Of a stretch of DNA of 53,434 bases, positions 1-53,434 are shown piece after piece. This DNA comes from an uncultured Bacteroidales bacterium. GTDB taxonomy: Bacteria; Bacteroidota; Bacteroidia; Bacteroidales; SZUA-534. Where the stretch lies: assembly GCA_964544385.1 (NCBI GenBank), contig CAZJCR010000003.1, positions 1-53,434 of the forward strand, given 5' to 3'. The position numbers and the translations under genes are program-made. The notes beneath the pieces were generated by a model that was not told the DNA's origin, searched no databases, and was given only the letters and a program-made list of their open reading frames with translations. Positions within the stretch are counted from its first letter, which is position 1. Each line of letters starts with the position of its first letter.

Positions 1-2536
1 TATTATCTAATAATATTGATATAGTATTGTTGCCTAACGATTTAGATATATTAACCGGTAGTTTAAATTTAATTGAATCGCGATAATATAAACCAGGAAT
101 TTTTTTTTCAAACTCTTCGATACTTAAATCGGGGTATGTGCGTAGTAGTTTTATCGCAAAAGTGTCGCGAGTAGTTTTGGCTATGTTTTTAACAACAATG
201 TTTACAATAAACGAGTCGGTATTATTAGTTAAATTTTCGGGATATGTGTTAATATCAGACTGATTAGTAGTAAAGTCGGGTTTGTTAAAACTATTTAAAA
301 CAATAAGTGGGTCGCCGTTTAAATTAAACCCATGTATTGTAATTTTCGATTTACCAGTAGTGCCGGCTATAGCTGCCATATTTGATTGTGCAGCCTGTAT
401 AATTTTACCTGTTGGCTGGGCATAGCTAGTTTTTGTAAGTTGTTTGTAAAAACCATCAGAATACTGGTTTAATTGGTACTGGTATCCCTGATAAACCATT
501 GCAAAAAAGCCTATTGCACCTTTGTTTGCAATTAGTGTCCATTCTTCGCTTTGGCTCGATTTTCCGGGTAAAAATATATTGCCCGAATAACATGAATTGG
601 CAATTATTAATGGGTATTTATTAATGTTATTATAAGCCGATGGCTGGTCAATATTTTGGTCGAAACCGGTTGACGAACCGTGGCCAAAAAATGTTATTAA
701 CGATACTCCACCGTTAATAAGGCTTGTAATGCTGTCGGTTTTCGACATTGATATAGGATCTGACGATTTTTTAAGGAAAGTGTTAACGTTACCTCCAAAA
801 TACTCGTCTTCAATAATAATCTCGTATTTTTTTAAATAGCTTGCAAATAGTTGTTGTTCAAAAGCATTGTTACCTCCTCCAAAATGTATTATGCGTTTCA
901 TCCACTCTTCAACATTGTTACGTTCAAACATTTGAACTTTTTCGAGGTAATTTGTTACTTCAGTGTTTTGAGTTGCAGGTATTCGTCCAATTGCAACCGA
1001 CGAAACTATGGGGCTGCCATTTATAGTTTTGCAGCCAAGCAAAACATCAGATGCCGGAACGCCCATTGGCGGTACTATGCACGAATTAAAATTGGTTGCG
1101 TTAAAACGTGTTTTATCGGCCGATATTCCTTTGCCTATAATTATCAAAAATTCAGGTTTTTGAGACCAATTGTTTAAGGTATAACTTAAAAAATTCCTTA
1201 TCGATAATGGGTGGTTTTTTATTCCATAGCCAAACTGATCATAAATATCATTGGTATAAACAATGTATGCATCGCGATAAGCGGCATATTGTTGAGCCGA
1301 GTTTTGTAATGAATAGTTGGTTATAATTATTGTTTTTTTGTTTTTACCAGCATGGTTTGTTATTGGGCTTTTAGTTATAGTTGCGTTTGTAATTATTTGG
1401 CTTGTGTTTGTTATAAACATTTGCGGTTGTATTACCGATGCAGGTATTAATGCTTTAACTATGTTGTTTTCAACTTTTGTTAAAATGCGTTTGTTGTTTG
1501 ATAAGTCGTATATTATGGGTGTGGTGTTGTTTGTTATAAAATTACTTATCTCAATATAGGTTTTATTCTCGTTAGCGGTTTCAAAGTAAAAATGTTTTTG
1601 GCTTTGATTGTTAAAATCGAATAATGCGGGATAGGCTATTTTAATATATGAAACGGCAATGTTCGATGTTACCGAGTTTTGGTCGTTAATATTTGAAAAT
1701 TCAATTTTATTGTCTGTTGTAAGATTATTTGTTTCAACTGTTTTTGAGTAATTAATAGTTTTATAACCGGTAAAAATTGTGTCAATAATTATACCGGCTC
1801 CATTTACCTTTATGTGGTGTTTGTGTGTTGAGTAGCTTATAAATGCTAACGAAACTTTTGATGGAATATCGGCAATATGTAAGTTTGGTGTCGAAACTGT
1901 TTTTGTAATTGTACGACCAAGTGTAACTAAAATATCGTCGAACCAGCCTTCGGCTTCGGTATATTCACTGTCGACAGGGTCATTGTCGCCTTCGTAATAT
2001 TTTTTCGTAAATTGTACTAACGTGTCGCAAAAGCAAAATTGTTTTGGTTGGTTTCCTGTAAAGTTTTGGTCGTCGACTGTAATGAGCCGTTTATTGTTAA
2101 AATTTTTGTTCCAGGTTAAAAATACCGAAGCTGTATCGGTAATAAGGCTGTGGTATGGGTTTGTTTGGGTGTTTGGCAAGCTGTACATGCCAACATCGAA
2201 CCAGCCGTCGTTTGCTTTAGCGAAAAACTCAATATAGTTTAGTATGCCGGTTTGTTCGCCATCAACATAAACCGGAATTTCAACCCCGTTCTGAAAAAGT
2301 TGCAAATTTTGTGGCGAAAAACTACCGGTTGGTATACCCGCATTTGCTAATTGTGTAGCAGTAATTTTATAAACGCCTGTACGCTCAATGTTAATTTTAT
2401 AATATTGTTGATTATAGTTTATCCATTCGTTACCAATATTTTGTGCATCAATAATAGATATATAAAAATGCAATATTACAATGAGTAATAAATAGGGGTT
2501 AACTTTACAAAAAGTTTTGTTTAAAAAATTACTCAT
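1..2536 (-). CDS. Peptidase C25 (gingipain-family) cysteine peptidase, PorU-like T9SS sortase candidate; N-terminal 845 codons only, gene runs off the left edge
   Basis: Absent from the ORF track because no stop lies in the window. My translation of the minus strand from ATG 2536-2534 stays open to position 2: MSNFLNKTFCKVNPYLLLIVILHFYISIIDAQNIGNEWINYNQQYYKINIERTGVYKITATQLANAGIP... It carries C25-type catalytic contexts LITFFGHGSSTGF (about 700-660) and LIIANSCYSGN (about 610-580). Its start lies 7 nt after the stop of the upstream barrel gene. Confidence 0.7.
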   Translation of the reverse strand, partial: MSNFLNKTFCKVNPYLLLIVILHFYISIIDAQNIGNEWINYNQQYYKINIERTGVYKITATQLANAGIPTGSFSPQNLQLFQNGVEIPVYVDGEQTGILNYIEFFAKANDGWFDVGMYSLPNTQTNPYHSLITDTASVFLTWNKNFNNKRLITVDDQNFTGNQPKQFCFCDTLVQFTKKYYEGDNDPVDSEYTEAEGWFDDILVTLGRTITKTVSTPNLHIADIPSKVSLAFISYSTHKHHIKVNGAGIIIDTIFTGYKTINYSKTVETNNLTTDNKIEFSNINDQNSVTSNIAVSYIKIAYPALFDFNNQSQKHFYFETANENKTYIEISNFITNNTTPIIYDLSNNKRILTKVENNIVKALIPASVIQPQMFITNTSQIITNATITKSPITNHAGKNKKTIIITNYSLQNSAQQYAAYRDAYIVYTNDIYDQFGYGIKNHPLSIRNFLSYTLNNWSQKPEFLIIIGKGISADKTRFNATNFNSCIVPPMGVPASDVLLGCKTINGSPIVSSVAIGRIPATQNTEVTNYLEKVQMFERNNVEEWMKRIIHFGGGNNAFEQQLFASYLKKYEIIIEDEYFGGNVNTFLKKSSDPISMSKTDSITSLINGGVSLITFFGHGSSTGFDQNIDQPSAYNNINKYPLIIANSCYSGNIFLPGKSSQSEEWTLIANKGAIGFFAMVYQGYQYQLNQYSDGFYKQLTKTSYAQPTGKIIQAAQSNMAAIAGTTGKSKITIHGFNLNGDPLIVLNSFNKPDFTTNQSDINTYPENLTNNTDSFIVNIVVKNIAKTTRDTFAIKLLRTYPDLSIEEFEKKIPGLYYRDSIKFKLPVNISKSLGNNTISILLDN

Positions 2537-2543
2537 ACCAAAA

Positions 2544-3650
2544 TCAAAATTTTTTATTGTTTTTATTGGGTACAATTGAATAACACAGGCTAAAAATATG
2601 TGAATAACCTACAGACGAAACGTTACCAATATCGGTAAGGGCATAATTAACCGATAGTTTTTTGTAATTAAAACCTAAGCCAATTGACGGAACGCTGGTT
2701 AAATTTTTTTTACCATCAAAGTTATACTCGTATTGTAAAAGGTTAATACCTGCTCTTAAAAATACCATTTTTTTAAACGATAATTCGGCGCCGGCGTGTG
2801 GGTCAACGCTAACAGAGTTTGTACGCAACAATACATTTCGTTTTCCGTCGGTGGTTATGTCGGCATTTAATTCAACTAACGATTCAAAGTTCTTGTTTAT
2901 CTCAAAAATACGCGATGCCCCTAAAATAACTTTTGGCAGAGTAATTTCAAGGCTATTATCGGGTATTATGTTGCCAGTAAGCAAAAAAACTTCTTCGAGT
3001 TCGGTAGTGTTAAACCACCAAAAATTAAATGTTGTTGAAATGTCGCGAAGCATAACACCAAAAAGCCATTTGTCGATATTATATTTAGCTGAAATATCGA
3101 GCCCAAACCCCCAGGCTTTTGCAAAATTACCGCCAACTCGATTTATTATTTTTAAGTTACCGCCAACCGATAACCCATTTATTGGTAATAACCTTGAGTA
3201 CGAACAAAAAAAGGCATAATCGGCAACCGAAAACGATTTTATGCGGTCGAACCTTAAATTGCCATTTACATCAATTAGCTGCAAAGTGTTAGGTATATTG
3301 TCGACACCAAAACGTATTAACGAAAAAGCCAAAGCCGATTTATTGTCGGGCTTAAAAGCAAGTGCACCATAATCGTATTGCGACAAACCAGCAAAATATT
3401 CAGAGTGCATTACCGATAAATTTACAGGGTTATCGAGGTTTACTAAGGCCGCAGGGTTCCAATATGTAGCATCAACTCCCGATACCGACGAAACAACAGC
3501 ATTACCCATAGCAAAAGCTCGGGCACCAACACCTATCGATAAAAATTCGTTCGAATATTTGGGGCTGTTTTGCCCTTTTATTGTGTTTGAAACAATATGT
3601 ACCATTAAAATGGTCAATATTATTTTTAAACCATTATTATGCATAAACAA
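2544..3650 (-). CDS. PorV/PorQ-family outer-membrane beta-barrel protein (T9SS-associated)
   Basis: 368-aa ORF with a signal peptide. The N-terminal motif EFLSIGVGARAFAMGNAVVSSVSGVDATYWNPAAL is characteristic of the PorV/PorQ family. Strand-like alternating pattern throughout. Likely forms an operon with the C25 peptidase gene. Confidence 0.65.
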   Translation of the reverse strand: MFMHNNGLKIILTILMVHIVSNTIKGQNSPKYSNEFLSIGVGARAFAMGNAVVSSVSGVDATYWNPAALVNLDNPVNLSVMHSEYFAGLSQYDYGALAFKPDNKSALAFSLIRFGVDNIPNTLQLIDVNGNLRFDRIKSFSVADYAFFCSYSRLLPINGLSVGGNLKIINRVGGNFAKAWGFGLDISAKYNIDKWLFGVMLRDISTTFNFWWFNTTELEEVFLLTGNIIPDNSLEITLPKVILGASRIFEINKNFESLVELNADITTDGKRNVLLRTNSVSVDPHAGAELSFKKMVFLRAGINLLQYEYNFDGKKNLTSVPSIGLGFNYKKLSVNYALTDIGNVSSVGYSHIFSLCYSIVPNKNNKKF

Positions 3651-3733
3651 ATTGTGTTGACGAGCAATTTAAAAACAAATTTGCAAACAAGGCCTTATTT
3701 ATAAGCATAGTTAAAAAATTAGAATGTTGAAAG

Positions 3734-3741
3734 CAAAAATA
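3734..3741 (-). promoter_or_regulatory. Bacteroidota -7 promoter box TAnnTTTG (TATTTTTG on minus strand)
   Basis: Exact match CAAAAATA on the plus strand, 83 nt upstream of the 3650 start. Confidence 0.35.
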
Positions 3742-3800
3742 GTTTATTGAAATTCATAAACTATATGCATCAATAAATTTACGCAACAAATTAAAATATA

Positions 3801-3808
3801 TACATTTG
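3801..3808 (+). promoter_or_regulatory. Bacteroidota -7 promoter box TAnnTTTG (TACATTTG)
   Basis: Exact match 50 nt upstream of the pssA ATG at 3859. Confidence 0.4.
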
Positions 3809-3858
3809 TTGTTATAAACACTATATAACATTAAAAAGTTAAAACAAAAAACAAACCA

Positions 3859-4602
3859 ATGAACAATAAAACTTTTTTTTCATTTGTACCAAATACAATT
3901 ACCTCGTTAAACGTACTTTCGGGATGTTTTTCGGTTGTTATGGCTTTCGAAGGTAATTTAATGGCAGCGGGAGCATTAATTGTATTAGCATCAATTTTCG
4001 ATTTTTTTGATGGAATGTCGGCAAGGTTACTAAAAGCTTATTCGCCAATGGGTAAAGAACTCGATTCATTAGCCGACGTTATTAGTTTTGGACTTGCTCC
4101 TTCGGTAATAGTTTCGCAACACATTAAAAATATTATAGCTATTGATGCACCGTTAATAAGTATGCCTATTGCAGCCATTTTACTAATTTTATTTCCCTAC
4201 ATAATTACCGTTTTTTCGGCATTAAGGCTGGCAAAATTCAATATCGATACTCGTCAAAGCGAGTCGTTTATTGGGTTGCCAACCCCGGCAAATGCAATTT
4301 TTTGGGCCGCGGTACCATATATAGTAAGTTTTTACGACACCACTTTTTTTGCAAATATTTTCAACAACCTTGTTATATTAATATTGTTAGTTATTGTTTT
4401 TAGTGGTTTGTTAGTTGCCGAACTACCTTTGTTTTCGCTAAAAGTTAAAAACCTTAAATGGACCAATAATAAAACCCGATACATATTTCTTACATTAAGT
4501 ATTTTGTTTATTTTATTGTTCAGGTTTTCAGCATTATCGTTAATTATTATATTATATATTATAATGTCGGTTATCGAAAATATAGCCTGTAAAAAAAAAT
4601 AA
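3859..4602 (+). CDS. pssA: CDP-diacylglycerol--serine O-phosphatidyltransferase (phosphatidylserine synthase)
   Basis: 247 aa, polytopic. Carries the CDP-alcohol phosphatidyltransferase motif DFFDGMSARLLKAYSPMGKELDSLADVISFGLAP. Confidence 0.85.
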   Translation: MNNKTFFSFVPNTITSLNVLSGCFSVVMAFEGNLMAAGALIVLASIFDFFDGMSARLLKAYSPMGKELDSLADVISFGLAPSVIVSQHIKNIIAIDAPLISMPIAAILLILFPYIITVFSALRLAKFNIDTRQSESFIGLPTPANAIFWAAVPYIVSFYDTTFFANIFNNLVILILLVIVFSGLLVAELPLFSLKVKNLKWTNNKTRYIFLTLSILFILLFRFSALSLIIILYIIMSVIENIACKKK

Positions 4603-4669
4603 TACAAAAACATTTTTAAAGTACCTTATAAAACAAAATATTACTGGTAATAATTAAAGTTAATTTTAA

Positions 4670-4677
4670 TACTTTTG
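4670..4677 (+). promoter_or_regulatory. Bacteroidota -7 promoter box (TACTTTTG)
   Basis: Exact TAnnTTTG match 25 nt upstream of ATG 4703. Confidence 0.5.
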
Positions 4678-4702
4678 AATTAGCCAGATAATTAACATTA
4701 TA

Positions 4703-6250
4703 ATGGACGATAAATTAGTAAAAGCATACGGGAGTGCTGTTTTTGGTATAAATGCCACAACAATAACGGTTGAGGTTAATATATCAACCGGGGTAAATTT
4801 TCACTTAGTTGGCCTGCCCGATAGTGCCGTTAAAGAGAGCCAACCCAGAATTGTAGCAGCACTTAAAAACAGTGGTTATCAGTATCCCGGTAAAAAAATT
4901 GTAATTAACATGGCACCGGCCGATATACGCAAAGAAGGCTCGTCGTACGACCTTACCTTAGCAGTTGGAATATTAGCGGCAAGTAACCAGGTTAATAGCC
5001 AAAATCTTGCCGATTATATTATTATGGGCGAGCTCTCGCTCGATGGTACATTACACCCTATAAAAGGAGCTTTACCAATATCGATACAAGCACGTAAAGA
5101 GGGCTTTAAAGGTTTTATCCTGCCTTTACAAAATGCACGCGAGGCCGCCGTTGTTAACGACATAAATGTATATGGCGTTGAAAACATAAAACAGGTTATC
5201 GATTTTTTAAACGATAATTCAACAATTTTGCCAACTATTGTAAATACGCGCGACGAGTTTTATGCTGGTTTATCGTATCCCGAGTGCGATTTTTGTGATG
5301 TTCGTGGCCAGGAAAATGTAAAACGCGCCATGGAAATTGCTGCCGCAGGCGGCCACAATATAATTATGATAGGCCCCCCCGGAGCAGGAAAAACTATGTT
5401 GGCAAAACGGCTTGCAACTATATTACCACCATTTAATTTACACGAGGCACTCGAAACTACAAAAATACATTCGGTAGCAGGTAAAATAAACAAAGACACT
5501 GCATTAATGACTACCAGACCTTTCCGAAGCCCACACCATACAATATCCGATGTAGCTTTAGTTGGTGGGGGCGCATATCCACAACCAGGCGAAATATCGC
5601 TGGCTCATAATGGTGTACTTTTTTTAGACGAATTGCCCGAATTTCAACGTACAGTACTCGAAGTAATGCGACAACCTTTAGAAGATAGGGTTATTACTAT
5701 CTCGCGCGCAAAGTTTACTGTCGAATACCCGGCAAGTTTTATGCTTGTGGCTAGTATGAACCCTTGCCCTTGTGGATATTATAACCATCCCGAAAAGGAG
5801 TGCGTTTGTTCGCCTGGCCAGCGACAAAAGTACATGAATAAAATTAGTGGCCCGTTATTAGACCGTATCGACATACATATTGAGGTTGTGCCGGTACCAT
5901 TCGAAAAATTGTCGGGAAAAGAAAAACTTGAAACAAGTACAACCATACGCGAGCGGGTTACCGATGCTCGAAATTTACAACTCGAGCGGTTTGCACAGTC
6001 GAAAAACATTTATTGTAACGCCCAAATGAACACTAAACTTATTCGTAAATATTGCATTTTAAACGATGCATGTAACGCTCTTATTAAAAACGCTATGGAA
6101 AAACTTGGGTTAAGTGCAAGAGCTTACGACCGTATTCTAAAAGTATCGCGTACAATTGCCGACCTCGAAAAAGCCGAATCAATAGAGCCGCAACACTTAG
6201 CCGAGGCTATACAATACCGCAGCCTCGACCGCGAAAGCTGGGGAGCTTAA
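4703..6250 (+). CDS. comM: YifB/ComM family Mg-chelatase-like AAA+ ATPase
   Basis: 515 aa. N-terminal Lon-protease-like domain, Walker [15 protein letters not shown], a ChlI-type AAA core and a C-terminal helical domain. Confidence 0.9.
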
Positions 6251-7038
6251 ACAATACTGCCACGTATTTCTTTTATTTTTGTCGATAATTCATTCTCGGC
6301 TTCAATGTTACCAGGTTGCTCAATTACCTTGTCGATGCTTACAACAAGTTCTTTCAACAGCCCAAACAATGCTGTTTGGGTACCATCGTAAAAATTTTGC
6401 TCAATAAGATTAATTATTGTTTTTAACGATTCTTTATTATCGATAATTATTTTACGCAATGGTGCAGGGTCAACCGAAAAATCGATAGTACGTTCAACCA
6501 AATAAACACCCTCAACCCAACTGCCTATTAAAATGTTAAGTGCAATATCGTCGCGACCGGCCATGTTAAGTTGTGAGTTAACATCGGTAATAGCAACATT
6601 AATTATGCTAACAAGCGAGTCGTGATTAGCAATATTTGTATTTAACCGGTCAATATAATTGGCATTTCCAATCGGAATCTCAAGCTCTTCAACAAGTACC
6701 GAAAATGGCTTTAAGGTTGTTGTTAAATCGTTTTGTTTATTATATATGGCAAGGTAAGCAAGGTCGGCAGTATAAACACCTAAGGCAATACTTTTTTCTT
6801 TAATGGTAATATAATTAGTTACATTTTCCGATTTGTTAATAACATCAAAAATAAAGCTTGCCCCCGATTGGTTAAGGGCGTTAATTATCTTTTTTAAGTC
6901 GGGAGCCGGTATTTGGTTTTGTTTTTTTGTGTCATCAATACTAATGTTTTTAAAATTATCATCGGCTTTTTTCGACTGGTTGTTTGAACACGACATGAAT
7001 ATTAAAAGCGCAGTTAACGTTAAAAGTATAGTTTTCAT
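6247..7038 (-). CDS. Hypothetical lipoprotein
   Basis: 263 aa with lipoprotein signal [21 protein letters not shown] recognise no family. Its stop overlaps the comM stop within TTAA at 6247-6250. Confidence 0.55.
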
Positions 7039-7324
7039 TGTTAAGTGTTTAAACGTTTATAAATGTTAATTTTTTATAAAAAAATATTTTTAAAAAGCAA
7101 CAAACGTAAAGTTATAATAAATAAGCAATAACATGAATGAATTATATATAATTTTCAGATAAATAAGTAAATAAATGTATCATTACATTAAAAAGAATAA
7201 AAAAATATGATAAATACGAGCCATATAAAAAGAGTTAAAAAGGCTAAAACCCCTTAAAAACATTGGTAAAAGGCGATACTAACAAATTTATGTTGATAAA
7301 TATTGTTGGTTTAAATTATAGTTG

Positions 7325-7332
7325 TATTTTTG
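7325..7332 (+). promoter_or_regulatory. Bacteroidota -7 promoter box (TATTTTTG) for the rplM-rpsI operon
   Basis: Exact TAnnTTTG match 64 nt upstream of the rplM GTG start. Confidence 0.45.
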
Positions 7333-7396
7333 CACTCCACATTTGGGGAACAATATCACGTTGTATATATGTATTAATTAAAAAGTTAGGAGTAAA

Positions 7397-7852
7397 GTGA
7401 ACACGTTAAGTTACAAAACACAATCGGCAAACAAGGCCACCGTAAACAAACAGTGGGTTGTTATCGACGCAACCGACCAGGTTTTAGGCCGCCTTGCAAC
7501 TGGTGTTGCTTTCGTTTTAAGGGGGAAGCACAAACCAGACTTCACTCCTCATGTTGATTGCGGTGATAATGTAATAGTTATCAATGCTGAAAAAGTTCAG
7601 CTAACCGGCAACAAGTGGAGCGACAAAGAATACGTTAGCCATACTGGGTATCCTGGGGGTCAGCGTACAATTACAGCTGAAAAGCTGATGGCAAAAAACC
7701 AAATTGCCATGGTAGAAAAAGCAGTAAAAGGTATGTTACCAAAAAACCGTTTAGGTAGTGCCCTTTACCGCAATTTATTTGTTTATGCAGGTAATGAGCA
7801 CCCACATGCTGCTCAACAACCTGAAGTTATCAGTTTAAACTCAATTAAGTAA
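7397..7852 (+). CDS. rplM: 50S ribosomal protein L13
   Basis: 151 aa: (V/M)NTLSYKTQSANKATVNKQWVVIDATDQVLGRLAT...RGKHKPDFTPHVDCGDNVIVINAEKV, typical of L13. GTG start preceded by AGGAG at 7388-7392. Confidence 0.95.
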   Translation: MNTLSYKTQSANKATVNKQWVVIDATDQVLGRLATGVAFVLRGKHKPDFTPHVDCGDNVIVINAEKVQLTGNKWSDKEYVSHTGYPGGQRTITAEKLMAKNQIAMVEKAVKGMLPKNRLGSALYRNLFVYAGNEHPHAAQQPEVISLNSIK

Positions 7853-7858
7853 CAAAAC

Positions 7859-8245
7859 ATGGAAGTTATTAATGCAGTAGGACGCAGAAAATCTGCAGTT
7901 GCTCGTGTTTATGTAAGCCAGGGGACAGGTAAAGTTACTGTAAACGACAAAGAGTTGAAAGATTATTTTACAACAGGTATCCTTCAATACATTGTTTTAC
8001 AGCCTTTATCAAAATTAAACCTTGTCGATAAATTCGATGTAAAAGTTAACGTTGACGGAGGAGGTTATAAAGGCCAGGCCGAAGCTATACGCCTTGGTAT
8101 TTCGAGGGTATTAGTTAAACTCGAACCCGAGAACCGCCCGGCTTTAAAAGCCGAAGGGTTTCTTACACGTAACCCACACGAAGTTGAACGTAAAAAACCG
8201 GGACAGAAAAAAGCACGTAAGAAATTCCAGTTCAGTAAGCGTTAA
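7859..8245 (+). CDS. rpsI: 30S ribosomal protein S9
   Basis: 128 aa: GRRKSAVARV...GGGYKGQAEAIRLGISRVL...RKKPGQKKARKKFQFSKR. Confidence 0.95.
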   Translation: MEVINAVGRRKSAVARVYVSQGTGKVTVNDKELKDYFTTGILQYIVLQPLSKLNLVDKFDVKVNVDGGGYKGQAEAIRLGISRVLVKLEPENRPALKAEGFLTRNPHEVERKKPGQKKARKKFQFSKR

Positions 8246-8415
8246 TCCTGCTGTTTTCGAATTTCGTTTAGTATCTAAATTGTTAAGACTTCTTGCGCAA
8301 AGAATGGTTCAGATATTGTTTTTCAATTATCAAGGGCACAATAGTCTCAAAGTCACCAATAAGAACTACTTAGCGATTGCTTTTTAAAAGAATGTAAACG
8401 AGTAAAAAAATTAAA

Positions 8416-9297
8416 ATGTCAAGAGTAAATTTTCAAGATCTATTAGACGCAGGTGCACACTTCGGTCACCTTAAGAGAAAATGGAACCCTGCAATGGCAC
8501 CATATATTTTTATGGAGCGCAATGGTATCCACATTATCGATCTTCAAAAAACCGTTGTAAAAGTTGATGAGGCGGCTGCCGCCCTTAAACAAATAGCCAA
8601 ATCGGGGCGCAAAATTTTATTTGTGGCCACCAAAAAACAGGCTAAAGACATTGTTGCCGAACGTGTTTCAAAAGTTAACATGCCATATGTTACCGAACGT
8701 TGGTCGGGCGGTATGTTAACAAATTTCCCTACTATACGCAAGGCTGTTAAAAAAATGACATCTATCGATAAAATGTCGACTGATGGCACTTTTGACCACC
8801 TTTCGAAACGTGAAAAACTACAAATTCAACGTGAGCGGGCCAAGCTTGAAAAAAACCTTGGTAGTATTGCCGATCTTACAAGGTTACCAGCAGCTCTTTT
8901 TGTTATTGATATCCATAAAGAAAAAATTGCAATTGCCGAGGCACGCAGGTTACAAATACCTATTTTTGCTATTGTCGATACCAACTCGAATCCTAATTTG
9001 GTCGATTATGTTATACCAGGTAACGACGACGCTGCTAAAGCAATTGACCTTATTGTTACAGCCATGACCAATGCTATACAAGAGGGCAACATGGAACGTA
9101 AAGCCGATAAAGACAAAGAACCCGGCGATAAAGACCAAAAACCATCGAAAAAAGACGCCACTACCAATGCAAAAAAATCGGCAGCTAAATTAGTTGACGA
9201 TGATGATGTTGACGATGATGATGTTGACGATGATGACGAAATTGAAGAAGACGAAATTATTGATGGCGACGATGCTGTTGAAGATATCGAAGATTAA
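8416..9297 (+). CDS. rpsB: 30S ribosomal protein S2 with a long charged C-terminal tail
   Basis: 293 aa: LLDAGAHFGHLKRKWNPAMAPYIF...RNGIHIIDLQKT. The last ~65 aa are Lys-rich and then poly-Asp/Glu. Confidence 0.95.
   Translation: MSRVNFQDLLDAGAHFGHLKRKWNPAMAPYIFMERNGIHIIDLQKTVVKVDEAAAALKQIAKSGRKILFVATKKQAKDIVAERVSKVNMPYVTERWSGGMLTNFPTIRKAVKKMTSIDKMSTDGTFDHLSKREKLQIQRERAKLEKNLGSIADLTRLPAALFVIDIHKEKIAIAEARRLQIPIFAIVDTNSNPNLVDYVIPGNDDAAKAIDLIVTAMTNAIQEGNMERKADKDKEPGDKDQKPSKKDATTNAKKSAAKLVDDDDVDDDDVDDDDEIEEDEIIDGDDAVEDIED
9196..9237 (+). repeat. 15-nt tandem repeat (GACGATGATGATGTT x2.8) encoding DDDDV repeats in the rpsB tail
   Basis: Read directly: gacgatgatgatgtt gacgatgatgatgtt gacgatgatgac. 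Confidence 0.9.
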
Positions 9298-9316
9298 TCA
9301 CTAAAAATATTATATT

Positions 9317-10141
9317 ATGTCTATTCAAGCTGCTGATGTAGCAAAATTAAGAAAAATGACCGGCGCAGGTATGATGGACTGTAAAAAAGCCCTTACCGAA
9401 TCGAACGGAGATTTTGACCGCGCTGTTCAAATTATCCGCGAACGCGGACAAGCTATTGCAAATAAACGTGCCGACCGTGAAGCTACCGAAGGCGCCGTTA
9501 TTGCAAAAGTATCGGCCGATGGAAAAAATGGTGCTATTATTGCACTTAATTGCGAAACCGATTTTGTTGCAAAAAACGACGATTTTGTTAAACTTGCCAA
9601 CGATATTTGCGATTTAGCTTTAGCTAAACTTCCTAATTCAACCGACGAATTCCTTGCTGTTGATTTTGGCGGTAAAAGCTTAGCCGATACTATTGTTGAA
9701 AAAAGCGGTATTACAGGCGAAAAAATGGAATTGGCCTATTACGATAAAGTATCGGCCGAATCGGTTGTTGCTTATATTCACATGGGAAACAAACTTGCAA
9801 CCCTTATTGGTTTTAACCAACCCAATGTTGACATTCAAGTTGGTAAAGACGTTGCTATGCAGGCCGCTGCTATGTCGCCTGTTGCAATTGACAAAACCGA
9901 TGTTCCTGCTAATATTATTGACGAGGAATTACTTATTGCAAAAGAAAAAGCACGTTTAGAAGGTAAACCTGAAGAAATGCTTGATAAAATTGCTCAAGGA
10001 CGCCTTGCAAAGTTTTTTAAGGAATCGACTTTATTAAACCAGGAATGTGTTAAAGATAATAAATTAACTATTGCTCAGTTGCTTGCAAATTCGAGTAAAG
10101 GACTTACCGTTACAGCAATGAAACGCTACGCCTTAAAATAG
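9317..10141 (+). CDS. tsf: Translation elongation factor Ts
   Basis: 274 aa. N-terminal UBA-like AADVAKLRKMTGAGMMDCKKALTESNGD. Immediately downstream of rpsB, as in most bacteria. Confidence 0.95.
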   Translation: MSIQAADVAKLRKMTGAGMMDCKKALTESNGDFDRAVQIIRERGQAIANKRADREATEGAVIAKVSADGKNGAIIALNCETDFVAKNDDFVKLANDICDLALAKLPNSTDEFLAVDFGGKSLADTIVEKSGITGEKMELAYYDKVSAESVVAYIHMGNKLATLIGFNQPNVDIQVGKDVAMQAAAMSPVAIDKTDVPANIIDEELLIAKEKARLEGKPEEMLDKIAQGRLAKFFKESTLLNQECVKDNKLTIAQLLANSSKGLTVTAMKRYALK

Positions 10142-10159
10142 TTTTTTAATAATATTATT

Positions 10160-10189
10160 AAAAGCCGCTCTTAACGCGGCTTTTTTTTT
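10160..10189 (+). terminator. Rho-independent terminator after tsf
   Basis: aaaaGCCGCtcttaacGCGGCttttttttt: GC stem, 7-nt loop and a run of 9 T. Confidence 0.8.
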
Positions 10190-10227
10190 GCAAAAAACAT
10201 TTTTGTATATTCACTAAAAAAAACGAT

Positions 10228-10938
10228 ATGCTAAAATATAAACGTATTTTATTAAAACTTAGTGGCGAAGCCCTTATGGGCGACAATAACCATGGAATTG
10301 ATCCAACACGACTTAACGAATATGCTCAACAAATTAGCGAAGCAGTAGCATGTGGAGCACAAATTGGAATTGTAATTGGCGGTGGAAATATTTTTCGCGG
10401 TTTAAGTGGTGCAGCACAAGGGTTCGACCGCATTAACGGCGACTACATGGGAATGTTGGCAACAGTTATTAACAGTTTAGCACTACAATCGGAACTCGAA
10501 AAAATTAACTGCAAAGCAACTGTATTAACAGCTATACGTATGGAACCTGTTGCCGAGTTTTATAGCAAAGCACGTACCCACGAATTACTTAAAAATGGCT
10601 CGGTTGTTATTTTTTCGGCAGGTACTGGTAATCCATATTTTACAACCGATACAGCATCGGCATTACGAGCAATTGAAATGCAGGCACAGGTTATGCTTAA
10701 AGGTACACGCGTTGATGGAATTTATACTGCCGACCCCGAAAAAGACCCTAATGCAACTAAATTTGATACCATAACTTACGACGAGGCATACAATAAAGGC
10801 CTTAAAGTTATGGATTTAACATCGTTTACCATGTGCAAACAAAACAATATGAATACAATAGTATTCGATATGAATACATCGGGTAACCTTAAAAAAGTTA
10901 TTTTTGGCGAAAAAATTGGTACTTTAGTAACTAATTAA
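10228..10938 (+). CDS. pyrH: UMP kinase
   Basis: 236 aa: KRILLKLSGEALMGD...GIVIGGGNIFRG. Confidence 0.95.
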   Translation: MLKYKRILLKLSGEALMGDNNHGIDPTRLNEYAQQISEAVACGAQIGIVIGGGNIFRGLSGAAQGFDRINGDYMGMLATVINSLALQSELEKINCKATVLTAIRMEPVAEFYSKARTHELLKNGSVVIFSAGTGNPYFTTDTASALRAIEMQAQVMLKGTRVDGIYTADPEKDPNATKFDTITYDEAYNKGLKVMDLTSFTMCKQNNMNTIVFDMNTSGNLKKVIFGEKIGTLVTN

Positions 10939-10969
10939 TTATTGTTATTTTAATTAAATATAAAATACT

Positions 10970-11533
10970 ATGACTGACGAAGTAAATATGGTTATCGATT
11001 TAGCTAACGAATCGATGAACAAAGCTATCGGCCACCTTGACAACGCGCTATCGCAAATACGTGCCGGAAAGGCCGACACCCGCATGCTCGATAATATACA
11101 TGTTGACTATTATGGTTCATCAACACCACTGGCACAAGTAGCTAACATTAACACTCCCGATGCACGTACTATAAAAATTCAGCCCTGGGACCGCAAAATG
11201 ATTGATGTTATCGAAAAAGCTATTCTTTATGCTAATATTGGTTTTAACCCATCGAACAATGGTGAATCGATAATTATTAGCGTGCCACCACTTACCGAAG
11301 AAAGACGTAAAGACCTTGTAAAACAGGCCCGGAACGAAGGCGAAATTGCCAAAGTTAGTATTCGTAACGCGCGTAAAGACTCGAACGATACTTTAAAACA
11401 ACTTAAAAAAGATGGCCTGAGCGAGGATATTGAAAAAGACGCCGAAGCTCAAATACAAAAACTAACCGATAATTATTCGGTAAAGGTTGACGAGTTGATT
11501 AAAAAGAAAGAAGTTGATATTTTTACTATATAG
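10970..11533 (+). CDS. frr: Ribosome recycling factor
   Basis: 187 aa: IRAGKADTRMLDNIHVDYYGSSTPLAQVANI...LTEERRKDLVKQ. Confidence 0.95.
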   Translation: MTDEVNMVIDLANESMNKAIGHLDNALSQIRAGKADTRMLDNIHVDYYGSSTPLAQVANINTPDARTIKIQPWDRKMIDVIEKAILYANIGFNPSNNGESIIISVPPLTEERRKDLVKQARNEGEIAKVSIRNARKDSNDTLKQLKKDGLSEDIEKDAEAQIQKLTDNYSVKVDELIKKKEVDIFTI

Positions 11534-11538
11534 TTTTA

Positions 11539-11562
11539 AGCCGCCAACAGGCGGCTTTTTTA
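11539..11562 (+). terminator. Rho-independent terminator after frr
   Basis: aaGCCGCCaacaGGCGGCtttttt. Confidence 0.85.
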
Positions 11563-11712
11563 TTAAAAAATACAACTAATTATTTAGCTATTTTCTCAAT
11601 CATTAGTTATATTAATTACCGTATCTTAATAATTTAAACTTTACCTATTAATTAATTATAACTTAATAAACAATTAAGCCCGGTTAACATTCATTATATT
11701 ATAAGGTATTAT

Positions 11713-11720
11713 TAAGTTTG
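11713..11720 (+). promoter_or_regulatory. Bacteroidota -7 promoter box (TAAGTTTG)
   Basis: Exact TAnnTTTG match 23 nt upstream of the GTG start at 11744. Confidence 0.5.
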
Positions 11721-11743
11721 TCAAAAAAAAAACAACAACTGCT

Positions 11744-13045
11744 GTGAAAAGAGTACTTATTGTAACATATCATTGGCCACCATCGGGCGGTATAGGGGTT
11801 TTGCGATGTTTAAAAATAGCTAAATACCTGCGCAATTTTGGGTGGGAGCCTGTTATTTATGCTCCGCTTAATGCACAATACGAGTATATCGACAATACTA
11901 ATATAAAAGACATTCCCGAAAATATTACCGTTTTGCGGCACAAAATATTCGAGCCTTTTAATTTATTTAAAAAACTGTCGGGGCGTAAAAAAACCGATTC
12001 GGCAAACCCGGTTTATATTAGCGACCGTAAAAAAGGCCTTGTCGATAAATTTGCAATATGGGTAAGAGCTAACTATTTTATTCCCGATGCCCGCGCTTTA
12101 TGGATAAAACCATCGGTAAAATACCTTACAAAATACCTCGAAACTAACCCTGTTGATGCTATTTTTAGCGACGGCCCGCCGCACACAAACACGGTAATTG
12201 CTATGCGCCTGTCGCAAAAATTCGGAATACCGTGGCTGGCCGATTTTCAGGACCCCTGGACCCAGGTTGATTACTATACAATGTTCCCAATATCGAAACG
12301 CGCCGATAAAATACACCACCGGCTCGAACAAGAAGTTTTTGCATCGGCATACAAAATTACCATTGCAAGCCCTACATGGGCTGCCGACTTAGAAAGTATT
12401 GGTGCTTTTGATGTTAGCCCTGTTTTTTACGGTTACGACGATGATGATTATAAAAATATTCAAATTGCTGAAACTAACGAGTTTTCGATAGCGCATGCTG
12501 GAGTTTTAGGCGTGGACCGAAAACCCGGAACTTTGTTAAAAGTTTTGGCCGATATTAAAAATGAAAACCCTGCTTTTGCAGATGCACTGCGCATAAAATT
12601 TGCAGGGCAGGTTGACTATACAATTGAACAACAAATAAGCCAACTTGGATTAAGTAACAATTATATCGCTTACGGAAAAATTACACGGCCAAAGGCTATC
12701 GAAATAGTTTTTAACTCGCAAATATTGCTACTGCCACTAAACAAGGCCAATAATGCAAAGGGACGAATTCCGGGAAAACTTTTTGAGCTATTGCGTGCAA
12801 ATAAAACAATTTTATGTTTAGGTCCCGATAATAGCGATACTGCCAATATTATTACAAACTGTAATGGAGGCGTTACTTTACCCTACGACAATTACGAGGT
12901 GTTGAAACAATTTATTATCGATAAATTTAATTTATTTATTAATAATAAGCTTGTTAGCCAAACAAATAATATTGAACAATACTCGAATTTTAATCAAACC
13001 AAAATAGTAGCCCAATTTTTAGACCAAATAACTAATGAACTGTAA
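11744..13045 (+). CDS. Glycosyltransferase (GT-B fold, GT4-like)
   Basis: 433 aa. N-terminus MKRVLIVTYHWPPSGGIGVLRCLKIAKYL resembles GT4-like glycosyltransferase N-domains. Substrate unknown. GTG start. Confidence 0.55.
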   Translation: MKRVLIVTYHWPPSGGIGVLRCLKIAKYLRNFGWEPVIYAPLNAQYEYIDNTNIKDIPENITVLRHKIFEPFNLFKKLSGRKKTDSANPVYISDRKKGLVDKFAIWVRANYFIPDARALWIKPSVKYLTKYLETNPVDAIFSDGPPHTNTVIAMRLSQKFGIPWLADFQDPWTQVDYYTMFPISKRADKIHHRLEQEVFASAYKITIASPTWAADLESIGAFDVSPVFYGYDDDDYKNIQIAETNEFSIAHAGVLGVDRKPGTLLKVLADIKNENPAFADALRIKFAGQVDYTIEQQISQLGLSNNYIAYGKITRPKAIEIVFNSQILLLPLNKANNAKGRIPGKLFELLRANKTILCLGPDNSDTANIITNCNGGVTLPYDNYEVLKQFIIDKFNLFINNKLVSQTNNIEQYSNFNQTKIVAQFLDQITNEL

Positions 13046-13088
13046 ACAGTAATTTTAGTTATAAACGAAAAAAAACAAAAAAATAAAA

Positions 13089-13096
13089 TATTTTTG
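13089..13096 (+). promoter_or_regulatory. Bacteroidota -7 promoter box (TATTTTTG)
   Basis: Exact match 35 nt upstream of the TTG start at 13132. Confidence 0.4.
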
Positions 13097-13131
13097 CCCT
13101 TTATTAGTTTATCATTACAAAACACGAACTT

Positions 13132-15819
13132 TTGTACCATAAAAATAAAACATACGCCTTAGCATTTGGGTTAATTTTAGTTTTTAGCATCATTAACGGC
13201 TGCTCAACTAAAAAAAACACACCGTTAACCCGCACATACCACGGTGTAACAGCCTATTACAATGTATATTATAACGGCAAAGACGCCTATAGCCAAGGTT
13301 TAAAAAAAATTGAAACCGGCCATAAAGACAATTACTCGATGGTTTTGCCAATTTTTTTTCACAGTAACAAAGATGCCGCACGAGCTGCATTTGGCGACAT
13401 GAACAGAGCTGTCGAAAAAGGTTCAAAATGTATTCGTAAACACTCAATTACTGTTAAACCAAAACAAAAAGAGGGCAAAAGGTCAAAAAAAGATAAATCG
13501 TTTTTAGAAAAAACCGAGTATATTAAATGGATTGACGATGCTTATATGCTTATTGCAAAAGCCCATTTTCATAAACACGACTATTTTCCGGCTATTGAAA
13601 CTTTTAGTTATATAATACGCGAGTACAACGACCAAAACCTTAAAACCGAATCGTACATTTGGTTGGCACGAACCTATACCGAAATGGGCAAGCTCGAAAA
13701 AGCTTTAGAGTTTATTGCAATGGTAGAAAACGAAAAAGTTGCAGTGCCCGAACATTTATTAACCGATTTTTACTCAACTAAAGCCGATATACTTTTTAAA
13801 TCGGGTAAAATTAACGAAACAATTACTGAACTCGACAAATGTGTTGAAGTAACAAAAAACAAAAAAATTAAAACCCGGTACTTATTTATTTTGGCTCAAC
13901 TTTATAGTCAACTCGACGAAAACAAAAAAGCATTTAACACATACACGCTTGTTCTTGAGCAAAACCCGTCGTACGAGATGGCTTTTAATGCCGAAATTAA
14001 CCGTGCAATGCTCTTTAATTCCGAAACTACTGATAGTCGCGATTTGCAAAAAAAACTTTTTAAAATGCTCAAAGATGATAAAAACATCGATTTTCGCGAC
14101 CAAATATATTATGCCCTTGGTAGTATTGCCCAAAACGAGAACCGCTTGCCCGAGGCTGTTAATTACTATAAAGAGTCGGCAAAGGCAAGCACAATTAACA
14201 ATAACCAAAAAGCTGTTTCGTTTTTGGCTGTTGCCGATATTTATTTTGACGAGCCTCAATACGTTTTTGCACAAGCTTATTACGATAGTGCAGTGTCGAT
14301 TTTAAGCAACGATTACCCCAATTTCAATATTATTAAACTGAAAAGCGAAAACCTTAACAGTTTAATTGAAAATATACAGTTAATAACAACTCAAGACAGT
14401 TTGCAAAAAATTGCTAAAATGCCCGAGGATAAACGAAACAACTTTATTGACAACCTTATAAAAAAAATAATTGAACAAGAACAAATAGAAAAAGAACTGG
14501 CCGCCCAACAAAAACAAGATTTACTATTTATTGAACAACAAAACCGCCAATTAAGCAATCAACAACAGGGTAAATGGTATTTATACAACCCGGCAATGCT
14601 CGCCTCGGGGCAGGCCGAGTTTAAAAAGAAATGGGGAAACCGTAAACTCGAAGACAACTGGCGACGAAAAAACAAAGCGGTTGTCGATTTTTCAAACCAA
14701 CAAACCAACGAGCAAACAACCACCGACTCAACTAAAATTGAATTAAGCAACAAAACACGCGAGTATTATTTGGTTAACCTGCCTCTTACCGATTCGGCAA
14801 TAATTGAATCGGACAAAATTATTGAAGAAGCTTATTTTAATATTGGCGAAATTTATAACGAAAAATTCAACGATTATGAGCAAAGTATAGCAAACTATAA
14901 CCAACTGCTCGAAAAATTTCCTCAAACCGAATTAAAATTATCGACATACTATAATCTTTATAAACTATATGTTTTAACAAAAGATTATAAATTAGCCGAA
15001 CACTATAAAAAATTAATTATTGATAATTACAGCAACAGCGATTATGCAAAAATACTAAGTAACCCCGAGTATTTTAAACAATTACAAGCTATCGAAAACC
15101 AGGTAAATTTTATTTATCAGGCAACTTATAAATACTTTTTAAACGATAATTGCACCGAGGTTGATTATAATTTCCATTATGTCGATACAACTTTTTCAGA
15201 AAGCCCTTTAGTTTCGAAATTTGCACTGCTAAGCACGCTATGCTCAGGCAAATTGGGCGATACTATTGAGTTTAAAAAACAGCTTGGTAATTTTATTAAA
15301 ATGTACCCCGGTACCGATGAAACAATATATGCGCAAAATGTGCTCGAAGCCCTGGACCGTAAACCGCGCGAGGTTAAAACTCCCGAAACTCCTGTTGAAC
15401 AAATATTTGGCACCGAACTTGCCGACAACATTAACATCGACTCTTTAAATACCGATATTTATTCGTACAACGCAAACCAGCTACATTATTACATTATAAT
15501 AGTTAATACCGAAAAAGCCGACGACAACCGTTTAAGGTTCAATGTCTCGAATTTTAATATCGATTACTACAGCTTTCTCGAGTTCGACGTAAGTAGTGTA
15601 CTTTTATCGGCAAACTACTCAATGATAGTTGTTAAAAGCTTTAAAAACAAAAACATGGCCACCAACTACATGGAATCGGTTGTAATTGCCGGCGAAGTGT
15701 TTGAAAACTATACTAAAGACAGTTACAAAGCATTTATTATATCGGCAAATAATTTTGCAAAGTTGTACGACGACAAAAACCTGTTGCGCTACGAAAAGTT
15801 TTTTAAAGCTAACTATTAG
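13132..15819 (+). CDS. porW: TPR-repeat lipoprotein, PorW/SprE-like T9SS component
   Basis: 895 aa with lipobox FSIINGCSTKKNTPLTRTYHGVTAYYNVYYNG. As far as I recall, this size and N-terminal motif match SprE/PorW. Multiple TPR-like repeats. Adjacent to porX. TTG start, no in-frame ATG before the signal peptide. Confidence 0.6.
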   Translation: MYHKNKTYALAFGLILVFSIINGCSTKKNTPLTRTYHGVTAYYNVYYNGKDAYSQGLKKIETGHKDNYSMVLPIFFHSNKDAARAAFGDMNRAVEKGSKCIRKHSITVKPKQKEGKRSKKDKSFLEKTEYIKWIDDAYMLIAKAHFHKHDYFPAIETFSYIIREYNDQNLKTESYIWLARTYTEMGKLEKALEFIAMVENEKVAVPEHLLTDFYSTKADILFKSGKINETITELDKCVEVTKNKKIKTRYLFILAQLYSQLDENKKAFNTYTLVLEQNPSYEMAFNAEINRAMLFNSETTDSRDLQKKLFKMLKDDKNIDFRDQIYYALGSIAQNENRLPEAVNYYKESAKASTINNNQKAVSFLAVADIYFDEPQYVFAQAYYDSAVSILSNDYPNFNIIKLKSENLNSLIENIQLITTQDSLQKIAKMPEDKRNNFIDNLIKKIIEQEQIEKELAAQQKQDLLFIEQQNRQLSNQQQGKWYLYNPAMLASGQAEFKKKWGNRKLEDNWRRKNKAVVDFSNQQTNEQTTTDSTKIELSNKTREYYLVNLPLTDSAIIESDKIIEEAYFNIGEIYNEKFNDYEQSIANYNQLLEKFPQTELKLSTYYNLYKLYVLTKDYKLAEHYKKLIIDNYSNSDYAKILSNPEYFKQLQAIENQVNFIYQATYKYFLNDNCTEVDYNFHYVDTTFSESPLVSKFALLSTLCSGKLGDTIEFKKQLGNFIKMYPGTDETIYAQNVLEALDRKPREVKTPETPVEQIFGTELADNINIDSLNTDIYSYNANQLHYYIIIVNTEKADDNRLRFNVSNFNIDYYSFLEFDVSSVLLSANYSMIVVKSFKNKNMATNYMESVVIAGEVFENYTKDSYKAFIISANNFAKLYDDKNLLRYEKFFKANY

Positions 15820-15881
15820 CCAAAAACTAATAATACTTTTAAAAATAAACCGTTTATTTAGTAAACTTTAAATGTATAATA

Positions 15882-17435
15882 ATGCGCGAAATATCAATAC
15901 TTTGGGCCGACGACGAAATTGACCTGCTAAAACCACATATTATTTTTCTCGAATCGAAAGGTTACAGTTTTGACACCGCAAACAACGGCCACGATGCCAT
16001 TGAACTTGTTAAAACAAAACAATATAGCCTTATTTTTTTAGACGAAAATATGCCGGGGTTAACCGGGCTCGAAACTCTAAACCAAATAAAAACCATTAGC
16101 CCTAATGTTCCGGTTATTATGATAACCAAAAGCGAAGAAGAGGCTATTATGGACCAGGCAATAGGTTCAAAAATTACCGACTATTTAATAAAACCGGTTA
16201 ACCCGTTGCAAATATTAATGGCAATAAAAAAAATTACCGACAAGCAACGCCTTATAAACCAAAAAACAACAGCCGATTACCAGTTAGAGTTCAGAAACCT
16301 TGCAATGCAAATTAACGACTCAATGACCCACGACGATTGGGTAAATGTTTATTCGAAACTGATATACTGGGAACTCGAAATTGAAAAAACAGGCGATGCG
16401 GGTTTAGAAGGTATTTTAAAAATGCAAAAAGAAGATGCGAACAATAATTTTGCACGCTTTATTAAAAATAATTACGAAAATTGGTTTACTGCTTCGTGCC
16501 AAAATAAACCAATTATGTCGCATACACTGCTTAACGCAAAGGTTTTTCCACAAATTAGTTCACAAATACCTACAGTTCTTTTTGTTATCGATAATTTGCG
16601 TTTCGACCAATGGAAAGCAATTGAACCACTTTTTACCGAGTTTTATGATGTAAAAACCGAGGAGATGTTTTTTAGTATTGTGCCCACAGCTACACAATAC
16701 GCCCGTAATGCAATGTTTGCAGGCTTAATGCCATCGGAGATAGAAAAACTGCACCCCGAATTATGGATAAACGAGGACGACGATGGCGGCAAAAACCAGT
16801 TTGAAGCCGAATTGCTTAAAAAGCAAATGGCCAGGCTTGGCATTAAAGCATCAATGTTTTACGACAAAATACAAAACATTGAAAAAGGCCGTAAATTACT
16901 GGCTAATGTTTCGAACATATTAAACAACCAGTTATCGGTTATAGTAATAAATTTTGTCGATATGCTGTCGCATGCCCGTACCGAGATGGAGATGATACGC
17001 GAACTTGCCAACGACGAAAGGGCTTACCGCAGTTTAACCGTGTCGTGGTTCGAGCATAGCACTTTATATGAACTAATAAAAATACTGTCGGCAAAAAAGG
17101 TAAACATTATGCTGTCGACCGATCATGGTACAATTCGTGTAAACTCACCCATAAAAGTTGTAGGCGACAAAAATCTAAGTACCAATTTAAGGTATAAGCA
17201 CGGTAAATCAATGAATTACAACCCAAAAGAAGTTTACGAGATAAAAAACCCAGCATCGGTATTTTTACCAAAACTAAATGTTAGCAGTAGTTATATTTTT
17301 GCTTACGCCGATAACTTTTTTGCTTATCCAAATAATTATAATCATTATGTAAGCTATTACCGTAACACTTTTCAACATGGCGGAGTATCGCTCGAGGAGA
17401 TGCTGATACCTTTTATAACCCTTGTGCCAAAATAA
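15882..17435 (+). CDS. porX: T9SS response regulator PorX (CheY receiver + PglZ/alkaline-phosphatase-like domain)
   Basis: 517 aa. ILWADDEIDLLKPHIIFLESKGY...FLDENMPGLTGLETL...MITKSEEEAIMDQAIGSKITDYLIKPV followed by a ~380-aa PglZ-type domain. Size and N-terminal sequence match PorX as I recall it. Confidence 0.8.
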   Translation: MREISILWADDEIDLLKPHIIFLESKGYSFDTANNGHDAIELVKTKQYSLIFLDENMPGLTGLETLNQIKTISPNVPVIMITKSEEEAIMDQAIGSKITDYLIKPVNPLQILMAIKKITDKQRLINQKTTADYQLEFRNLAMQINDSMTHDDWVNVYSKLIYWELEIEKTGDAGLEGILKMQKEDANNNFARFIKNNYENWFTASCQNKPIMSHTLLNAKVFPQISSQIPTVLFVIDNLRFDQWKAIEPLFTEFYDVKTEEMFFSIVPTATQYARNAMFAGLMPSEIEKLHPELWINEDDDGGKNQFEAELLKKQMARLGIKASMFYDKIQNIEKGRKLLANVSNILNNQLSVIVINFVDMLSHARTEMEMIRELANDERAYRSLTVSWFEHSTLYELIKILSAKKVNIMLSTDHGTIRVNSPIKVVGDKNLSTNLRYKHGKSMNYNPKEVYEIKNPASVFLPKLNVSSSYIFAYADNFFAYPNNYNHYVSYYRNTFQHGGVSLEEMLIPFITLVPK

Positions 17436-17439
17436 AAAG

Positions 17440-17880
17440 CTAATTGTCGGCAGCAAACCACTCGGCAAAACTTGTGGCTGTTTCGTACAATTTTAACGAG
17501 TATAGCTCAAGGTTTGATGGCAGTAACGCTTTTAACCTGCCGGCAAAATCAATAATTAAATTCTCGCAGGTAGGTTGATAAGGTAAAAATATTGTATTAC
17601 CGTTCATTTGCGGGCAATAATTTTGGGGTTCTACTTTTTGGTTTAAAACAAACGAATGGTCAAAAATATCGATAATGTTTTTTTTAACAATGTTTTTAAG
17701 CTCACTAAAGTCGATTACCATACCATCTTTTGGGCTGTTTGGGTTGTTGCACGGGGAGCCTTTTATTGTTACCATAAGTTTATACGAATGACCATGTATG
17801 TTTTTACATGCCCCGTCGTGGTTATATAATGCATGGGCCATTTCAAAACTAAAAATTTTTGTAACCCTTATTTGTGCCAT
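17440..17880 (-). CDS. queD: 6-carboxytetrahydropterin synthase (PTPS family)
   Basis: 146 aa: FSFEMAHALYNHDGACKNIHGHSYKLMVTIKG. Confidence 0.85.
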   Translation of the reverse strand: MAQIRVTKIFSFEMAHALYNHDGACKNIHGHSYKLMVTIKGSPCNNPNSPKDGMVIDFSELKNIVKKNIIDIFDHSFVLNQKVEPQNYCPQMNGNTIFLPYQPTCENLIIDFAGRLKALLPSNLELYSLKLYETATSFAEWFAADN

Positions 17881-17898
17881 GTTTTAAGTATTTTACCA

Positions 17899-17906
17899 CA
17901 AAAGTA
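17899..17906 (-). promoter_or_regulatory. Bacteroidota -7 promoter box (TACTTTTG on minus strand)
   Basis: CAAAAGTA on the plus strand, 18 nt upstream of the queD ATG. Confidence 0.5.
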
Positions 17907-18063
17907 CCAAATAAATAAGTAAACATTTTGGTTTTTGTTGGTTTATTGACAATTAAAAATGGTTATTTATTTATATATTTAATAGTTACAGGTTTTATAC
18001 TCGTTATTAATATTGTTCAACCTGGTTAATTATAAACCTAAAAAATTAAGTAAACACAAAAAT

Positions 18064-19509
18064 ATGCTATTCAATAAATATATTAAAATATTAAAAACCA
18101 TTATTGTAAAATGTAAACCCTTAATTTGGTTTGTTTTAATGCTATTTGTAATAACATCGTGTAAAAATAGCAAGCAAAAAAGCAATGCAAACAATATAGG
18201 ACAAATAGTGTCGCAAGGTAAATTGCGGGCAATAACCGATTATAATTCGACAAGTTATTTTGTTTACAGGGGTACGCCAATGGGTTTTCAGTACGATTTA
18301 TTGAAAAAATTTGCAACGCACTTAAACCTCGAACTCGAGCTTACTGTTGTAAACGACATAGAGTCGGCTTTTGACAAGCTTACCAATAACAAATGCGACA
18401 TACTTGCAATTAATCTTAATGTAACAAACCAGCGCAAAAACTTTGTTGCCTTTACCGAACCGCTTTTACAAACAAGGCAAATGCTTGTTCAAAAAATGCC
18501 CGACAACTGGCAACGTATGTCGTCTTTTAATATCGACAAACAATTAATACGTAATCATCTCGATTTGGCCGAAAAAAATATTCACGTGGTAAAAAATTCG
18601 GCCTATGCTCACCGGTTAAAATATTTGATGGACGAAATTGGTGATACTATAAATATTATCGAGGTTGAAAACTACGACGCCGAACAGTTACTTACTCTTG
18701 TTGCACAAGGTGAGATTGATTATACTGTTGTCGACGAAAATATTGCAATACTTAACCAGTCGTTTTACCCAAATATTGATGCACTAACACCAATATCGTT
18801 TAACCAAAACCAATCGTGGGCGGTTAACCTTGATTCGGAACAATTACTGGCCGAATTAAATAACTGGATTAGCCAGGTTAAAAACACCAATTGGTATAAA
18901 GTTACATACAATAAGTATTTTAAAGATATGCGTTTTGCTGTGCGTGGTACAAGTAATTACAGTAGTATTGCAGGCGGTAAAATATCGGAGTACGATATTT
19001 TGATAAAAAAATACAGTGCAACAATTAATTGGGATTGGCGTTTACTGGCATCGTTAATTTATCAGGAATCGAGGTTTAAACACGATGCTAAATCGTGGGC
19101 CGGGGCATTTGGTCTTATGCAGTTAATGCCCGAAACAGCAGCACGTTTTGGAGTCGACGAAAACTCGGATCCCGAACTTAATATTATTGGTGGCACAAAA
19201 CTTATTGCCTGGCTCGACAAACAATTCGAAAACGTTATTGCTGATAAAAACGAACGGGTTAAATTTATTCTTGCATCGTATAATATTGGCATTGGACATG
19301 TGCTCGACGCACAAAGGCTTGCTGCTGCAAATAACAAGGACCCAAACATTTGGGATAATAATGTCGACTTTTTTTTGCTCAACAAATCGAACCCCGAATA
19401 TTACAACCCCGAATTAGTTAAACATGGTTACTGTCGTGGTATCGAAACGTACAATTATGTTAAAGATATAATTGAGCGTTATAATATTTACAAGGGTTTA
19501 ATTAAGTAA
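18064..19509 (+). CDS. MltF-like lytic murein transglycosylase (solute-binding-like domain + SLT domain)
   Basis: The track ORF starts at TTG 18013. I prefer ATG 18064 (MLFNKYIK...LMLFVITSCKN lipobox). PBP2-like N-domain, and a C-terminal SLT motif LIYQESRFKHDAKSWAGAFGLMQLMP. Confidence 0.8.
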   Translation: MLFNKYIKILKTIIVKCKPLIWFVLMLFVITSCKNSKQKSNANNIGQIVSQGKLRAITDYNSTSYFVYRGTPMGFQYDLLKKFATHLNLELELTVVNDIESAFDKLTNNKCDILAINLNVTNQRKNFVAFTEPLLQTRQMLVQKMPDNWQRMSSFNIDKQLIRNHLDLAEKNIHVVKNSAYAHRLKYLMDEIGDTINIIEVENYDAEQLLTLVAQGEIDYTVVDENIAILNQSFYPNIDALTPISFNQNQSWAVNLDSEQLLAELNNWISQVKNTNWYKVTYNKYFKDMRFAVRGTSNYSSIAGGKISEYDILIKKYSATINWDWRLLASLIYQESRFKHDAKSWAGAFGLMQLMPETAARFGVDENSDPELNIIGGTKLIAWLDKQFENVIADKNERVKFILASYNIGIGHVLDAQRLAAANNKDPNIWDNNVDFFLLNKSNPEYYNPELVKHGYCRGIETYNYVKDIIERYNIYKGLIK

Positions 19510-19634
19510 TATTTTTATTTTATTTTGCTTTGCTGAGCAACTGGTTTTATAATATTATTGTTTTACGTTTGGTTGGTTTTTGGCGTTGACGGTATTGCTT
19601 GCTAAGGGTTACTAAAAAAAAACGTTTTAACTAA

Positions 19635-19776
19635 AACCCAAATTGAGCTAATGGCTCAATCGATTTCGATTTTGTAAGTATTTCACTACACTTCGTTGGT
19701 GAAACACAACAAAATCTACATCGGGGTTAACCTTAGTAAAGCGTTTGTTCGCATAGCTCCAACCGCACAACTCAGG
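19635..19776 (+). repeat. Three-hairpin intergenic repeat, copy A (full length)
   Basis: aacccaaattgagctaatggctcaatcgatttcgattttgtaagtatttcactacacttcgttggtgaaacacaacaaaatctacatcggggttaaccttagtaaagcg...caactcagg. Followed by aaattgggt at 19778-19786, complementary to the left end. Lies 31 nt beyond the histidine kinase stop. Confidence 0.85.
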
Positions 19777-19807
19777 TAAAATTGGGTAAGTAAGCAATAT
19801 AAAAATG

Positions 19808-21994
19808 TTATAGCATTGCATCGGCCGAGTAATTAAACCCCGACGGAAAATGAACCTCAACATAAGTTCCAGCTGGCATGTTATCGTTATAAAGGTCATT
19901 TAGCGTAACAGTAATATGCTCGGTATTAATTGCATTGTAAAAGCTAAACAACTTGTGCATTGTTATCATGCATTTAGTATGGTTCTCGGTATTATTAATA
20001 TTACGGTGCAGCCCCGAGTCTTTTATTGATACAACTGTACAGTTATTTTTGCCTGTATCAATAGTAATTTCGATAGTTCCAGGTTTGCCTTGCGGTAAAA
20101 CGCCTTTTTTAAGAGCGGCTTCAACGTAACAAAAAATGCCCATTTTTGGTATACGTGCGCTACGGTTTATACCGGGAGCAATCATAATATCGTAATTGAA
20201 CATATCTTTAAACCTGAATTTTTCTAAAATAAAATAGTTTTTTACATAGCTAATTTCGTCTTCAATAGTGCGGGTCATTTCGTCGAGCGAGCCAATACTT
20301 TCGCGCATTAGTTTCGAAAAAACCCCCAAATTTGAGTATGCCGTTTTTCGGTCGTCTTTATTTATCGAAAACGATATTGAGTTAAGCGCGTTAAATAAAA
20401 AGTGTGGGTCGAGTTGTTTGCGCATAAGGTCAATTTGTAATTGCATTGTGTTTTTTGCCTGGTTGTAAACTTTTTGTTTTTGTATGTTTACCAGTTTTTG
20501 GCGTGTTAAAAAAATGCCGGCAGCCAACAATGCCGTAGCAAAATAAAAAACATACGACCACCAGTACCAAGTTTGTTTATAGTACCGTATTAAAAAATTA
20601 TAATTATCGGTTTGCACCGATAATATGTTATGTTTGTTGGCATTGTGTTTTACCGCGAACGATACTTTTTGTGAACCTATACCGGGTATTTTAACTTTTA
20701 CAGGTTCTTTTAAGTTTTGACGGTAAATTTTTATAACGTTATCTTTTACCAAAATAATCTCTTCGTGTTTATCGTCGTCAATATCGATAAAAGCAACCTG
20801 GTTAAAGTTATCGTTAAGGTTTTTAGTTTCAATAACAGCAAGGTGCTCATTATACCTATAAAAGTAGCCGTCGTTGCAAAAAAGGCAAATGTTGTCGTAT
20901 TTAGCTCGTTTATTGTCGAAAATAAAATTGTTAAGTTTTAAATGTCGTTGGCGTATTATTTTACCATTGGTGTTGTATATGCGCGCAATACCGGGTTTGT
21001 CGTTATTTAAAAACCATGTTACCGATGCAATAAAGTTGCCTTTTTTTGTTTGTAACGGAAAAGTTGATGTTACCGAAAGTTGTGTATTAAAAGCTTTGCT
21101 GCAAAACAATGGTTTTAACTCATGGTTAAGCACAATGGTTGACGAAATAATGGTATTACTATCAGTCGAAGGCCATGCCTGGTCGGTGTTGTTAAGTGTC
21201 GATAAAAATACTTCGCTTTTACCATCGTTGTCAATATCGAAAACAATTGGCCCGCTTACAAGCTGAATGCCAATGTTTGCCGATTTGTTTACCTTGTTAT
21301 TATGTACATCGTATGCAAAAACATTACGCGGCGTTTGGTAATAACGGCTGTTTACCGAAAAAATAACCTCTTTATACCCATCTCCGTTAAGGTCGGCCAT
21401 GTCGCCTTTATGTATAATAAGGTGCAACGACGAGTTTGGTTCGGTAAAACTACATACGCATACTTTTTTTCGTAAAAAATGGTTGTTTTTAAAAGGTTCA
21501 ATTACGTACAAGTATAAACAATGATTATCTTTTGAAAACACGTAGAGTTCATTAAAGCCATTGTTATTATAATCGCCCTGTATAAAATCAAATTTATTTA
21601 AAACTTCGCCATCGAGTTCCCAAAAATTCTGAAAATCGCCTTGCGACGAGTATTGGTTTACAATTGGTTTACGGTTGTTGCTTAAGTTGTAATAAACAAA
21701 TTCTTCCGAGTTGCCATCGTTGTCGGCATCCATGAATACAATTTTTTGGTTTTCGGCAAGTAATTGGCCATTTTGGTTTATTAACCGGGCAACATATTTG
21801 TTAAGTGTTTGTGGTTTAAGCAAAACACCTGCCAGTAAACCTAAAAAAACAACAATTAGTAATGCTATATTGGGTTTAAAACTAAGTGGTATAATAATTT
21901 TATTCGGTTTTATCACAATAATTATTGTAGGGTTAATTTTTATAACAAATTTAATTATAACTTTTAATGTGGCACTATACAAATATAGTTTCAA
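19808..21994 (-). CDS. Sensor histidine kinase, LytS/YehU type (His_kinase + HATPase), with N-terminal FG-GAP/VCBS-like beta-propeller sensor region
   Basis: 728-aa ORF. Four DxDxDG-like motifs (DADNDGNSEEF, DLNGDGYKEV, DIDNDGKSEV, DIDDDKHEEI), then a TM helix, then LDPHFLFNALNSISF (PF06580-type) and an ATPase domain. The track start is TTG inside a -7 box. A GTG at 21916 is a plausible true start. Confidence 0.75.
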   Translation of the reverse strand: MKLYLYSATLKVIIKFVIKINPTIIIVIKPNKIIIPLSFKPNIALLIVVFLGLLAGVLLKPQTLNKYVARLINQNGQLLAENQKIVFMDADNDGNSEEFVYYNLSNNRKPIVNQYSSQGDFQNFWELDGEVLNKFDFIQGDYNNNGFNELYVFSKDNHCLYLYVIEPFKNNHFLRKKVCVCSFTEPNSSLHLIIHKGDMADLNGDGYKEVIFSVNSRYYQTPRNVFAYDVHNNKVNKSANIGIQLVSGPIVFDIDNDGKSEVFLSTLNNTDQAWPSTDSNTIISSTIVLNHELKPLFCSKAFNTQLSVTSTFPLQTKKGNFIASVTWFLNNDKPGIARIYNTNGKIIRQRHLKLNNFIFDNKRAKYDNICLFCNDGYFYRYNEHLAVIETKNLNDNFNQVAFIDIDDDKHEEIILVKDNVIKIYRQNLKEPVKVKIPGIGSQKVSFAVKHNANKHNILSVQTDNYNFLIRYYKQTWYWWSYVFYFATALLAAGIFLTRQKLVNIQKQKVYNQAKNTMQLQIDLMRKQLDPHFLFNALNSISFSINKDDRKTAYSNLGVFSKLMRESIGSLDEMTRTIEDEISYVKNYFILEKFRFKDMFNYDIMIAPGINRSARIPKMGIFCYVEAALKKGVLPQGKPGTIEITIDTGKNNCTVVSIKDSGLHRNINNTENHTKCMITMHKLFSFYNAINTEHITVTLNDLYNDNMPAGTYVEVHFPSGFNYSADAML
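21980..21987 (-). promoter_or_regulatory. Bacteroidota -7 promoter box (TATATTTG on minus strand)
   Basis: CAAATATA on the plus strand. It lies just inside the 5' end of the track ORF, immediately after the TTG at 21994 that the track uses as start. Confidence 0.4.
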
Positions 21995-22054
21995 TAATGT
22001 TTAATAATATTTAGTATTGGTAACTAAAAATTGGGTTTAACCCGCTTAAAATAT

Positions 22055-22062
22055 TATTTTTG
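22055..22062 (+). promoter_or_regulatory. Bacteroidota -7 promoter box (TATTTTTG)
   Basis: Exact match. Its TTG is the track start at 22060. The true ATG is 24 nt downstream. Confidence 0.5.
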
Positions 22063-22086
22063 ATGATAATAAATACTACTTTATAT

Positions 22087-22971
22087 ATGGAACTACTTAA
22101 AAAATTTGAACTTAATTTTGATATTAATTATGTTAACGGGCAATTAAAAAACATTGAACTGTTGGCAAAAGAAATGTTTACCCCCGAATATCTTAAATTA
22201 GCTTTTAGTTTAATTGATTTAACAACGTTAAATTCAACCGATCAACAATCGAAAGGTATTGCATTTGCAAATAAGGTTAACAACTTTAGCAGTAATTTTA
22301 ACAACATTCAAAATGTTGCCGCTATATGCGTGTATCCTCCATTAGTTAAGGCAACGGCGCAGGCTTTAAAAGTTAGTAATGTTGGTATTGCATCGGTTGC
22401 TGCTTGTTTCCCGTCGTCGCAAAGTTATATCGAGGTTAAAACTCTTGAATGTAAAATGGCTGTTGCCGACGGTGCTACCGATATTGATATTGTTATATCG
22501 CTTGGCCCCTGGTTCGATGGTAATTACCAGCTTGTGTACAACGAGATAGCAGCTATTAAACAGGCTGTTGGTAATGCACACCTAAAAGTTATACTCGAAA
22601 CGGGCGCATTACAAACTGTTGAGAATATTTGGAATGCAAGCATTGTTGCAATGGCTGCCGGTGCCGATTTTATTAAAACATCGACAGGGAAAATGGACCC
22701 CGCGGCTACACCAATGGCTGTTTTTATTATGTGTATGGCAATTAACGAATTTTACAAACAAACTGGTAAAAAAACGGCCATAAAACCAGCTGGTGGTATG
22801 GTTATTAGTCCCGACGCGTTAACATATATTGCAATTGTAAAAAGTATTTTAGGTAACGATTGGTTAAACAACAAAATGTTCAGGTTAGGTGCAAGCCGGC
22901 TTGCCAATAATTTACTAACCGATATTGTTTCACTTGAAACAGGGCAACAAACACAGGTAAACTATTTTTAA
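22087..22971 (+). CDS. deoC: Deoxyribose-phosphate aldolase (long, DERA-like form)
   Basis: MELLKKFELNF...IDLTTLNSTD...ADFIKTSTGK (Schiff-base Lys context). The track ORF starts at TTG 22060. Confidence 0.85.
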   Translation: MELLKKFELNFDINYVNGQLKNIELLAKEMFTPEYLKLAFSLIDLTTLNSTDQQSKGIAFANKVNNFSSNFNNIQNVAAICVYPPLVKATAQALKVSNVGIASVAACFPSSQSYIEVKTLECKMAVADGATDIDIVISLGPWFDGNYQLVYNEIAAIKQAVGNAHLKVILETGALQTVENIWNASIVAMAAGADFIKTSTGKMDPAATPMAVFIMCMAINEFYKQTGKKTAIKPAGGMVISPDALTYIAIVKSILGNDWLNNKMFRLGASRLANNLLTDIVSLETGQQTQVNYF

Positions 22972-23040
22972 ACAAACTCTACATCGGGGTTATACCTAAG
23001 TAAAGTGTTTGTTGGTTTAGCTCAAACCGCTCAACTTAGG
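22971..23040 (+). repeat. Three-hairpin repeat, copy B (3' half only)
   Basis: aacaaactctacatcggggttatacctaagtaaagtgtttgttggtttagctcaaaccgctcaacttagg. Begins at the last base of the deoC stop codon. Confidence 0.8.
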
Positions 23041-23075
23041 TGATAAACTGTTTTGAATACTTGTTTTTATAAACA

Positions 23076-23213
23076 CCTAAAATCTGCAAGTAAAATAATA
23101 CAAACCGCAGAGAATAAAGATAAAGCAAAGTTTGACTCATATAAAACAGTGATGTTTTTATCTGTGAACTCTGTGCTCTCTGTGGTTAGAAAAATATACT
23201 TGCGGATTTTAGG
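23076..23213. repeat. 138-nt imperfect long hairpin with TCTGTG iterons
   Basis: Outer stem cctaaaatctgcaagta (23076-23092) pairs with tacttgcggattttagg (23197-23213), 17 bp with one G-T. Inner stem aaccgcagaga (23103-23113) pairs with tctctgtggtt (23177-23187). Third stem agataaa (23118-23124) pairs with tttatct (23157-23163). The 3' arm holds tctgtgaac tctgtgctc tctgtgg. Confidence 0.7.
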
Positions 23214-23317
23214 AAATATTAAAATAAAACAATTATTTGGGTTTGTATAGTTTTAAAAAATGAATATAATAACCATAATATTATTATAGGTTATTGTTTA
23301 TAACCTTCGTTTTAAAA

Positions 23318-24208
23318 CTACACCCTAACTGTATTGTGAGCAAAATGCTGCATCCATTGGCGAGTACCATTATATCCGCACGAAAAGCCTGCTACATTAG
23401 CCGCGCAAAGTAAAGCGGTGTTAAGATTTTTATGTAAAGCATAATAATAACAAAATGCACCATGATAAATATCGCCAGCACCAAGTGTATCTTTTACTCT
23501 AATTTTGGCAACAGGTAGTTCGTAGTTGTTATTGTTGGTAAAAACTAAAACAGGGTTGTTACCACGCGTAATAATAGTTTTATTTACACCGCAGTAATTT
23601 AAATAATTTGCCAAATCGGTTTTTGATTTACAGTTTGGCGGTAAAAAATCGTTACTGCAAATGGCAATATCAATGTTTTCGATAAAATTTTCGAGCCCTG
23701 GTTTCCAACTTCCTCCATCGAGTATGCATGGCACATTGTGTTTTTTAAGTTCGTTGGCAATATAATTGCTAATTGGCAAATAAAATCCATCGAACAAAGC
23801 CAAGTCGAAACTACTGTAATCGATATTAAGGTTGTATAATAAATTATTGTAGTTATTTTGTGGCATGTACGATAAAATTGTACGGTCTCCATTAGTGTTA
23901 TCGGTAATAATACTGGCAAACACCGGTTCACTGTTTACTGTCGACACCGGGTCAATTAAACTAACATTTAAACTGTTAAGCTGATGTTTAATATAATTGG
24001 ACAAGCTGTGTATGCCAACTGGCGAAACCAATGTAACACTGGCTCCTAAAAATGCCGCAGTAATTGCCGCGTTTGTAGCGGGTCCGCCTATTGCAACCTC
24101 GTTGTTTTGAGCTTTGGTTTTAGTGTTTGGTTTTGGAAAAGCATCGACAAAAAATTGTATATCGATAGTATTTAAACCTACAAATAATAGTTTTATTTTA
24201 CGGTGCAT
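23318..24208 (-). CDS. PfkB-family carbohydrate kinase (ribokinase/deoxyribokinase-like)
   Basis: 296 aa: GGPATNAAITAAFLGA and the C-terminal DTLGAGDIYHGAF signature. Confidence 0.8.
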   Translation of the reverse strand: MHRKIKLLFVGLNTIDIQFFVDAFPKPNTKTKAQNNEVAIGGPATNAAITAAFLGASVTLVSPVGIHSLSNYIKHQLNSLNVSLIDPVSTVNSEPVFASIITDNTNGDRTILSYMPQNNYNNLLYNLNIDYSSFDLALFDGFYLPISNYIANELKKHNVPCILDGGSWKPGLENFIENIDIAICSNDFLPPNCKSKTDLANYLNYCGVNKTIITRGNNPVLVFTNNNNYELPVAKIRVKDTLGAGDIYHGAFCYYYALHKNLNTALLCAANVAGFSCGYNGTRQWMQHFAHNTVRV

Positions 24209-24241
24209 AAATTATTACTTTGGTTGCAAAGTACCTGGTAT

Positions 24242-25828
24242 CTATAATAAAACAAATTGTAAAAAAATAATTAGTAAAACCATAGCAATTGGGTAAATTG
24301 TGGCATACGCAATTTTAGGGGCTTCGCTGGCGGTCATCGATTCAACAGCTGCTAAACCGGGTGTGCTGGTCATACCGCCTGTTAATGCGCCTAAAACATT
24401 TAATATGTTCATTTTAAATATGTTATTGCAAATAAAAACAGTAATTATCATTGGTAAAACAGTAATTACAGCTCCCCAAATAAACAAACTAAAACCATAG
24501 TTACTAAAAGTATCGACAATTGTTGAACCGGCCTCGGTGCCAACCGTAGCTAAAAAAAACAATAAACCAAGTTGCTTAAGCAAATTTGTGGCAGCACCCG
24601 ACATTGACCATACTAATGGCCCGGTACGCCCAATGCGTCCTAAAATTAAAGCGGCAAATAAAACCCCGCCGGTTAAACCTATCGATAAATTAAACGTCGC
24701 CCCAAATGATATGCTAAGTTTTCCAAGTAAAATTCCAAGTAAAATTCCAACCGCTATCGGGAAAAAATCGGTATCCGACAATTTTTTGTCGTTGTTACCA
24801 AAAAGTACAGCAACATGTTTCATGTTTTCGATACTGCATGCAACTACAATTTTGTCGCCCATTTGTAGCTGAAGGCCGGGGTCGGGGGTAAGGTCAATAC
24901 CACTACGCCTTACGCGTGTAACTGTTGCCGAGTAAATACGCGAAAGGTTTATTTGTCTTAATGTTTTTCCAAATACCTCTTTATTTGTAACTAAAAGCCA
25001 TTGTACCTGGTATTTGTTCGATAGTGGCAGCTCCTCGTCAATTGCCGGGCCAATAATTGATTCAACGTTTTGTAAGGCTTTTTTGGGTCCAACCATATGT
25101 AGTTTATCGCCTAAATAAAGTACTGTCGATGGCGATGGTGTAAAAATATTGTTGTTGTGTGCAACCCTCGATATTACCGCACCGGTTATACGCCTTATTT
25201 TTAGTTCGCCAATTGTTTTGCCCGATGCATTTGGGTTTTGGAGTATAAAGGTACGGGGGTATATCTCGGGGTGGTTTTCGAGTATTTGTTTTTCAACATC
25301 ACTTTCGGCGGTTTTAATATCGGTTTTTAAAATTTTGGGCAAAAGTTTTACAAAAACTATTACTCCAATAACACCAAACGGGTATGCAATACCATAACCT
25401 ATCGATGTTAAGGGCGAGTTTGTACTGTCGATAGCAGCAGCAAGCCCTGGTGTACTTGTTAATGCCCCGGTAAACAATCCAACAACCATGTTTTTGTCTA
25501 AACCCGAAAAATATTTTATTAAAACAGCAATTATTGTTGCCGATGATATTAATATTAACGACACTAAAAATAATTGCCGGCCATGCTTTTTAAACGATTC
25601 GAAAAACCCTGGCGCGGCCTGCATACCAACAGTGTACATAAATAGAATAAGCCCGAGGGTTTGAAACTCGTGCGGCAGTTTAAAACCAAGGTATCCTAAA
25701 AATAATGCTACAAACAATACTGCCGAAACGTCGAGCGATATACCTTTTATTTTAATATTACCAATTAAAAAACCAAGAGCTATTATAAAAAATAGCATAA
25801 AATAAGGGGCACCAAAAAAACTTAACAT
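24242..25828 (-). CDS. YidE/YbjL (AAE) family transporter with two central TrkA-C/RCK_C domains
   Basis: 528 aa. Duplicated 5-6 TM halves flank two RCK_C-like segments (GKTIGELKIRRITGAVISRV...; GKTLRQINLSRIYSATVTRVRRSG...). Confidence 0.75.
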   Translation of the reverse strand: MLSFFGAPYFMLFFIIALGFLIGNIKIKGISLDVSAVLFVALFLGYLGFKLPHEFQTLGLILFMYTVGMQAAPGFFESFKKHGRQLFLVSLILISSATIIAVLIKYFSGLDKNMVVGLFTGALTSTPGLAAAIDSTNSPLTSIGYGIAYPFGVIGVIVFVKLLPKILKTDIKTAESDVEKQILENHPEIYPRTFILQNPNASGKTIGELKIRRITGAVISRVAHNNNIFTPSPSTVLYLGDKLHMVGPKKALQNVESIIGPAIDEELPLSNKYQVQWLLVTNKEVFGKTLRQINLSRIYSATVTRVRRSGIDLTPDPGLQLQMGDKIVVACSIENMKHVAVLFGNNDKKLSDTDFFPIAVGILLGILLGKLSISFGATFNLSIGLTGGVLFAALILGRIGRTGPLVWSMSGAATNLLKQLGLLFFLATVGTEAGSTIVDTFSNYGFSLFIWGAVITVLPMIITVFICNNIFKMNILNVLGALTGGMTSTPGLAAVESMTASEAPKIAYATIYPIAMVLLIIFLQFVLL

Positions 25829-25830
25829 GT

Positions 25831-26862
25831 TTATTTAATTATTACAAGTTTCGATGTAAAAAATTTGTTGTCCGATTTTAGCATAACAATGTAAACGCCG
25901 TTTTCAACCTGGCTTAAGTCAACAACATTTGATACAACTTTTGCAGTATAAACAAGTTTACCGGTATTATTATATATCGATATGTTGTTATAATTACCGT
26001 CGATATTTAAAGTTGTATTAGCCGGGTTTGGATAAATTTGGGGGCTGTTTTTTTCAATTTGTTTAACATTTGTTGAACCCCAAATGCGTTCAACAAATTC
26101 GGGGTGGTCAATAAAGGGGTTACGGTTTTTTTGATAACTATATATTACATTGTTACGGTTTCGTTCCCATTCATTTACGGGGTCTTGATTATGCCATAAA
26201 AGTAAATCCGACAGTAAAGCGTGTACAGGCTCGTTGGTGTAATTATCAACAGGCAAATAGTCAATAATAGTAAGGTTTGGTTCGTTGTTTTTCCCTTTAT
26301 AACGGGTAGCCATGTAAAATATCATTCGTGCAATATCACCTTTAACTTCGTCGCGGGGTTTCCAAACATAACGTACATTGTCGGTATACGAGCCTATTGG
26401 TTTGTTATTGTAATAAACCGGTACATTGCACTCGGCAAACCAGCGGTTACTACGAGCCGTGTTAATATCGTTAATTGATGGCCTTAGGTGGTGAACGTCG
26501 GTGCCTGCACCAATTTCGGTGCCAAAATCGCCACGGCTTTTTGCCCAAACGTGCTCGCGGGTCCAGCCATTGCCTCCGTTGTACTCTTGCGCGGCATTAA
26601 CGCTTAAACCCGAGTATATACAAATAACATTATTGGGGTTAATGGTGTCGCGGTCGGTTTCTTTTAAAATGTCCCAAACATCGGTACTTGTCGATGTGTA
26701 CGGAAACTGTTTATGGTCTTTAATAATATTGTAAAGTTCCCATTGTAAATCAATTCCATTAAGCCCTTGTGTCGATGAGTAATAACCATCGGGAATTTGC
26801 GGACTGGCAATAAATATTCCAAAAAAAAGTAATAACGATAAACAAGTTATAAATTTGCCCAT
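25831..26862 (-). CDS. Secreted endonuclease I family nuclease with T9SS C-terminal sorting domain
   Basis: 343 aa with signal peptide. EHVWAKSRG...DVHHLRPSINDINTARSNRWF is endonuclease I-like. C-terminal IYPNPANTTLNI...GVYIVMLKSDNKFFTSKLVIIK is a Por secretion tail. Confidence 0.8.
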   Translation of the reverse strand: MGKFITCLSLLLFFGIFIASPQIPDGYYSSTQGLNGIDLQWELYNIIKDHKQFPYTSTSTDVWDILKETDRDTINPNNVICIYSGLSVNAAQEYNGGNGWTREHVWAKSRGDFGTEIGAGTDVHHLRPSINDINTARSNRWFAECNVPVYYNNKPIGSYTDNVRYVWKPRDEVKGDIARMIFYMATRYKGKNNEPNLTIIDYLPVDNYTNEPVHALLSDLLLWHNQDPVNEWERNRNNVIYSYQKNRNPFIDHPEFVERIWGSTNVKQIEKNSPQIYPNPANTTLNIDGNYNNISIYNNTGKLVYTAKVVSNVVDLSQVENGVYIVMLKSDNKFFTSKLVIIK

Positions 26863-26932
26863 AAGTAGTAGTTTTAATTTAGGGTGGCAAAGTTAATGGT
26901 TTTTGCTACTTTTAGTTTTAATTTTTGATTAA

Positions 26933-27388
26933 ATGCGAGTAGTTATACAGCGAGTAAAAAATGCATCGGTAAGTGTTAATAACATAATGATTTCGGCAAT
27001 TAATAACGGTTTACTGGTTTTAGTCGGATTTGTGAATAATGATACTGATGATGACATAAATTGGTTAACCGATAAAATAACCGGGCTACGAATTTTCAAC
27101 GACCAAAACGGTGTTATGAACCTGTCGGTTATCGATGTTGACGGCCAAATTTTGGTTGTATCGCAATTTACACTACATGCACAAACAAAAAAAGGCAACA
27201 GGCCATCGTATATTAGGGCATCAAAACCCGAAAAAGCTATACCCATGTACAATAAATTTATAACACAGCTAAACAGCAAGTTAAATAATAGTGTACAAAC
27301 CGGCCAATTTGGTGCCATGATGCAGGTAGATTTAATTAACGACGGCCCTGTTACAATTATTATCGACACTAAACAACGCGATTTTTGA
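26933..27388 (+). CDS. dtd: D-aminoacyl-tRNA deacylase
   Basis: 151 aa: MRVVIQRVKNASVSV...LLVLVGF...ILVVSQFTLHAQTKKGNRPS. Confidence 0.9.
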   Translation: MRVVIQRVKNASVSVNNIMISAINNGLLVLVGFVNNDTDDDINWLTDKITGLRIFNDQNGVMNLSVIDVDGQILVVSQFTLHAQTKKGNRPSYIRASKPEKAIPMYNKFITQLNSKLNNSVQTGQFGAMMQVDLINDGPVTIIIDTKQRDF

Positions 27389-27735
27389 TGCAAAACGATA
27401 ATACAAATATATCACTGGCCAATGCCCAGTTATTAGTTGATAGCTGGATTAAAAAATACGGAGTACGATATTTTTCGGAACTTACAAACATGGTAATTTT
27501 AACCGAAGAGGTTGGTGAACTTGCGCGCGTAGTTTCGCGTACATATGGCGAGCAGTCGTTTAAACCAGGCGAAAACACAAACAACCTTGCCGACGAAATT
27601 GCCGATGTGTTGTGGGTGCTTATTTGTTTGGCAAACCAAACAGGTGTTGATTTAACCAGCGCGTTTTTAAAAAATATTGAAAAAAAAACTGACCGCGATA
27701 GCAAAAGACATTTACAAAATAAAAAACTAAAGTAG
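27388..27735 (+). CDS. MazG-like nucleotide pyrophosphohydrolase
   Basis: ATG 27388 shares its A with the dtd stop codon TGA (TGATG). EEVGELARV...LADEIADVLWVLICLA is a MazG-type EExxE/ExxD context. Confidence 0.8.
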   Translation: MQNDNTNISLANAQLLVDSWIKKYGVRYFSELTNMVILTEEVGELARVVSRTYGEQSFKPGENTNNLADEIADVLWVLICLANQTGVDLTSAFLKNIEKKTDRDSKRHLQNKKLK

Positions 27736-27790
27736 TTTGTATTTGTTATGATAAAAATACTTAACTTAACAAATACCTTTACGACAAAAA

Positions 27791-27824
27791 TTTGTTGATA
27801 CCCACAAAAAAAGTTATATTTTTG
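27791..27824 (+). promoter_or_regulatory. Bacteroidota promoter: -33 TTTG (27791-27794) and -7 TATTTTTG (27817-27824)
   Basis: Both elements present with a 22-nt spacer, 79 nt upstream of ATG 27904. Confidence 0.5.
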
Positions 27825-27903
27825 TTTAAAAGTATTATTTGCGGTTAAGTTTAATCGGATAAAAAACAAATATTTATATTACAATAATAACCAATAAGTT
27901 AAT

Positions 27904-28287
27904 ATGTTCAGCAATTACGATTTTACAGGTAAAAAAATACTTATAGCCGAGGACGAAAAAACAAATTATTTGTTTTTAGAAGCATTGCTTAAGCGAACAA
28001 ACGCTTCGTTGGTTTGGGCCGAAACAGGCCGGGCAGCTTTAGATGCGGTTATTAACGACCCTGGCATTAACATTGTTTTGATGGACATAAAAATGCCCGA
28101 GATGAACGGGTACGAGGCTACTCACGAAATCAAAAAAATTAGGCCAACATTACCTATTATTGCTCAAACTGCATATGCTTTAGCCGGCGAAAAAGAGAAA
28201 ATTTTAAGTGCCGGTTGCGACGATTACCTGTCGAAACCTATAATGGGCAAAGTATTACTCGAAAAAATTAACAAGTTTTTCACCTAA
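27904..28287 (+). CDS. Stand-alone response regulator receiver (CheY-like)
   Basis: 127 aa: KILIAEDEKTNYLFLEALL...VLMDIKMPEMNGYEAT...AQTAYALAGEKEKILSAGCDDYLSKP. Confidence 0.85.
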   Translation: MFSNYDFTGKKILIAEDEKTNYLFLEALLKRTNASLVWAETGRAALDAVINDPGINIVLMDIKMPEMNGYEATHEIKKIRPTLPIIAQTAYALAGEKEKILSAGCDDYLSKPIMGKVLLEKINKFFT

Positions 28288-28425
28288 GCTGAGCGGTTGG
28301 AGTAATCCGAACAAGAGCTTTACTTAGGTATAACCCCTATGTGGAGTTTGTTGCGTTTCACTAACTAAGTTTAGTTAAATACCTACAAAATCTAAATCGA
28401 TTGAGCGGTTAGCTCAATTTGGGTT
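28283..28425 (-). repeat. Three-hairpin intergenic repeat, copy C (full length, inverted)
   Basis: Its reverse complement reads aacccaaattgagctaaccgctcaatcgatttagattttgtaggtatttaactaaacttagttagtgaaacgcaacaaactccacataggggttatacctaagtaaagctc...gctcagcttagg. The terminal CCTAAG contains the response-regulator stop codon (28285-28287). Confidence 0.85.
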
Positions 28426-28458
28426 TTTATAAATAATAATATCAACAAAGGTTTACAG

Positions 28459-28486
28459 GCCCGGGTTTATATCCGGGCTTTTTTTT
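28459..28486 (+). terminator. Rho-independent terminator (overlaps the 3' end of the convergent membrane-protein gene)
   Basis: GCCCGGgtttatatCCGGGCtttttttt: 6-bp GC stem, 8-nt loop and 8 T. Confidence 0.75.
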
Positions 28487-29816
28487 GGGCTATTTGTTGC
28501 CGGTGGTTGCTTAATATAACTAAAAGTACTATGGCAAAAAAAGTAAGTACCGGCGACCGGTAACGTACCAAAGCACCAAAATTTGCTGTTGTAAGCCCTA
28601 CAAAAAACGCGAATGTTATTGAAAAAACAAATGCCGATAATAAAAACGGGTCGGTGTAAACCCGTTTAACAAAACCAAAAATACGGCAACATAACAATAC
28701 CCATATTGTTAGTAATAATATTATGCCGCTCTCAATAGCCGACAAAAGCATAAGCGGGTTTCGTACTTCCCAAAAAAACGGCCTGTAAATGCCCGATACC
28801 GATGCAATTGGAAACTTGCTCAAAATGCCTTGTAAGGTTGGTTCAAAACTACCTATATCAAAACTGTTGCCTCCGTAATACTCTTTGCTAAGGTCGCTTT
28901 GTATTATTTGTGCTGTTTCAAGCATCGAGTCGATACTTTGGTAACGTGCGCCAACCTGCGACCCGGTTTTAAATAATATAAAGGTGCCAGTTAAATAAAT
29001 TGTAAGCATAATTACCGGGAAAGCTATTGTTCGCAAAAAATTGCTTTTTATGCGGCTTAAATAATAAAAACCTAACCAAATAAGCGCGCTCCCGGTTGCA
29101 ACATAAAAAGTGTATGGCCTTATTGATATGGCAATGTATGACCAGACAATTAATATTATAATATTTGATAATATTTTTTTGCGTTCGATAAAAATGTTGT
29201 TGGCACAAATAAAAATGTAAAAAGTAGCAATAAGGCACCAGCCGTCTTTTAATATTCCCGAGCTCCAAAAAACAATACTTGGCATAAACAGAACTGCAAT
29301 TGCCAAAAGTTTTTTTTGCTTTGGGTAAAAGCCTGCTACTAACCTGTAAAAGTGCCATATACCTAAATACCAAAAAACATTAACAACAATTGTGTTACCA
29401 ATATAACTACCAAAACTAATAAGGTAAAAAAGGTAATTAAACCTGCTAACAGCAAACGACAAGGGGTCGCGGAAGTAAACAGGGTATCCGGTATTTATGT
29501 CGAACATGCTGGCAACCTCGGGTGTGTGTATACCAGCCATTAGTTTAATAAATGTTGGAAAATGCTTAACCGCCATGCGGTTTATTGATTGCGAGCCCAA
29601 ATAATAATATACGGTATCGCCACCGCCATAATAATATAAGTAAACGTATGTAAAAAACAGGCCGCCAAATATTTTTAAAAATAAACCGGTTGTAAAGTAT
29701 TTATACTCGGGGTTAAGGTCAATGTTTTTGTTTACAGTTTTACGTGCCCAAAAGTAAACTATAATTATGTACAGTGGTGCTATTATTATGTCGGTTGACG
29801 ATAAAATATCTAACAT
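28467..29816 (-). CDS. Hypothetical polytopic membrane protein (about 12 TM, Wzy/GT-C-like appearance, family not recognised)
   Basis: 449-aa ORF, very hydrophobic and rich in aromatic residues. No motif I can name. Confidence 0.5.
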   Translation of the reverse strand: MLDILSSTDIIIAPLYIIIVYFWARKTVNKNIDLNPEYKYFTTGLFLKIFGGLFFTYVYLYYYGGGDTVYYYLGSQSINRMAVKHFPTFIKLMAGIHTPEVASMFDINTGYPVYFRDPLSFAVSRFNYLFYLISFGSYIGNTIVVNVFWYLGIWHFYRLVAGFYPKQKKLLAIAVLFMPSIVFWSSGILKDGWCLIATFYIFICANNIFIERKKILSNIIILIVWSYIAISIRPYTFYVATGSALIWLGFYYLSRIKSNFLRTIAFPVIMLTIYLTGTFILFKTGSQVGARYQSIDSMLETAQIIQSDLSKEYYGGNSFDIGSFEPTLQGILSKFPIASVSGIYRPFFWEVRNPLMLLSAIESGIILLLTIWVLLCCRIFGFVKRVYTDPFLLSAFVFSITFAFFVGLTTANFGALVRYRSPVLTFFAIVLLVILSNHRQQIAQKKARI

Positions 29817-29824
29817 AAAGTGTA

Positions 29825-30625
29825 TTAGTTATGCTCAAAAGTAATATTATAACCGCCAAATTTACGTATATTTAATACTTTACAATTATCGAATATTAAA
29901 TATTGCCCTTTTATTGCTGTTAAAACCCCTTCAATAACCGGGGTTTTATCAAAACTTAAACTATCAATTTTTTGCGGATAATTATTAACAGGATAATTAA
30001 TGCTTGTTATTGTATTATCTGTATAATAAAACTGTTTTAAATTTTGAGATAAATTTTCAAGAGCCGTTTTTTTTGCCTGAACAAGATTGTGATTTGCCGG
30101 TGCAGGTTGTTGTAACATTTTGCGCCAGTTAGTTTTGTCGGCAAAAACTTGTTTAAGTTCAACCTCAATAGCACCTGCCAGTTGGCGGTATGGTGTTTTT
30201 GCCAAAATTATTGCATATTGGGCACCTTGGTCAATCCATCGTTGATAAAGGTTTGTAACACGGGTAACACCAACTTTTATGTTACTTGTGTACGATAAGT
30301 AAACAATATGTTCAATAAGGTCGTTTGCTCGGCTCCATTCCATATCGCGCGATATACCCAGATGCGCCTGGTTAAGTTCGGGATTTATAACACTTGGGTC
30401 GGTTTCGGGTATAGTTATAAAACATTTGTAGCAATAGCCCTGGCCAAAACTTTTTTTTGTTTGTGCTCCACAGTGCAAGCAATTAATTTTATTACTAAAT
30501 GTTAATTTAACTGGCGAGTTTATAAATTGGTTTATGTTAATACTATTTTGCGATAATATAAAACTATAGCTTACCGGGTTTGTAAGCTGGCTTTCCATTT
30601 TTTTTAGTATACCTGTTATTTGCAC
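29825..30625 (-). CDS. Hypothetical zinc-ribbon protein, DUF2797-like
   Basis: 266 aa. N-terminal GILKKMESQLTNPVSYSF and a CLHCG...CYKC four-Cys cluster, which I recall as typical of DUF2797. From memory only. Confidence 0.45.
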   Translation of the reverse strand: MQITGILKKMESQLTNPVSYSFILSQNSININQFINSPVKLTFSNKINCLHCGAQTKKSFGQGYCYKCFITIPETDPSVINPELNQAHLGISRDMEWSRANDLIEHIVYLSYTSNIKVGVTRVTNLYQRWIDQGAQYAIILAKTPYRQLAGAIEVELKQVFADKTNWRKMLQQPAPANHNLVQAKKTALENLSQNLKQFYYTDNTITSINYPVNNYPQKIDSLSFDKTPVIEGVLTAIKGQYLIFDNCKVLNIRKFGGYNITFEHN

Positions 30626-30898
30626 TTTTTTTTGAATTTTTATTAATTGGTGTTTAATAATTATTCAATATTTTGAATAATTGATAGTAATAAATTAACG
30701 TAAAAATAGCATAAACAATTAAATTATAATTTTAATAATAAACATGTTAGGCAATATTAACGGTTTTTATTAGCCTTATAAATATCGATAAAGTTTTGAT
30801 TAACAAAAATAATATGGTTATAAAAAGCATAAAATAATTGATTAATATACTTTACTAATCAATTTAATTTTTTAATTTGCCTCTCAAATCAGGCATTA

Positions 30899-33658
30899 GT
30901 GAAACAAATGTTCATAATAAAACCAAAAGCTTTACTAATAATTATATTTAGTTTTGCTTTTTTAAATTTATTGTCAAATACTCCCGACAGCCTTTTACGG
31001 TTAGCCAAAAAAAATGAGGCTAACCGTGACTACATATATATTGAGCTGGCCCAGTATTATTTGCAAAAAAACGATTCAACGTGCCTTGAGTACGCTAATA
31101 AGGCTATTGAGCAAAAAATTATTGACAATAATTATCAAGTAAGTTTTGAGTCGAACACAATAATTGGCAATTACTATTTGCGAAACAATAAAAATAAAAA
31201 AGCCGAAAAATATTTTAATAACGCCTTAAGTTTTTCAGGAACACTGTCACAAAAATCGCAAACCTATGTATATTTAGCCCAAACAATGTTAAACATGGGC
31301 AACCCCTTACAGTCGCTCGAGTATTTAAGGCTTGCAAAAAATGGTGTCGATAATAACCATTTAGGTTTTTTAGTTTATTTAAACGAAGGTATAGCATACT
31401 ATAACTTAAACGATAAAAAAGCTGCCGAAACGCGATGGGAAAATGCCCTTAAAATGGCCGAAATGTCGGAAAGCAATAACGAGAAAGCTCAAATTTATTT
31501 TTACTATGGTCTTATTAAATTCGATAAACTGCAGTTTCCCGAATCGTTTTATTATGTAAGCCAAAGTATTGTAAATTATAAAACCGACACATTAAATACA
31601 ATATATGCATTAGGTTTTGCACTTATGGGCGATATATATTTACTGCAAAATAATGTAAAAAAAGCTGTTGCAGCATACAATCACGCCTATTCGGTATTTT
31701 TAGAGCTTGACCAAAAAGCCAATATTGCATTATTGGCAAATAAAATTGGTAACGCCAAGCTTAAAATGTTAAAATATACACAGGCTATAAACTGGTTTTT
31801 TAAGGTCGAGGCCGATAGTTTAAACGCCGGTACAACGCAAATTGTAAATTGTTATATAGGGCTTAGCCAGGCATATTTGGCAATAAACAATTTAAATGTT
31901 GCCCAAAAATATTTCGATAAAGCTATAGCTGTAAAAAATTTGTCGAAAAACACTATCGATTTATTTAATATTGAAATGCAACAAGCCAAATTACTGGCAT
32001 CAAAAAAAATATATAACCAGGCAGTTAAACATGCCAATAATGCATCAAACATAGCCGGCAAAACAGGTTCAATTAACCAGTTAGCGCAAGCATACCAGTT
32101 GTTATCCGACATATACTATGAACAGCGACAATACAAACTGTCGGCCGAAAGCCAAAAGTTAGCATACTCATTTATCGACTCGCTTAATAATTGCCTGCAT
32201 AACGACGAAATTAGGTACATACAAAACCAACACGAGGCAAACTATCAAAAACAGGTTATCGACATACTTACAATGGAAAAGAACGCCGCCAGTGTTGACC
32301 TTGAAAGCAGTAAAGCTGTTATTGAAAAACAAAAAGGATTTGTATATTTTGCTTTAGCCATGTTTTTATTAATAGTTATAACCGTTATTGTACTACTACT
32401 ATGGTTAAATCAAAAACGTAAAGCTCATAACCTGTTAGTTGCCAGCAATAAACAAATTGCCCAGCAAAAAGAAGAGATTGAGGTTCAACGACAATATTTA
32501 CTCGATATTAATGCCGAACTCGAAAAACTGTCGATTGTTGCCCGCGAAACATACAATGGTATTAAAATACTTAACGATAAAGGTAAAGTATTGTGGATTA
32601 ACGAAGGCTATACCCGCATGTATGGCTACAGGCTCGACGAAGTACAGGCAATTGACAATTTAATGTATGTTAACAAAGATGCCAATGTTGATATAAACCA
32701 GCTTGTAAACGTTTGGTATGGCGACAAAAAGCCAATATCGTTCGAATCGAAAAATACTACAAAACAAGGACACGAAATTTGGGTGCAAACAACCCTTACG
32801 CCTATACTCGATTCGAAAGGTAAAATTGACAAAATGATTGCCATTGATACCGATATAACACAACTTAAAATTGCCGAAGAAGAGATAAGGGTTAAAAACT
32901 TTGATATTACATCGAGCATTAGCTATGCAAAACGAATTCAAGAGGCAATGTTGTCGCCTTTTAATATTATTACCGAGCAGTATCCCGATAGTTTTTGCTT
33001 TTACAAACCAAAATCGATTGTTAGTGGCGATTTTTATTGGATGAGCAATAGGCACGGCCGCCTTATTATTGTTTGCGCCGACAGTACCGGGCATGGCGTT
33101 CCTGGCGCGTTTATGAGCCTTATAGGAATATCGTTTTTAAATAAAATAGTAAACGAAAAAGGGTTTGTGTCGCCATCGATAATATTAAACCGCCTGCGCA
33201 TGAACATTATTAGCCACCTGCACCAAACAGCATCGGAACATGTTGCCGGCGATGGAATGGACGTGTCGGTTATTAGTATTGACCAAAAAAATATGTTAAT
33301 GGAATATGCCGGTGCTATGAACCCTGTTTATGTTATTAGGCAAAATAACCTTATGGAGCTTAAACCCGACCGTATGCCGGTTGGCTTTTTTGATAATGAG
33401 AACAGGCCTTTTTCGTCGACAAGTATTAGCCTTAAACCAAACGACCAAATTGTTTTATTTACCGATGGTTATTACGACCAGTTTGGCGGAAACAGTAGCC
33501 AAAAAATGAAAAGCAGCAGGTTTAAAGAGATTATTATTAGCTGCGCCCATAAAACATCGGTGGAGCAACATAAAATTATTGAGTCGTCGTTTGAAGACTG
33601 GCGCGGCAATAACCAACAGGTTGACGATGTACTTATTATGGGTATAAAAATTAATTAA
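30899..33658 (+). CDS. TPR - TM - coiled coil - PAS - PP2C/SpoIIE-type protein phosphatase
   Basis: 919 aa. N-terminal signal/TM, about 450 aa of TPR-like repeats, TM FVYFALAMFLLIVITVIVLLLWL, a PAS-like segment, then SGDFYW...CADSTGHGVPGAFMS...GDGMDV...FTDGYYDQFGG. Start is GTG 30899 or ATG 30908. Confidence 0.8.
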   Translation: MKQMFIIKPKALLIIIFSFAFLNLLSNTPDSLLRLAKKNEANRDYIYIELAQYYLQKNDSTCLEYANKAIEQKIIDNNYQVSFESNTIIGNYYLRNNKNKKAEKYFNNALSFSGTLSQKSQTYVYLAQTMLNMGNPLQSLEYLRLAKNGVDNNHLGFLVYLNEGIAYYNLNDKKAAETRWENALKMAEMSESNNEKAQIYFYYGLIKFDKLQFPESFYYVSQSIVNYKTDTLNTIYALGFALMGDIYLLQNNVKKAVAAYNHAYSVFLELDQKANIALLANKIGNAKLKMLKYTQAINWFFKVEADSLNAGTTQIVNCYIGLSQAYLAINNLNVAQKYFDKAIAVKNLSKNTIDLFNIEMQQAKLLASKKIYNQAVKHANNASNIAGKTGSINQLAQAYQLLSDIYYEQRQYKLSAESQKLAYSFIDSLNNCLHNDEIRYIQNQHEANYQKQVIDILTMEKNAASVDLESSKAVIEKQKGFVYFALAMFLLIVITVIVLLLWLNQKRKAHNLLVASNKQIAQQKEEIEVQRQYLLDINAELEKLSIVARETYNGIKILNDKGKVLWINEGYTRMYGYRLDEVQAIDNLMYVNKDANVDINQLVNVWYGDKKPISFESKNTTKQGHEIWVQTTLTPILDSKGKIDKMIAIDTDITQLKIAEEEIRVKNFDITSSISYAKRIQEAMLSPFNIITEQYPDSFCFYKPKSIVSGDFYWMSNRHGRLIIVCADSTGHGVPGAFMSLIGISFLNKIVNEKGFVSPSIILNRLRMNIISHLHQTASEHVAGDGMDVSVISIDQKNMLMEYAGAMNPVYVIRQNNLMELKPDRMPVGFFDNENRPFSSTSISLKPNDQIVLFTDGYYDQFGGNSSQKMKSSRFKEIIISCAHKTSVEQHKIIESSFEDWRGNNQQVDDVLIMGIKIN

Positions 33659-33660
33659 GG

Positions 33661-34383
33661 CTAATCGTTAAAAACCTGTTGCAATATACTGTACGATTTA
33701 AATGTGCTAAAATTTACCAAATACAGCTCAAATAAATTTACTAAACCGTTAAGCAAAACATTTTTATCGGCCGACAATAACTTAATTTGTTGCATTTGGT
33801 TATAATTTGCCGAGTAAAGTATTTCAAGGTTTTGAAAATCGCGTGGCGACAAATATTTTTTGTGGTTTGGTTCGTAAATAACCGGCAACCCGGTTTTTAA
33901 ATCGAGATAATTGTTTAAATGTAACGATGGTTGAGGTGCAAAACCTAAAAATTTTGCCAGTTTTGCCAAAAAAATAACATGAAACCAGTTAACCGAATCG
34001 TAAACTGCATCGAGCGATTGTATTGAACTGTATAAAAATTCAAAAAGCTGTTCGTCGGCCGACTCTTCGCGTAAGCTGTGATACAAAACATCGGCAATAA
34101 AAAGAGCTATTGCCGATTTATTTATATCGGTAGTTAAATACATTAATGGCGTATCGATACGATACTCTTTAATTTTTTGTATGTCGCGGTTATTTTTAAC
34201 ATACAATACCAAATCGGTTAAAAAAAGTGGTTGATAAAGGCCCGGTTTTTTGCCGTTTTTGCCATTTAAACCATACACCATTGCCGACAGTCGACCCATT
34301 TTTTGAGTGTACAGGTGTAATATTATCGATGTGTCGTTAAATTTTATTTGTTTAAGTATAATAGCTTTGGTAGTAACAAGCAT
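33661..34383 (-). CDS. recO: DNA repair protein RecO
   Basis: 240 aa. N-terminal OB-fold-like TKAIILKQIKFNDTSIILHLYTQKMGRLSAMV. Size and layout fit RecO. Confidence 0.75.
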   Translation of the reverse strand: MLVTTKAIILKQIKFNDTSIILHLYTQKMGRLSAMVYGLNGKNGKKPGLYQPLFLTDLVLYVKNNRDIQKIKEYRIDTPLMYLTTDINKSAIALFIADVLYHSLREESADEQLFEFLYSSIQSLDAVYDSVNWFHVIFLAKLAKFLGFAPQPSLHLNNYLDLKTGLPVIYEPNHKKYLSPRDFQNLEILYSANYNQMQQIKLLSADKNVLLNGLVNLFELYLVNFSTFKSYSILQQVFND

Positions 34384-34384
34384 A

Positions 34385-36673
34385 TTATTTTATAAATAGA
34401 ATTTTGGTAGTCTCGGTTTGCGTACCATCGGGGTTGTTACACAAAACAGTATAAATGCCCGAGCTTACTTTTCGGTTTTGCATATCGTAGCCGTTCCAAA
34501 CAGCGTCGCCACCATTACTGGTAGTTTCGTAAACAAGGTTGCCCGATAAATCGGTAATTTTAATGTTAGTGTTGTACATTAACCCGCGTATTGTAATAAA
34601 GCCGTTGTAACCAGGGCGCACAGGGTTTGGAAACGCGTAAACACCTGTAAAGCCTTCACGCGGCTCCGATGCGGTTGTCATATACGATTGTATGCCTTTG
34701 TCGGTGCCAATAAAAAGCTCGCCATTAATAGCGTTAAAAGCGAGCGATTTAATTGTGTTCGAGAATAGTTTCGATGAGTTTTCGGTAAACGATATAAGTT
34801 CTTCGCTCCCGTCGGCCGACACCAAAAATAGTCCGGCACCGTCGGTGCCAAGCCATTTACGGTTTGCCCCATCAATAGCTATGCTTGTTACTTTTTTATT
34901 TTCGAGCAATGTTTTATAATAATTATCGACAATTAGCTGCGGCTGGCGCGCGTAAAATGCCTGGTTGCTGAGCACATTTTGGGGGTAATCGTAAATAATT
35001 ACTCCGTCTTCGGTACCTATCCAAATGCTACCGTTATGGTCCTGGGCAATGCTGTGGTAATTTGTGTTAAAACGTTCGTTTTTTTCGTTCGATGCAAAAA
35101 AATATTTGTATTGGTCGTCGCTTTCGTTTTCGGGTGTGTTGTTGTCGTTCCATACAAGAATGCCGTCGTCATGGTTGCTTATTGCCCAAAAGTCGCCGTT
35201 TTGGGTATATAAAAGCTTACCGGTTTCTTTTTGTATAAAGTTGCTACCATAATTAAGCGAGTACCATTTGTTGTCGGTTGTTTTAACTTTAATTGGTTTT
35301 TCGCTTCGCCGGTGCAAGCTCCATAAGTTACCATTTTTATCGATAGCCATTGAACTAACAAAAGGGTATTTATCGAACATGTCGGGGTTAGTTGCCTGGT
35401 TATAAACCTGAGTAACAATATTGTCGTTTACTTCAAAAATTCCGTATCCCCACGAACCTGCAAAATAGTGTTTGCTATTATAAGGGGCTATACAAACAAC
35501 ATCGCGAATTTTGTATAACTCGGTGTTTACGCGGTTATTTGTGCGCAAGTGATTCCATTGTTCGTTCTCAAAACTATAAACATTCGCGTGTAAATACGAG
35601 CTTATGCCCAACCTGTTATAATTACCCGGTGCCACAATCATAACATTATTAATGTTTTGCATTTCAAAAGCAGTTTCGCCTTGTGGTCCTTCGGGTTTCG
35701 GGTTTGCAAAATAATTATCGCCATAAGCTACCAGCGATACGTCGTCGCTGGCTATCCAATGGTTACCCTGGTTATCAATATCAACGTCGTTAATGTAGTA
35801 AGCCCCGCGGGTTTTTTCGAGCTGTAGTTGCTCGTTATAAACCGAGTAAGCATTAACGTAAGGCACAACAACAAGTTTGTTGTTAGTGTACCGCAGCGAT
35901 TTAATATTGTGCAGGGTATCGCCCAAAAACCTTTTCCAGTTTTGGCCATCAAAAGTGCTTAATGTACATAAAGTTGTATCGGTAAACGAGTTACAAACAA
36001 CTAAGTAGTTTTTAGTTGTTACTGCAAGGTAAAATTTGCAGGTGTCAAAAGGTACAGATGTAATTTTTTGCCAGTTGTTATAGTTGTTTAAAAAGGGGTT
36101 GTTTAGCTCGCCTTGCCAAATACCGTTATCGGTAAGGGCATAAATATTGTTGTTAAAAATTGCCGAAGCATTAATTTTTTTATAAGTACCGGCTTGGCCA
36201 ATAATGTATGTATCGGTAATTTCGTTTTTTGCAAGGTTAAAAACAACAATGCCAAACCCAGTTGACAAATAAGCAAAATTACCATTTGTGTTAATATGGT
36301 AAATGGCCTTGTCTGTCATTATGTTTTTGTCTTTTATGTCAGGAAAATTACGGCGGATATCGTCTTCAATAATGTCGATATTGCCATTGTTGTAGCCAAT
36401 AATAAGTTTATTGTTTTGTTTATTAAATGCAATATGGCCAATACCTAAATCCGATAATCCTAATATTTTTGATTTACGGTTAATTGTATTGTCGGTTTTA
36501 TTGTAATAAAACAATGCATATTTTGTTGCGCAATAAATAATGTTGTTGTTAACGGCAACATATTTTCCCTGATTATAAGGTAAGTGTTCGCGCCATGTGC
36601 CGGTAGGTATTTGGCCATTTGTGTTAATAAATAAAGCCGATATAAATGCCAATAATACAAGTTGTTTGGTCAT
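34385..36673 (-). CDS. porZ: Two-propeller surface protein with T9SS CTD, PorZ-like
   Basis: 762 aa with signal peptide. Repeated propeller blades (two-component-regulator propeller type). C-terminal VYAFPNPVRPGYNGFITIRGL...KITDLSGNLVYE...SGIYTVL. Size (P. gingivalis PorZ is about 776 aa) and architecture fit PorZ. Confidence 0.55.
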   Translation of the reverse strand: MTKQLVLLAFISALFINTNGQIPTGTWREHLPYNQGKYVAVNNNIIYCATKYALFYYNKTDNTINRKSKILGLSDLGIGHIAFNKQNNKLIIGYNNGNIDIIEDDIRRNFPDIKDKNIMTDKAIYHINTNGNFAYLSTGFGIVVFNLAKNEITDTYIIGQAGTYKKINASAIFNNNIYALTDNGIWQGELNNPFLNNYNNWQKITSVPFDTCKFYLAVTTKNYLVVCNSFTDTTLCTLSTFDGQNWKRFLGDTLHNIKSLRYTNNKLVVVPYVNAYSVYNEQLQLEKTRGAYYINDVDIDNQGNHWIASDDVSLVAYGDNYFANPKPEGPQGETAFEMQNINNVMIVAPGNYNRLGISSYLHANVYSFENEQWNHLRTNNRVNTELYKIRDVVCIAPYNSKHYFAGSWGYGIFEVNDNIVTQVYNQATNPDMFDKYPFVSSMAIDKNGNLWSLHRRSEKPIKVKTTDNKWYSLNYGSNFIQKETGKLLYTQNGDFWAISNHDDGILVWNDNNTPENESDDQYKYFFASNEKNERFNTNYHSIAQDHNGSIWIGTEDGVIIYDYPQNVLSNQAFYARQPQLIVDNYYKTLLENKKVTSIAIDGANRKWLGTDGAGLFLVSADGSEELISFTENSSKLFSNTIKSLAFNAINGELFIGTDKGIQSYMTTASEPREGFTGVYAFPNPVRPGYNGFITIRGLMYNTNIKITDLSGNLVYETTSNGGDAVWNGYDMQNRKVSSGIYTVLCNNPDGTQTETTKILFIK

Positions 36674-36753
36674 ATAAAATTATTTATGTCCTAATTTTGG
36701 TTATTTTGAACGTGTTTATATCAATAAACTTGAATTATTGTAAATTATTTTAT

Positions 36754-37335
36754 TTACAGTTGAGTTTTTAAAAATTCGACTAATTTGTTGACAGCAATAG
36801 CCCTGTGGCTAATTTTGTTCTTAATTTCGACAGGCATTTGTGCAAAAGTTTGCCGGTAGCCATCGGGTATAAAAATGGGGTCGTAGCCAAAACCAAGGTT
36901 TCCGGTTGGTTTTTCAATTATTTCGCCATTAACTATACCTTCGAAAAAATATTTTTGGTTATTAAAAATAAGGCAAATAACAGTACGGAAACGGGCTTTA
37001 CGGTTCGATACGCCCCAAAGTTCGTCGAGTACTTTTTTTGTGTTATCGGCAGAATTTTTTTGAGGTCCGGCATATCGTGCCGAGTAAACGCCAGGTTCGC
37101 CATCAAGTGCTTCAATCTCTAAGCCGGTATCGTCGGCAAAAACATTGGTTTTTAGTTTTTGATAAAGGTATTCGGCTTTTTGTTCGGCGTTGCCTTGTAA
37201 TGTTTCCGATGTTTCGGGAATATCGGTGGTAATGCCAAATTGTTCAATAGTTTTAATGTCAAAACTATTGCCGAGTAATTGTTTAACCTCGGTAAGTTTA
37301 TGCTGGTTGTTAGTTGCAAATACTAATTGATGCAT
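36754..37335 (-). CDS. rdgB: Non-canonical purine NTP pyrophosphatase (dITP/XTP)
   Basis: 193 aa: LVFATNNQHKLTEV...DDTGLEIEALDGEPGVYSARYAG...GFGYDPIF. Confidence 0.9.
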   Translation of the reverse strand: MHQLVFATNNQHKLTEVKQLLGNSFDIKTIEQFGITTDIPETSETLQGNAEQKAEYLYQKLKTNVFADDTGLEIEALDGEPGVYSARYAGPQKNSADNTKKVLDELWGVSNRKARFRTVICLIFNNQKYFFEGIVNGEIIEKPTGNLGFGYDPIFIPDGYRQTFAQMPVEIKNKISHRAIAVNKLVEFLKTQL

Positions 37336-37373
37336 TATAATTTAGTTTGTGTAAAAACCATATTAAATGGTTT

Positions 37374-38687
37374 TTACCTGAATAATTTAATAATATCGTT
37401 GCCGTTGGCAAAAATTAGCAGTGCCAATATTATAAAAAGGCCAACCATTTGCGAGTATTCTAAAAATTTGTCGCTGGGTTTACGTCGTGTAATTATTTCG
37501 TAAACTAAAAACAGCACATGCCCGCCGTCGAGTGCAGGTATGGGTAAAATATTAATAACGCCTAACATTATTGACAAAAGTCCTGTAAGCGACCAAAACG
37601 ACTGCCAGTCCCACTGCGATGGAAAAATGTTGCCTATCGATATAAAACCGCCAACCGACTCGTATGCTTTTGTTTCGGGATTAAAAATTAGTTTGAACTG
37701 TTTTAAGTAATCTTTACCTGTTTTTATGGCTTTTTTAATGCCTGCCGGTATAGCAGCTATAAACGAGTATTCTTTTTTCTCAAAATTAAAACCTTTCTCG
37801 TAGTCGGGAACCGCACCTATTAATCCCGATTGGGGTATTGCAACGGCAATTTTAAGGTTTTGGTTGTTACGTTCAACCCAAATGTTAACAGTTTTGTTTT
37901 TATAATTGCCAATAATAGCCCTAAACTGGTCAAAATATGGTGCTGGTATAGTATCGATGCCAACAATGCGGTCGCCTGGTAAAAGGCCGTAATCGCGCCC
38001 GGCCGACTCGTTAACAAACCTTGAAATGTAAAAAGGTGTACGGGGCACAATAAATGAACCGCGCTGAATTAGTTTGGGTATAAGTTCTTTAGGTACTTCT
38101 ATATCAATTTTTTGGTTATCGCGTTCAACCTGAATTGTTTTTGCATCGTTAAGCAATAAGTATGCGGTAATTTCGCTAAATCGTTCAATTTCAACATTGT
38201 CGATGCTTAAAAATTTATCGCCATGTTTAAGGCCAATCTCAAGTGCTGCCGAGTCGCAAACAATGCCGTATTGCATGTTTTTTACAGGCAGGTACTCTTC
38301 GCCCCAAACTTTAAGTACCGATGCGTAAATAATAATTGCCAAAATAAGGTTGAATAAAACGCCGCCAATCATTATAAGCAAACGTTGCCAGGCTGGTTTC
38401 GACCTAAATTCGTCGGGTTTTGGTTCCTGTTTCATTTGTTCAAGGTCCATCGATTCGTCAATCATACCGGCAATTTTAACATAGCCACCCAAAGGCAGCC
38501 AACCAATTCCGTATTCGGTATCGCCTTTTTTAAATTTAAAGATAGAGAACCAGGGATCGAAAAAGAGGTAAAATTTTTCGACACGTGTTTTAAACATTTT
38601 TGCAAACATAAAGTGCCCAAACTCGTGTACTATTACTAATATCGATAAGCTTAAAAATAATTGTGCAATTTTTATAACTATTTCCAT
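37374..38687 (-). CDS. rseP: RIP zinc metalloprotease RseP (site-2 protease)
   Basis: 437 aa: HEFGHF motif at the N-terminus, PDZ segments, and a C-terminal NILPIPALDGGH. Confidence 0.9.
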   Translation of the reverse strand: MEIVIKIAQLFLSLSILVIVHEFGHFMFAKMFKTRVEKFYLFFDPWFSIFKFKKGDTEYGIGWLPLGGYVKIAGMIDESMDLEQMKQEPKPDEFRSKPAWQRLLIMIGGVLFNLILAIIIYASVLKVWGEEYLPVKNMQYGIVCDSAALEIGLKHGDKFLSIDNVEIERFSEITAYLLLNDAKTIQVERDNQKIDIEVPKELIPKLIQRGSFIVPRTPFYISRFVNESAGRDYGLLPGDRIVGIDTIPAPYFDQFRAIIGNYKNKTVNIWVERNNQNLKIAVAIPQSGLIGAVPDYEKGFNFEKKEYSFIAAIPAGIKKAIKTGKDYLKQFKLIFNPETKAYESVGGFISIGNIFPSQWDWQSFWSLTGLLSIMLGVINILPIPALDGGHVLFLVYEIITRRKPSDKFLEYSQMVGLFIILALLIFANGNDIIKLFR

Positions 38688-38723
38688 TTTTCAGTATTTA
38701 TAATGTGTGTTTGTTTTAATTAT

Positions 38724-39869
38724 TTATATGTACGATAATGCCATTTTACGGGCTTCGGTGTCGGTAGTAATTAACTGGTCCAAAGTTGGTGCGTTGCAGT
38801 AATTGGTGTTTAACATTGTTTTCTCGATAATTTTCGCGATATCTAAAAACGATATTTTATTTTTTAAAAAGTGTTCAACTGCAACCTCGTTGGCTGCATT
38901 AATAGCGGCCGGCATGTTACCGCCTTTATTTAAAGCCTGGTATGCAATGTTAAGGCATGCAAATTTTTCGAAATCGGGTTTTTCGAAAGTAAGTTGCGGG
39001 TGCGTGGCAAAATTTAACCGTTCAAAATTCGAGTTCCATCTGTCGGGAAAACTTAGGGCGTATTGAATAGGCAGTCTCATGTCGGGCAGTCCCATTTGTG
39101 CTTTTATGCTCCCGTCGGTAAATTGTACCATGCTGTGTATAATCGATTGCGGGTGAACAACAACATCAATTTGGTTTGTATCAACTCCAAAAAGCCATTT
39201 GGCTTCGATAACCTCGAGGCCTTTGTTCATCATTGTAGCCGAATCGATAGTAATTTTTGCGCCCATGTTCCAATTAGGGTGTTTAAGGGCTTGTGCCGGG
39301 GTAACGTTTTTAAGTTCGTCAATAGTTTTGCTCCTAAAAGGGCCTCCCGATGCAGTAAGTATAATTTTTTCAATTTTTTCGGGTTCGCCGGCCAGGCATT
39401 GGAAAATTGCCGAGTGTTCGGAGTCGATAGGTGTTAAAAAAACGTTGTTTTGTTTAATTAGTTCAGTTATAAGGCTACCGGCAACTACTAATGTCTCTTT
39501 ATTTGCCAGTGCAATATTTTTTTTGGCCATAATTGCTTTAACAGTTGGCAAAAGCCCCGAGTACCCAACCATGGCAGTAACCACGGTATCGATATTGTCC
39601 ATTTGAACAACCTGTGCAATTGCATTGCTGCCGGCAAATACTTTTATGTCGTAATTGGCAAGGGCATTTTTAACCAGGTTGTATTTAGTTTCGTCGGCAA
39701 TTACAACAGTGTTTGGCAAAAATTCGACAGCTTGTTTAATAAGCAAATCGGCATTCGAGTTTGCAGTTAAAACTTCGACAACGAGTTTGTTACTATTATT
39801 TTTAACAACATCGAGTGTTTGTGTGCCAATGCTGCCTGTCGATCCTAAAATTGCTAAATGTTTGGTCAT
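38724..39869 (-). CDS. dxr: 1-deoxy-D-xylulose-5-phosphate reductoisomerase
   Basis: 381 aa: LAILGSTGSIGTQTLDV...PIDSEHSAIFQCL...NKGLEVIEA. Confidence 0.95.
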   Translation of the reverse strand: MTKHLAILGSTGSIGTQTLDVVKNNSNKLVVEVLTANSNADLLIKQAVEFLPNTVVIADETKYNLVKNALANYDIKVFAGSNAIAQVVQMDNIDTVVTAMVGYSGLLPTVKAIMAKKNIALANKETLVVAGSLITELIKQNNVFLTPIDSEHSAIFQCLAGEPEKIEKIILTASGGPFRSKTIDELKNVTPAQALKHPNWNMGAKITIDSATMMNKGLEVIEAKWLFGVDTNQIDVVVHPQSIIHSMVQFTDGSIKAQMGLPDMRLPIQYALSFPDRWNSNFERLNFATHPQLTFEKPDFEKFACLNIAYQALNKGGNMPAAINAANEVAVEHFLKNKISFLDIAKIIEKTMLNTNYCNAPTLDQLITTDTEARKMALSYI

Positions 39870-39878
39870 TATAATTTG

Positions 39879-40751
39879 TTAAAAAACAATGTAATCGCGT
39901 GGGTTAAGAGGTTTTCCGGCATGCCATAGTTCAAAATGCAGGTGAGGGCCGGTAGTATATTCGCCGGTATTGCCCATCATTGCAATAACATCGCCGGCAA
40001 TAACCCGCTCGCCCATTTTTTTTAGCAGCATCGAGTTGTGTTTATAAACCGACACTAAGTTGTGCCTGTGTTGTACCTGAATAATGTAACCAGCCTCGAG
40101 GGTCCAGGCGGCCATAATAACAGTACCGTCGAGCACGCTTAAAACCGGTTCGTTAATGTTCGACACTATGTCGATACCAAAATGGTTTTCGCGGGTGTTA
40201 AAAATGTTAGTTATTGTACCTTGTAAAGGTTTATAAAAATGTAATTTGTTAATTTCGGTTTCGCTTTCGCGATATATAGGTTGCGACGAGATGCCGTATT
40301 TTTGTTCTTCGTCAATTTGGTTAAACAAATCGTTATCAAAATCGGTTGGCTGTGTTGGTTCGTCGTTAATAATTGGTGGCAGCGAGTCGAGCGTGGCAAT
40401 GTAAGGTTCGGTGTCGTTGCCTTTTAAAATTTTTTGGATATTGTTAATATATTGGTCGCGTACGCGTAATTGTTCCTCGAGCGAGTCGACATGAAGTGTG
40501 TTAACAACAAACATACGCCGCGTGTTTCCATCGGGGTAACCCGGAATATACTCGCGTAAAGGGCTAAATGTTATGGCTAATATGCCGGTAGCAATTAAAA
40601 GAGCCGAAATAAACCCGAGCCAAAGTATTAAGTTTATTCTCGATAAAACCGCGTACCAAACGTCTTGTAGCGTGTTTTCGTTTAAAATAACTAAACGGTA
40701 ACGGTCTTTTAGCCTGTCTTTTAGTTTGCGTTTAACTTTAGGTTTATCCAT
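39879..40751 (-). CDS. M23 family metallopeptidase (membrane-anchored)
   Basis: HFGIDI...GNTGEYTTGPHLHFELW. The track start TTG 40772 is part of a -7 box. I prefer ATG 40751 (MDKPKVKRKL). Confidence 0.85.
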   Translation of the reverse strand: MDKPKVKRKLKDRLKDRYRLVILNENTLQDVWYAVLSRINLILWLGFISALLIATGILAITFSPLREYIPGYPDGNTRRMFVVNTLHVDSLEEQLRVRDQYINNIQKILKGNDTEPYIATLDSLPPIINDEPTQPTDFDNDLFNQIDEEQKYGISSQPIYRESETEINKLHFYKPLQGTITNIFNTRENHFGIDIVSNINEPVLSVLDGTVIMAAWTLEAGYIIQVQHRHNLVSVYKHNSMLLKKMGERVIAGDVIAMMGNTGEYTTGPHLHFELWHAGKPLNPRDYIVF

Positions 40752-40769
40752 TAATAAAAAATTTACGTG

Positions 40770-40777
40770 CAAATATA
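40770..40777 (-). promoter_or_regulatory. Bacteroidota -7 promoter box (TATATTTG on minus strand)
   Basis: CAAATATA on the plus strand, 18 nt upstream of ATG 40751. Confidence 0.5.
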
Positions 40778-40819
40778 TAAAAACTTCGCGGGTTAACTAT
40801 GTGGTTATTTAGGTTAAGG

Positions 40820-43630
40820 TTAATGAGCACCAAGCCAGTTATTGGCGGCGTTACAGTCAACTGTTAAAGGGACAATAAGTGTTGTTGCTGATTCCATATG
40901 CTTAATAATAAGGCTTTTTACCTGTTCGGCCTCGTTAATTGGTACATTAAAAACAAGTTCGTCGTGTACTTGCATTATCATTTGGGTTTTAAGGCCAAGG
41001 TTTTTAATATCGTTAAAAATATTTATCATGGCTATTTTAATAATGTCGGCGGCAGTTCCCTGTATTGGGGCGTTAATGGCATTTCGTTCGGCGGTGCCTC
41101 GCACAATAGCGTTTGTTGAGTTAATGTCGGATAAATAGCGGCGTCGGCCAAAAATTGTTGAAGTAAAACCTGTTTGGCGTGCATTTGCAATGCTTTGGTC
41201 CATGTAGGTTTTTACTTTTGGGTAGTTTTCAAAGTAGCTGTCGATAATTGTTTTTGCCTCGGAGCGTGTAAGGTTTAGGTTTTGCGACAAACCAAAGCTT
41301 GAAATTCCGTATATAATTCCAAAGTTTGCGCCTTTAGCTTTACCGCGCTGTTCGCGGCTAACATTATTAATATCGGTATTAAAAATTCGTGCTGCTGTTG
41401 CCGAGTGTATATCAAACCCGTTTTTAAATGCATCAACCATATTTTGGTCGTTACATAAATGTGCCATAATGCGGAGTTCAATTTGCGAGTAGTCGGCCGA
41501 TATAATTACGTGGTTTTTTGAGCAGGGAATAAAAGCTTTACGTATTTCGCGGCCACGCTGTTCGCGTATTGGAATGTTTTGCAGGTTAGGGTTGTTTGAG
41601 CTAAGCCTGCCTGTTGCAGTAATGGTTTGGTTATACGATGTGTGTATACGGCCGGTTTTTTTATTAACCAATCCGGGCAGGGCTTCAACGTAAGTTGATA
41701 TAAGTTTTTTTAACGATCGGTACTCGAGTACAAGGTTTACAATTGGGTGTTTGTCGGTAAGTTTGCTTAAAATATCTTCGCCGGTTTGGTATTGTTTAGT
41801 TTTTGTAAGTTTTGCATCGCTTGCAATTGCCAATTTGTCGAACAGTATTTCGCCTAACTGTTTTGGCGACGAAATATTGAATTTTTCGCCTGCCAGCGCG
41901 TATATTTCATCTTCAATTTTGTTAACCTCGTTGTTAAGTTCAATGCTATAATTATTAAGATGGTTAGTGTCGATACAAACTCCGGCATACTCCATATGTG
42001 CAAGTACTTTAATAAGCGGGGCTTCAATTGTGTTGTATAGCTCTGTCATTTTATAAAGAGCCAGTTCGTTGTAAAGAATAGGGAACAGTTGTAAAGTAAT
42101 GTCGGCATCTTCGCAGGCATATTTAGCTACAATATCGACATCAACCTGCCGCATATTTTTTTGGTTTTTGCCTTTTTTGCCAATAAGCTCTTCGGTAGTA
42201 ATGTTTTGATAATGCAGGTATTTACGAGCCAAAAGGTCTAAATTGTGGCGTTGTTCGGGCTGTATAAGGTAATGCATAAGCATTGTGTCGTAAAAATGGC
42301 CTTTAAGGTCGATATTGTAGTTTAGTAATACCGATAAATCGTATTTTATATTTTGGCCTATTTTGGCAATGTTTGGGTTTTCGAAAAAAGGCCTGAAAAA
42401 ATCGACAACATTTTGAGCCTCGGTTTGCTGTTCGGGAACAGGTACGTACCATGCTGTACCTTTTTCAATTGCAAACGACATTCCAACGAGTTGAGCTGTA
42501 TGTATATCGAGCGAAGTTGTTTCGGTATCGAAACAGGCTTTATCGGTTTTTAATAATAAATTAAGCAGGTTGGTTTGTTTGTCGGGGGTATCGGAAATAA
42601 TATAGTTAGGTTTTTCGGTATCAATAGTTTTATATGTTTGTTCAACATTAACAGCAGGCTCAAAATTGTCGAACAATGAGCCTTGTATTGGCGAATTAGG
42701 TGATTTTTTTTGGTTTATAGGTGTATGCGCACCTAAAACTCTTGGTAGTAAATTTTTAAATTCAAGCTTGTCAAATAATTCGGTAATTTTTTGGCTGTCG
42801 GGCTGGTTAATTATAAATAAGTCGGGATTAAAATCAACAGGGACATTAGTATCGATAGTTGCAAGTTTTTTCGATAATATTACCTGGTCTTTAAATTGCA
42901 AAAGGTTGTCTTTAATTTTGCCTTTTTGTTGTTCAATATTTTGATAAACATCTTCAATTGACCCGAAAGCCGTGATAAGTTTTTCGGCACCTTTAGGGCC
43001 AACACCAGGGCAACCGGGAATGTTGTCGCTCGCGTCGCCCATTAAACCAAGCAAATCGACAATTTTTGAGGGGGTTACATTAAATTTTTCGACAACAGCT
43101 TTTTCGTCCCAAATTTCGGCATCGTTGCCCGAGCGCGCTGGTTTAAACACAAATATATTATCCGATACAAGTTGGGCATAGTCTTTATCGGGTGTCATCA
43201 TAAACACTTTAAAACCAATATTTTTAAACTTGTATGCCAGCGTACCAATAATGTCGTCGGCTTCGTATCCGGCCAACGATATTACCGGAATGTTCATGGC
43301 TGCAATCATTTGTTTAATGTAAGGTATACTCTGGCGCAGGTCTTCGGGCATAGCTTCGCGGTTTGCTTTATAGTTTGCAAACATTTGGTGCCTGAAAGTT
43401 GGCCCGTGAGTGTCAAAAACAACGCCAATGTGCGACGGTTTTTGTTTGTTTAAAACCTCGAGCAACGTATTTGTAAAGCCAAAAACTGCCGATGTGTTTT
43501 CACCTTTCGAATTTATGCGCGGGCTGTTTATAAAAGCATAGTACGAGCGGTAGGCCAAAGCATATGCATCGAGTAAAAAAACAGTTTTGTTTTCCATATT
43601 TTTTTGTTTGAGGCGTAAAGATAAAACCAT
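40820..43630 (-). CDS. polA: DNA polymerase I
   Basis: 936-aa ORF with 5'-nuclease (FLLDAYALAYRSYYAF), 3'-5' exonuclease and family A polymerase (RRYLSDINS..., QVHDELVF) domains. An alternative start is ATG 43597 (MENKTVFLLD). Confidence 0.95.
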   Translation of the reverse strand: MVLSLRLKQKNMENKTVFLLDAYALAYRSYYAFINSPRINSKGENTSAVFGFTNTLLEVLNKQKPSHIGVVFDTHGPTFRHQMFANYKANREAMPEDLRQSIPYIKQMIAAMNIPVISLAGYEADDIIGTLAYKFKNIGFKVFMMTPDKDYAQLVSDNIFVFKPARSGNDAEIWDEKAVVEKFNVTPSKIVDLLGLMGDASDNIPGCPGVGPKGAEKLITAFGSIEDVYQNIEQQKGKIKDNLLQFKDQVILSKKLATIDTNVPVDFNPDLFIINQPDSQKITELFDKLEFKNLLPRVLGAHTPINQKKSPNSPIQGSLFDNFEPAVNVEQTYKTIDTEKPNYIISDTPDKQTNLLNLLLKTDKACFDTETTSLDIHTAQLVGMSFAIEKGTAWYVPVPEQQTEAQNVVDFFRPFFENPNIAKIGQNIKYDLSVLLNYNIDLKGHFYDTMLMHYLIQPEQRHNLDLLARKYLHYQNITTEELIGKKGKNQKNMRQVDVDIVAKYACEDADITLQLFPILYNELALYKMTELYNTIEAPLIKVLAHMEYAGVCIDTNHLNNYSIELNNEVNKIEDEIYALAGEKFNISSPKQLGEILFDKLAIASDAKLTKTKQYQTGEDILSKLTDKHPIVNLVLEYRSLKKLISTYVEALPGLVNKKTGRIHTSYNQTITATGRLSSNNPNLQNIPIREQRGREIRKAFIPCSKNHVIISADYSQIELRIMAHLCNDQNMVDAFKNGFDIHSATAARIFNTDINNVSREQRGKAKGANFGIIYGISSFGLSQNLNLTRSEAKTIIDSYFENYPKVKTYMDQSIANARQTGFTSTIFGRRRYLSDINSTNAIVRGTAERNAINAPIQGTAADIIKIAMINIFNDIKNLGLKTQMIMQVHDELVFNVPINEAEQVKSLIIKHMESATTLIVPLTVDCNAANNWLGAH

Positions 43631-43663
43631 TAATTAGTTTTTAAAAACCTTTAAATTTATTGT

Positions 43664-43805
43664 AACCCAAATTGAGCGAAACGCTCAATCGATTTAGATT
43701 TTGTAAGTATTTCACTACACTTCGTTAGTGAAACACAACAAACTCTACATCGGGGTTAACCTAAGTAAAGCGTTTATTTGCTGCGCTTTAACCGCTTAAC
43801 TTAGG
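43664..43805 (+). repeat. Three-hairpin intergenic repeat, copy D (full length, closest to consensus)
   Basis: aacccaaattgagcgaaacgctcaatcgatttagattttgtaagtatttcactacacttcgttagtgaaacacaacaaactctacatcggggttaacctaagtaaagcgtttatttgctgcgctttaaccgcttaacttagg. Confidence 0.9.
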
Positions 43806-43885
43806 AGTAAGCCTTTTTGCGCCATCAAAAAATGCTAATATATTAGTTCAATTTTTTAAATAGTGTAAGCTTTTAAAAACACATG

Positions 43886-43968
43886 CTAATTGAGCTGCTA
43901 CAAGCTCTAAATAAAGACTATACCTAAGTAAATGTTTTGTTAGTTTTGCATAAGCTGCAAAATGCGGG
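43886..43968 (+). repeat. Degenerate, internally deleted copy D' of the repeat (hairpin 1 + hairpin 3 regions)
   Basis: ctaattgagctgctacaagctc...tatacctaagtaaatgttttgttagttttgcataagctgc. Recognisable only by the attgagc and tacctaagtaaa segments. Confidence 0.35.
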
Positions 43969-44085
43969 TAAAATTTATAAATTTGTTTTTAAAACTAAAT
44001 AAACATGTTTCCTTATAATTTTTTACATTTATGCTAAATATTTAAAAACATTTTTATAAAAACCATAAAATTTTGAACAATTAGT

Positions 44086-44093
44086 TATATTTG
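44086..44093 (+). promoter_or_regulatory. Bacteroidota -7 promoter box (TATATTTG)
   Basis: Exact match. Its TTG is the track start at 44091. ATG 44115 is 21 nt downstream. Confidence 0.5.
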
Positions 44094-44114
44094 AAGCCCA
44101 AAATAAAATTTGTA

Positions 44115-45152
44115 ATGTCAAAGTTAATACTACCCGAAAACTATAAAAGTTTTCTGAATTTAAAACAAACCGAACAAGCAATAAAGCTTGTTAAAGATAA
44201 TTTTGAGAACCACCTGTCGGGCGAATTACGGTTGCGGCGCGTAACAGCACCCCTGTTCGTATTGCAGGGTACCGGTATAAACGACGACCTTAATGGTTTC
44301 GAGAATAAAGTAACATTTGGTATACTTGATATGGAAGGCAAAAAGGCCGAGGTTGTAAACTCGCTTGCCAAATGGAAACGCCTTGCCCTTGCCGACTATC
44401 GGATACCCGAAGGTTACGGTATTTATACCGACATGAACGCCATACGCCCCGACGAAGAATTAGATAATATACACTCGTTGTATGTTGACCAATGGGACTG
44501 GGAACTAAATTTGCCTGCAAATAAGCGAAACCTCGAATTTTTGAAAACAACTGTAAACAAAATTTATGAGGTTTTAAAACGTGTTGAGTTTGTTGTGTAT
44601 CAAACGTACCCTCAAATTGAGCCTATACTGCCAGATAATATTACTTTTATTCACTCCGAAGAGTTGCTTAAAATGTACCCAAATTTATCGGCTAAAGAAC
44701 GCGAAACCGAGATTACCAAAAAACATAAAGCTGTTTTTATTATTGGAATAGGAGCCGGGCTCGAAAACGGTGAGCGCCACGATGGCCGGGCTCCCGATTA
44801 CGACGACTGGAGTACACCTACACAAAATGGTTATAAAGGCCTTAATGGCGATATTTTATTATGGCACCCTGTTTTAAATATTGTTTTCGAAATTAGTTCG
44901 ATGGGAATAAGGGTTGATCAAAAAGCCTTGTTAAACCAATTAAACATAGCCGGTGCCGAGAACCGTAAAGAACTATATTTTCACAAACGATTGCTTAATA
45001 ACGAGTTGCCACAGTCGATTGGTGGCGGTTTAGGGCAGTCGCGTATATGTATGTTCTTTTTGCGTAAAGCACATATTGGCGAAATACAATCGAGTATTTG
45101 GCCCGACGATATGCGAACCGATTGTGCAAAAAATGGTATTACTTTAATATAA
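44115..45152 (+). CDS. asnA: Aspartate--ammonia ligase (asparagine synthetase A)
   Basis: MSKLILPENYKSFLNLKQTEQAIKLVKDNFE...LRRVTAPLFV...SIGGGLGQSRICMFFL. 345 aa from ATG 44115. Confidence 0.9.
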   Translation: MSKLILPENYKSFLNLKQTEQAIKLVKDNFENHLSGELRLRRVTAPLFVLQGTGINDDLNGFENKVTFGILDMEGKKAEVVNSLAKWKRLALADYRIPEGYGIYTDMNAIRPDEELDNIHSLYVDQWDWELNLPANKRNLEFLKTTVNKIYEVLKRVEFVVYQTYPQIEPILPDNITFIHSEELLKMYPNLSAKERETEITKKHKAVFIIGIGAGLENGERHDGRAPDYDDWSTPTQNGYKGLNGDILLWHPVLNIVFEISSMGIRVDQKALLNQLNIAGAENRKELYFHKRLLNNELPQSIGGGLGQSRICMFFLRKAHIGEIQSSIWPDDMRTDCAKNGITLI

Positions 45153-45175
45153 GCTGATATTTAGATTTTAAAGAA

Positions 45176-45218
45176 AATAAAAAGGGGTGTTATTTTTAAT
45201 AACAGCCCTTTTTATTTT
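45176..45218. terminator. Bidirectional rho-independent terminator between asnA and the S41 peptidase gene
   Basis: aaaaaGGGGTGTTATttttaATAACAGCCCtttttatttt: ~14-bp stem with one mismatch, T-runs on both strands. Confidence 0.7.
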
Positions 45219-45251
45219 GAATAATTTAAGCTCATAGGCTTATTAAAATAA

Positions 45252-45393
45252 AACTCGAATTGAGCGATTACCTCACAGGATAAAACCTTTATAAGCCTTT
45301 TACGGCACTACGTTTTTGAAAGACCACAAACTCTACTTCGGGGTTAACCTAAGTAAAGCGGTTGTTTACTTGGTTCCAACAGCTAAATTTAGG
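45252..45393 (+). repeat. Three-hairpin intergenic repeat, copy F (full length, divergent 5' half)
   Basis: aactcgaattgagcgattacctcacagg...accacaaactctacttcggggttaacctaagtaaagcggttgtttacttggttccaacagctaaatttagg. Confidence 0.7.
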
Positions 45394-45448
45394 TTTTAAA
45401 AACTTAAAATTAAGGAAAGTGTTTTTTGTTATGTTAAAGTCGCTAAAC

Positions 45449-46528
45449 TTAGTTTAACTCTAAAATTGCCCTGTCAATAATTTCGTCTTTAGTTAAATCG
45501 GACCAGTTAAAAGCTGCCTGTATGTCGGCAGGTACGCCATGTTCGGCATAAACATTACCGTTTAAGTCGAGTAGCTGGCTAATGCTAAAGCGGTATGTCC
45601 AACCATTTGGCATTTGCCCGCCATTTGGCAGCCCACCGCCACCACCAGTAGTATCGCCCATAAGGGTAATATTTTGTAAAGCTTTTGTGGCAAGTGCAAA
45701 AAAAGTTGTAGCACTATACGAACCTCTGTCGATAAGAACAATTACAGGTTTTAAATATTTTACACCGCTATACGGAGTGATAAAAAAATCTTCGCGTTCC
45801 GAAAAGCTGTTATGGCTGATACCGTTGCGAGTAATACTATAAGCTACAAGTGTTTTTGTATCAGTAAACCGTCCAAGTATTTTAGGGACGTTAAAAAGGC
45901 TGCCGCCGCCATTTGCCCTAACATCAAAAATAAGGCCTTTTGTATCTTTGTAGCGGTTTATAATATAGTCCATTTCCTGGTTACTAAAATCATTGGCAAA
46001 GCTCTTGTAACGAATATACCCTATTTCGTTGTTATGTAAAAAACCATGAGTAAAGGCTCCTTTTGACATTGCATTAGGTATATAAAACTCGTTAACAGTA
46101 CGTTCGTGATAGTTTTCGGGTGTTTTAACCATAATATTGTAACGCGAAATACTAAACGGGCTAATAAGGTTAGTATGGTCGTCGCGTAATTCATTTAACA
46201 TAGCGGCCAATACATTAAACAGCTCCTCGTTGGTCGATTTTTCGGAAAGCATTGGGCGATACTTGTTTTTAATTTGTTGCCAATCAATATTTTTGGTTTC
46301 AAAATAGCTGTATTTATTATTAACCTCGTCCCATAAATAGTCGAAATTAGCCAATGGTTCATCGGTAGCTAAATCGGGTCCAAAAAGAACCTCCTCGCAC
46401 GATAATATTGTTGCTGAAAAAATTATGAATAATAAAACAAATTTAGTTTTACAATAAAATTTGCTTAATAAATTGAAAGTAAGATGCACAATAATTTTAA
46501 GTTTGTTATTGTTTTTTAAAAAAGCCAT
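45449..46528 (-). CDS. S41 family peptidase (lipoprotein)
   Basis: 359 aa. Lipobox FIIFSATILSC, and LIDRGSYSATTFFALATK...GDTTGGGGG typical of the S41 tail-specific-protease family. Exact start uncertain. Confidence 0.75.
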   Translation of the reverse strand: MAFLKNNNKLKIIVHLTFNLLSKFYCKTKFVLLFIIFSATILSCEEVLFGPDLATDEPLANFDYLWDEVNNKYSYFETKNIDWQQIKNKYRPMLSEKSTNEELFNVLAAMLNELRDDHTNLISPFSISRYNIMVKTPENYHERTVNEFYIPNAMSKGAFTHGFLHNNEIGYIRYKSFANDFSNQEMDYIINRYKDTKGLIFDVRANGGGSLFNVPKILGRFTDTKTLVAYSITRNGISHNSFSEREDFFITPYSGVKYLKPVIVLIDRGSYSATTFFALATKALQNITLMGDTTGGGGGLPNGGQMPNGWTYRFSISQLLDLNGNVYAEHGVPADIQAAFNWSDLTKDEIIDRAILELN

Positions 46529-46579
46529 ATTAATAATGTTTTAGTATCTGTTTATAAATAGCAATTGGTAAATGGTTTA

Positions 46580-46722
46580 AACCCAAATTGAGCGATTCGC
46601 TCAATCGATTTATATTTTGTATGTATTTCGCTGCACTTGGTTAGTGAAACACAACAAACTCTACATCGGGGTTATACTTATGTAAGGTGTTTGTTTGCTT
46701 AGCTACAACCACTCAACTTAGG
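46580..46722 (+). repeat. Three-hairpin intergenic repeat, copy G (full length)
   Basis: aacccaaattgagcgattcgctcaatcgatttatattttgtatgtatttcgctgcacttggttagtgaaacacaacaaactctacatcggggttatacttatgtaaggtg...cactcaacttagg. Confidence 0.85.
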
Positions 46723-46798
46723 TTTTATTTAACCGTTAAACATAAGTTAAATTATATTTTATTGTTACAATATTTTTTTGGTTACAAACCATCGATAA

Positions 46799-47713
46799 TT
46801 AAAATTTATTTGCGTTAAAATAGTAAGTAAAAATTATTTGATGGCTTGCCAATTGGAATTTTTCGTGTTTGCCGGGCGCATTTGCAGCATCCCACACGTA
46901 TGACAGGCTTTTAGCGTTACCATTTTTAAGGTATTTAATATACTCGACTCCGGCATTTATGCGCCAGCCGTTTAGCGACCATTTGTAGTTTGATATAAGC
47001 CACGATAAAGAATTGGTTTCAGTTCCAACTATTTGACTGATATATGAGTACGCGTAACCCGGCCTGTAATTAAAATTAAGTAAACCTACATTAGCAAATA
47101 TTTTAAGGTCGCGTTTTACAGGTTTTAATGTATGTTTAAAAAGCCAAAAATTTAATTCGCAAGGCTCGTTTCGCGATATATCGGTTGTAAATTGACCCGA
47201 TAACATGACATTTGTTAAATTTTCGATGCCAACTGAATTGTTTAGCAAAGCAGCATTGTTTCTAAAATTTTGTGTAATGTGTACAACACCACCGAGTTTT
47301 ATGTTGAAATTTTCGGTTGATATTGAGTTAATTTTCCATAATTGTAAATATCGGATATTTAGTTGCATTAAACTTGAGCCAGTAGTTGGCTGTAGATTAT
47401 CGCTATTTTGAATGTTTGCCAACAGTGAACTATAACCAAAACCTATCTCGAGTTTATGTTCGTGTATGTTTGATACTTTTAGCCATGCCGTTTGTAACTG
47501 TATACCTGCCCCACGGTAAAACAGGGGCGATGTGGCAAAATCGCGATATAATGGGCTGTTTGCTCCTACTGTAAATAATCTGTAGTAATTTGTAACATTA
47601 TTATTATCAGGCATATTAGCTGCCTTATTGTTTTGACTGTAGCCGTTTTGTATAATGACAGCAGTTAAAACCAGGGTGTAAAAAAGTTTGGTGTAACTTT
47701 TAATTTTAATCAT
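46799..47713 (-). CDS. Hypothetical outer-membrane beta-barrel protein
   Basis: 304 aa with a signal peptide, amphipathic strand periodicity and a C-terminal ...FTYYFNANKF ending in Phe. Confidence 0.5.
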   Translation of the reverse strand: MIKIKSYTKLFYTLVLTAVIIQNGYSQNNKAANMPDNNNVTNYYRLFTVGANSPLYRDFATSPLFYRGAGIQLQTAWLKVSNIHEHKLEIGFGYSSLLANIQNSDNLQPTTGSSLMQLNIRYLQLWKINSISTENFNIKLGGVVHITQNFRNNAALLNNSVGIENLTNVMLSGQFTTDISRNEPCELNFWLFKHTLKPVKRDLKIFANVGLLNFNYRPGYAYSYISQIVGTETNSLSWLISNYKWSLNGWRINAGVEYIKYLKNGNAKSLSYVWDAANAPGKHEKFQLASHQIIFTYYFNANKF

Positions 47714-47840
47714 AAAATTTTAAATATTTATTTACTTAATATTTTTACATATCACTAATTCGCGCTAAAATATTGAATATATAATTTGAACAGGTGTTTT
47801 TATTCTAATATCGCAACAGTGGTTGTTAATATTTGTAGTA

Positions 47841-48632
47841 TTATTCAAATGTACCCACTAACTTAAATGAAGTGCCATATCCACCAATTATGGTAAATGT
47901 GTTTTTCGATATGTCATCAATCATAAAACCCATTGGAGTTCCAATAAAATCACTGCTTATTAAGCAATAAATCTGATTGTTTTTATCTTTGGCCATCACG
48001 CTAAATAAATAGGCATTTATTAGGTATCGGGGATGTTGAACAAGATTTTTGTTTATTATAATTTTCTCGTTAACATTAAATACAATAGGGTTATCAACTC
48101 GTATAGTGTTATTGCTGATATTTTTTTCGACCGATGATGTATATAATACCGGACATTTTGGATATATGCCAACAGGCTCCATTGTGTTATCGGTAAATTT
48201 TTGTATTTGAAAATATATATCAACGTTCGAATTAGTTTGTGGCCAACCTTCGGTTGTGTTTGTAGTATCCCAATATACCGATTCTATTTCGATACGTTTT
48301 AAAACCCTATCAACAACAATAATCTCTTTTGAAGTTTCGGTCTGGTTTCCGTTATTGTTTTTGGCAATAAGTTTTAATGTATAAGTTCCTGATTTTGGAT
48401 ACGACAAAACAAATTCGTGTTCCTTTATTGTTCGGCCATCGCCTAAATCCCATAATACTGAGTCGGTATTTGTTGAATTACTGACAACTGAAAAATCATC
48501 AAAACTCGCGACTTTAAAAGTGTTATTATCATTTCCGTTAATTGTAAACGACGAAATGGGCTCTGTTTTGTCCTTGTTGCAACTGTACATTGCACTCATC
48601 AAAATCATCAAAAAAAATAATTTGGTTTTCAT
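47841..48632 (-). CDS. Hypothetical lipoprotein with PKD-like domain
   Basis: The track start is TTG 48689. I prefer ATG 48632 (MKTKLFFLMILMSAMYSCNKD). PKD-like segment WDLGDGRTIKEHEFVLSYPKSGTYTLKLIAKNNNGN. Confidence 0.6.
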   Translation of the reverse strand: MKTKLFFLMILMSAMYSCNKDKTEPISSFTINGNDNNTFKVASFDDFSVVSNSTNTDSVLWDLGDGRTIKEHEFVLSYPKSGTYTLKLIAKNNNGNQTETSKEIIVVDRVLKRIEIESVYWDTTNTTEGWPQTNSNVDIYFQIQKFTDNTMEPVGIYPKCPVLYTSSVEKNISNNTIRVDNPIVFNVNEKIIINKNLVQHPRYLINAYLFSVMAKDKNNQIYCLISSDFIGTPMGFMIDDISKNTFTIIGGYGTSFKLVGTFE

Positions 48633-48824
48633 AATAAATAATTTATAGATTAAGGAATGATAGCCTGCCCCGATACCATGGGTGAACAACTAGGTAGGAA
48701 ATTTTATTGCATGTGTGTTTGTGTTTTTCTAAGCATAGGTGTTTCATCTGTTTTTTTTAGTTGGTTTAATGCAGCTATGATGTTGTTGTATTAATTTAGG
48801 TTGCAAGTAAAAATAATATTGTAA

Positions 48825-48859
48825 AAAAGGTTTGATGCTTTTTTTGCATCAAACCTTTT
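48825..48859. terminator. Bidirectional rho-independent terminator
   Basis: aaaaGGTTTGATGCtttttttGCATCAAACCtttt: perfect 14-bp stem (including A-T extension), A/T runs on both sides. It lies just beyond repeat copy H relative to the LRR gene. Confidence 0.8.
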
Positions 48860-48862
48860 AAT

Positions 48863-49004
48863 ACCCAAATTTTGCGATTAGCTCAATCGATTTATATTTT
48901 GTAAGTATTACACTATACTTCGCATGTGAAACACAACAAACTCTACATCGGGGTTATACCTAAGTTGAGCGTTTGTTCGTTTAGCTCCAAACGCTCAACT
49001 TAGG
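48863..49004 (+). repeat. Three-hairpin intergenic repeat, copy H (full length; hairpin 3 a perfect 16-bp stem)
   Basis: acccaaattttgcgattagctcaatcgatttatattttgtaagtattacactatacttcgcatgtgaaacacaacaaactctacatcggggttataCCTAAGTTGAGCGTTTgttcgtttagctccAAACGCTCAACTTAGG. Confidence 0.85.
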
Positions 49005-49013
49005 TAATAATGT

Positions 49014-49040
49014 AACCAACATTGAGCAATTAGCTCAATT
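49014..49040 (+). repeat. Solo left-end/hairpin-1 fragment H' of the repeat
   Basis: aaccaacattgagcaattagctcaatt, compared with the consensus left end aacccaaattgagcNNNNgctcaat. It lies 4 nt from the LRR gene stop codon. Confidence 0.55.
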
Positions 49041-49043
49041 GTT

Positions 49044-52000
49044 TTAGTTTTTAATAAACTTAATAATATTATTATCGACTTTTAAAATATAAACTCCATG
49101 TTTTAGGTGTTCGATATTTAAAGGCTCGCCCGGTTGCAATGTACCCGATAATACCTTTACCCCTGTAATGCTGTAAATATTAATAATTTGGTTATTAACA
49201 AAACCGCTAATATTTAATTGGTTAGTAGCCGGGTTGGGGTAAACTGCAACATTTTGTTTGTTGTTGATATTTATGCCTACAAGTTTTTCGAATTTTGCCT
49301 CGACATAAACATTATAATCGGGCATAGTTAATTTACCATTTGTAATTTCAACCTCGGTATTATTATCGCGATTATAAGCACGCATACTGCCTTCGATAAA
49401 TTTGTAACCTGAGTTTGGTATTGCATCGAGTTGAACAACAGTACCAAGTGGCAGTAACCCATAACATGATGCATTTACCTGACCCATATCGTTTTGTAAA
49501 ATCTCGAGCTTGTAAAAATTATCGGTAGTGCTAATATTCCAGCCATACCATAAATTATCGGTGGTATTGCCGTCGTTAACTGCTTTGTATGCAAGGTAAG
49601 CATTATTAAGCTCATCGTCGAAAGCGTTAACTATTATAATATTACGCTGTGGTGCACAATTGTAAAAAATCCCATCGACAACCGGTGGTTTTACATTAAC
49701 AAAAATTTTGTTAAGTTTAACACAATCATCAAAAGCATGTATACAAATATGTGATACATTTTTTAGGTTTAACCACTCAATTGATGAACAGCCGTTAAAT
49801 GCATAGTGGTCAATATACTCGATATTAGGGCAATTTACAGTAGTTAATGACGAGCAGTTTTGGAAACAATATGATTGCAATGATTTAACTTTATTAAATG
49901 TAACCAATTCAATTGATGAACAGCCGTTAAATGCATAGTGGTCAATATACTCGATATTAGGGCAATTTACAGTAGTTAATGACGAACAGTTTTGGAAACA
50001 ACCATAAGGTAAAATAATTACTTTATTAAAAGTAACCGATTTGAGCGAAGAACATTGCGAAAATACATTTTTTGGTAAAGTGATAATATTTGAAATATCG
50101 ACAAACTGAATATTGTTATTAAAAAGTGCTGAATTAAACGGTGGCATTTGATCATTTATTTCCACTGTGTCGACAATCGAAAAATTGATAATGTTAGTTA
50201 GTTTATTACGGATATCGAAAAGATACCACCAGTCGGCTGTATTAAAATTTCCGCCTGTAATTTTTAACGAGCTAATATTAGTTAAATCAACATTAAACAA
50301 AGCACTTTCGAGCGAAAAGCCCCGGATATTTAAAGTATCATTTATCGATACATTAAAAATACGTGTTTTAAATTTTACAAAAAGTACAATATTTTCGGCA
50401 GGCATAACAAACGAGTTGTTTTTAATTGGCACAATTAGTCCGGTTTGAGTTGTATACCAGGCACTATCGAAAAGCGAATATTGAAAAGATGTAACGGTAA
50501 AATTAACAGTTTGGCCACTTAAAGCGTATTTACTTATGTTAACAAAGTCGTTACCAACACTCTCGTCGAGTGTAATTGTATAATAATCATGTCCGAGTTG
50601 CCAACCATACCAATTTTGATTGGTTGTATCGCCATCGTTAACTGCTTTATACTTATTAATAACTTCAATACGTTCTGCAATCTGGAGTTCCTTGCCTAAG
50701 GTGTCAACAGGCACAAGTAACCTGTTTATTGAATTGTTGAAGAAAGCATAATTGCCAACTGTTGGCGGGTTTTGGCCTGCCATAAGGTTCGAGAGCATTT
50801 GGCAATCATCAAAAGCCAATCTGCCAATATTCAAAATTCGTGGTATATTAACAGTTGTTAACTTATTACACGATTCGAAAGCAGATTCGTTAATATTATT
50901 AACATTAGGCATTTTTATATTGGTAAGTAATTTGCACGATGCAAAAGCATATTCACCAATACTTTTTACCGACTGTAAATTAACATGTTCGAGTGAAATA
51001 CAGCCAAAAAATGCATAATTATTAATAGTTGTTGCGCTGTAAAAGTTTATTGAAAAAAGACGGGTACATTGGGCAAAAGCGTACTCGCCAACAGTTTTTA
51101 CACTGTTTAATTCAATATTTTGTAAGTTACTACAACCATATAATGCATGGTTATTAATAAAACTTACATTACCGGCGCTAAACTTTGTAAGCGAACGGCA
51201 TAAATAAAATGCAGATGAACCAATTGTTGTAGCCCCGCTAAAACTGGCTTCGGTTAAGGCTGTACAATTATTAAAAGCATTATTGCCAATATAAGTTGCT
51301 TTTGCTACACTAATATATTGCAATTTGTTGTTAAACAGCGGATTGTCATCGTAAGTGTCAGGCAAATTGGCCACAAGTGACAAGTTATATGAGATAATAA
51401 AATTAGTAAGATTGGTTAGCTTATTTTTATTAGCACGAAGCCATAGCCAGTCAGTATTCATAAAAATTCCGCCGGTTACTTCAAGTTTGTTTATTGTAGC
51501 CGGGTTAGTATTGGCAAGAGCACTGGCTAATGTTAACCCGTTTAACTGCAAGGTGTCGTTAACAGTAACAAAAACTTCGTTTTTTGGAAAATAAGCATTA
51601 AGGGTAATATTACAACCTGGCATTGTAAAGGAGTTCCCTGATATAATTTCTGTATCGCCATTTGGTGTTGTGTACCAGGCATAGGCAAATGCATAACCAC
51701 TTGCCGGTAATGCTGTATAAGTAACATCAACATCGGCAACACAATATTTTTCAACATCAATTGTACCATTAGTTATTGTGTTGTCTAATGTAATAGAGTA
51801 AATATTATTACTTATAGTCCACCCATACCATAACGAGTCGTTGGTATTGCCATCGTCGTGGTTTATGTAGTTGTTAACAGCATTTTCCAAATCTTGCCCG
51901 GCAAGTAAAATACCATTTTGGTTAACAGGTATAATATAACGCGTAGCAGGGCAGTCGTAAAAAACATAAATTCCAACAGTTGGCGGGTTTTGGCCAACCA

Positions 52001-53434
52001 TAAAGGTTGATAGTTTATTGCAATAATTAAAAGCTCTATTTCCAATACCAGTAACCAAAGGAAAGTTTATTGTTTTTAACGATGTACAATTATAGAAGAC
52101 ATAATTACCAATAGCTTTTACCTTTGCTACACTAATATATTGCAGTTTGCTATTAAACAGTGGGTTGTTATTATCAGTATTGGGCAAATCGGCTACAAAA
52201 GTAAGATTGTTGGTGATAATAAAACCAGTAAGATTTGTTAGTATATTATTATTATCACGAAGCCACAACCAATCGGTACTTGTAAAAATTCCACCGGTTA
52301 CTTCAAGTTTGTTTATTGTAGCCGGGTTAGTATTGGCAAGAGCACTGGCTAATGTTAACCCGTTTAACTGCAAGGTGTCGTTAACAGTAACAAAAACTTC
52401 GTTTTTTGGAAAATAAGCATTAAGGGTAATATTACAACCTGGCATTGTAAAGGTATCGCCGGTAATAAATGTAGTGTCACCATCTGGTGTTGTGTACCAG
52501 GCATAGGCTAATGTATAACCATTTTCGGGTAATGGATTAAAAGTAATATCAATACCGGCAACGCAATATTTGGCAATATTTATTGTTCCATTAGTTATTG
52601 TGTTGTCTAAAGTAATAGAGTATATATTATTACTTACAGCCCACCCATACCATAACGAGTCGTTGGTATTGCCATCGTTGTAGTTTAAATAGTTGTTAAT
52701 AGTATTAGTGTAATCTTGCCCTGTTTGCAAAATACCATTTTGGTTAACAGGTATAATATAACGCGTAGCAGGGCAGTTGTAAAAAGCGTTACTCCCAACA
52801 GTTGGCGGGTTTTTGCCAACCATAAAGGTTGATAGTTTATTGCAATTACAAAAAGCCTCCACACCAATATTAGTAACTAAAGGGAAGTTTGCTGTTGTTA
52901 ATGATTCACAATCATAAAAAGCATACTGACCAATATTAGTAACCAAAGGGAAGTTTGCTGTTGTTAACCCTGTACAAAAGTAAAAAGCCTGATCACCAAT
53001 ACCAGTAACCAAAGGGAAGTTTGCTGTTGTTAACCCTGAACAATAACAAAAGGCTAATTTACCAATACTTGAAACTAATGGGAAGTTGGCGGTGATTAAC
53101 CCTGAACAATTATAAAAAGCATAATCAGCAATATTAGTAACTAAAGGGAAGTTTACTATTGTTAACCCTGTACAACTACGAAAAGCATAATCACCAATAG
53201 CTTTTACCTTTGCTACACTAATATATTGCAGTTTGTTATTAAACAGTGGGTTGTTATTATCAGTATTGGGCAAATCGGCTACAAAAGTAAGATTGTTGGT
53301 GATAATAAAACCAGTAAGATTTGTTAGTATATTATTATTATCACGAAGCCACAACCAATCGGTACTTGTAAAAATTCCACCGGTTACTTCAAGTTTGTTT
53401 ATTGTAGCCGGGTTAGTATTGGCAAGAGCACTGG
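49044..53434 (-). CDS. Giant modular BspA-type leucine-rich-repeat surface protein with Listeria/Bacteroides-repeat (Ig-like) domains and T9SS CTD; 5' end outside the window
   Basis: The track ORF is 1436 aa, but its first codon is a TTG Leu. The frame stays open to 53434 (…ASALANTNPATINKLEVTGGIFTSTDWLWLRD…). LRR units of about 22-23 aa (IGDYAFYNCSGLTTANFPLVT). Domains of the type YSITLDNTITNGTI...GYTLAYAWYTTPDGDT...FTMPGCNITLNAYF. C-terminal VYPNPATNQLNI...GVYILKVDNNIIKFIKN. Confidence 0.85.
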   Translation of the reverse strand, partial: SALANTNPATINKLEVTGGIFTSTDWLWLRDNNNILTNLTGFIITNNLTFVADLPNTDNNNPLFNNKLQYISVAKVKAIGDYAFRSCTGLTIVNFPLVTNIADYAFYNCSGLITANFPLVSSIGKLAFCYCSGLTTANFPLVTGIGDQAFYFCTGLTTANFPLVTNIGQYAFYDCESLTTANFPLVTNIGVEAFCNCNKLSTFMVGKNPPTVGSNAFYNCPATRYIIPVNQNGILQTGQDYTNTINNYLNYNDGNTNDSLWYGWAVSNNIYSITLDNTITNGTINIAKYCVAGIDITFNPLPENGYTLAYAWYTTPDGDTTFITGDTFTMPGCNITLNAYFPKNEVFVTVNDTLQLNGLTLASALANTNPATINKLEVTGGIFTSTDWLWLRDNNNILTNLTGFIITNNLTFVADLPNTDNNNPLFNSKLQYISVAKVKAIGNYVFYNCTSLKTINFPLVTGIGNRAFNYCNKLSTFMVGQNPPTVGIYVFYDCPATRYIIPVNQNGILLAGQDLENAVNNYINHDDGNTNDSLWYGWTISNNIYSITLDNTITNGTIDVEKYCVADVDVTYTALPASGYAFAYAWYTTPNGDTEIISGNSFTMPGCNITLNAYFPKNEVFVTVNDTLQLNGLTLASALANTNPATINKLEVTGGIFMNTDWLWLRANKNKLTNLTNFIISYNLSLVANLPDTYDDNPLFNNKLQYISVAKATYIGNNAFNNCTALTEASFSGATTIGSSAFYLCRSLTKFSAGNVSFINNHALYGCSNLQNIELNSVKTVGEYAFAQCTRLFSINFYSATTINNYAFFGCISLEHVNLQSVKSIGEYAFASCKLLTNIKMPNVNNINESAFESCNKLTTVNIPRILNIGRLAFDDCQMLSNLMAGQNPPTVGNYAFFNNSINRLLVPVDTLGKELQIAERIEVINKYKAVNDGDTTNQNWYGWQLGHDYYTITLDESVGNDFVNISKYALSGQTVNFTVTSFQYSLFDSAWYTTQTGLIVPIKNNSFVMPAENIVLFVKFKTRIFNVSINDTLNIRGFSLESALFNVDLTNISSLKITGGNFNTADWWYLFDIRNKLTNIINFSIVDTVEINDQMPPFNSALFNNNIQFVDISNIITLPKNVFSQCSSLKSVTFNKVIILPYGCFQNCSSLTTVNCPNIEYIDHYAFNGCSSIELVTFNKVKSLQSYCFQNCSSLTTVNCPNIEYIDHYAFNGCSSIEWLNLKNVSHICIHAFDDCVKLNKIFVNVKPPVVDGIFYNCAPQRNIIIVNAFDDELNNAYLAYKAVNDGNTTDNLWYGWNISTTDNFYKLEILQNDMGQVNASCYGLLPLGTVVQLDAIPNSGYKFIEGSMRAYNRDNNTEVEITNGKLTMPDYNVYVEAKFEKLVGININNKQNVAVYPNPATNQLNISGFVNNQIINIYSITGVKVLSGTLQPGEPLNIEHLKHGVYILKVDNNIIKFIKN
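49777..50005 (-). repeat. 132-nt (44-codon) tandem duplication inside the LRR gene
   Basis: 49777-49873 and 49909-50005 are identical except for one base. They encode CFQNCSSLTTVNCPNIEYIDHYAFNGCSSIE twice. Confidence 0.9.
51472..51631 (-). repeat. Module repeat M3 of the LRR gene (160 nt identical to 52294-52453)
   Basis: Offset of exactly 822 nt (274 codons). Flanks continue at roughly 80-90 percent identity by eye. Confidence 0.9.
52107..52453 (-). repeat. Module repeat M2 of the LRR gene
   Basis: 52107-52348 matches 53193-53434 (offset 1086 nt, 362 codons) with one mismatch seen. 52294-52453 matches M3. Confidence 0.9.
53193..53434 (-). repeat. Module repeat M1 of the LRR gene (truncated by the window edge)
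   Basis: Near-identical to 52107-52348. Confidence 0.9.

Follow-up and report, generated by a model that had tools for sequence, protein, structure and literature searches.

A dispersed, hairpin-rich intergenic repeat of an uncultured Bacteroidales bacterium is probably a MITE

The intergenic regions of a 53,434-nucleotide contig from an uncultured Bacteroidales bacterium (hereafter the window, meaning the whole stretch of DNA analysed) contain a family of repeats that we interpret, with a probability of about 0.7, as a non-autonomous transposon (MITE), that is, as common bacterial selfish DNA and not as a new kind of RNA gene. The initial annotation of this DNA had described the family as dispersed, non-coding, length-conserved and hairpin-rich, and this description stands, although its structural model was partly wrong. 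It had not decided between a mobile and a functional family, and it had overlooked both the terminal inverted repeats and the target-site duplications, features that are diagnostic of MITEs and point to that identity here.

All six full copies listed at the outset were recovered with limits within 1-2 nt of those given (nhmmer E values of 1e-37 to 1e-45; covariance-model scores of 108-164 bits), as was the half copy at 22971-23041 (E 4e-19). Two other partial copies needed new limits: the one placed at 43886-43968 is real but is longer and degenerate, running from 43845 to 43969, and the one placed at 49014-49040 is present as a 5' end fragment extending from 49015 to about 49058. With an additional remnant that had escaped notice, a decayed solo 3' hairpin at 45405-45454, the family in the contig amounts to six full copies, a single 3' half copy and three remnants that have decayed. 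Length is indeed tightly kept (142-144 bp across full copies, 141-143 bp for the element itself), and the 21-nt core is found 7 times where chance would give 0.19. The ten pieces occupy 7 intergenic gaps between 19.6 and 49.1 kb, the contig being without copies elsewhere; a filter-free covariance-model scan agreed with the earlier statement that 1-19 kb and 29-43 kb are free of them. The pieces, together with one neighbouring terminator, are as follows:

19635-19777, + strand: full copy 1 (156.7 bits), element proper 19636-19777 (ACC...GGT), duplication AAA/AAA; convergent gap separating an MltF-like gene from a histidine kinase gene
22971-23041, + strand: 3' half copy, model positions 74-144 (core and 3' hairpin); start flush with the stop codon of a DeoC-like ORF
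28282-28425, - strand: full copy 2, the sole inverted full copy, flanks AAA/GAA; its terminal ACCTAAG provides both the final sense codon and the stop, TAA (28285-28287), of a response-regulator ORF (27904-28287)
28457-28486, + strand: strong terminator beyond full copy 2
43664-43806, + strand: full copy 3 (164.2 bits), duplication GTA/GTA; divergent polA / asnA intergenic region
43845-43969, + strand: degenerate copy 39 nt downstream of copy 3 (E 1e-5, 22.7 bits)
45252-45394, + strand: full copy 4, the most diverged (68-77% identity to the others), flanks AAA/TTT with the match lost; convergent gap between asnA and an S41 peptidase gene
45405-45454, + strand: decayed solo 3' hairpin module (23 bits), 10 nt past copy 4; overlap with the S41 peptidase stop codon
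46580-46723, + strand: full copy 5 (159.2 bits), flanks TAA/TTT; a minus-strand gene on either side
48862-49005, + strand: full copy 6 (147.6 bits), duplication AAT/AAT; directly past the T-tract of the terminator hairpin at 48823-48859, within the 3' region of a 1436-aa LRR/T9SS gene
49015-49058, + strand: 5' end fragment (ACCAACATTGAGCAATTAGCTCAAT...), preceded by T-GTA; overlaps the stop codon of the LRR gene (49044-49046)

Each copy is bounded by imperfect terminal inverted repeats of 14-17 bp (ACCYAARTTGAGCGRTT), namely ACCCAAATTGAGCGATT and, as reverse complement, ACCTAAGTTGAGCGGTT. These repeats are flush with the element ends and match at 14 of 17 positions in the consensus. Within individual copies the two ends match at a mean of 11.6 of 17 positions, against 4.6 in shuffles, and at least 12 matches were reached in 0.02% of shuffles. 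The flanks follow the pattern T-NNN-[ACC...GGT]-NNN-A. The NNN triplet is the same on both sides in five of nine full copies (AAA, GTA, AAT, ATT and TAT) and differs by one base in two further copies, whereas mismatched left and right flanks gave at most two matching triplets out of nine in 5000 trials at the same offset. These flank statistics come from nine full copies, the boundary and the duplication length having been picked after inspection of the data, and the maximum across 64 offsets was at least 5 matches in 1.2% of trials. A T precedes the left triplet in eight of the nine copies and an A follows the right triplet in all nine; the fragment at 49015 and the half copy agree with this T/A target context as well. 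The element can alternatively be read as CC...GG with a 5-bp TNNNA duplication, the 5-mers then being exact in 4 of 9 copies.

If the repeat is a MITE, a DDE-type transposase from a full-length insertion sequence elsewhere in the genome would bind both ends, and insertion would take place at AT-rich T-NNN-A sites by way of a staggered cut, the repair of which would duplicate either 3 bp, for an element read as ACC...GGT, or equivalently 5 bp (TNNNA), for one read as CC...GG. Copies would persist only at harmless places, mostly between the 3' ends of genes, and slow decay would leave truncated remnants next to newer insertions. We infer such a transposase, its membership in an IS1380-like or IS982-like family, and actual mobility of the repeat; a Pfam search found no transposase encoded in the 53-kb contig, and a full-length insertion sequence with matching ends was not found. 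The repeat itself falls within the size range of MITEs (about 50-800 bp, with no coding capacity) and occurs as multiple dispersed copies in unrelated flanks, counting ten pieces here and three copies on other contigs.

The genomic setting shows the same confinement. The contig is 88% coding, yet all ten pieces are intergenic, and four of the five convergent gaps of sufficient length contain a copy. Stop codons interrupt all six frames in most copies, and six-frame translations found no match in a metagenome protein database of 5.8 billion sequences, a search whose sensitivity X placeholders may have lowered. A scan for tRNA and tmRNA genes found none. Flanking DNA is unrelated from copy to copy, so that the repeat is not a segmental duplication.

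Copies are not limited to the window. An absence of copies elsewhere, which the initial annotation had named, together with a lack of covariation, as an outcome that would count against its reading, does not hold, because true copies occur in three unrelated contigs (L003, L015 and L017) in the public collections covered. The large genome and metagenome contig scans used the core motif as query. The former returned one true copy, in a Bacteroidales MAG (L003), along with two chance matches in Chryseobacterium coding DNA, and the latter returned 20 loci, just two of them true copies (L015 and L017). The viral contigs gave a single chance match, and blastn against plasmid and phage collections gave no match. 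The three external copies lie in unrelated gene contexts, with the element alone common to them, and resemble the window copies as closely as those resemble one another. Copies are 68-87% identical, and the sequences give no sign of recent activity, because no two of them are nearly identical. The nearest relatives (AsnA 78-79% identity) carry no copy; with different neighbouring genes and synteny lost, their loci offer no equivalent of the insertion sites.

Examples of bacterial MITEs are the Correia elements of Neisseria, RUP of Streptococcus pneumoniae and those of Porphyromonas gingivalis (PMC4596501). Like such elements, the repeat is 100-160 bp long and non-coding, with terminal inverted repeats, short target duplications and strong fold-back potential, and it is present in many diverged intergenic copies, often at the 3' ends of genes, without a transposase of its own. 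The collections searched gave no sequence similarity to the repeat, and the named examples were compared by description only. The repeat differs in that each end pairs mainly with internal sequence rather than with the other end, in that the 3' hairpin includes the end sequence a third time, internally (ACCTAAGTAAAGCGTTT), and in that the duplication is NNN within T-NNN-A rather than TA.

Two insertion sequence families may be considered as sources of the transposase. Under the CC...GG reading, the CC ends, the 13-14 bp inverted repeats and the 5-bp AT-rich duplication recall the IS1380 family, of which IS942 and IS1186 are Bacteroides members; the rule applied for this family (CC ends, 13-16 bp repeats, 4-5 bp duplications) is based on two published examples, ISEcp1 and IS1247, and on general background. 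The left inverted repeat of ISEcp1, an IS1380 family member, is CCTAGATTCTACGT, and its 5-bp AT-rich duplications include TATGA, TAATA and TAAGA (PMC2887853, PMC6061673). Compared with each end of our element, this left repeat has 8 of 13 positions in common (CCYA..TT...CG frame), which for ends of 13 nt is weak evidence, and three of four published ISEcp1 duplications fit TNNNA. Against this affiliation, the 5-mers match exactly in no more than 4 of 9 copies and no IS1380-type transposase was found. Under the CC...GG reading with TNNNA duplications the copies are compatible with IS1380, but they fit a 3-bp duplication equally well. The IS982 family, widespread in the FCB group (for example IS1187 of Bacteroides fragilis and IS195 of P. 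gingivalis), has AC ends and an inverted repeat consensus of AC(N)6T(N)5TT (PMC7335449), with duplications of mostly 6-9 bp, or 4-8 bp in FCB-group members. Under the ACC...GGT reading, our element begins with AC, as is the hallmark of the family, and has a T at position 9 of the inverted repeat, but the consensus TT lies one base out of place, a duplication of 3 bp would be atypical of IS982, and no IS982 transposase was found.

The interior of the repeat bears on whether it is more than a passenger. The three hairpins first described exist, and the core, ACAAACTCTACATCGGGGTTA, is the best conserved segment, as had been claimed (96.5%, against 90-93% for the ends). This core had been taken to be unpaired; its predicted partners are instead AACCC, CGAT and TTTGT in the 5' part, the core forming the 3' strand of a long irregular stem. 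Such a structure could itself be what selection maintains, the repeat then being a structured non-coding RNA family (small RNA paralogues or cis-acting 3'-UTR modules) whose ends and flanks are by-products or the result of old spread. The predicted fold is very stable (MFE -48.9 kcal/mol, z about -7.8), 90.4% of pair cells are standard pairs, and changes on both sides are found at 5 pairs against 1.6 in shuffles, a number reached by 1 of 500 shuffles. Stems are 92% identical to the consensus and hairpin loops 78%, length is held at 142-144 nt, and the similarity of external to window copies would also fit this explanation. The opposite strand, however, folds equally well (z -7.3), the excess of G-U cells (17) over A-C cells (9) on the + strand is not significant, and two helices lack covariation among the copies compared. 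The earlier failure to place the repeat in a known RNA family was borne out, there being zero Rfam matches at the gathering threshold over the whole window; at E<5, the sole matches between 19 and 49.5 kb are to the terminator hairpin at 28440-28487. An independent small-RNA gene should have its own promoter and intrinsic terminator at conserved positions, and the copies have neither: no upstream promoter is shared, since the flanks differ, a sigma-70-type promoter scan remained at background level, the consensus holds no canonical Bacteroidetes TAnnTTTG on either strand (near-misses only, with one extra base), and the 3' hairpin has no U-tail. Orientation relative to genes is inconsistent as well (sense 3' UTR, antisense, and one divergent promoter region), and the target duplications require a transposition step in any case. 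We regard an RNA family of this kind as quite unlikely.

For a MITE, the internal hairpins are nonetheless real and somewhat constrained, and a secondary structural role of the fold is possible, because the fold is strong, conservation is higher in stems than in loops, and compensatory changes occur at five pairs. A purely selfish MITE of the DDE type would predict neither the higher conservation of the core relative to the ends nor that of stems relative to loops. Several copies are placed between a stop codon and a terminator and are therefore probably transcribed within 3' UTRs, where, speculatively, they could alter termination or mRNA stability. It is conceivable, if unlikely, that the three-helix fold came under purifying selection after insertion because transcribed copies serve as modular RNA structures, either in 3' UTRs or as antisense RNA, with a terminator, stabiliser or processing-site function; the repeat would then be a mobile structured-RNA module, known so far only in one poorly sampled Bacteroidales lineage.

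Hairpins close to both ends and a conserved structure are also what might be expected of an element mobilised as single-stranded DNA, either a RAYT-mobilised REP/REPIN or an IS200/IS605 palindrome-associated element with subterminal hairpins as recognition structures. Eight of nine pieces (the solo-hairpin remnant left out) are on the + strand, the strand rich in G (positive GC skew) along the entire contig, but this bias is marginal (p about 0.04) and confounded by the clustering of copies. Members of those families insert beside a fixed 4-5 nt motif and have neither target duplications nor terminal inverted repeats, whereas the present repeat has inverted ends and duplications in which the duplicated bases vary, and the contig contains no Y1 (HUH) transposase or TnpB gene; we find this origin very improbable. 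Between 43.6 and 49 kb, four copies in the same orientation are spaced at 1.3-2.3 kb, each interval containing one or two genes, an arrangement which, along with an imperfect palindrome, an attC-like length and a GCTCAAC fitting RYYYAAC, could suggest integron-like attC sites separating gene cassettes. That possibility is effectively refuted by gene content (what lies in between is housekeeping genes, asnA and the S41 peptidase gene, encoded on both strands, with polA adjoining), by motif arrangement (RYYYAAC-like and GTTRRRY-like motifs in the wrong arms) and by the absence of intI, no integrase being encoded in the contig. The remaining copies are scattered singly, and target duplications are at odds with site-specific recombination.

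MITEs are very common in Bacteroidota (bioRxiv 10.1101/2024.01.18.576219), and if the MITE reading is right, the repeat adds one more family to a phylum with tens of thousands of MITEs known, which is unlikely to change any general view. It would explain why the convergent intergenic regions of this contig are unusually long, and it could be used as a lineage marker in an uncultured group of Bacteroidales. The constrained internal structure and the unusually well-conserved internal core bear on how hosts tolerate or exploit insertions in 3' UTRs. Three genes have stop codons that are supplied or abutted by copies, and annotators should be cautious about gene ends for this reason.

All three approaches applied to the window, namely a whole-window repeat search, an nhmmer profile and a covariance model scanned over both strands without filters, recover the same repeat family at the positions proposed in the initial annotation, and its copies are indeed non-coding. 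The nhmmer profile gives E values of 1e-37 to 1e-45 for the six full copies, 4e-19 for a half copy and 1e-5 for a degenerate copy near 43856-43963, while a 76-nt sub-family from the repeat search adds pieces at 22971 and 43899. The partial copies described initially are present with slightly different extents, and a solo hairpin had been missed.

Copies and pieces of the element in the window
Starts 19635, 43664, 45252, 46580 and 48862, plus strand: five direct full copies of 142 nt (repeat search)
28282-28425, minus strand: inverted full copy (repeat search)
22971-23041, plus strand: half copy
43845-43969, plus strand: degenerate copy, longer by the covariance model than by nhmmer
From 49014/49015, plus strand: third partial, a 5' end fragment (covariance model)
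45405-45454, plus strand: decayed solo 3' hairpin, an additional piece (covariance model)

The filter-free model finds no copy above noise on either strand of 1-19 kb and 29-43 kb, as had been read from the sequence. The 21-nt core, the best conserved internal segment, occurs seven times (0.19 expected by chance), and alignment with 20-nt flanks reveals sharp similarity edges at the element boundaries, the flanks being unrelated between copies. Nine of the ten pieces (eight of nine before the solo-hairpin remnant), spread over 19635-49058, lie on the plus strand, whose GC skew is positive along the entire contig; this bias is marginal (p of about 0.04), and a replication-strand effect is not separable from local clustering.

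As the initial annotation had proposed, copies were also sought in other genomes, by scanning for the core and separating true copies from core-only matches. One true copy emerged from 185,579 species-representative genomes (contig L003 of a Bacteroidales MAG, flanked by a MaoC-like gene and a gene for a LacI-type regulator) and two from the JGI metagenome collection (contigs L015 and L017, on the latter directly after a XerD-like gene). The remaining matches were dismissed as chance, their similarity being limited to the core, and no copy was found in viral contigs, plasmids or phages. The element is the only sequence shared by the window and these three contigs, whose G+C content (34-37%) is similar to that of the window (35.7%). 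Window copies are 68-87% identical to one another and 71-87% identical to the external copies; the family is therefore old and star-like, with no recent burst. Rfam holds no match at gathering threshold or E<5, in agreement with the initial annotation, and the family appears to be undescribed among Rfam and the genome, metagenome, viral, plasmid and phage collections searched. It seems to be confined to a lineage that is poorly sampled. The nearest sequences to the window AsnA, from Bacteroidales and Salinivirgaceae MAGs and metagenomes, are only 78-79% identical; the asnA neighbourhoods of relatives contain no copy, and synteny with the window is not conserved, so that the sites are not comparable. 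A weak covariance-model match at L003 7238-7322 (22.8 bits; 53% G+C in a 35% G+C contig) is not a tRNA and is probably unrelated to the repeat.

The initial description of a hairpin-bearing repeat overlooked inverted ends and target duplications. The first base of its consensus, which is A in six copies but T in three, belongs to the flank; from the second base, the 5' end reads ACCCAAATTGAGCGATT, and the reverse complement of the 3' end, ACCTAAGTTGAGCGGTT, matches it at 14 of 17 positions. Individual copies average 11.6/17 flush matches versus 4.6 in shuffles, of which 0.02% attain at least 12. The end sequence recurs a third time inside the element (ACCTAAGTAAAGCGTTT), as the 5' arm of the 3' hairpin. 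Of the nine full copies, six from the window and three from other contigs, five have identical flanking triplets on both sides when the element is taken as ACC...GGT, namely AAA, GTA, AAT, ATT and TAT; in two further copies the triplets differ by one base, and in the other two, including the most diverged one, by more. Mismatched left/right flank pairings gave at most 2/9 identical triplets at that offset in 5000 trials, and at least five in 1.2% of trials when the maximum over 64 boundary offsets was taken. The left triplet is preceded by T in 8/9 copies and the right one followed by A in 9/9; the site is therefore T-NNN-A, a context also seen in T-GTA-ACC at the 49015 fragment and in GGT-GAT-A at the half copy. 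TNNNA 5-mers are exact in 4/9 copies, and the data fit equally, and cannot distinguish, a 3-bp duplication around ACC...GGT and a 5-bp TNNNA duplication around CC...GG.

The element is short and non-coding, has inverted ends, variable short direct duplications and a symmetric AT-rich target, and lies in harmless intergenic places and in unrelated contexts on other contigs; its copies are diverged and in some cases truncated. Together these properties are the standard signature of a MITE, a small non-autonomous transposon. On these grounds we give a probability of roughly 70% to its being a MITE mobilised in trans by a DDE transposase. The 53,434-bp window, which is a whole NCBI contig, encodes no transposase, integrase or Y1/HUH protein; a DDE transposase supplied in trans would move the non-coding element. 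MITEs are abundant in Bacteroidota; a survey of 46,051 genomes counted 81,380 unique MITEs (bioRxiv 10.1101/2024.01.18.576219). A single-strand-DNA element of the REPIN or IS200/IS605 type is very improbable, being contradicted by the duplications and inverted ends, and gene content rules out an integron.

Membership in neither IS1380 nor IS982, the two candidate source families of the transposase, is established. If the element is taken to be CC...GG and the duplication a 5-bp TNNNA, it resembles the IS1380 family: the IRL of ISEcp1 is CCTAGATTCTACGT and its 5-bp duplications (TATGA, TAATA, TAAGA, ACTCA) are AT-rich (PMC2887853, PMC6061673), and IS1247 also makes a 5-bp duplication (PMC3281130). 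Taken as ACC...GGT, it shares the AC ends and T9 with IS982, whose consensus is AC(N)6T(N)5TT, but its TT is shifted by one base, and a duplication of 3 bp is not typical of IS982 elements (PMC7335449).

The fold of the element is very stable, at -48.9 kcal/mol (z -7.8) on the plus strand, with z -7.3 on the opposite strand.

Helices of the consensus fold
Closing helix: AACCC/GGGTT
First hairpin: ATTGAGC/GCTCAAT
Long interrupted stem: CGAT/ATCG, TAGA/TCTA, TTTGT/ACAAA, GT/AC; top TTTCACTA/TAGTGAAA
Separate 3' hairpin: ACCTAAGT...ACTTAGGT

In the long stem, the 3' strand is thus formed by the core, which had initially been called unpaired. Over the nine full copies, standard pairs make up 90.4% of pair cells, versus 32-42% with partners slid by 1-3 columns. 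Two-sided changes occur at five pairs (1.6 in shuffles; 1/500 attains five), all within the long stem and 3' hairpin and none in the first two helices. Stems match the consensus at 92% identity, hairpin loops at 78% and other unpaired positions at 82%, while the core reaches 96.5% and the two ends 90-93%; on the plus strand, G-U cells outnumber A-C cells (17 vs 9), an excess that is not significant. The fold is genuine to the sequence and under mild constraint, but nine related sequences cannot show the level at which it is selected. The fold, the stem-versus-loop contrast and the few compensatory changes would suit a structured-RNA family, the main rival, but we consider this unlikely, as the element has no promoter or terminator, no consistent orientation and no database match, and transposition would still be required to account for the target duplications. 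For a MITE, what remains of interest is the constrained three-helix interior, the highly conserved internal core and the repeated insertion beside older copies: a decayed remnant lies 9-39 nt downstream of each of the full copies 43664, 45252 and 48862.

Coding sequence makes up 88% of the window, and the ten pieces occupy seven of its intergenic gaps. A copy is present in four of the five convergent gaps of sufficient length, and the occupied gaps include one divergent (polA/asnA) and two tail-to-head on the minus strand. Stop codons are touched by three pieces: the half copy starts at the stop of a DeoC-like ORF, the fragment at 49015 overlaps that of a 1436-aa LRR gene, and the terminal ACCTAAG of the inverted copy (28282-28288) provides the last sense codon and TAA of a response-regulator ORF (27904-28287). 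The reading frame appears to have gained a new end through this last insertion and would otherwise continue through the terminator. Copies 28282 and 48862 each have a stop codon on one side and a strong hairpin terminator on the other and are therefore, from their position, very likely transcribed inside 3' UTRs. The intrinsic-terminator hairpins just beyond these copies lie at 28457-28486 (plus strand) and 48823-48859. The latter, GGTTTGATGC-T7-GCATCAAACC between A6 and T4, has the look of a bidirectional terminator, with copy 48862 inserted immediately past its T-tract.

Housekeeping genes in the window comprise rplM/rpsI, rpsB/tsf, pyrH-like, frr, polA, recO, dxr, rseP-like and asnA. A 984-nt convergent gap at 1560-2543, unusually long for so densely coding a contig, contains no ORF above 71 aa, no Rfam hit and no repeat copy. 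Long ORFs occupy both strands of one stretch (26929-27393 and 27369-27869, minus; 26933-27388, plus), none matching Pfam. Several window proteins carry type IX secretion C-terminal domains, among them the 1436-aa BspA-type leucine-rich-repeat protein (49044-53354, minus strand), in whose gene long DNA repeats of several families occur internally, including a periodic array of 66 nt at 52777-53208 and 300-nt units that share up to 92% identity.

Follow-up and report, generated by a model that had tools for sequence, protein, structure and literature searches.

The window, a stretch of 53,434 nucleotides from an uncultured Bacteroidales bacterium, contains a dispersed repeat in six full and two partial copies, as established by repeat search and alignment. 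One of the full copies, copy C, overlaps the 3' end of a response-regulator gene, where the following features are found.

27904-28287, plus strand: response-regulator gene (Pfam Response_reg, residues 12-122 of 127)
28278-28282, plus strand: 5' copy of the target-site duplication of copy C, TTTCA
28283-28423, plus strand: core of MITE copy C, 141 bp, left terminus CCTAAGCTGAGCG, right terminus GCTCAATTTGGG
28399-28419, plus strand: 3' terminal hairpin of copy C, GATTGAGCG-GTT-AGCTCAATT
28424-28428, plus strand: 3' copy of the target-site duplication of copy C, TTTTT, decayed (3/5 match)
28457-28488, plus strand: canonical intrinsic terminator 3' of copy C, 10-bp stem with 6 G-C pairs, T8

On the minus strand, a 449-aa open reading frame without a Pfam match (28467-29816) has a stop that overlaps the hairpin at 28457-28488, the terminator of the opposite strand. 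The other copies of the repeat, and a solo terminal hairpin, lie at the following positions.

19637-19776, minus strand: MITE copy A, 140 bp, perfect duplication TTTTA, in a convergent gene pair
22971-23046, minus strand: truncated copy, 5' part only
43666-43805, minus strand: MITE copy E (copy D of the initial annotation), between the divergent genes polA and asnA, duplication TTACT/TTACA
43899-43974, minus strand: diverged fragment of the 5' part
45254-45393, minus strand: MITE copy F, between the convergent asnA and S41 peptidase genes
46582-46722, minus strand: MITE copy G, in tandem context, sense
48864-49004, minus strand: MITE copy H, in tandem context, sense, perfect duplication TATTA
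49021-49039, plus strand: solo terminal hairpin ATTGAGCAATTAGCTCAAT adjoining copy H

The initial annotation had described the repeat as a possible 3'UTR module, situated between stop codon and terminator with a fixed polarity relative to the upstream gene. Its six full copies were borne out by the repeat search, the alignment and profile hits, and Pfam confirms the neighbours that it named (histidine kinase, response regulator, S41 peptidase, BspA-type LRR protein, and polA); the "barrel" gene upstream of copy G has no Pfam match. A co-directional gene indeed enters the CCTAAG (= ACTTAGG) end in copies A, C, F, G, and H, in copy A with 31 nt between the histidine-kinase stop and the 5' end of the element. 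The count of five in six copies with one polarity is thus right, but about four in six are expected under random orientation, and the figure does not go beyond chance. Since copies A, C, and F each sit in a convergent gene pair, in which a co-directional gene would lie upstream whichever way the element pointed, only copies G and H are informative. The three terminators cited beyond copies C, F, and H were recovered by a terminator finder, at 28459-28486 on the plus strand, at 45174-45214 on the minus strand beyond the 3' end of copy F, and at 48823-48855 on the minus strand, a few nt past the duplication of copy H. To judge from this position upstream of canonical terminators, these three copies are very likely transcribed as 3'UTR. 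The placement "between stop and terminator" nevertheless does not strictly hold for copy C, which contains the stop itself.

The TAA stop of the response regulator (28285-28287) lies inside copy C, which starts at 28283, and the last two codons of the gene, ACC and the stop TAA, extend into the element. When copy C and one copy of the duplication are removed in silico, the gene ends in ...AAC AAG TTT TTC AAT AAA TAA. This restored element-free sequence indicates that copy C was inserted two codons ahead of the native stop and that the element now provides the stop; the C-terminus of the response regulator, now ...NKFFT*, would have been ...NKFFNK* before the insertion. The terminator at 28457-28488 is a property of the host gene and not of the MITE. 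An Rfam search of the window returned no matches at the gathering score and no family at the E-value threshold either, and its sub-threshold hits arise only from this terminator (28457-28486).

Direct repeats of another sort, with a 66-nt period and spacings of 822-1218 nt, lie within a gene for a 1436-aa BspA-type LRR protein with a T9SS tail (49539-53406 of the window). These long repeats are coding and have no relation to the MITE.

The dispersed element has a length of 140-141 bp and terminal inverted repeats of 13-16 bp, CCTAAGTTGAGCG and CGCTCAATTTGGG, the former identical to the reverse complement of the latter at 11 of 13 positions. Over 319 flanked copies, conservation ends at T-NNN-A-CCTAAGTTGAGCG on the left and at CGCTCAATTTGGG-T-NNN-A on the right, and the consensus of the target-site duplication is TNNNA. 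Of 292 copies, 134 have a perfect 5-bp duplication, compared with a mean of 17.2 and a maximum of 30 in shuffled pairings, while the other duplication lengths from 3 to 8 nt gave no excess over shuffles. A profile built from the six window copies obtained 684 nhmmer hits in the draft genome to which the window belongs as contig C3 (G000; 4.01 Mb, 408 contigs, 36% G+C), 333 of full length and ~350 partial, which occupy 1.8% of the genome. The consensus has stop codons in every sense frame at most 24 nt from the 5' end. The termini and the 5-bp target-site duplication identify the repeat as a MITE: its ends are inverted repeats, it is small and non-coding, and its copy number is high. Family hits lie within 200 nt of 140 of the 816 contig ends, and the MITE accounts for much of the break-up of the draft assembly into contigs.

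In the 3' terminal hairpin of copy C, the right terminal repeat pairs with an inverted copy of its own sequence in a subterminal position. This is the structure that had been taken for a weak terminator: the hairpin AUUGAGC-loop-GCUCAAU followed by UUGGGUUUU consists of these two paired parts and then the duplicated T-rich target. The left end of the MITE is built like the right end, and together they give a three-hairpin fold with a predicted energy of -59 kcal/mol for the sense strand and -50 kcal/mol for the antisense strand.

Two element termini also occur back to back, in 22 copies of a 29-bp perfect-type palindrome, CCCAAATTGAGCG-AWT-CGCTCAATTTGGG (for example C396:1465-1493 and C75:4721-4749 of genome G000, and 49021-49039 of the window). 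The outer 5-mers of these palindromes are often reverse-complementary and not direct, and the palindromes could be minimal mobile units or products of excision or rearrangement. A variant of 173-174 bp has a second copy of the 3' terminal hairpin module, and ~30 copies are followed by TCTAAATCGA. Because 11 copies of this variant have perfect 5-bp duplications when measured to the outer terminus, this longer form apparently moves as a single element.

The MITE family is also present in several other Salinivirgaceae genera, in Marinilabilia (at least one copy in M. salmonicolor MSL42) and in many Bacteroidales draft genomes. In one of these (G003), sampled at 20 regions, 18 of 21 copies have perfect duplications. 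According to the ISfinder tables, elements of the IS1380 family have ends that start with CC and a duplication of 4-5 bp. As the MITE has both traits, CC ends and a duplication of 5 bp, this family was suspected as its source, and a parent was searched for with PF13701 and then with the transposases thereby found. This yielded three intact IS1380-family elements of 1.73-1.74 kb in Bacteroidales that carry the termini of the MITE.

L117:136-1876: intact IS of 1741 bp, both termini CCTAAATTGAGCG, perfect duplication TTGAA
L116:1375-3105: intact IS of 1731 bp, termini matching the MITE
L112:1270-3006: intact IS of 1737 bp, termini matching the MITE

The transposase of L112 scores 237.5 bits against NF033539, the IS1380-family model with a cut-off of 180, and the aligned termini of MITE and IS have A-CCYAARTTGAGCGATT in common. 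A decayed IS copy in G003 (L086) has kept its left terminus. An IS1380-type element of another genome (G008, locus L084) was rejected as a partner, as it lacks the MITE termini. The 4.01-Mb, 408-contig assembly of the window's own genome contains no IS1380 transposase, whose source may be unassembled, unbinned or lost; the MITE is absent from the genomes G095 and G183, which bear intact IS copies; and long elements bounded by MITE termini with matching duplications in G000 comprise only ordinary genes between two separate MITEs, and no transposase. Being without a transposase gene, the MITE is non-autonomous.

Like the IS1380-family elements ISEcp1, ISPme1, and IS942, the MITE has termini starting with CC and a 5-bp AT-rich target duplication, and its termini match those of the intact IS with an NF033539 transposase exactly or almost exactly. 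Unlike them it measures 141 bp and reaches ~700 copies per genome, compared to a handful for the full IS, and past ~16-25 nt its interior is unrelated to theirs. For the Correia elements, both RNase III processing and promoter activity have been shown. These elements (Correia/NEMIS of Neisseria) and bacterial MITEs in general resemble the present family in their length of 100-160 bp, their inverted-repeat ends, their target duplication and their hundreds of intergenic copies (~2% of the genome), often at gene 3' ends and likely co-transcribed (PMC3184786). Correia/NEMIS have, however, no sequence relation to it, stem from another parent IS family and target TA, as opposed to TNNNA with a 5-bp duplication here. 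In the Bacteroidota, the MITEs of Porphyromonas gingivalis (BrickBuilt, MITEPgRS) are strictly intergenic and often found beside Rho-independent terminators (PMC4596501), but BrickBuilt is longer, contains a minisatellite, has ~19 copies and inconsistent duplications, and shares no sequence with the present MITE. Taken together, the repeat is very probably a new and very abundant family of MITEs derived from IS1380, and as such an unexceptional member of an established class of elements.

The family thus described has defined termini, a TNNNA target, a 5-bp duplication and an IS1380-type parent, and it makes up ~1.8% of the genome. Many genes here end in stop codons supplied by the element, which is relevant to annotation. 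IS1380 elements are noted for mobilising and switching on resistance genes, and a MITE that bears their termini in so many copies offers a handy natural substrate for studying end recognition by this poorly understood transposase.

The main competing explanation is that the MITE was exapted as a 3'UTR module or weak terminator, that is, as a transcribed three-hairpin element of which the last hairpin, with UUGGGU and the U-rich duplication, ends or stabilises the upstream mRNA, and of which the polarity is under selection. Correia, ERIC and related repeats provide well-documented cases of MITEs that are co-transcribed at the 3' ends of genes (PMC3184786), and some of these MITEs alter mRNA stability (Delihas 2011, PMC3184786). 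The nearest precedent is ERIC of Enterobacteriaceae and Yersinia, a hairpin-forming MITE of ~127 bp that is co-transcribed 3' of genes and that, as summarised in a secondary source, can induce both cleavage by RNase E and decay of the mRNA upstream of it (De Gregorio 2005, via PMC3184786). The effect of ERIC on mRNA was shown by experiment, whereas the present MITE shows a 63:37 orientation skew.

This skew was obtained with genes called by a codon-usage-scored ORF picker, a crude heuristic whose 3045 genes make up 87% of the genome. Each full copy was classed by its two neighbouring genes, and 276 copies were classifiable.

Tandem sense (a gene reads in and a gene start follows): 98 copies
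Tandem antisense: 57 copies
Convergent: 69 copies
Divergent: 52 copies
Contig edge: 57 copies
Inside a called gene: 0 copies

The tandem ratio of 98:57 (binomial p = 0.0012) becomes 69:34 (p = 0.0007) under a strict filter with neighbours of at least 150 aa and gaps of at most 700 nt, and over all contexts a gene reads into the 5' end in 60.5% of the copies, compared to 53% under random orientation. This sense excess would suit a 3'UTR module, but 37% of the informative copies are antisense and 52 copies lie between divergent genes. The fixed polarity that was to define such a module is contradicted by the tally, in which the informative split is neither fixed nor 50:50. The sense bias is real but modest, the polarity is not fixed, and a dedicated 3'UTR module of fixed polarity is not supported. 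At the DNA level this settles the polarity question: a bias this weak does not argue strongly for a new class of regulatory RNA.

Tandem copies with a perfect duplication are split 40:35 and those with an imperfect one 52:18 (Fisher p = 0.010). That the bias is found only among copies with decayed duplications is in line with selection on older copies, as the 3'UTR reading has it, and suggests filtering after insertion, not insertion preference. With HMM score as a second age proxy, sense and antisense copies do not differ (p = 0.29); reading the bias as selection relies on one age proxy, duplication decay. In the small sample from G003 the sense bias is not repeated (5 sense, 8 antisense), which speaks against the 3'UTR reading. 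A quicker supply of stop codons at gene ends was rejected as the source of the bias, which remains among copies at least 10 nt away from the stop. Orientation has no association with GC skew (p = 0.29), a measure that is weakly informative in a fragmented assembly, and a replication-strand origin of the orientation was rejected on this result.

With respect to position, convergent regions hold 69 copies compared to 33.8 expected and divergent regions 52 compared to 76.3 (chi-square p = 2e-10). Measured from the stop of the gene that reads in, the median distance to the element is 8-33 nt where the gene faces the 5' end and 24-44 nt where it faces the 3' end, and 56 of the 167 genes that read into the 5' end terminate within the first 30 nt of the element. 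In convergent regions the two medians are 8 nt and 44 nt, an asymmetry that a 3'UTR module would explain. By heuristic calls in a window of at most 80 nt beyond the element, a canonical terminator lies beyond the 3' end of 18 of 167 sense-read copies and, in the antisense mirror, of 16 of 126, so that they are equally frequent in both orientations. Among copies whose gap to the gene measures 25 nt or more, 28 of 89 in sense and 23 of 69 in antisense are separated from the stop by a terminator; about a third of these copies therefore come after, not before, the terminator of the gene.

The terminator scan rated the 3' hairpin with TGGGTTTT as terminator-like in copies A and C, but of the 333 full copies only 11 have a last hairpin and T-run that pass the terminator rule (dG no higher than -8, T-run at most 2 nt away). 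A TGGG spacer parts the hairpin stem of the element from the T-run. A terminator-like dispersed repeat sited after genes (PMC3184786) resembles the MITE in structure and position; in the MITE, however, the T-run is largely duplicated target, and few copies pass the rule. The predicted fold of the sense RNA at -59 kcal/mol speaks for the 3'UTR reading, and against it the hairpin would be fully accounted for as a transposase-binding terminus. With 18 of 167 terminators beyond the element, 28 of 89 before it and 11 of 333 own hairpins that pass, "between stop and terminator" fits some copies and not the family. An exapted 3'UTR module is hence an unlikely explanation. It is similarly doubtful that older copies were retained in sense orientation 3' of genes for a useful three-hairpin RNA, as a domestication of the IS1380-derived MITE throughout the Salinivirgaceae; if this were true, the domesticated RNA might protect the 3' end, attenuate read-through or give rise to 3'UTR-derived small RNAs.

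For the IS1380-derived MITE, the following course of events is proposed. A DDE transposase of the IS1380 type, presumably acting in trans, would recognise the 13-16-bp termini A-CCYAARTTGAGCGATT and insert the 141-bp element at AT-rich TNNNA sites with a 5-bp duplication, irrespective of gene direction. Purifying selection would then spare the least harmful sites, with none in genes and few in divergent promoter regions, and the surviving copies would favour convergent gene pairs and sites just past or on stop codons. Copies between a stop and a host terminator (C, F, and H) would be passively co-transcribed into the 3'UTR. The mild sense excess is most likely due to an orientation-dependent tolerance after insertion, with selection as the probable cause; such tolerance could arise if the element terminated transcription weakly, altered RNA stability or carried an outward promoter.

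As an explanation of the polarity bias by itself, an outward promoter at the 3' end of the MITE, tolerated toward a gene start and harmful when antisense into a gene, is rather improbable. The consensus of the -7 box in Bacteroidota is TAnnTTTG. The 3' terminus of the MITE contains TCAATTTG, one mismatch away from this consensus, but the consensus of the element is without a TTTG -33 box at the usual spacing of 19-21 nt, and the sigma-70 promoter scan is uninformative for Bacteroidota. Likewise, the median distance to the downstream start is 170 nt for antisense and 118 nt for sense copies, as expected of such a promoter, while divergent regions are symmetric (141 and 142 nt). Precedents are found in the IS1380 family, of which members such as ISEcp1 and ISPme1 bear strong outward promoters (PMC9330008).

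Single-strand mobilisation of a hairpin repeat by a Y1 (RAYT or IS200-type) transposase, with a strand bias from the direction of replication, is hardly credible and was rejected on the target duplication and on the unrelated repeat around the sole Y1_Tnp gene. Y1 transposases make no target duplication, whereas the copies of the MITE have 5-bp duplications in excess and termini that match DDE-type IS1380 elements. Subterminal hairpins are present at both ends, and eight of nine window copies lie on one strand, but the latter is due to most window genes being on the minus strand; genome-wide, the strands are represented 175:158, and orientation is independent of GC skew (p = 0.29). The genome does encode one Y1_Tnp protein (C176:3665-4120), but the repeat on either side of its gene is another one, GC-rich and REP-like, that lacks the TTGAGCG motif.

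This 151-aa Y1_Tnp (RAYT/IS200-like) gene, in the region C176:3400-4400 of G000 (locus L119), has repeated GC-rich hairpin units on both sides, for example CAGCCTGAAAGGCTAACTGAATTCA.CCCGCGGGCAACGCCCCGGG; these units make up a further family of repeats, REP-like and with no relation to the MITE.
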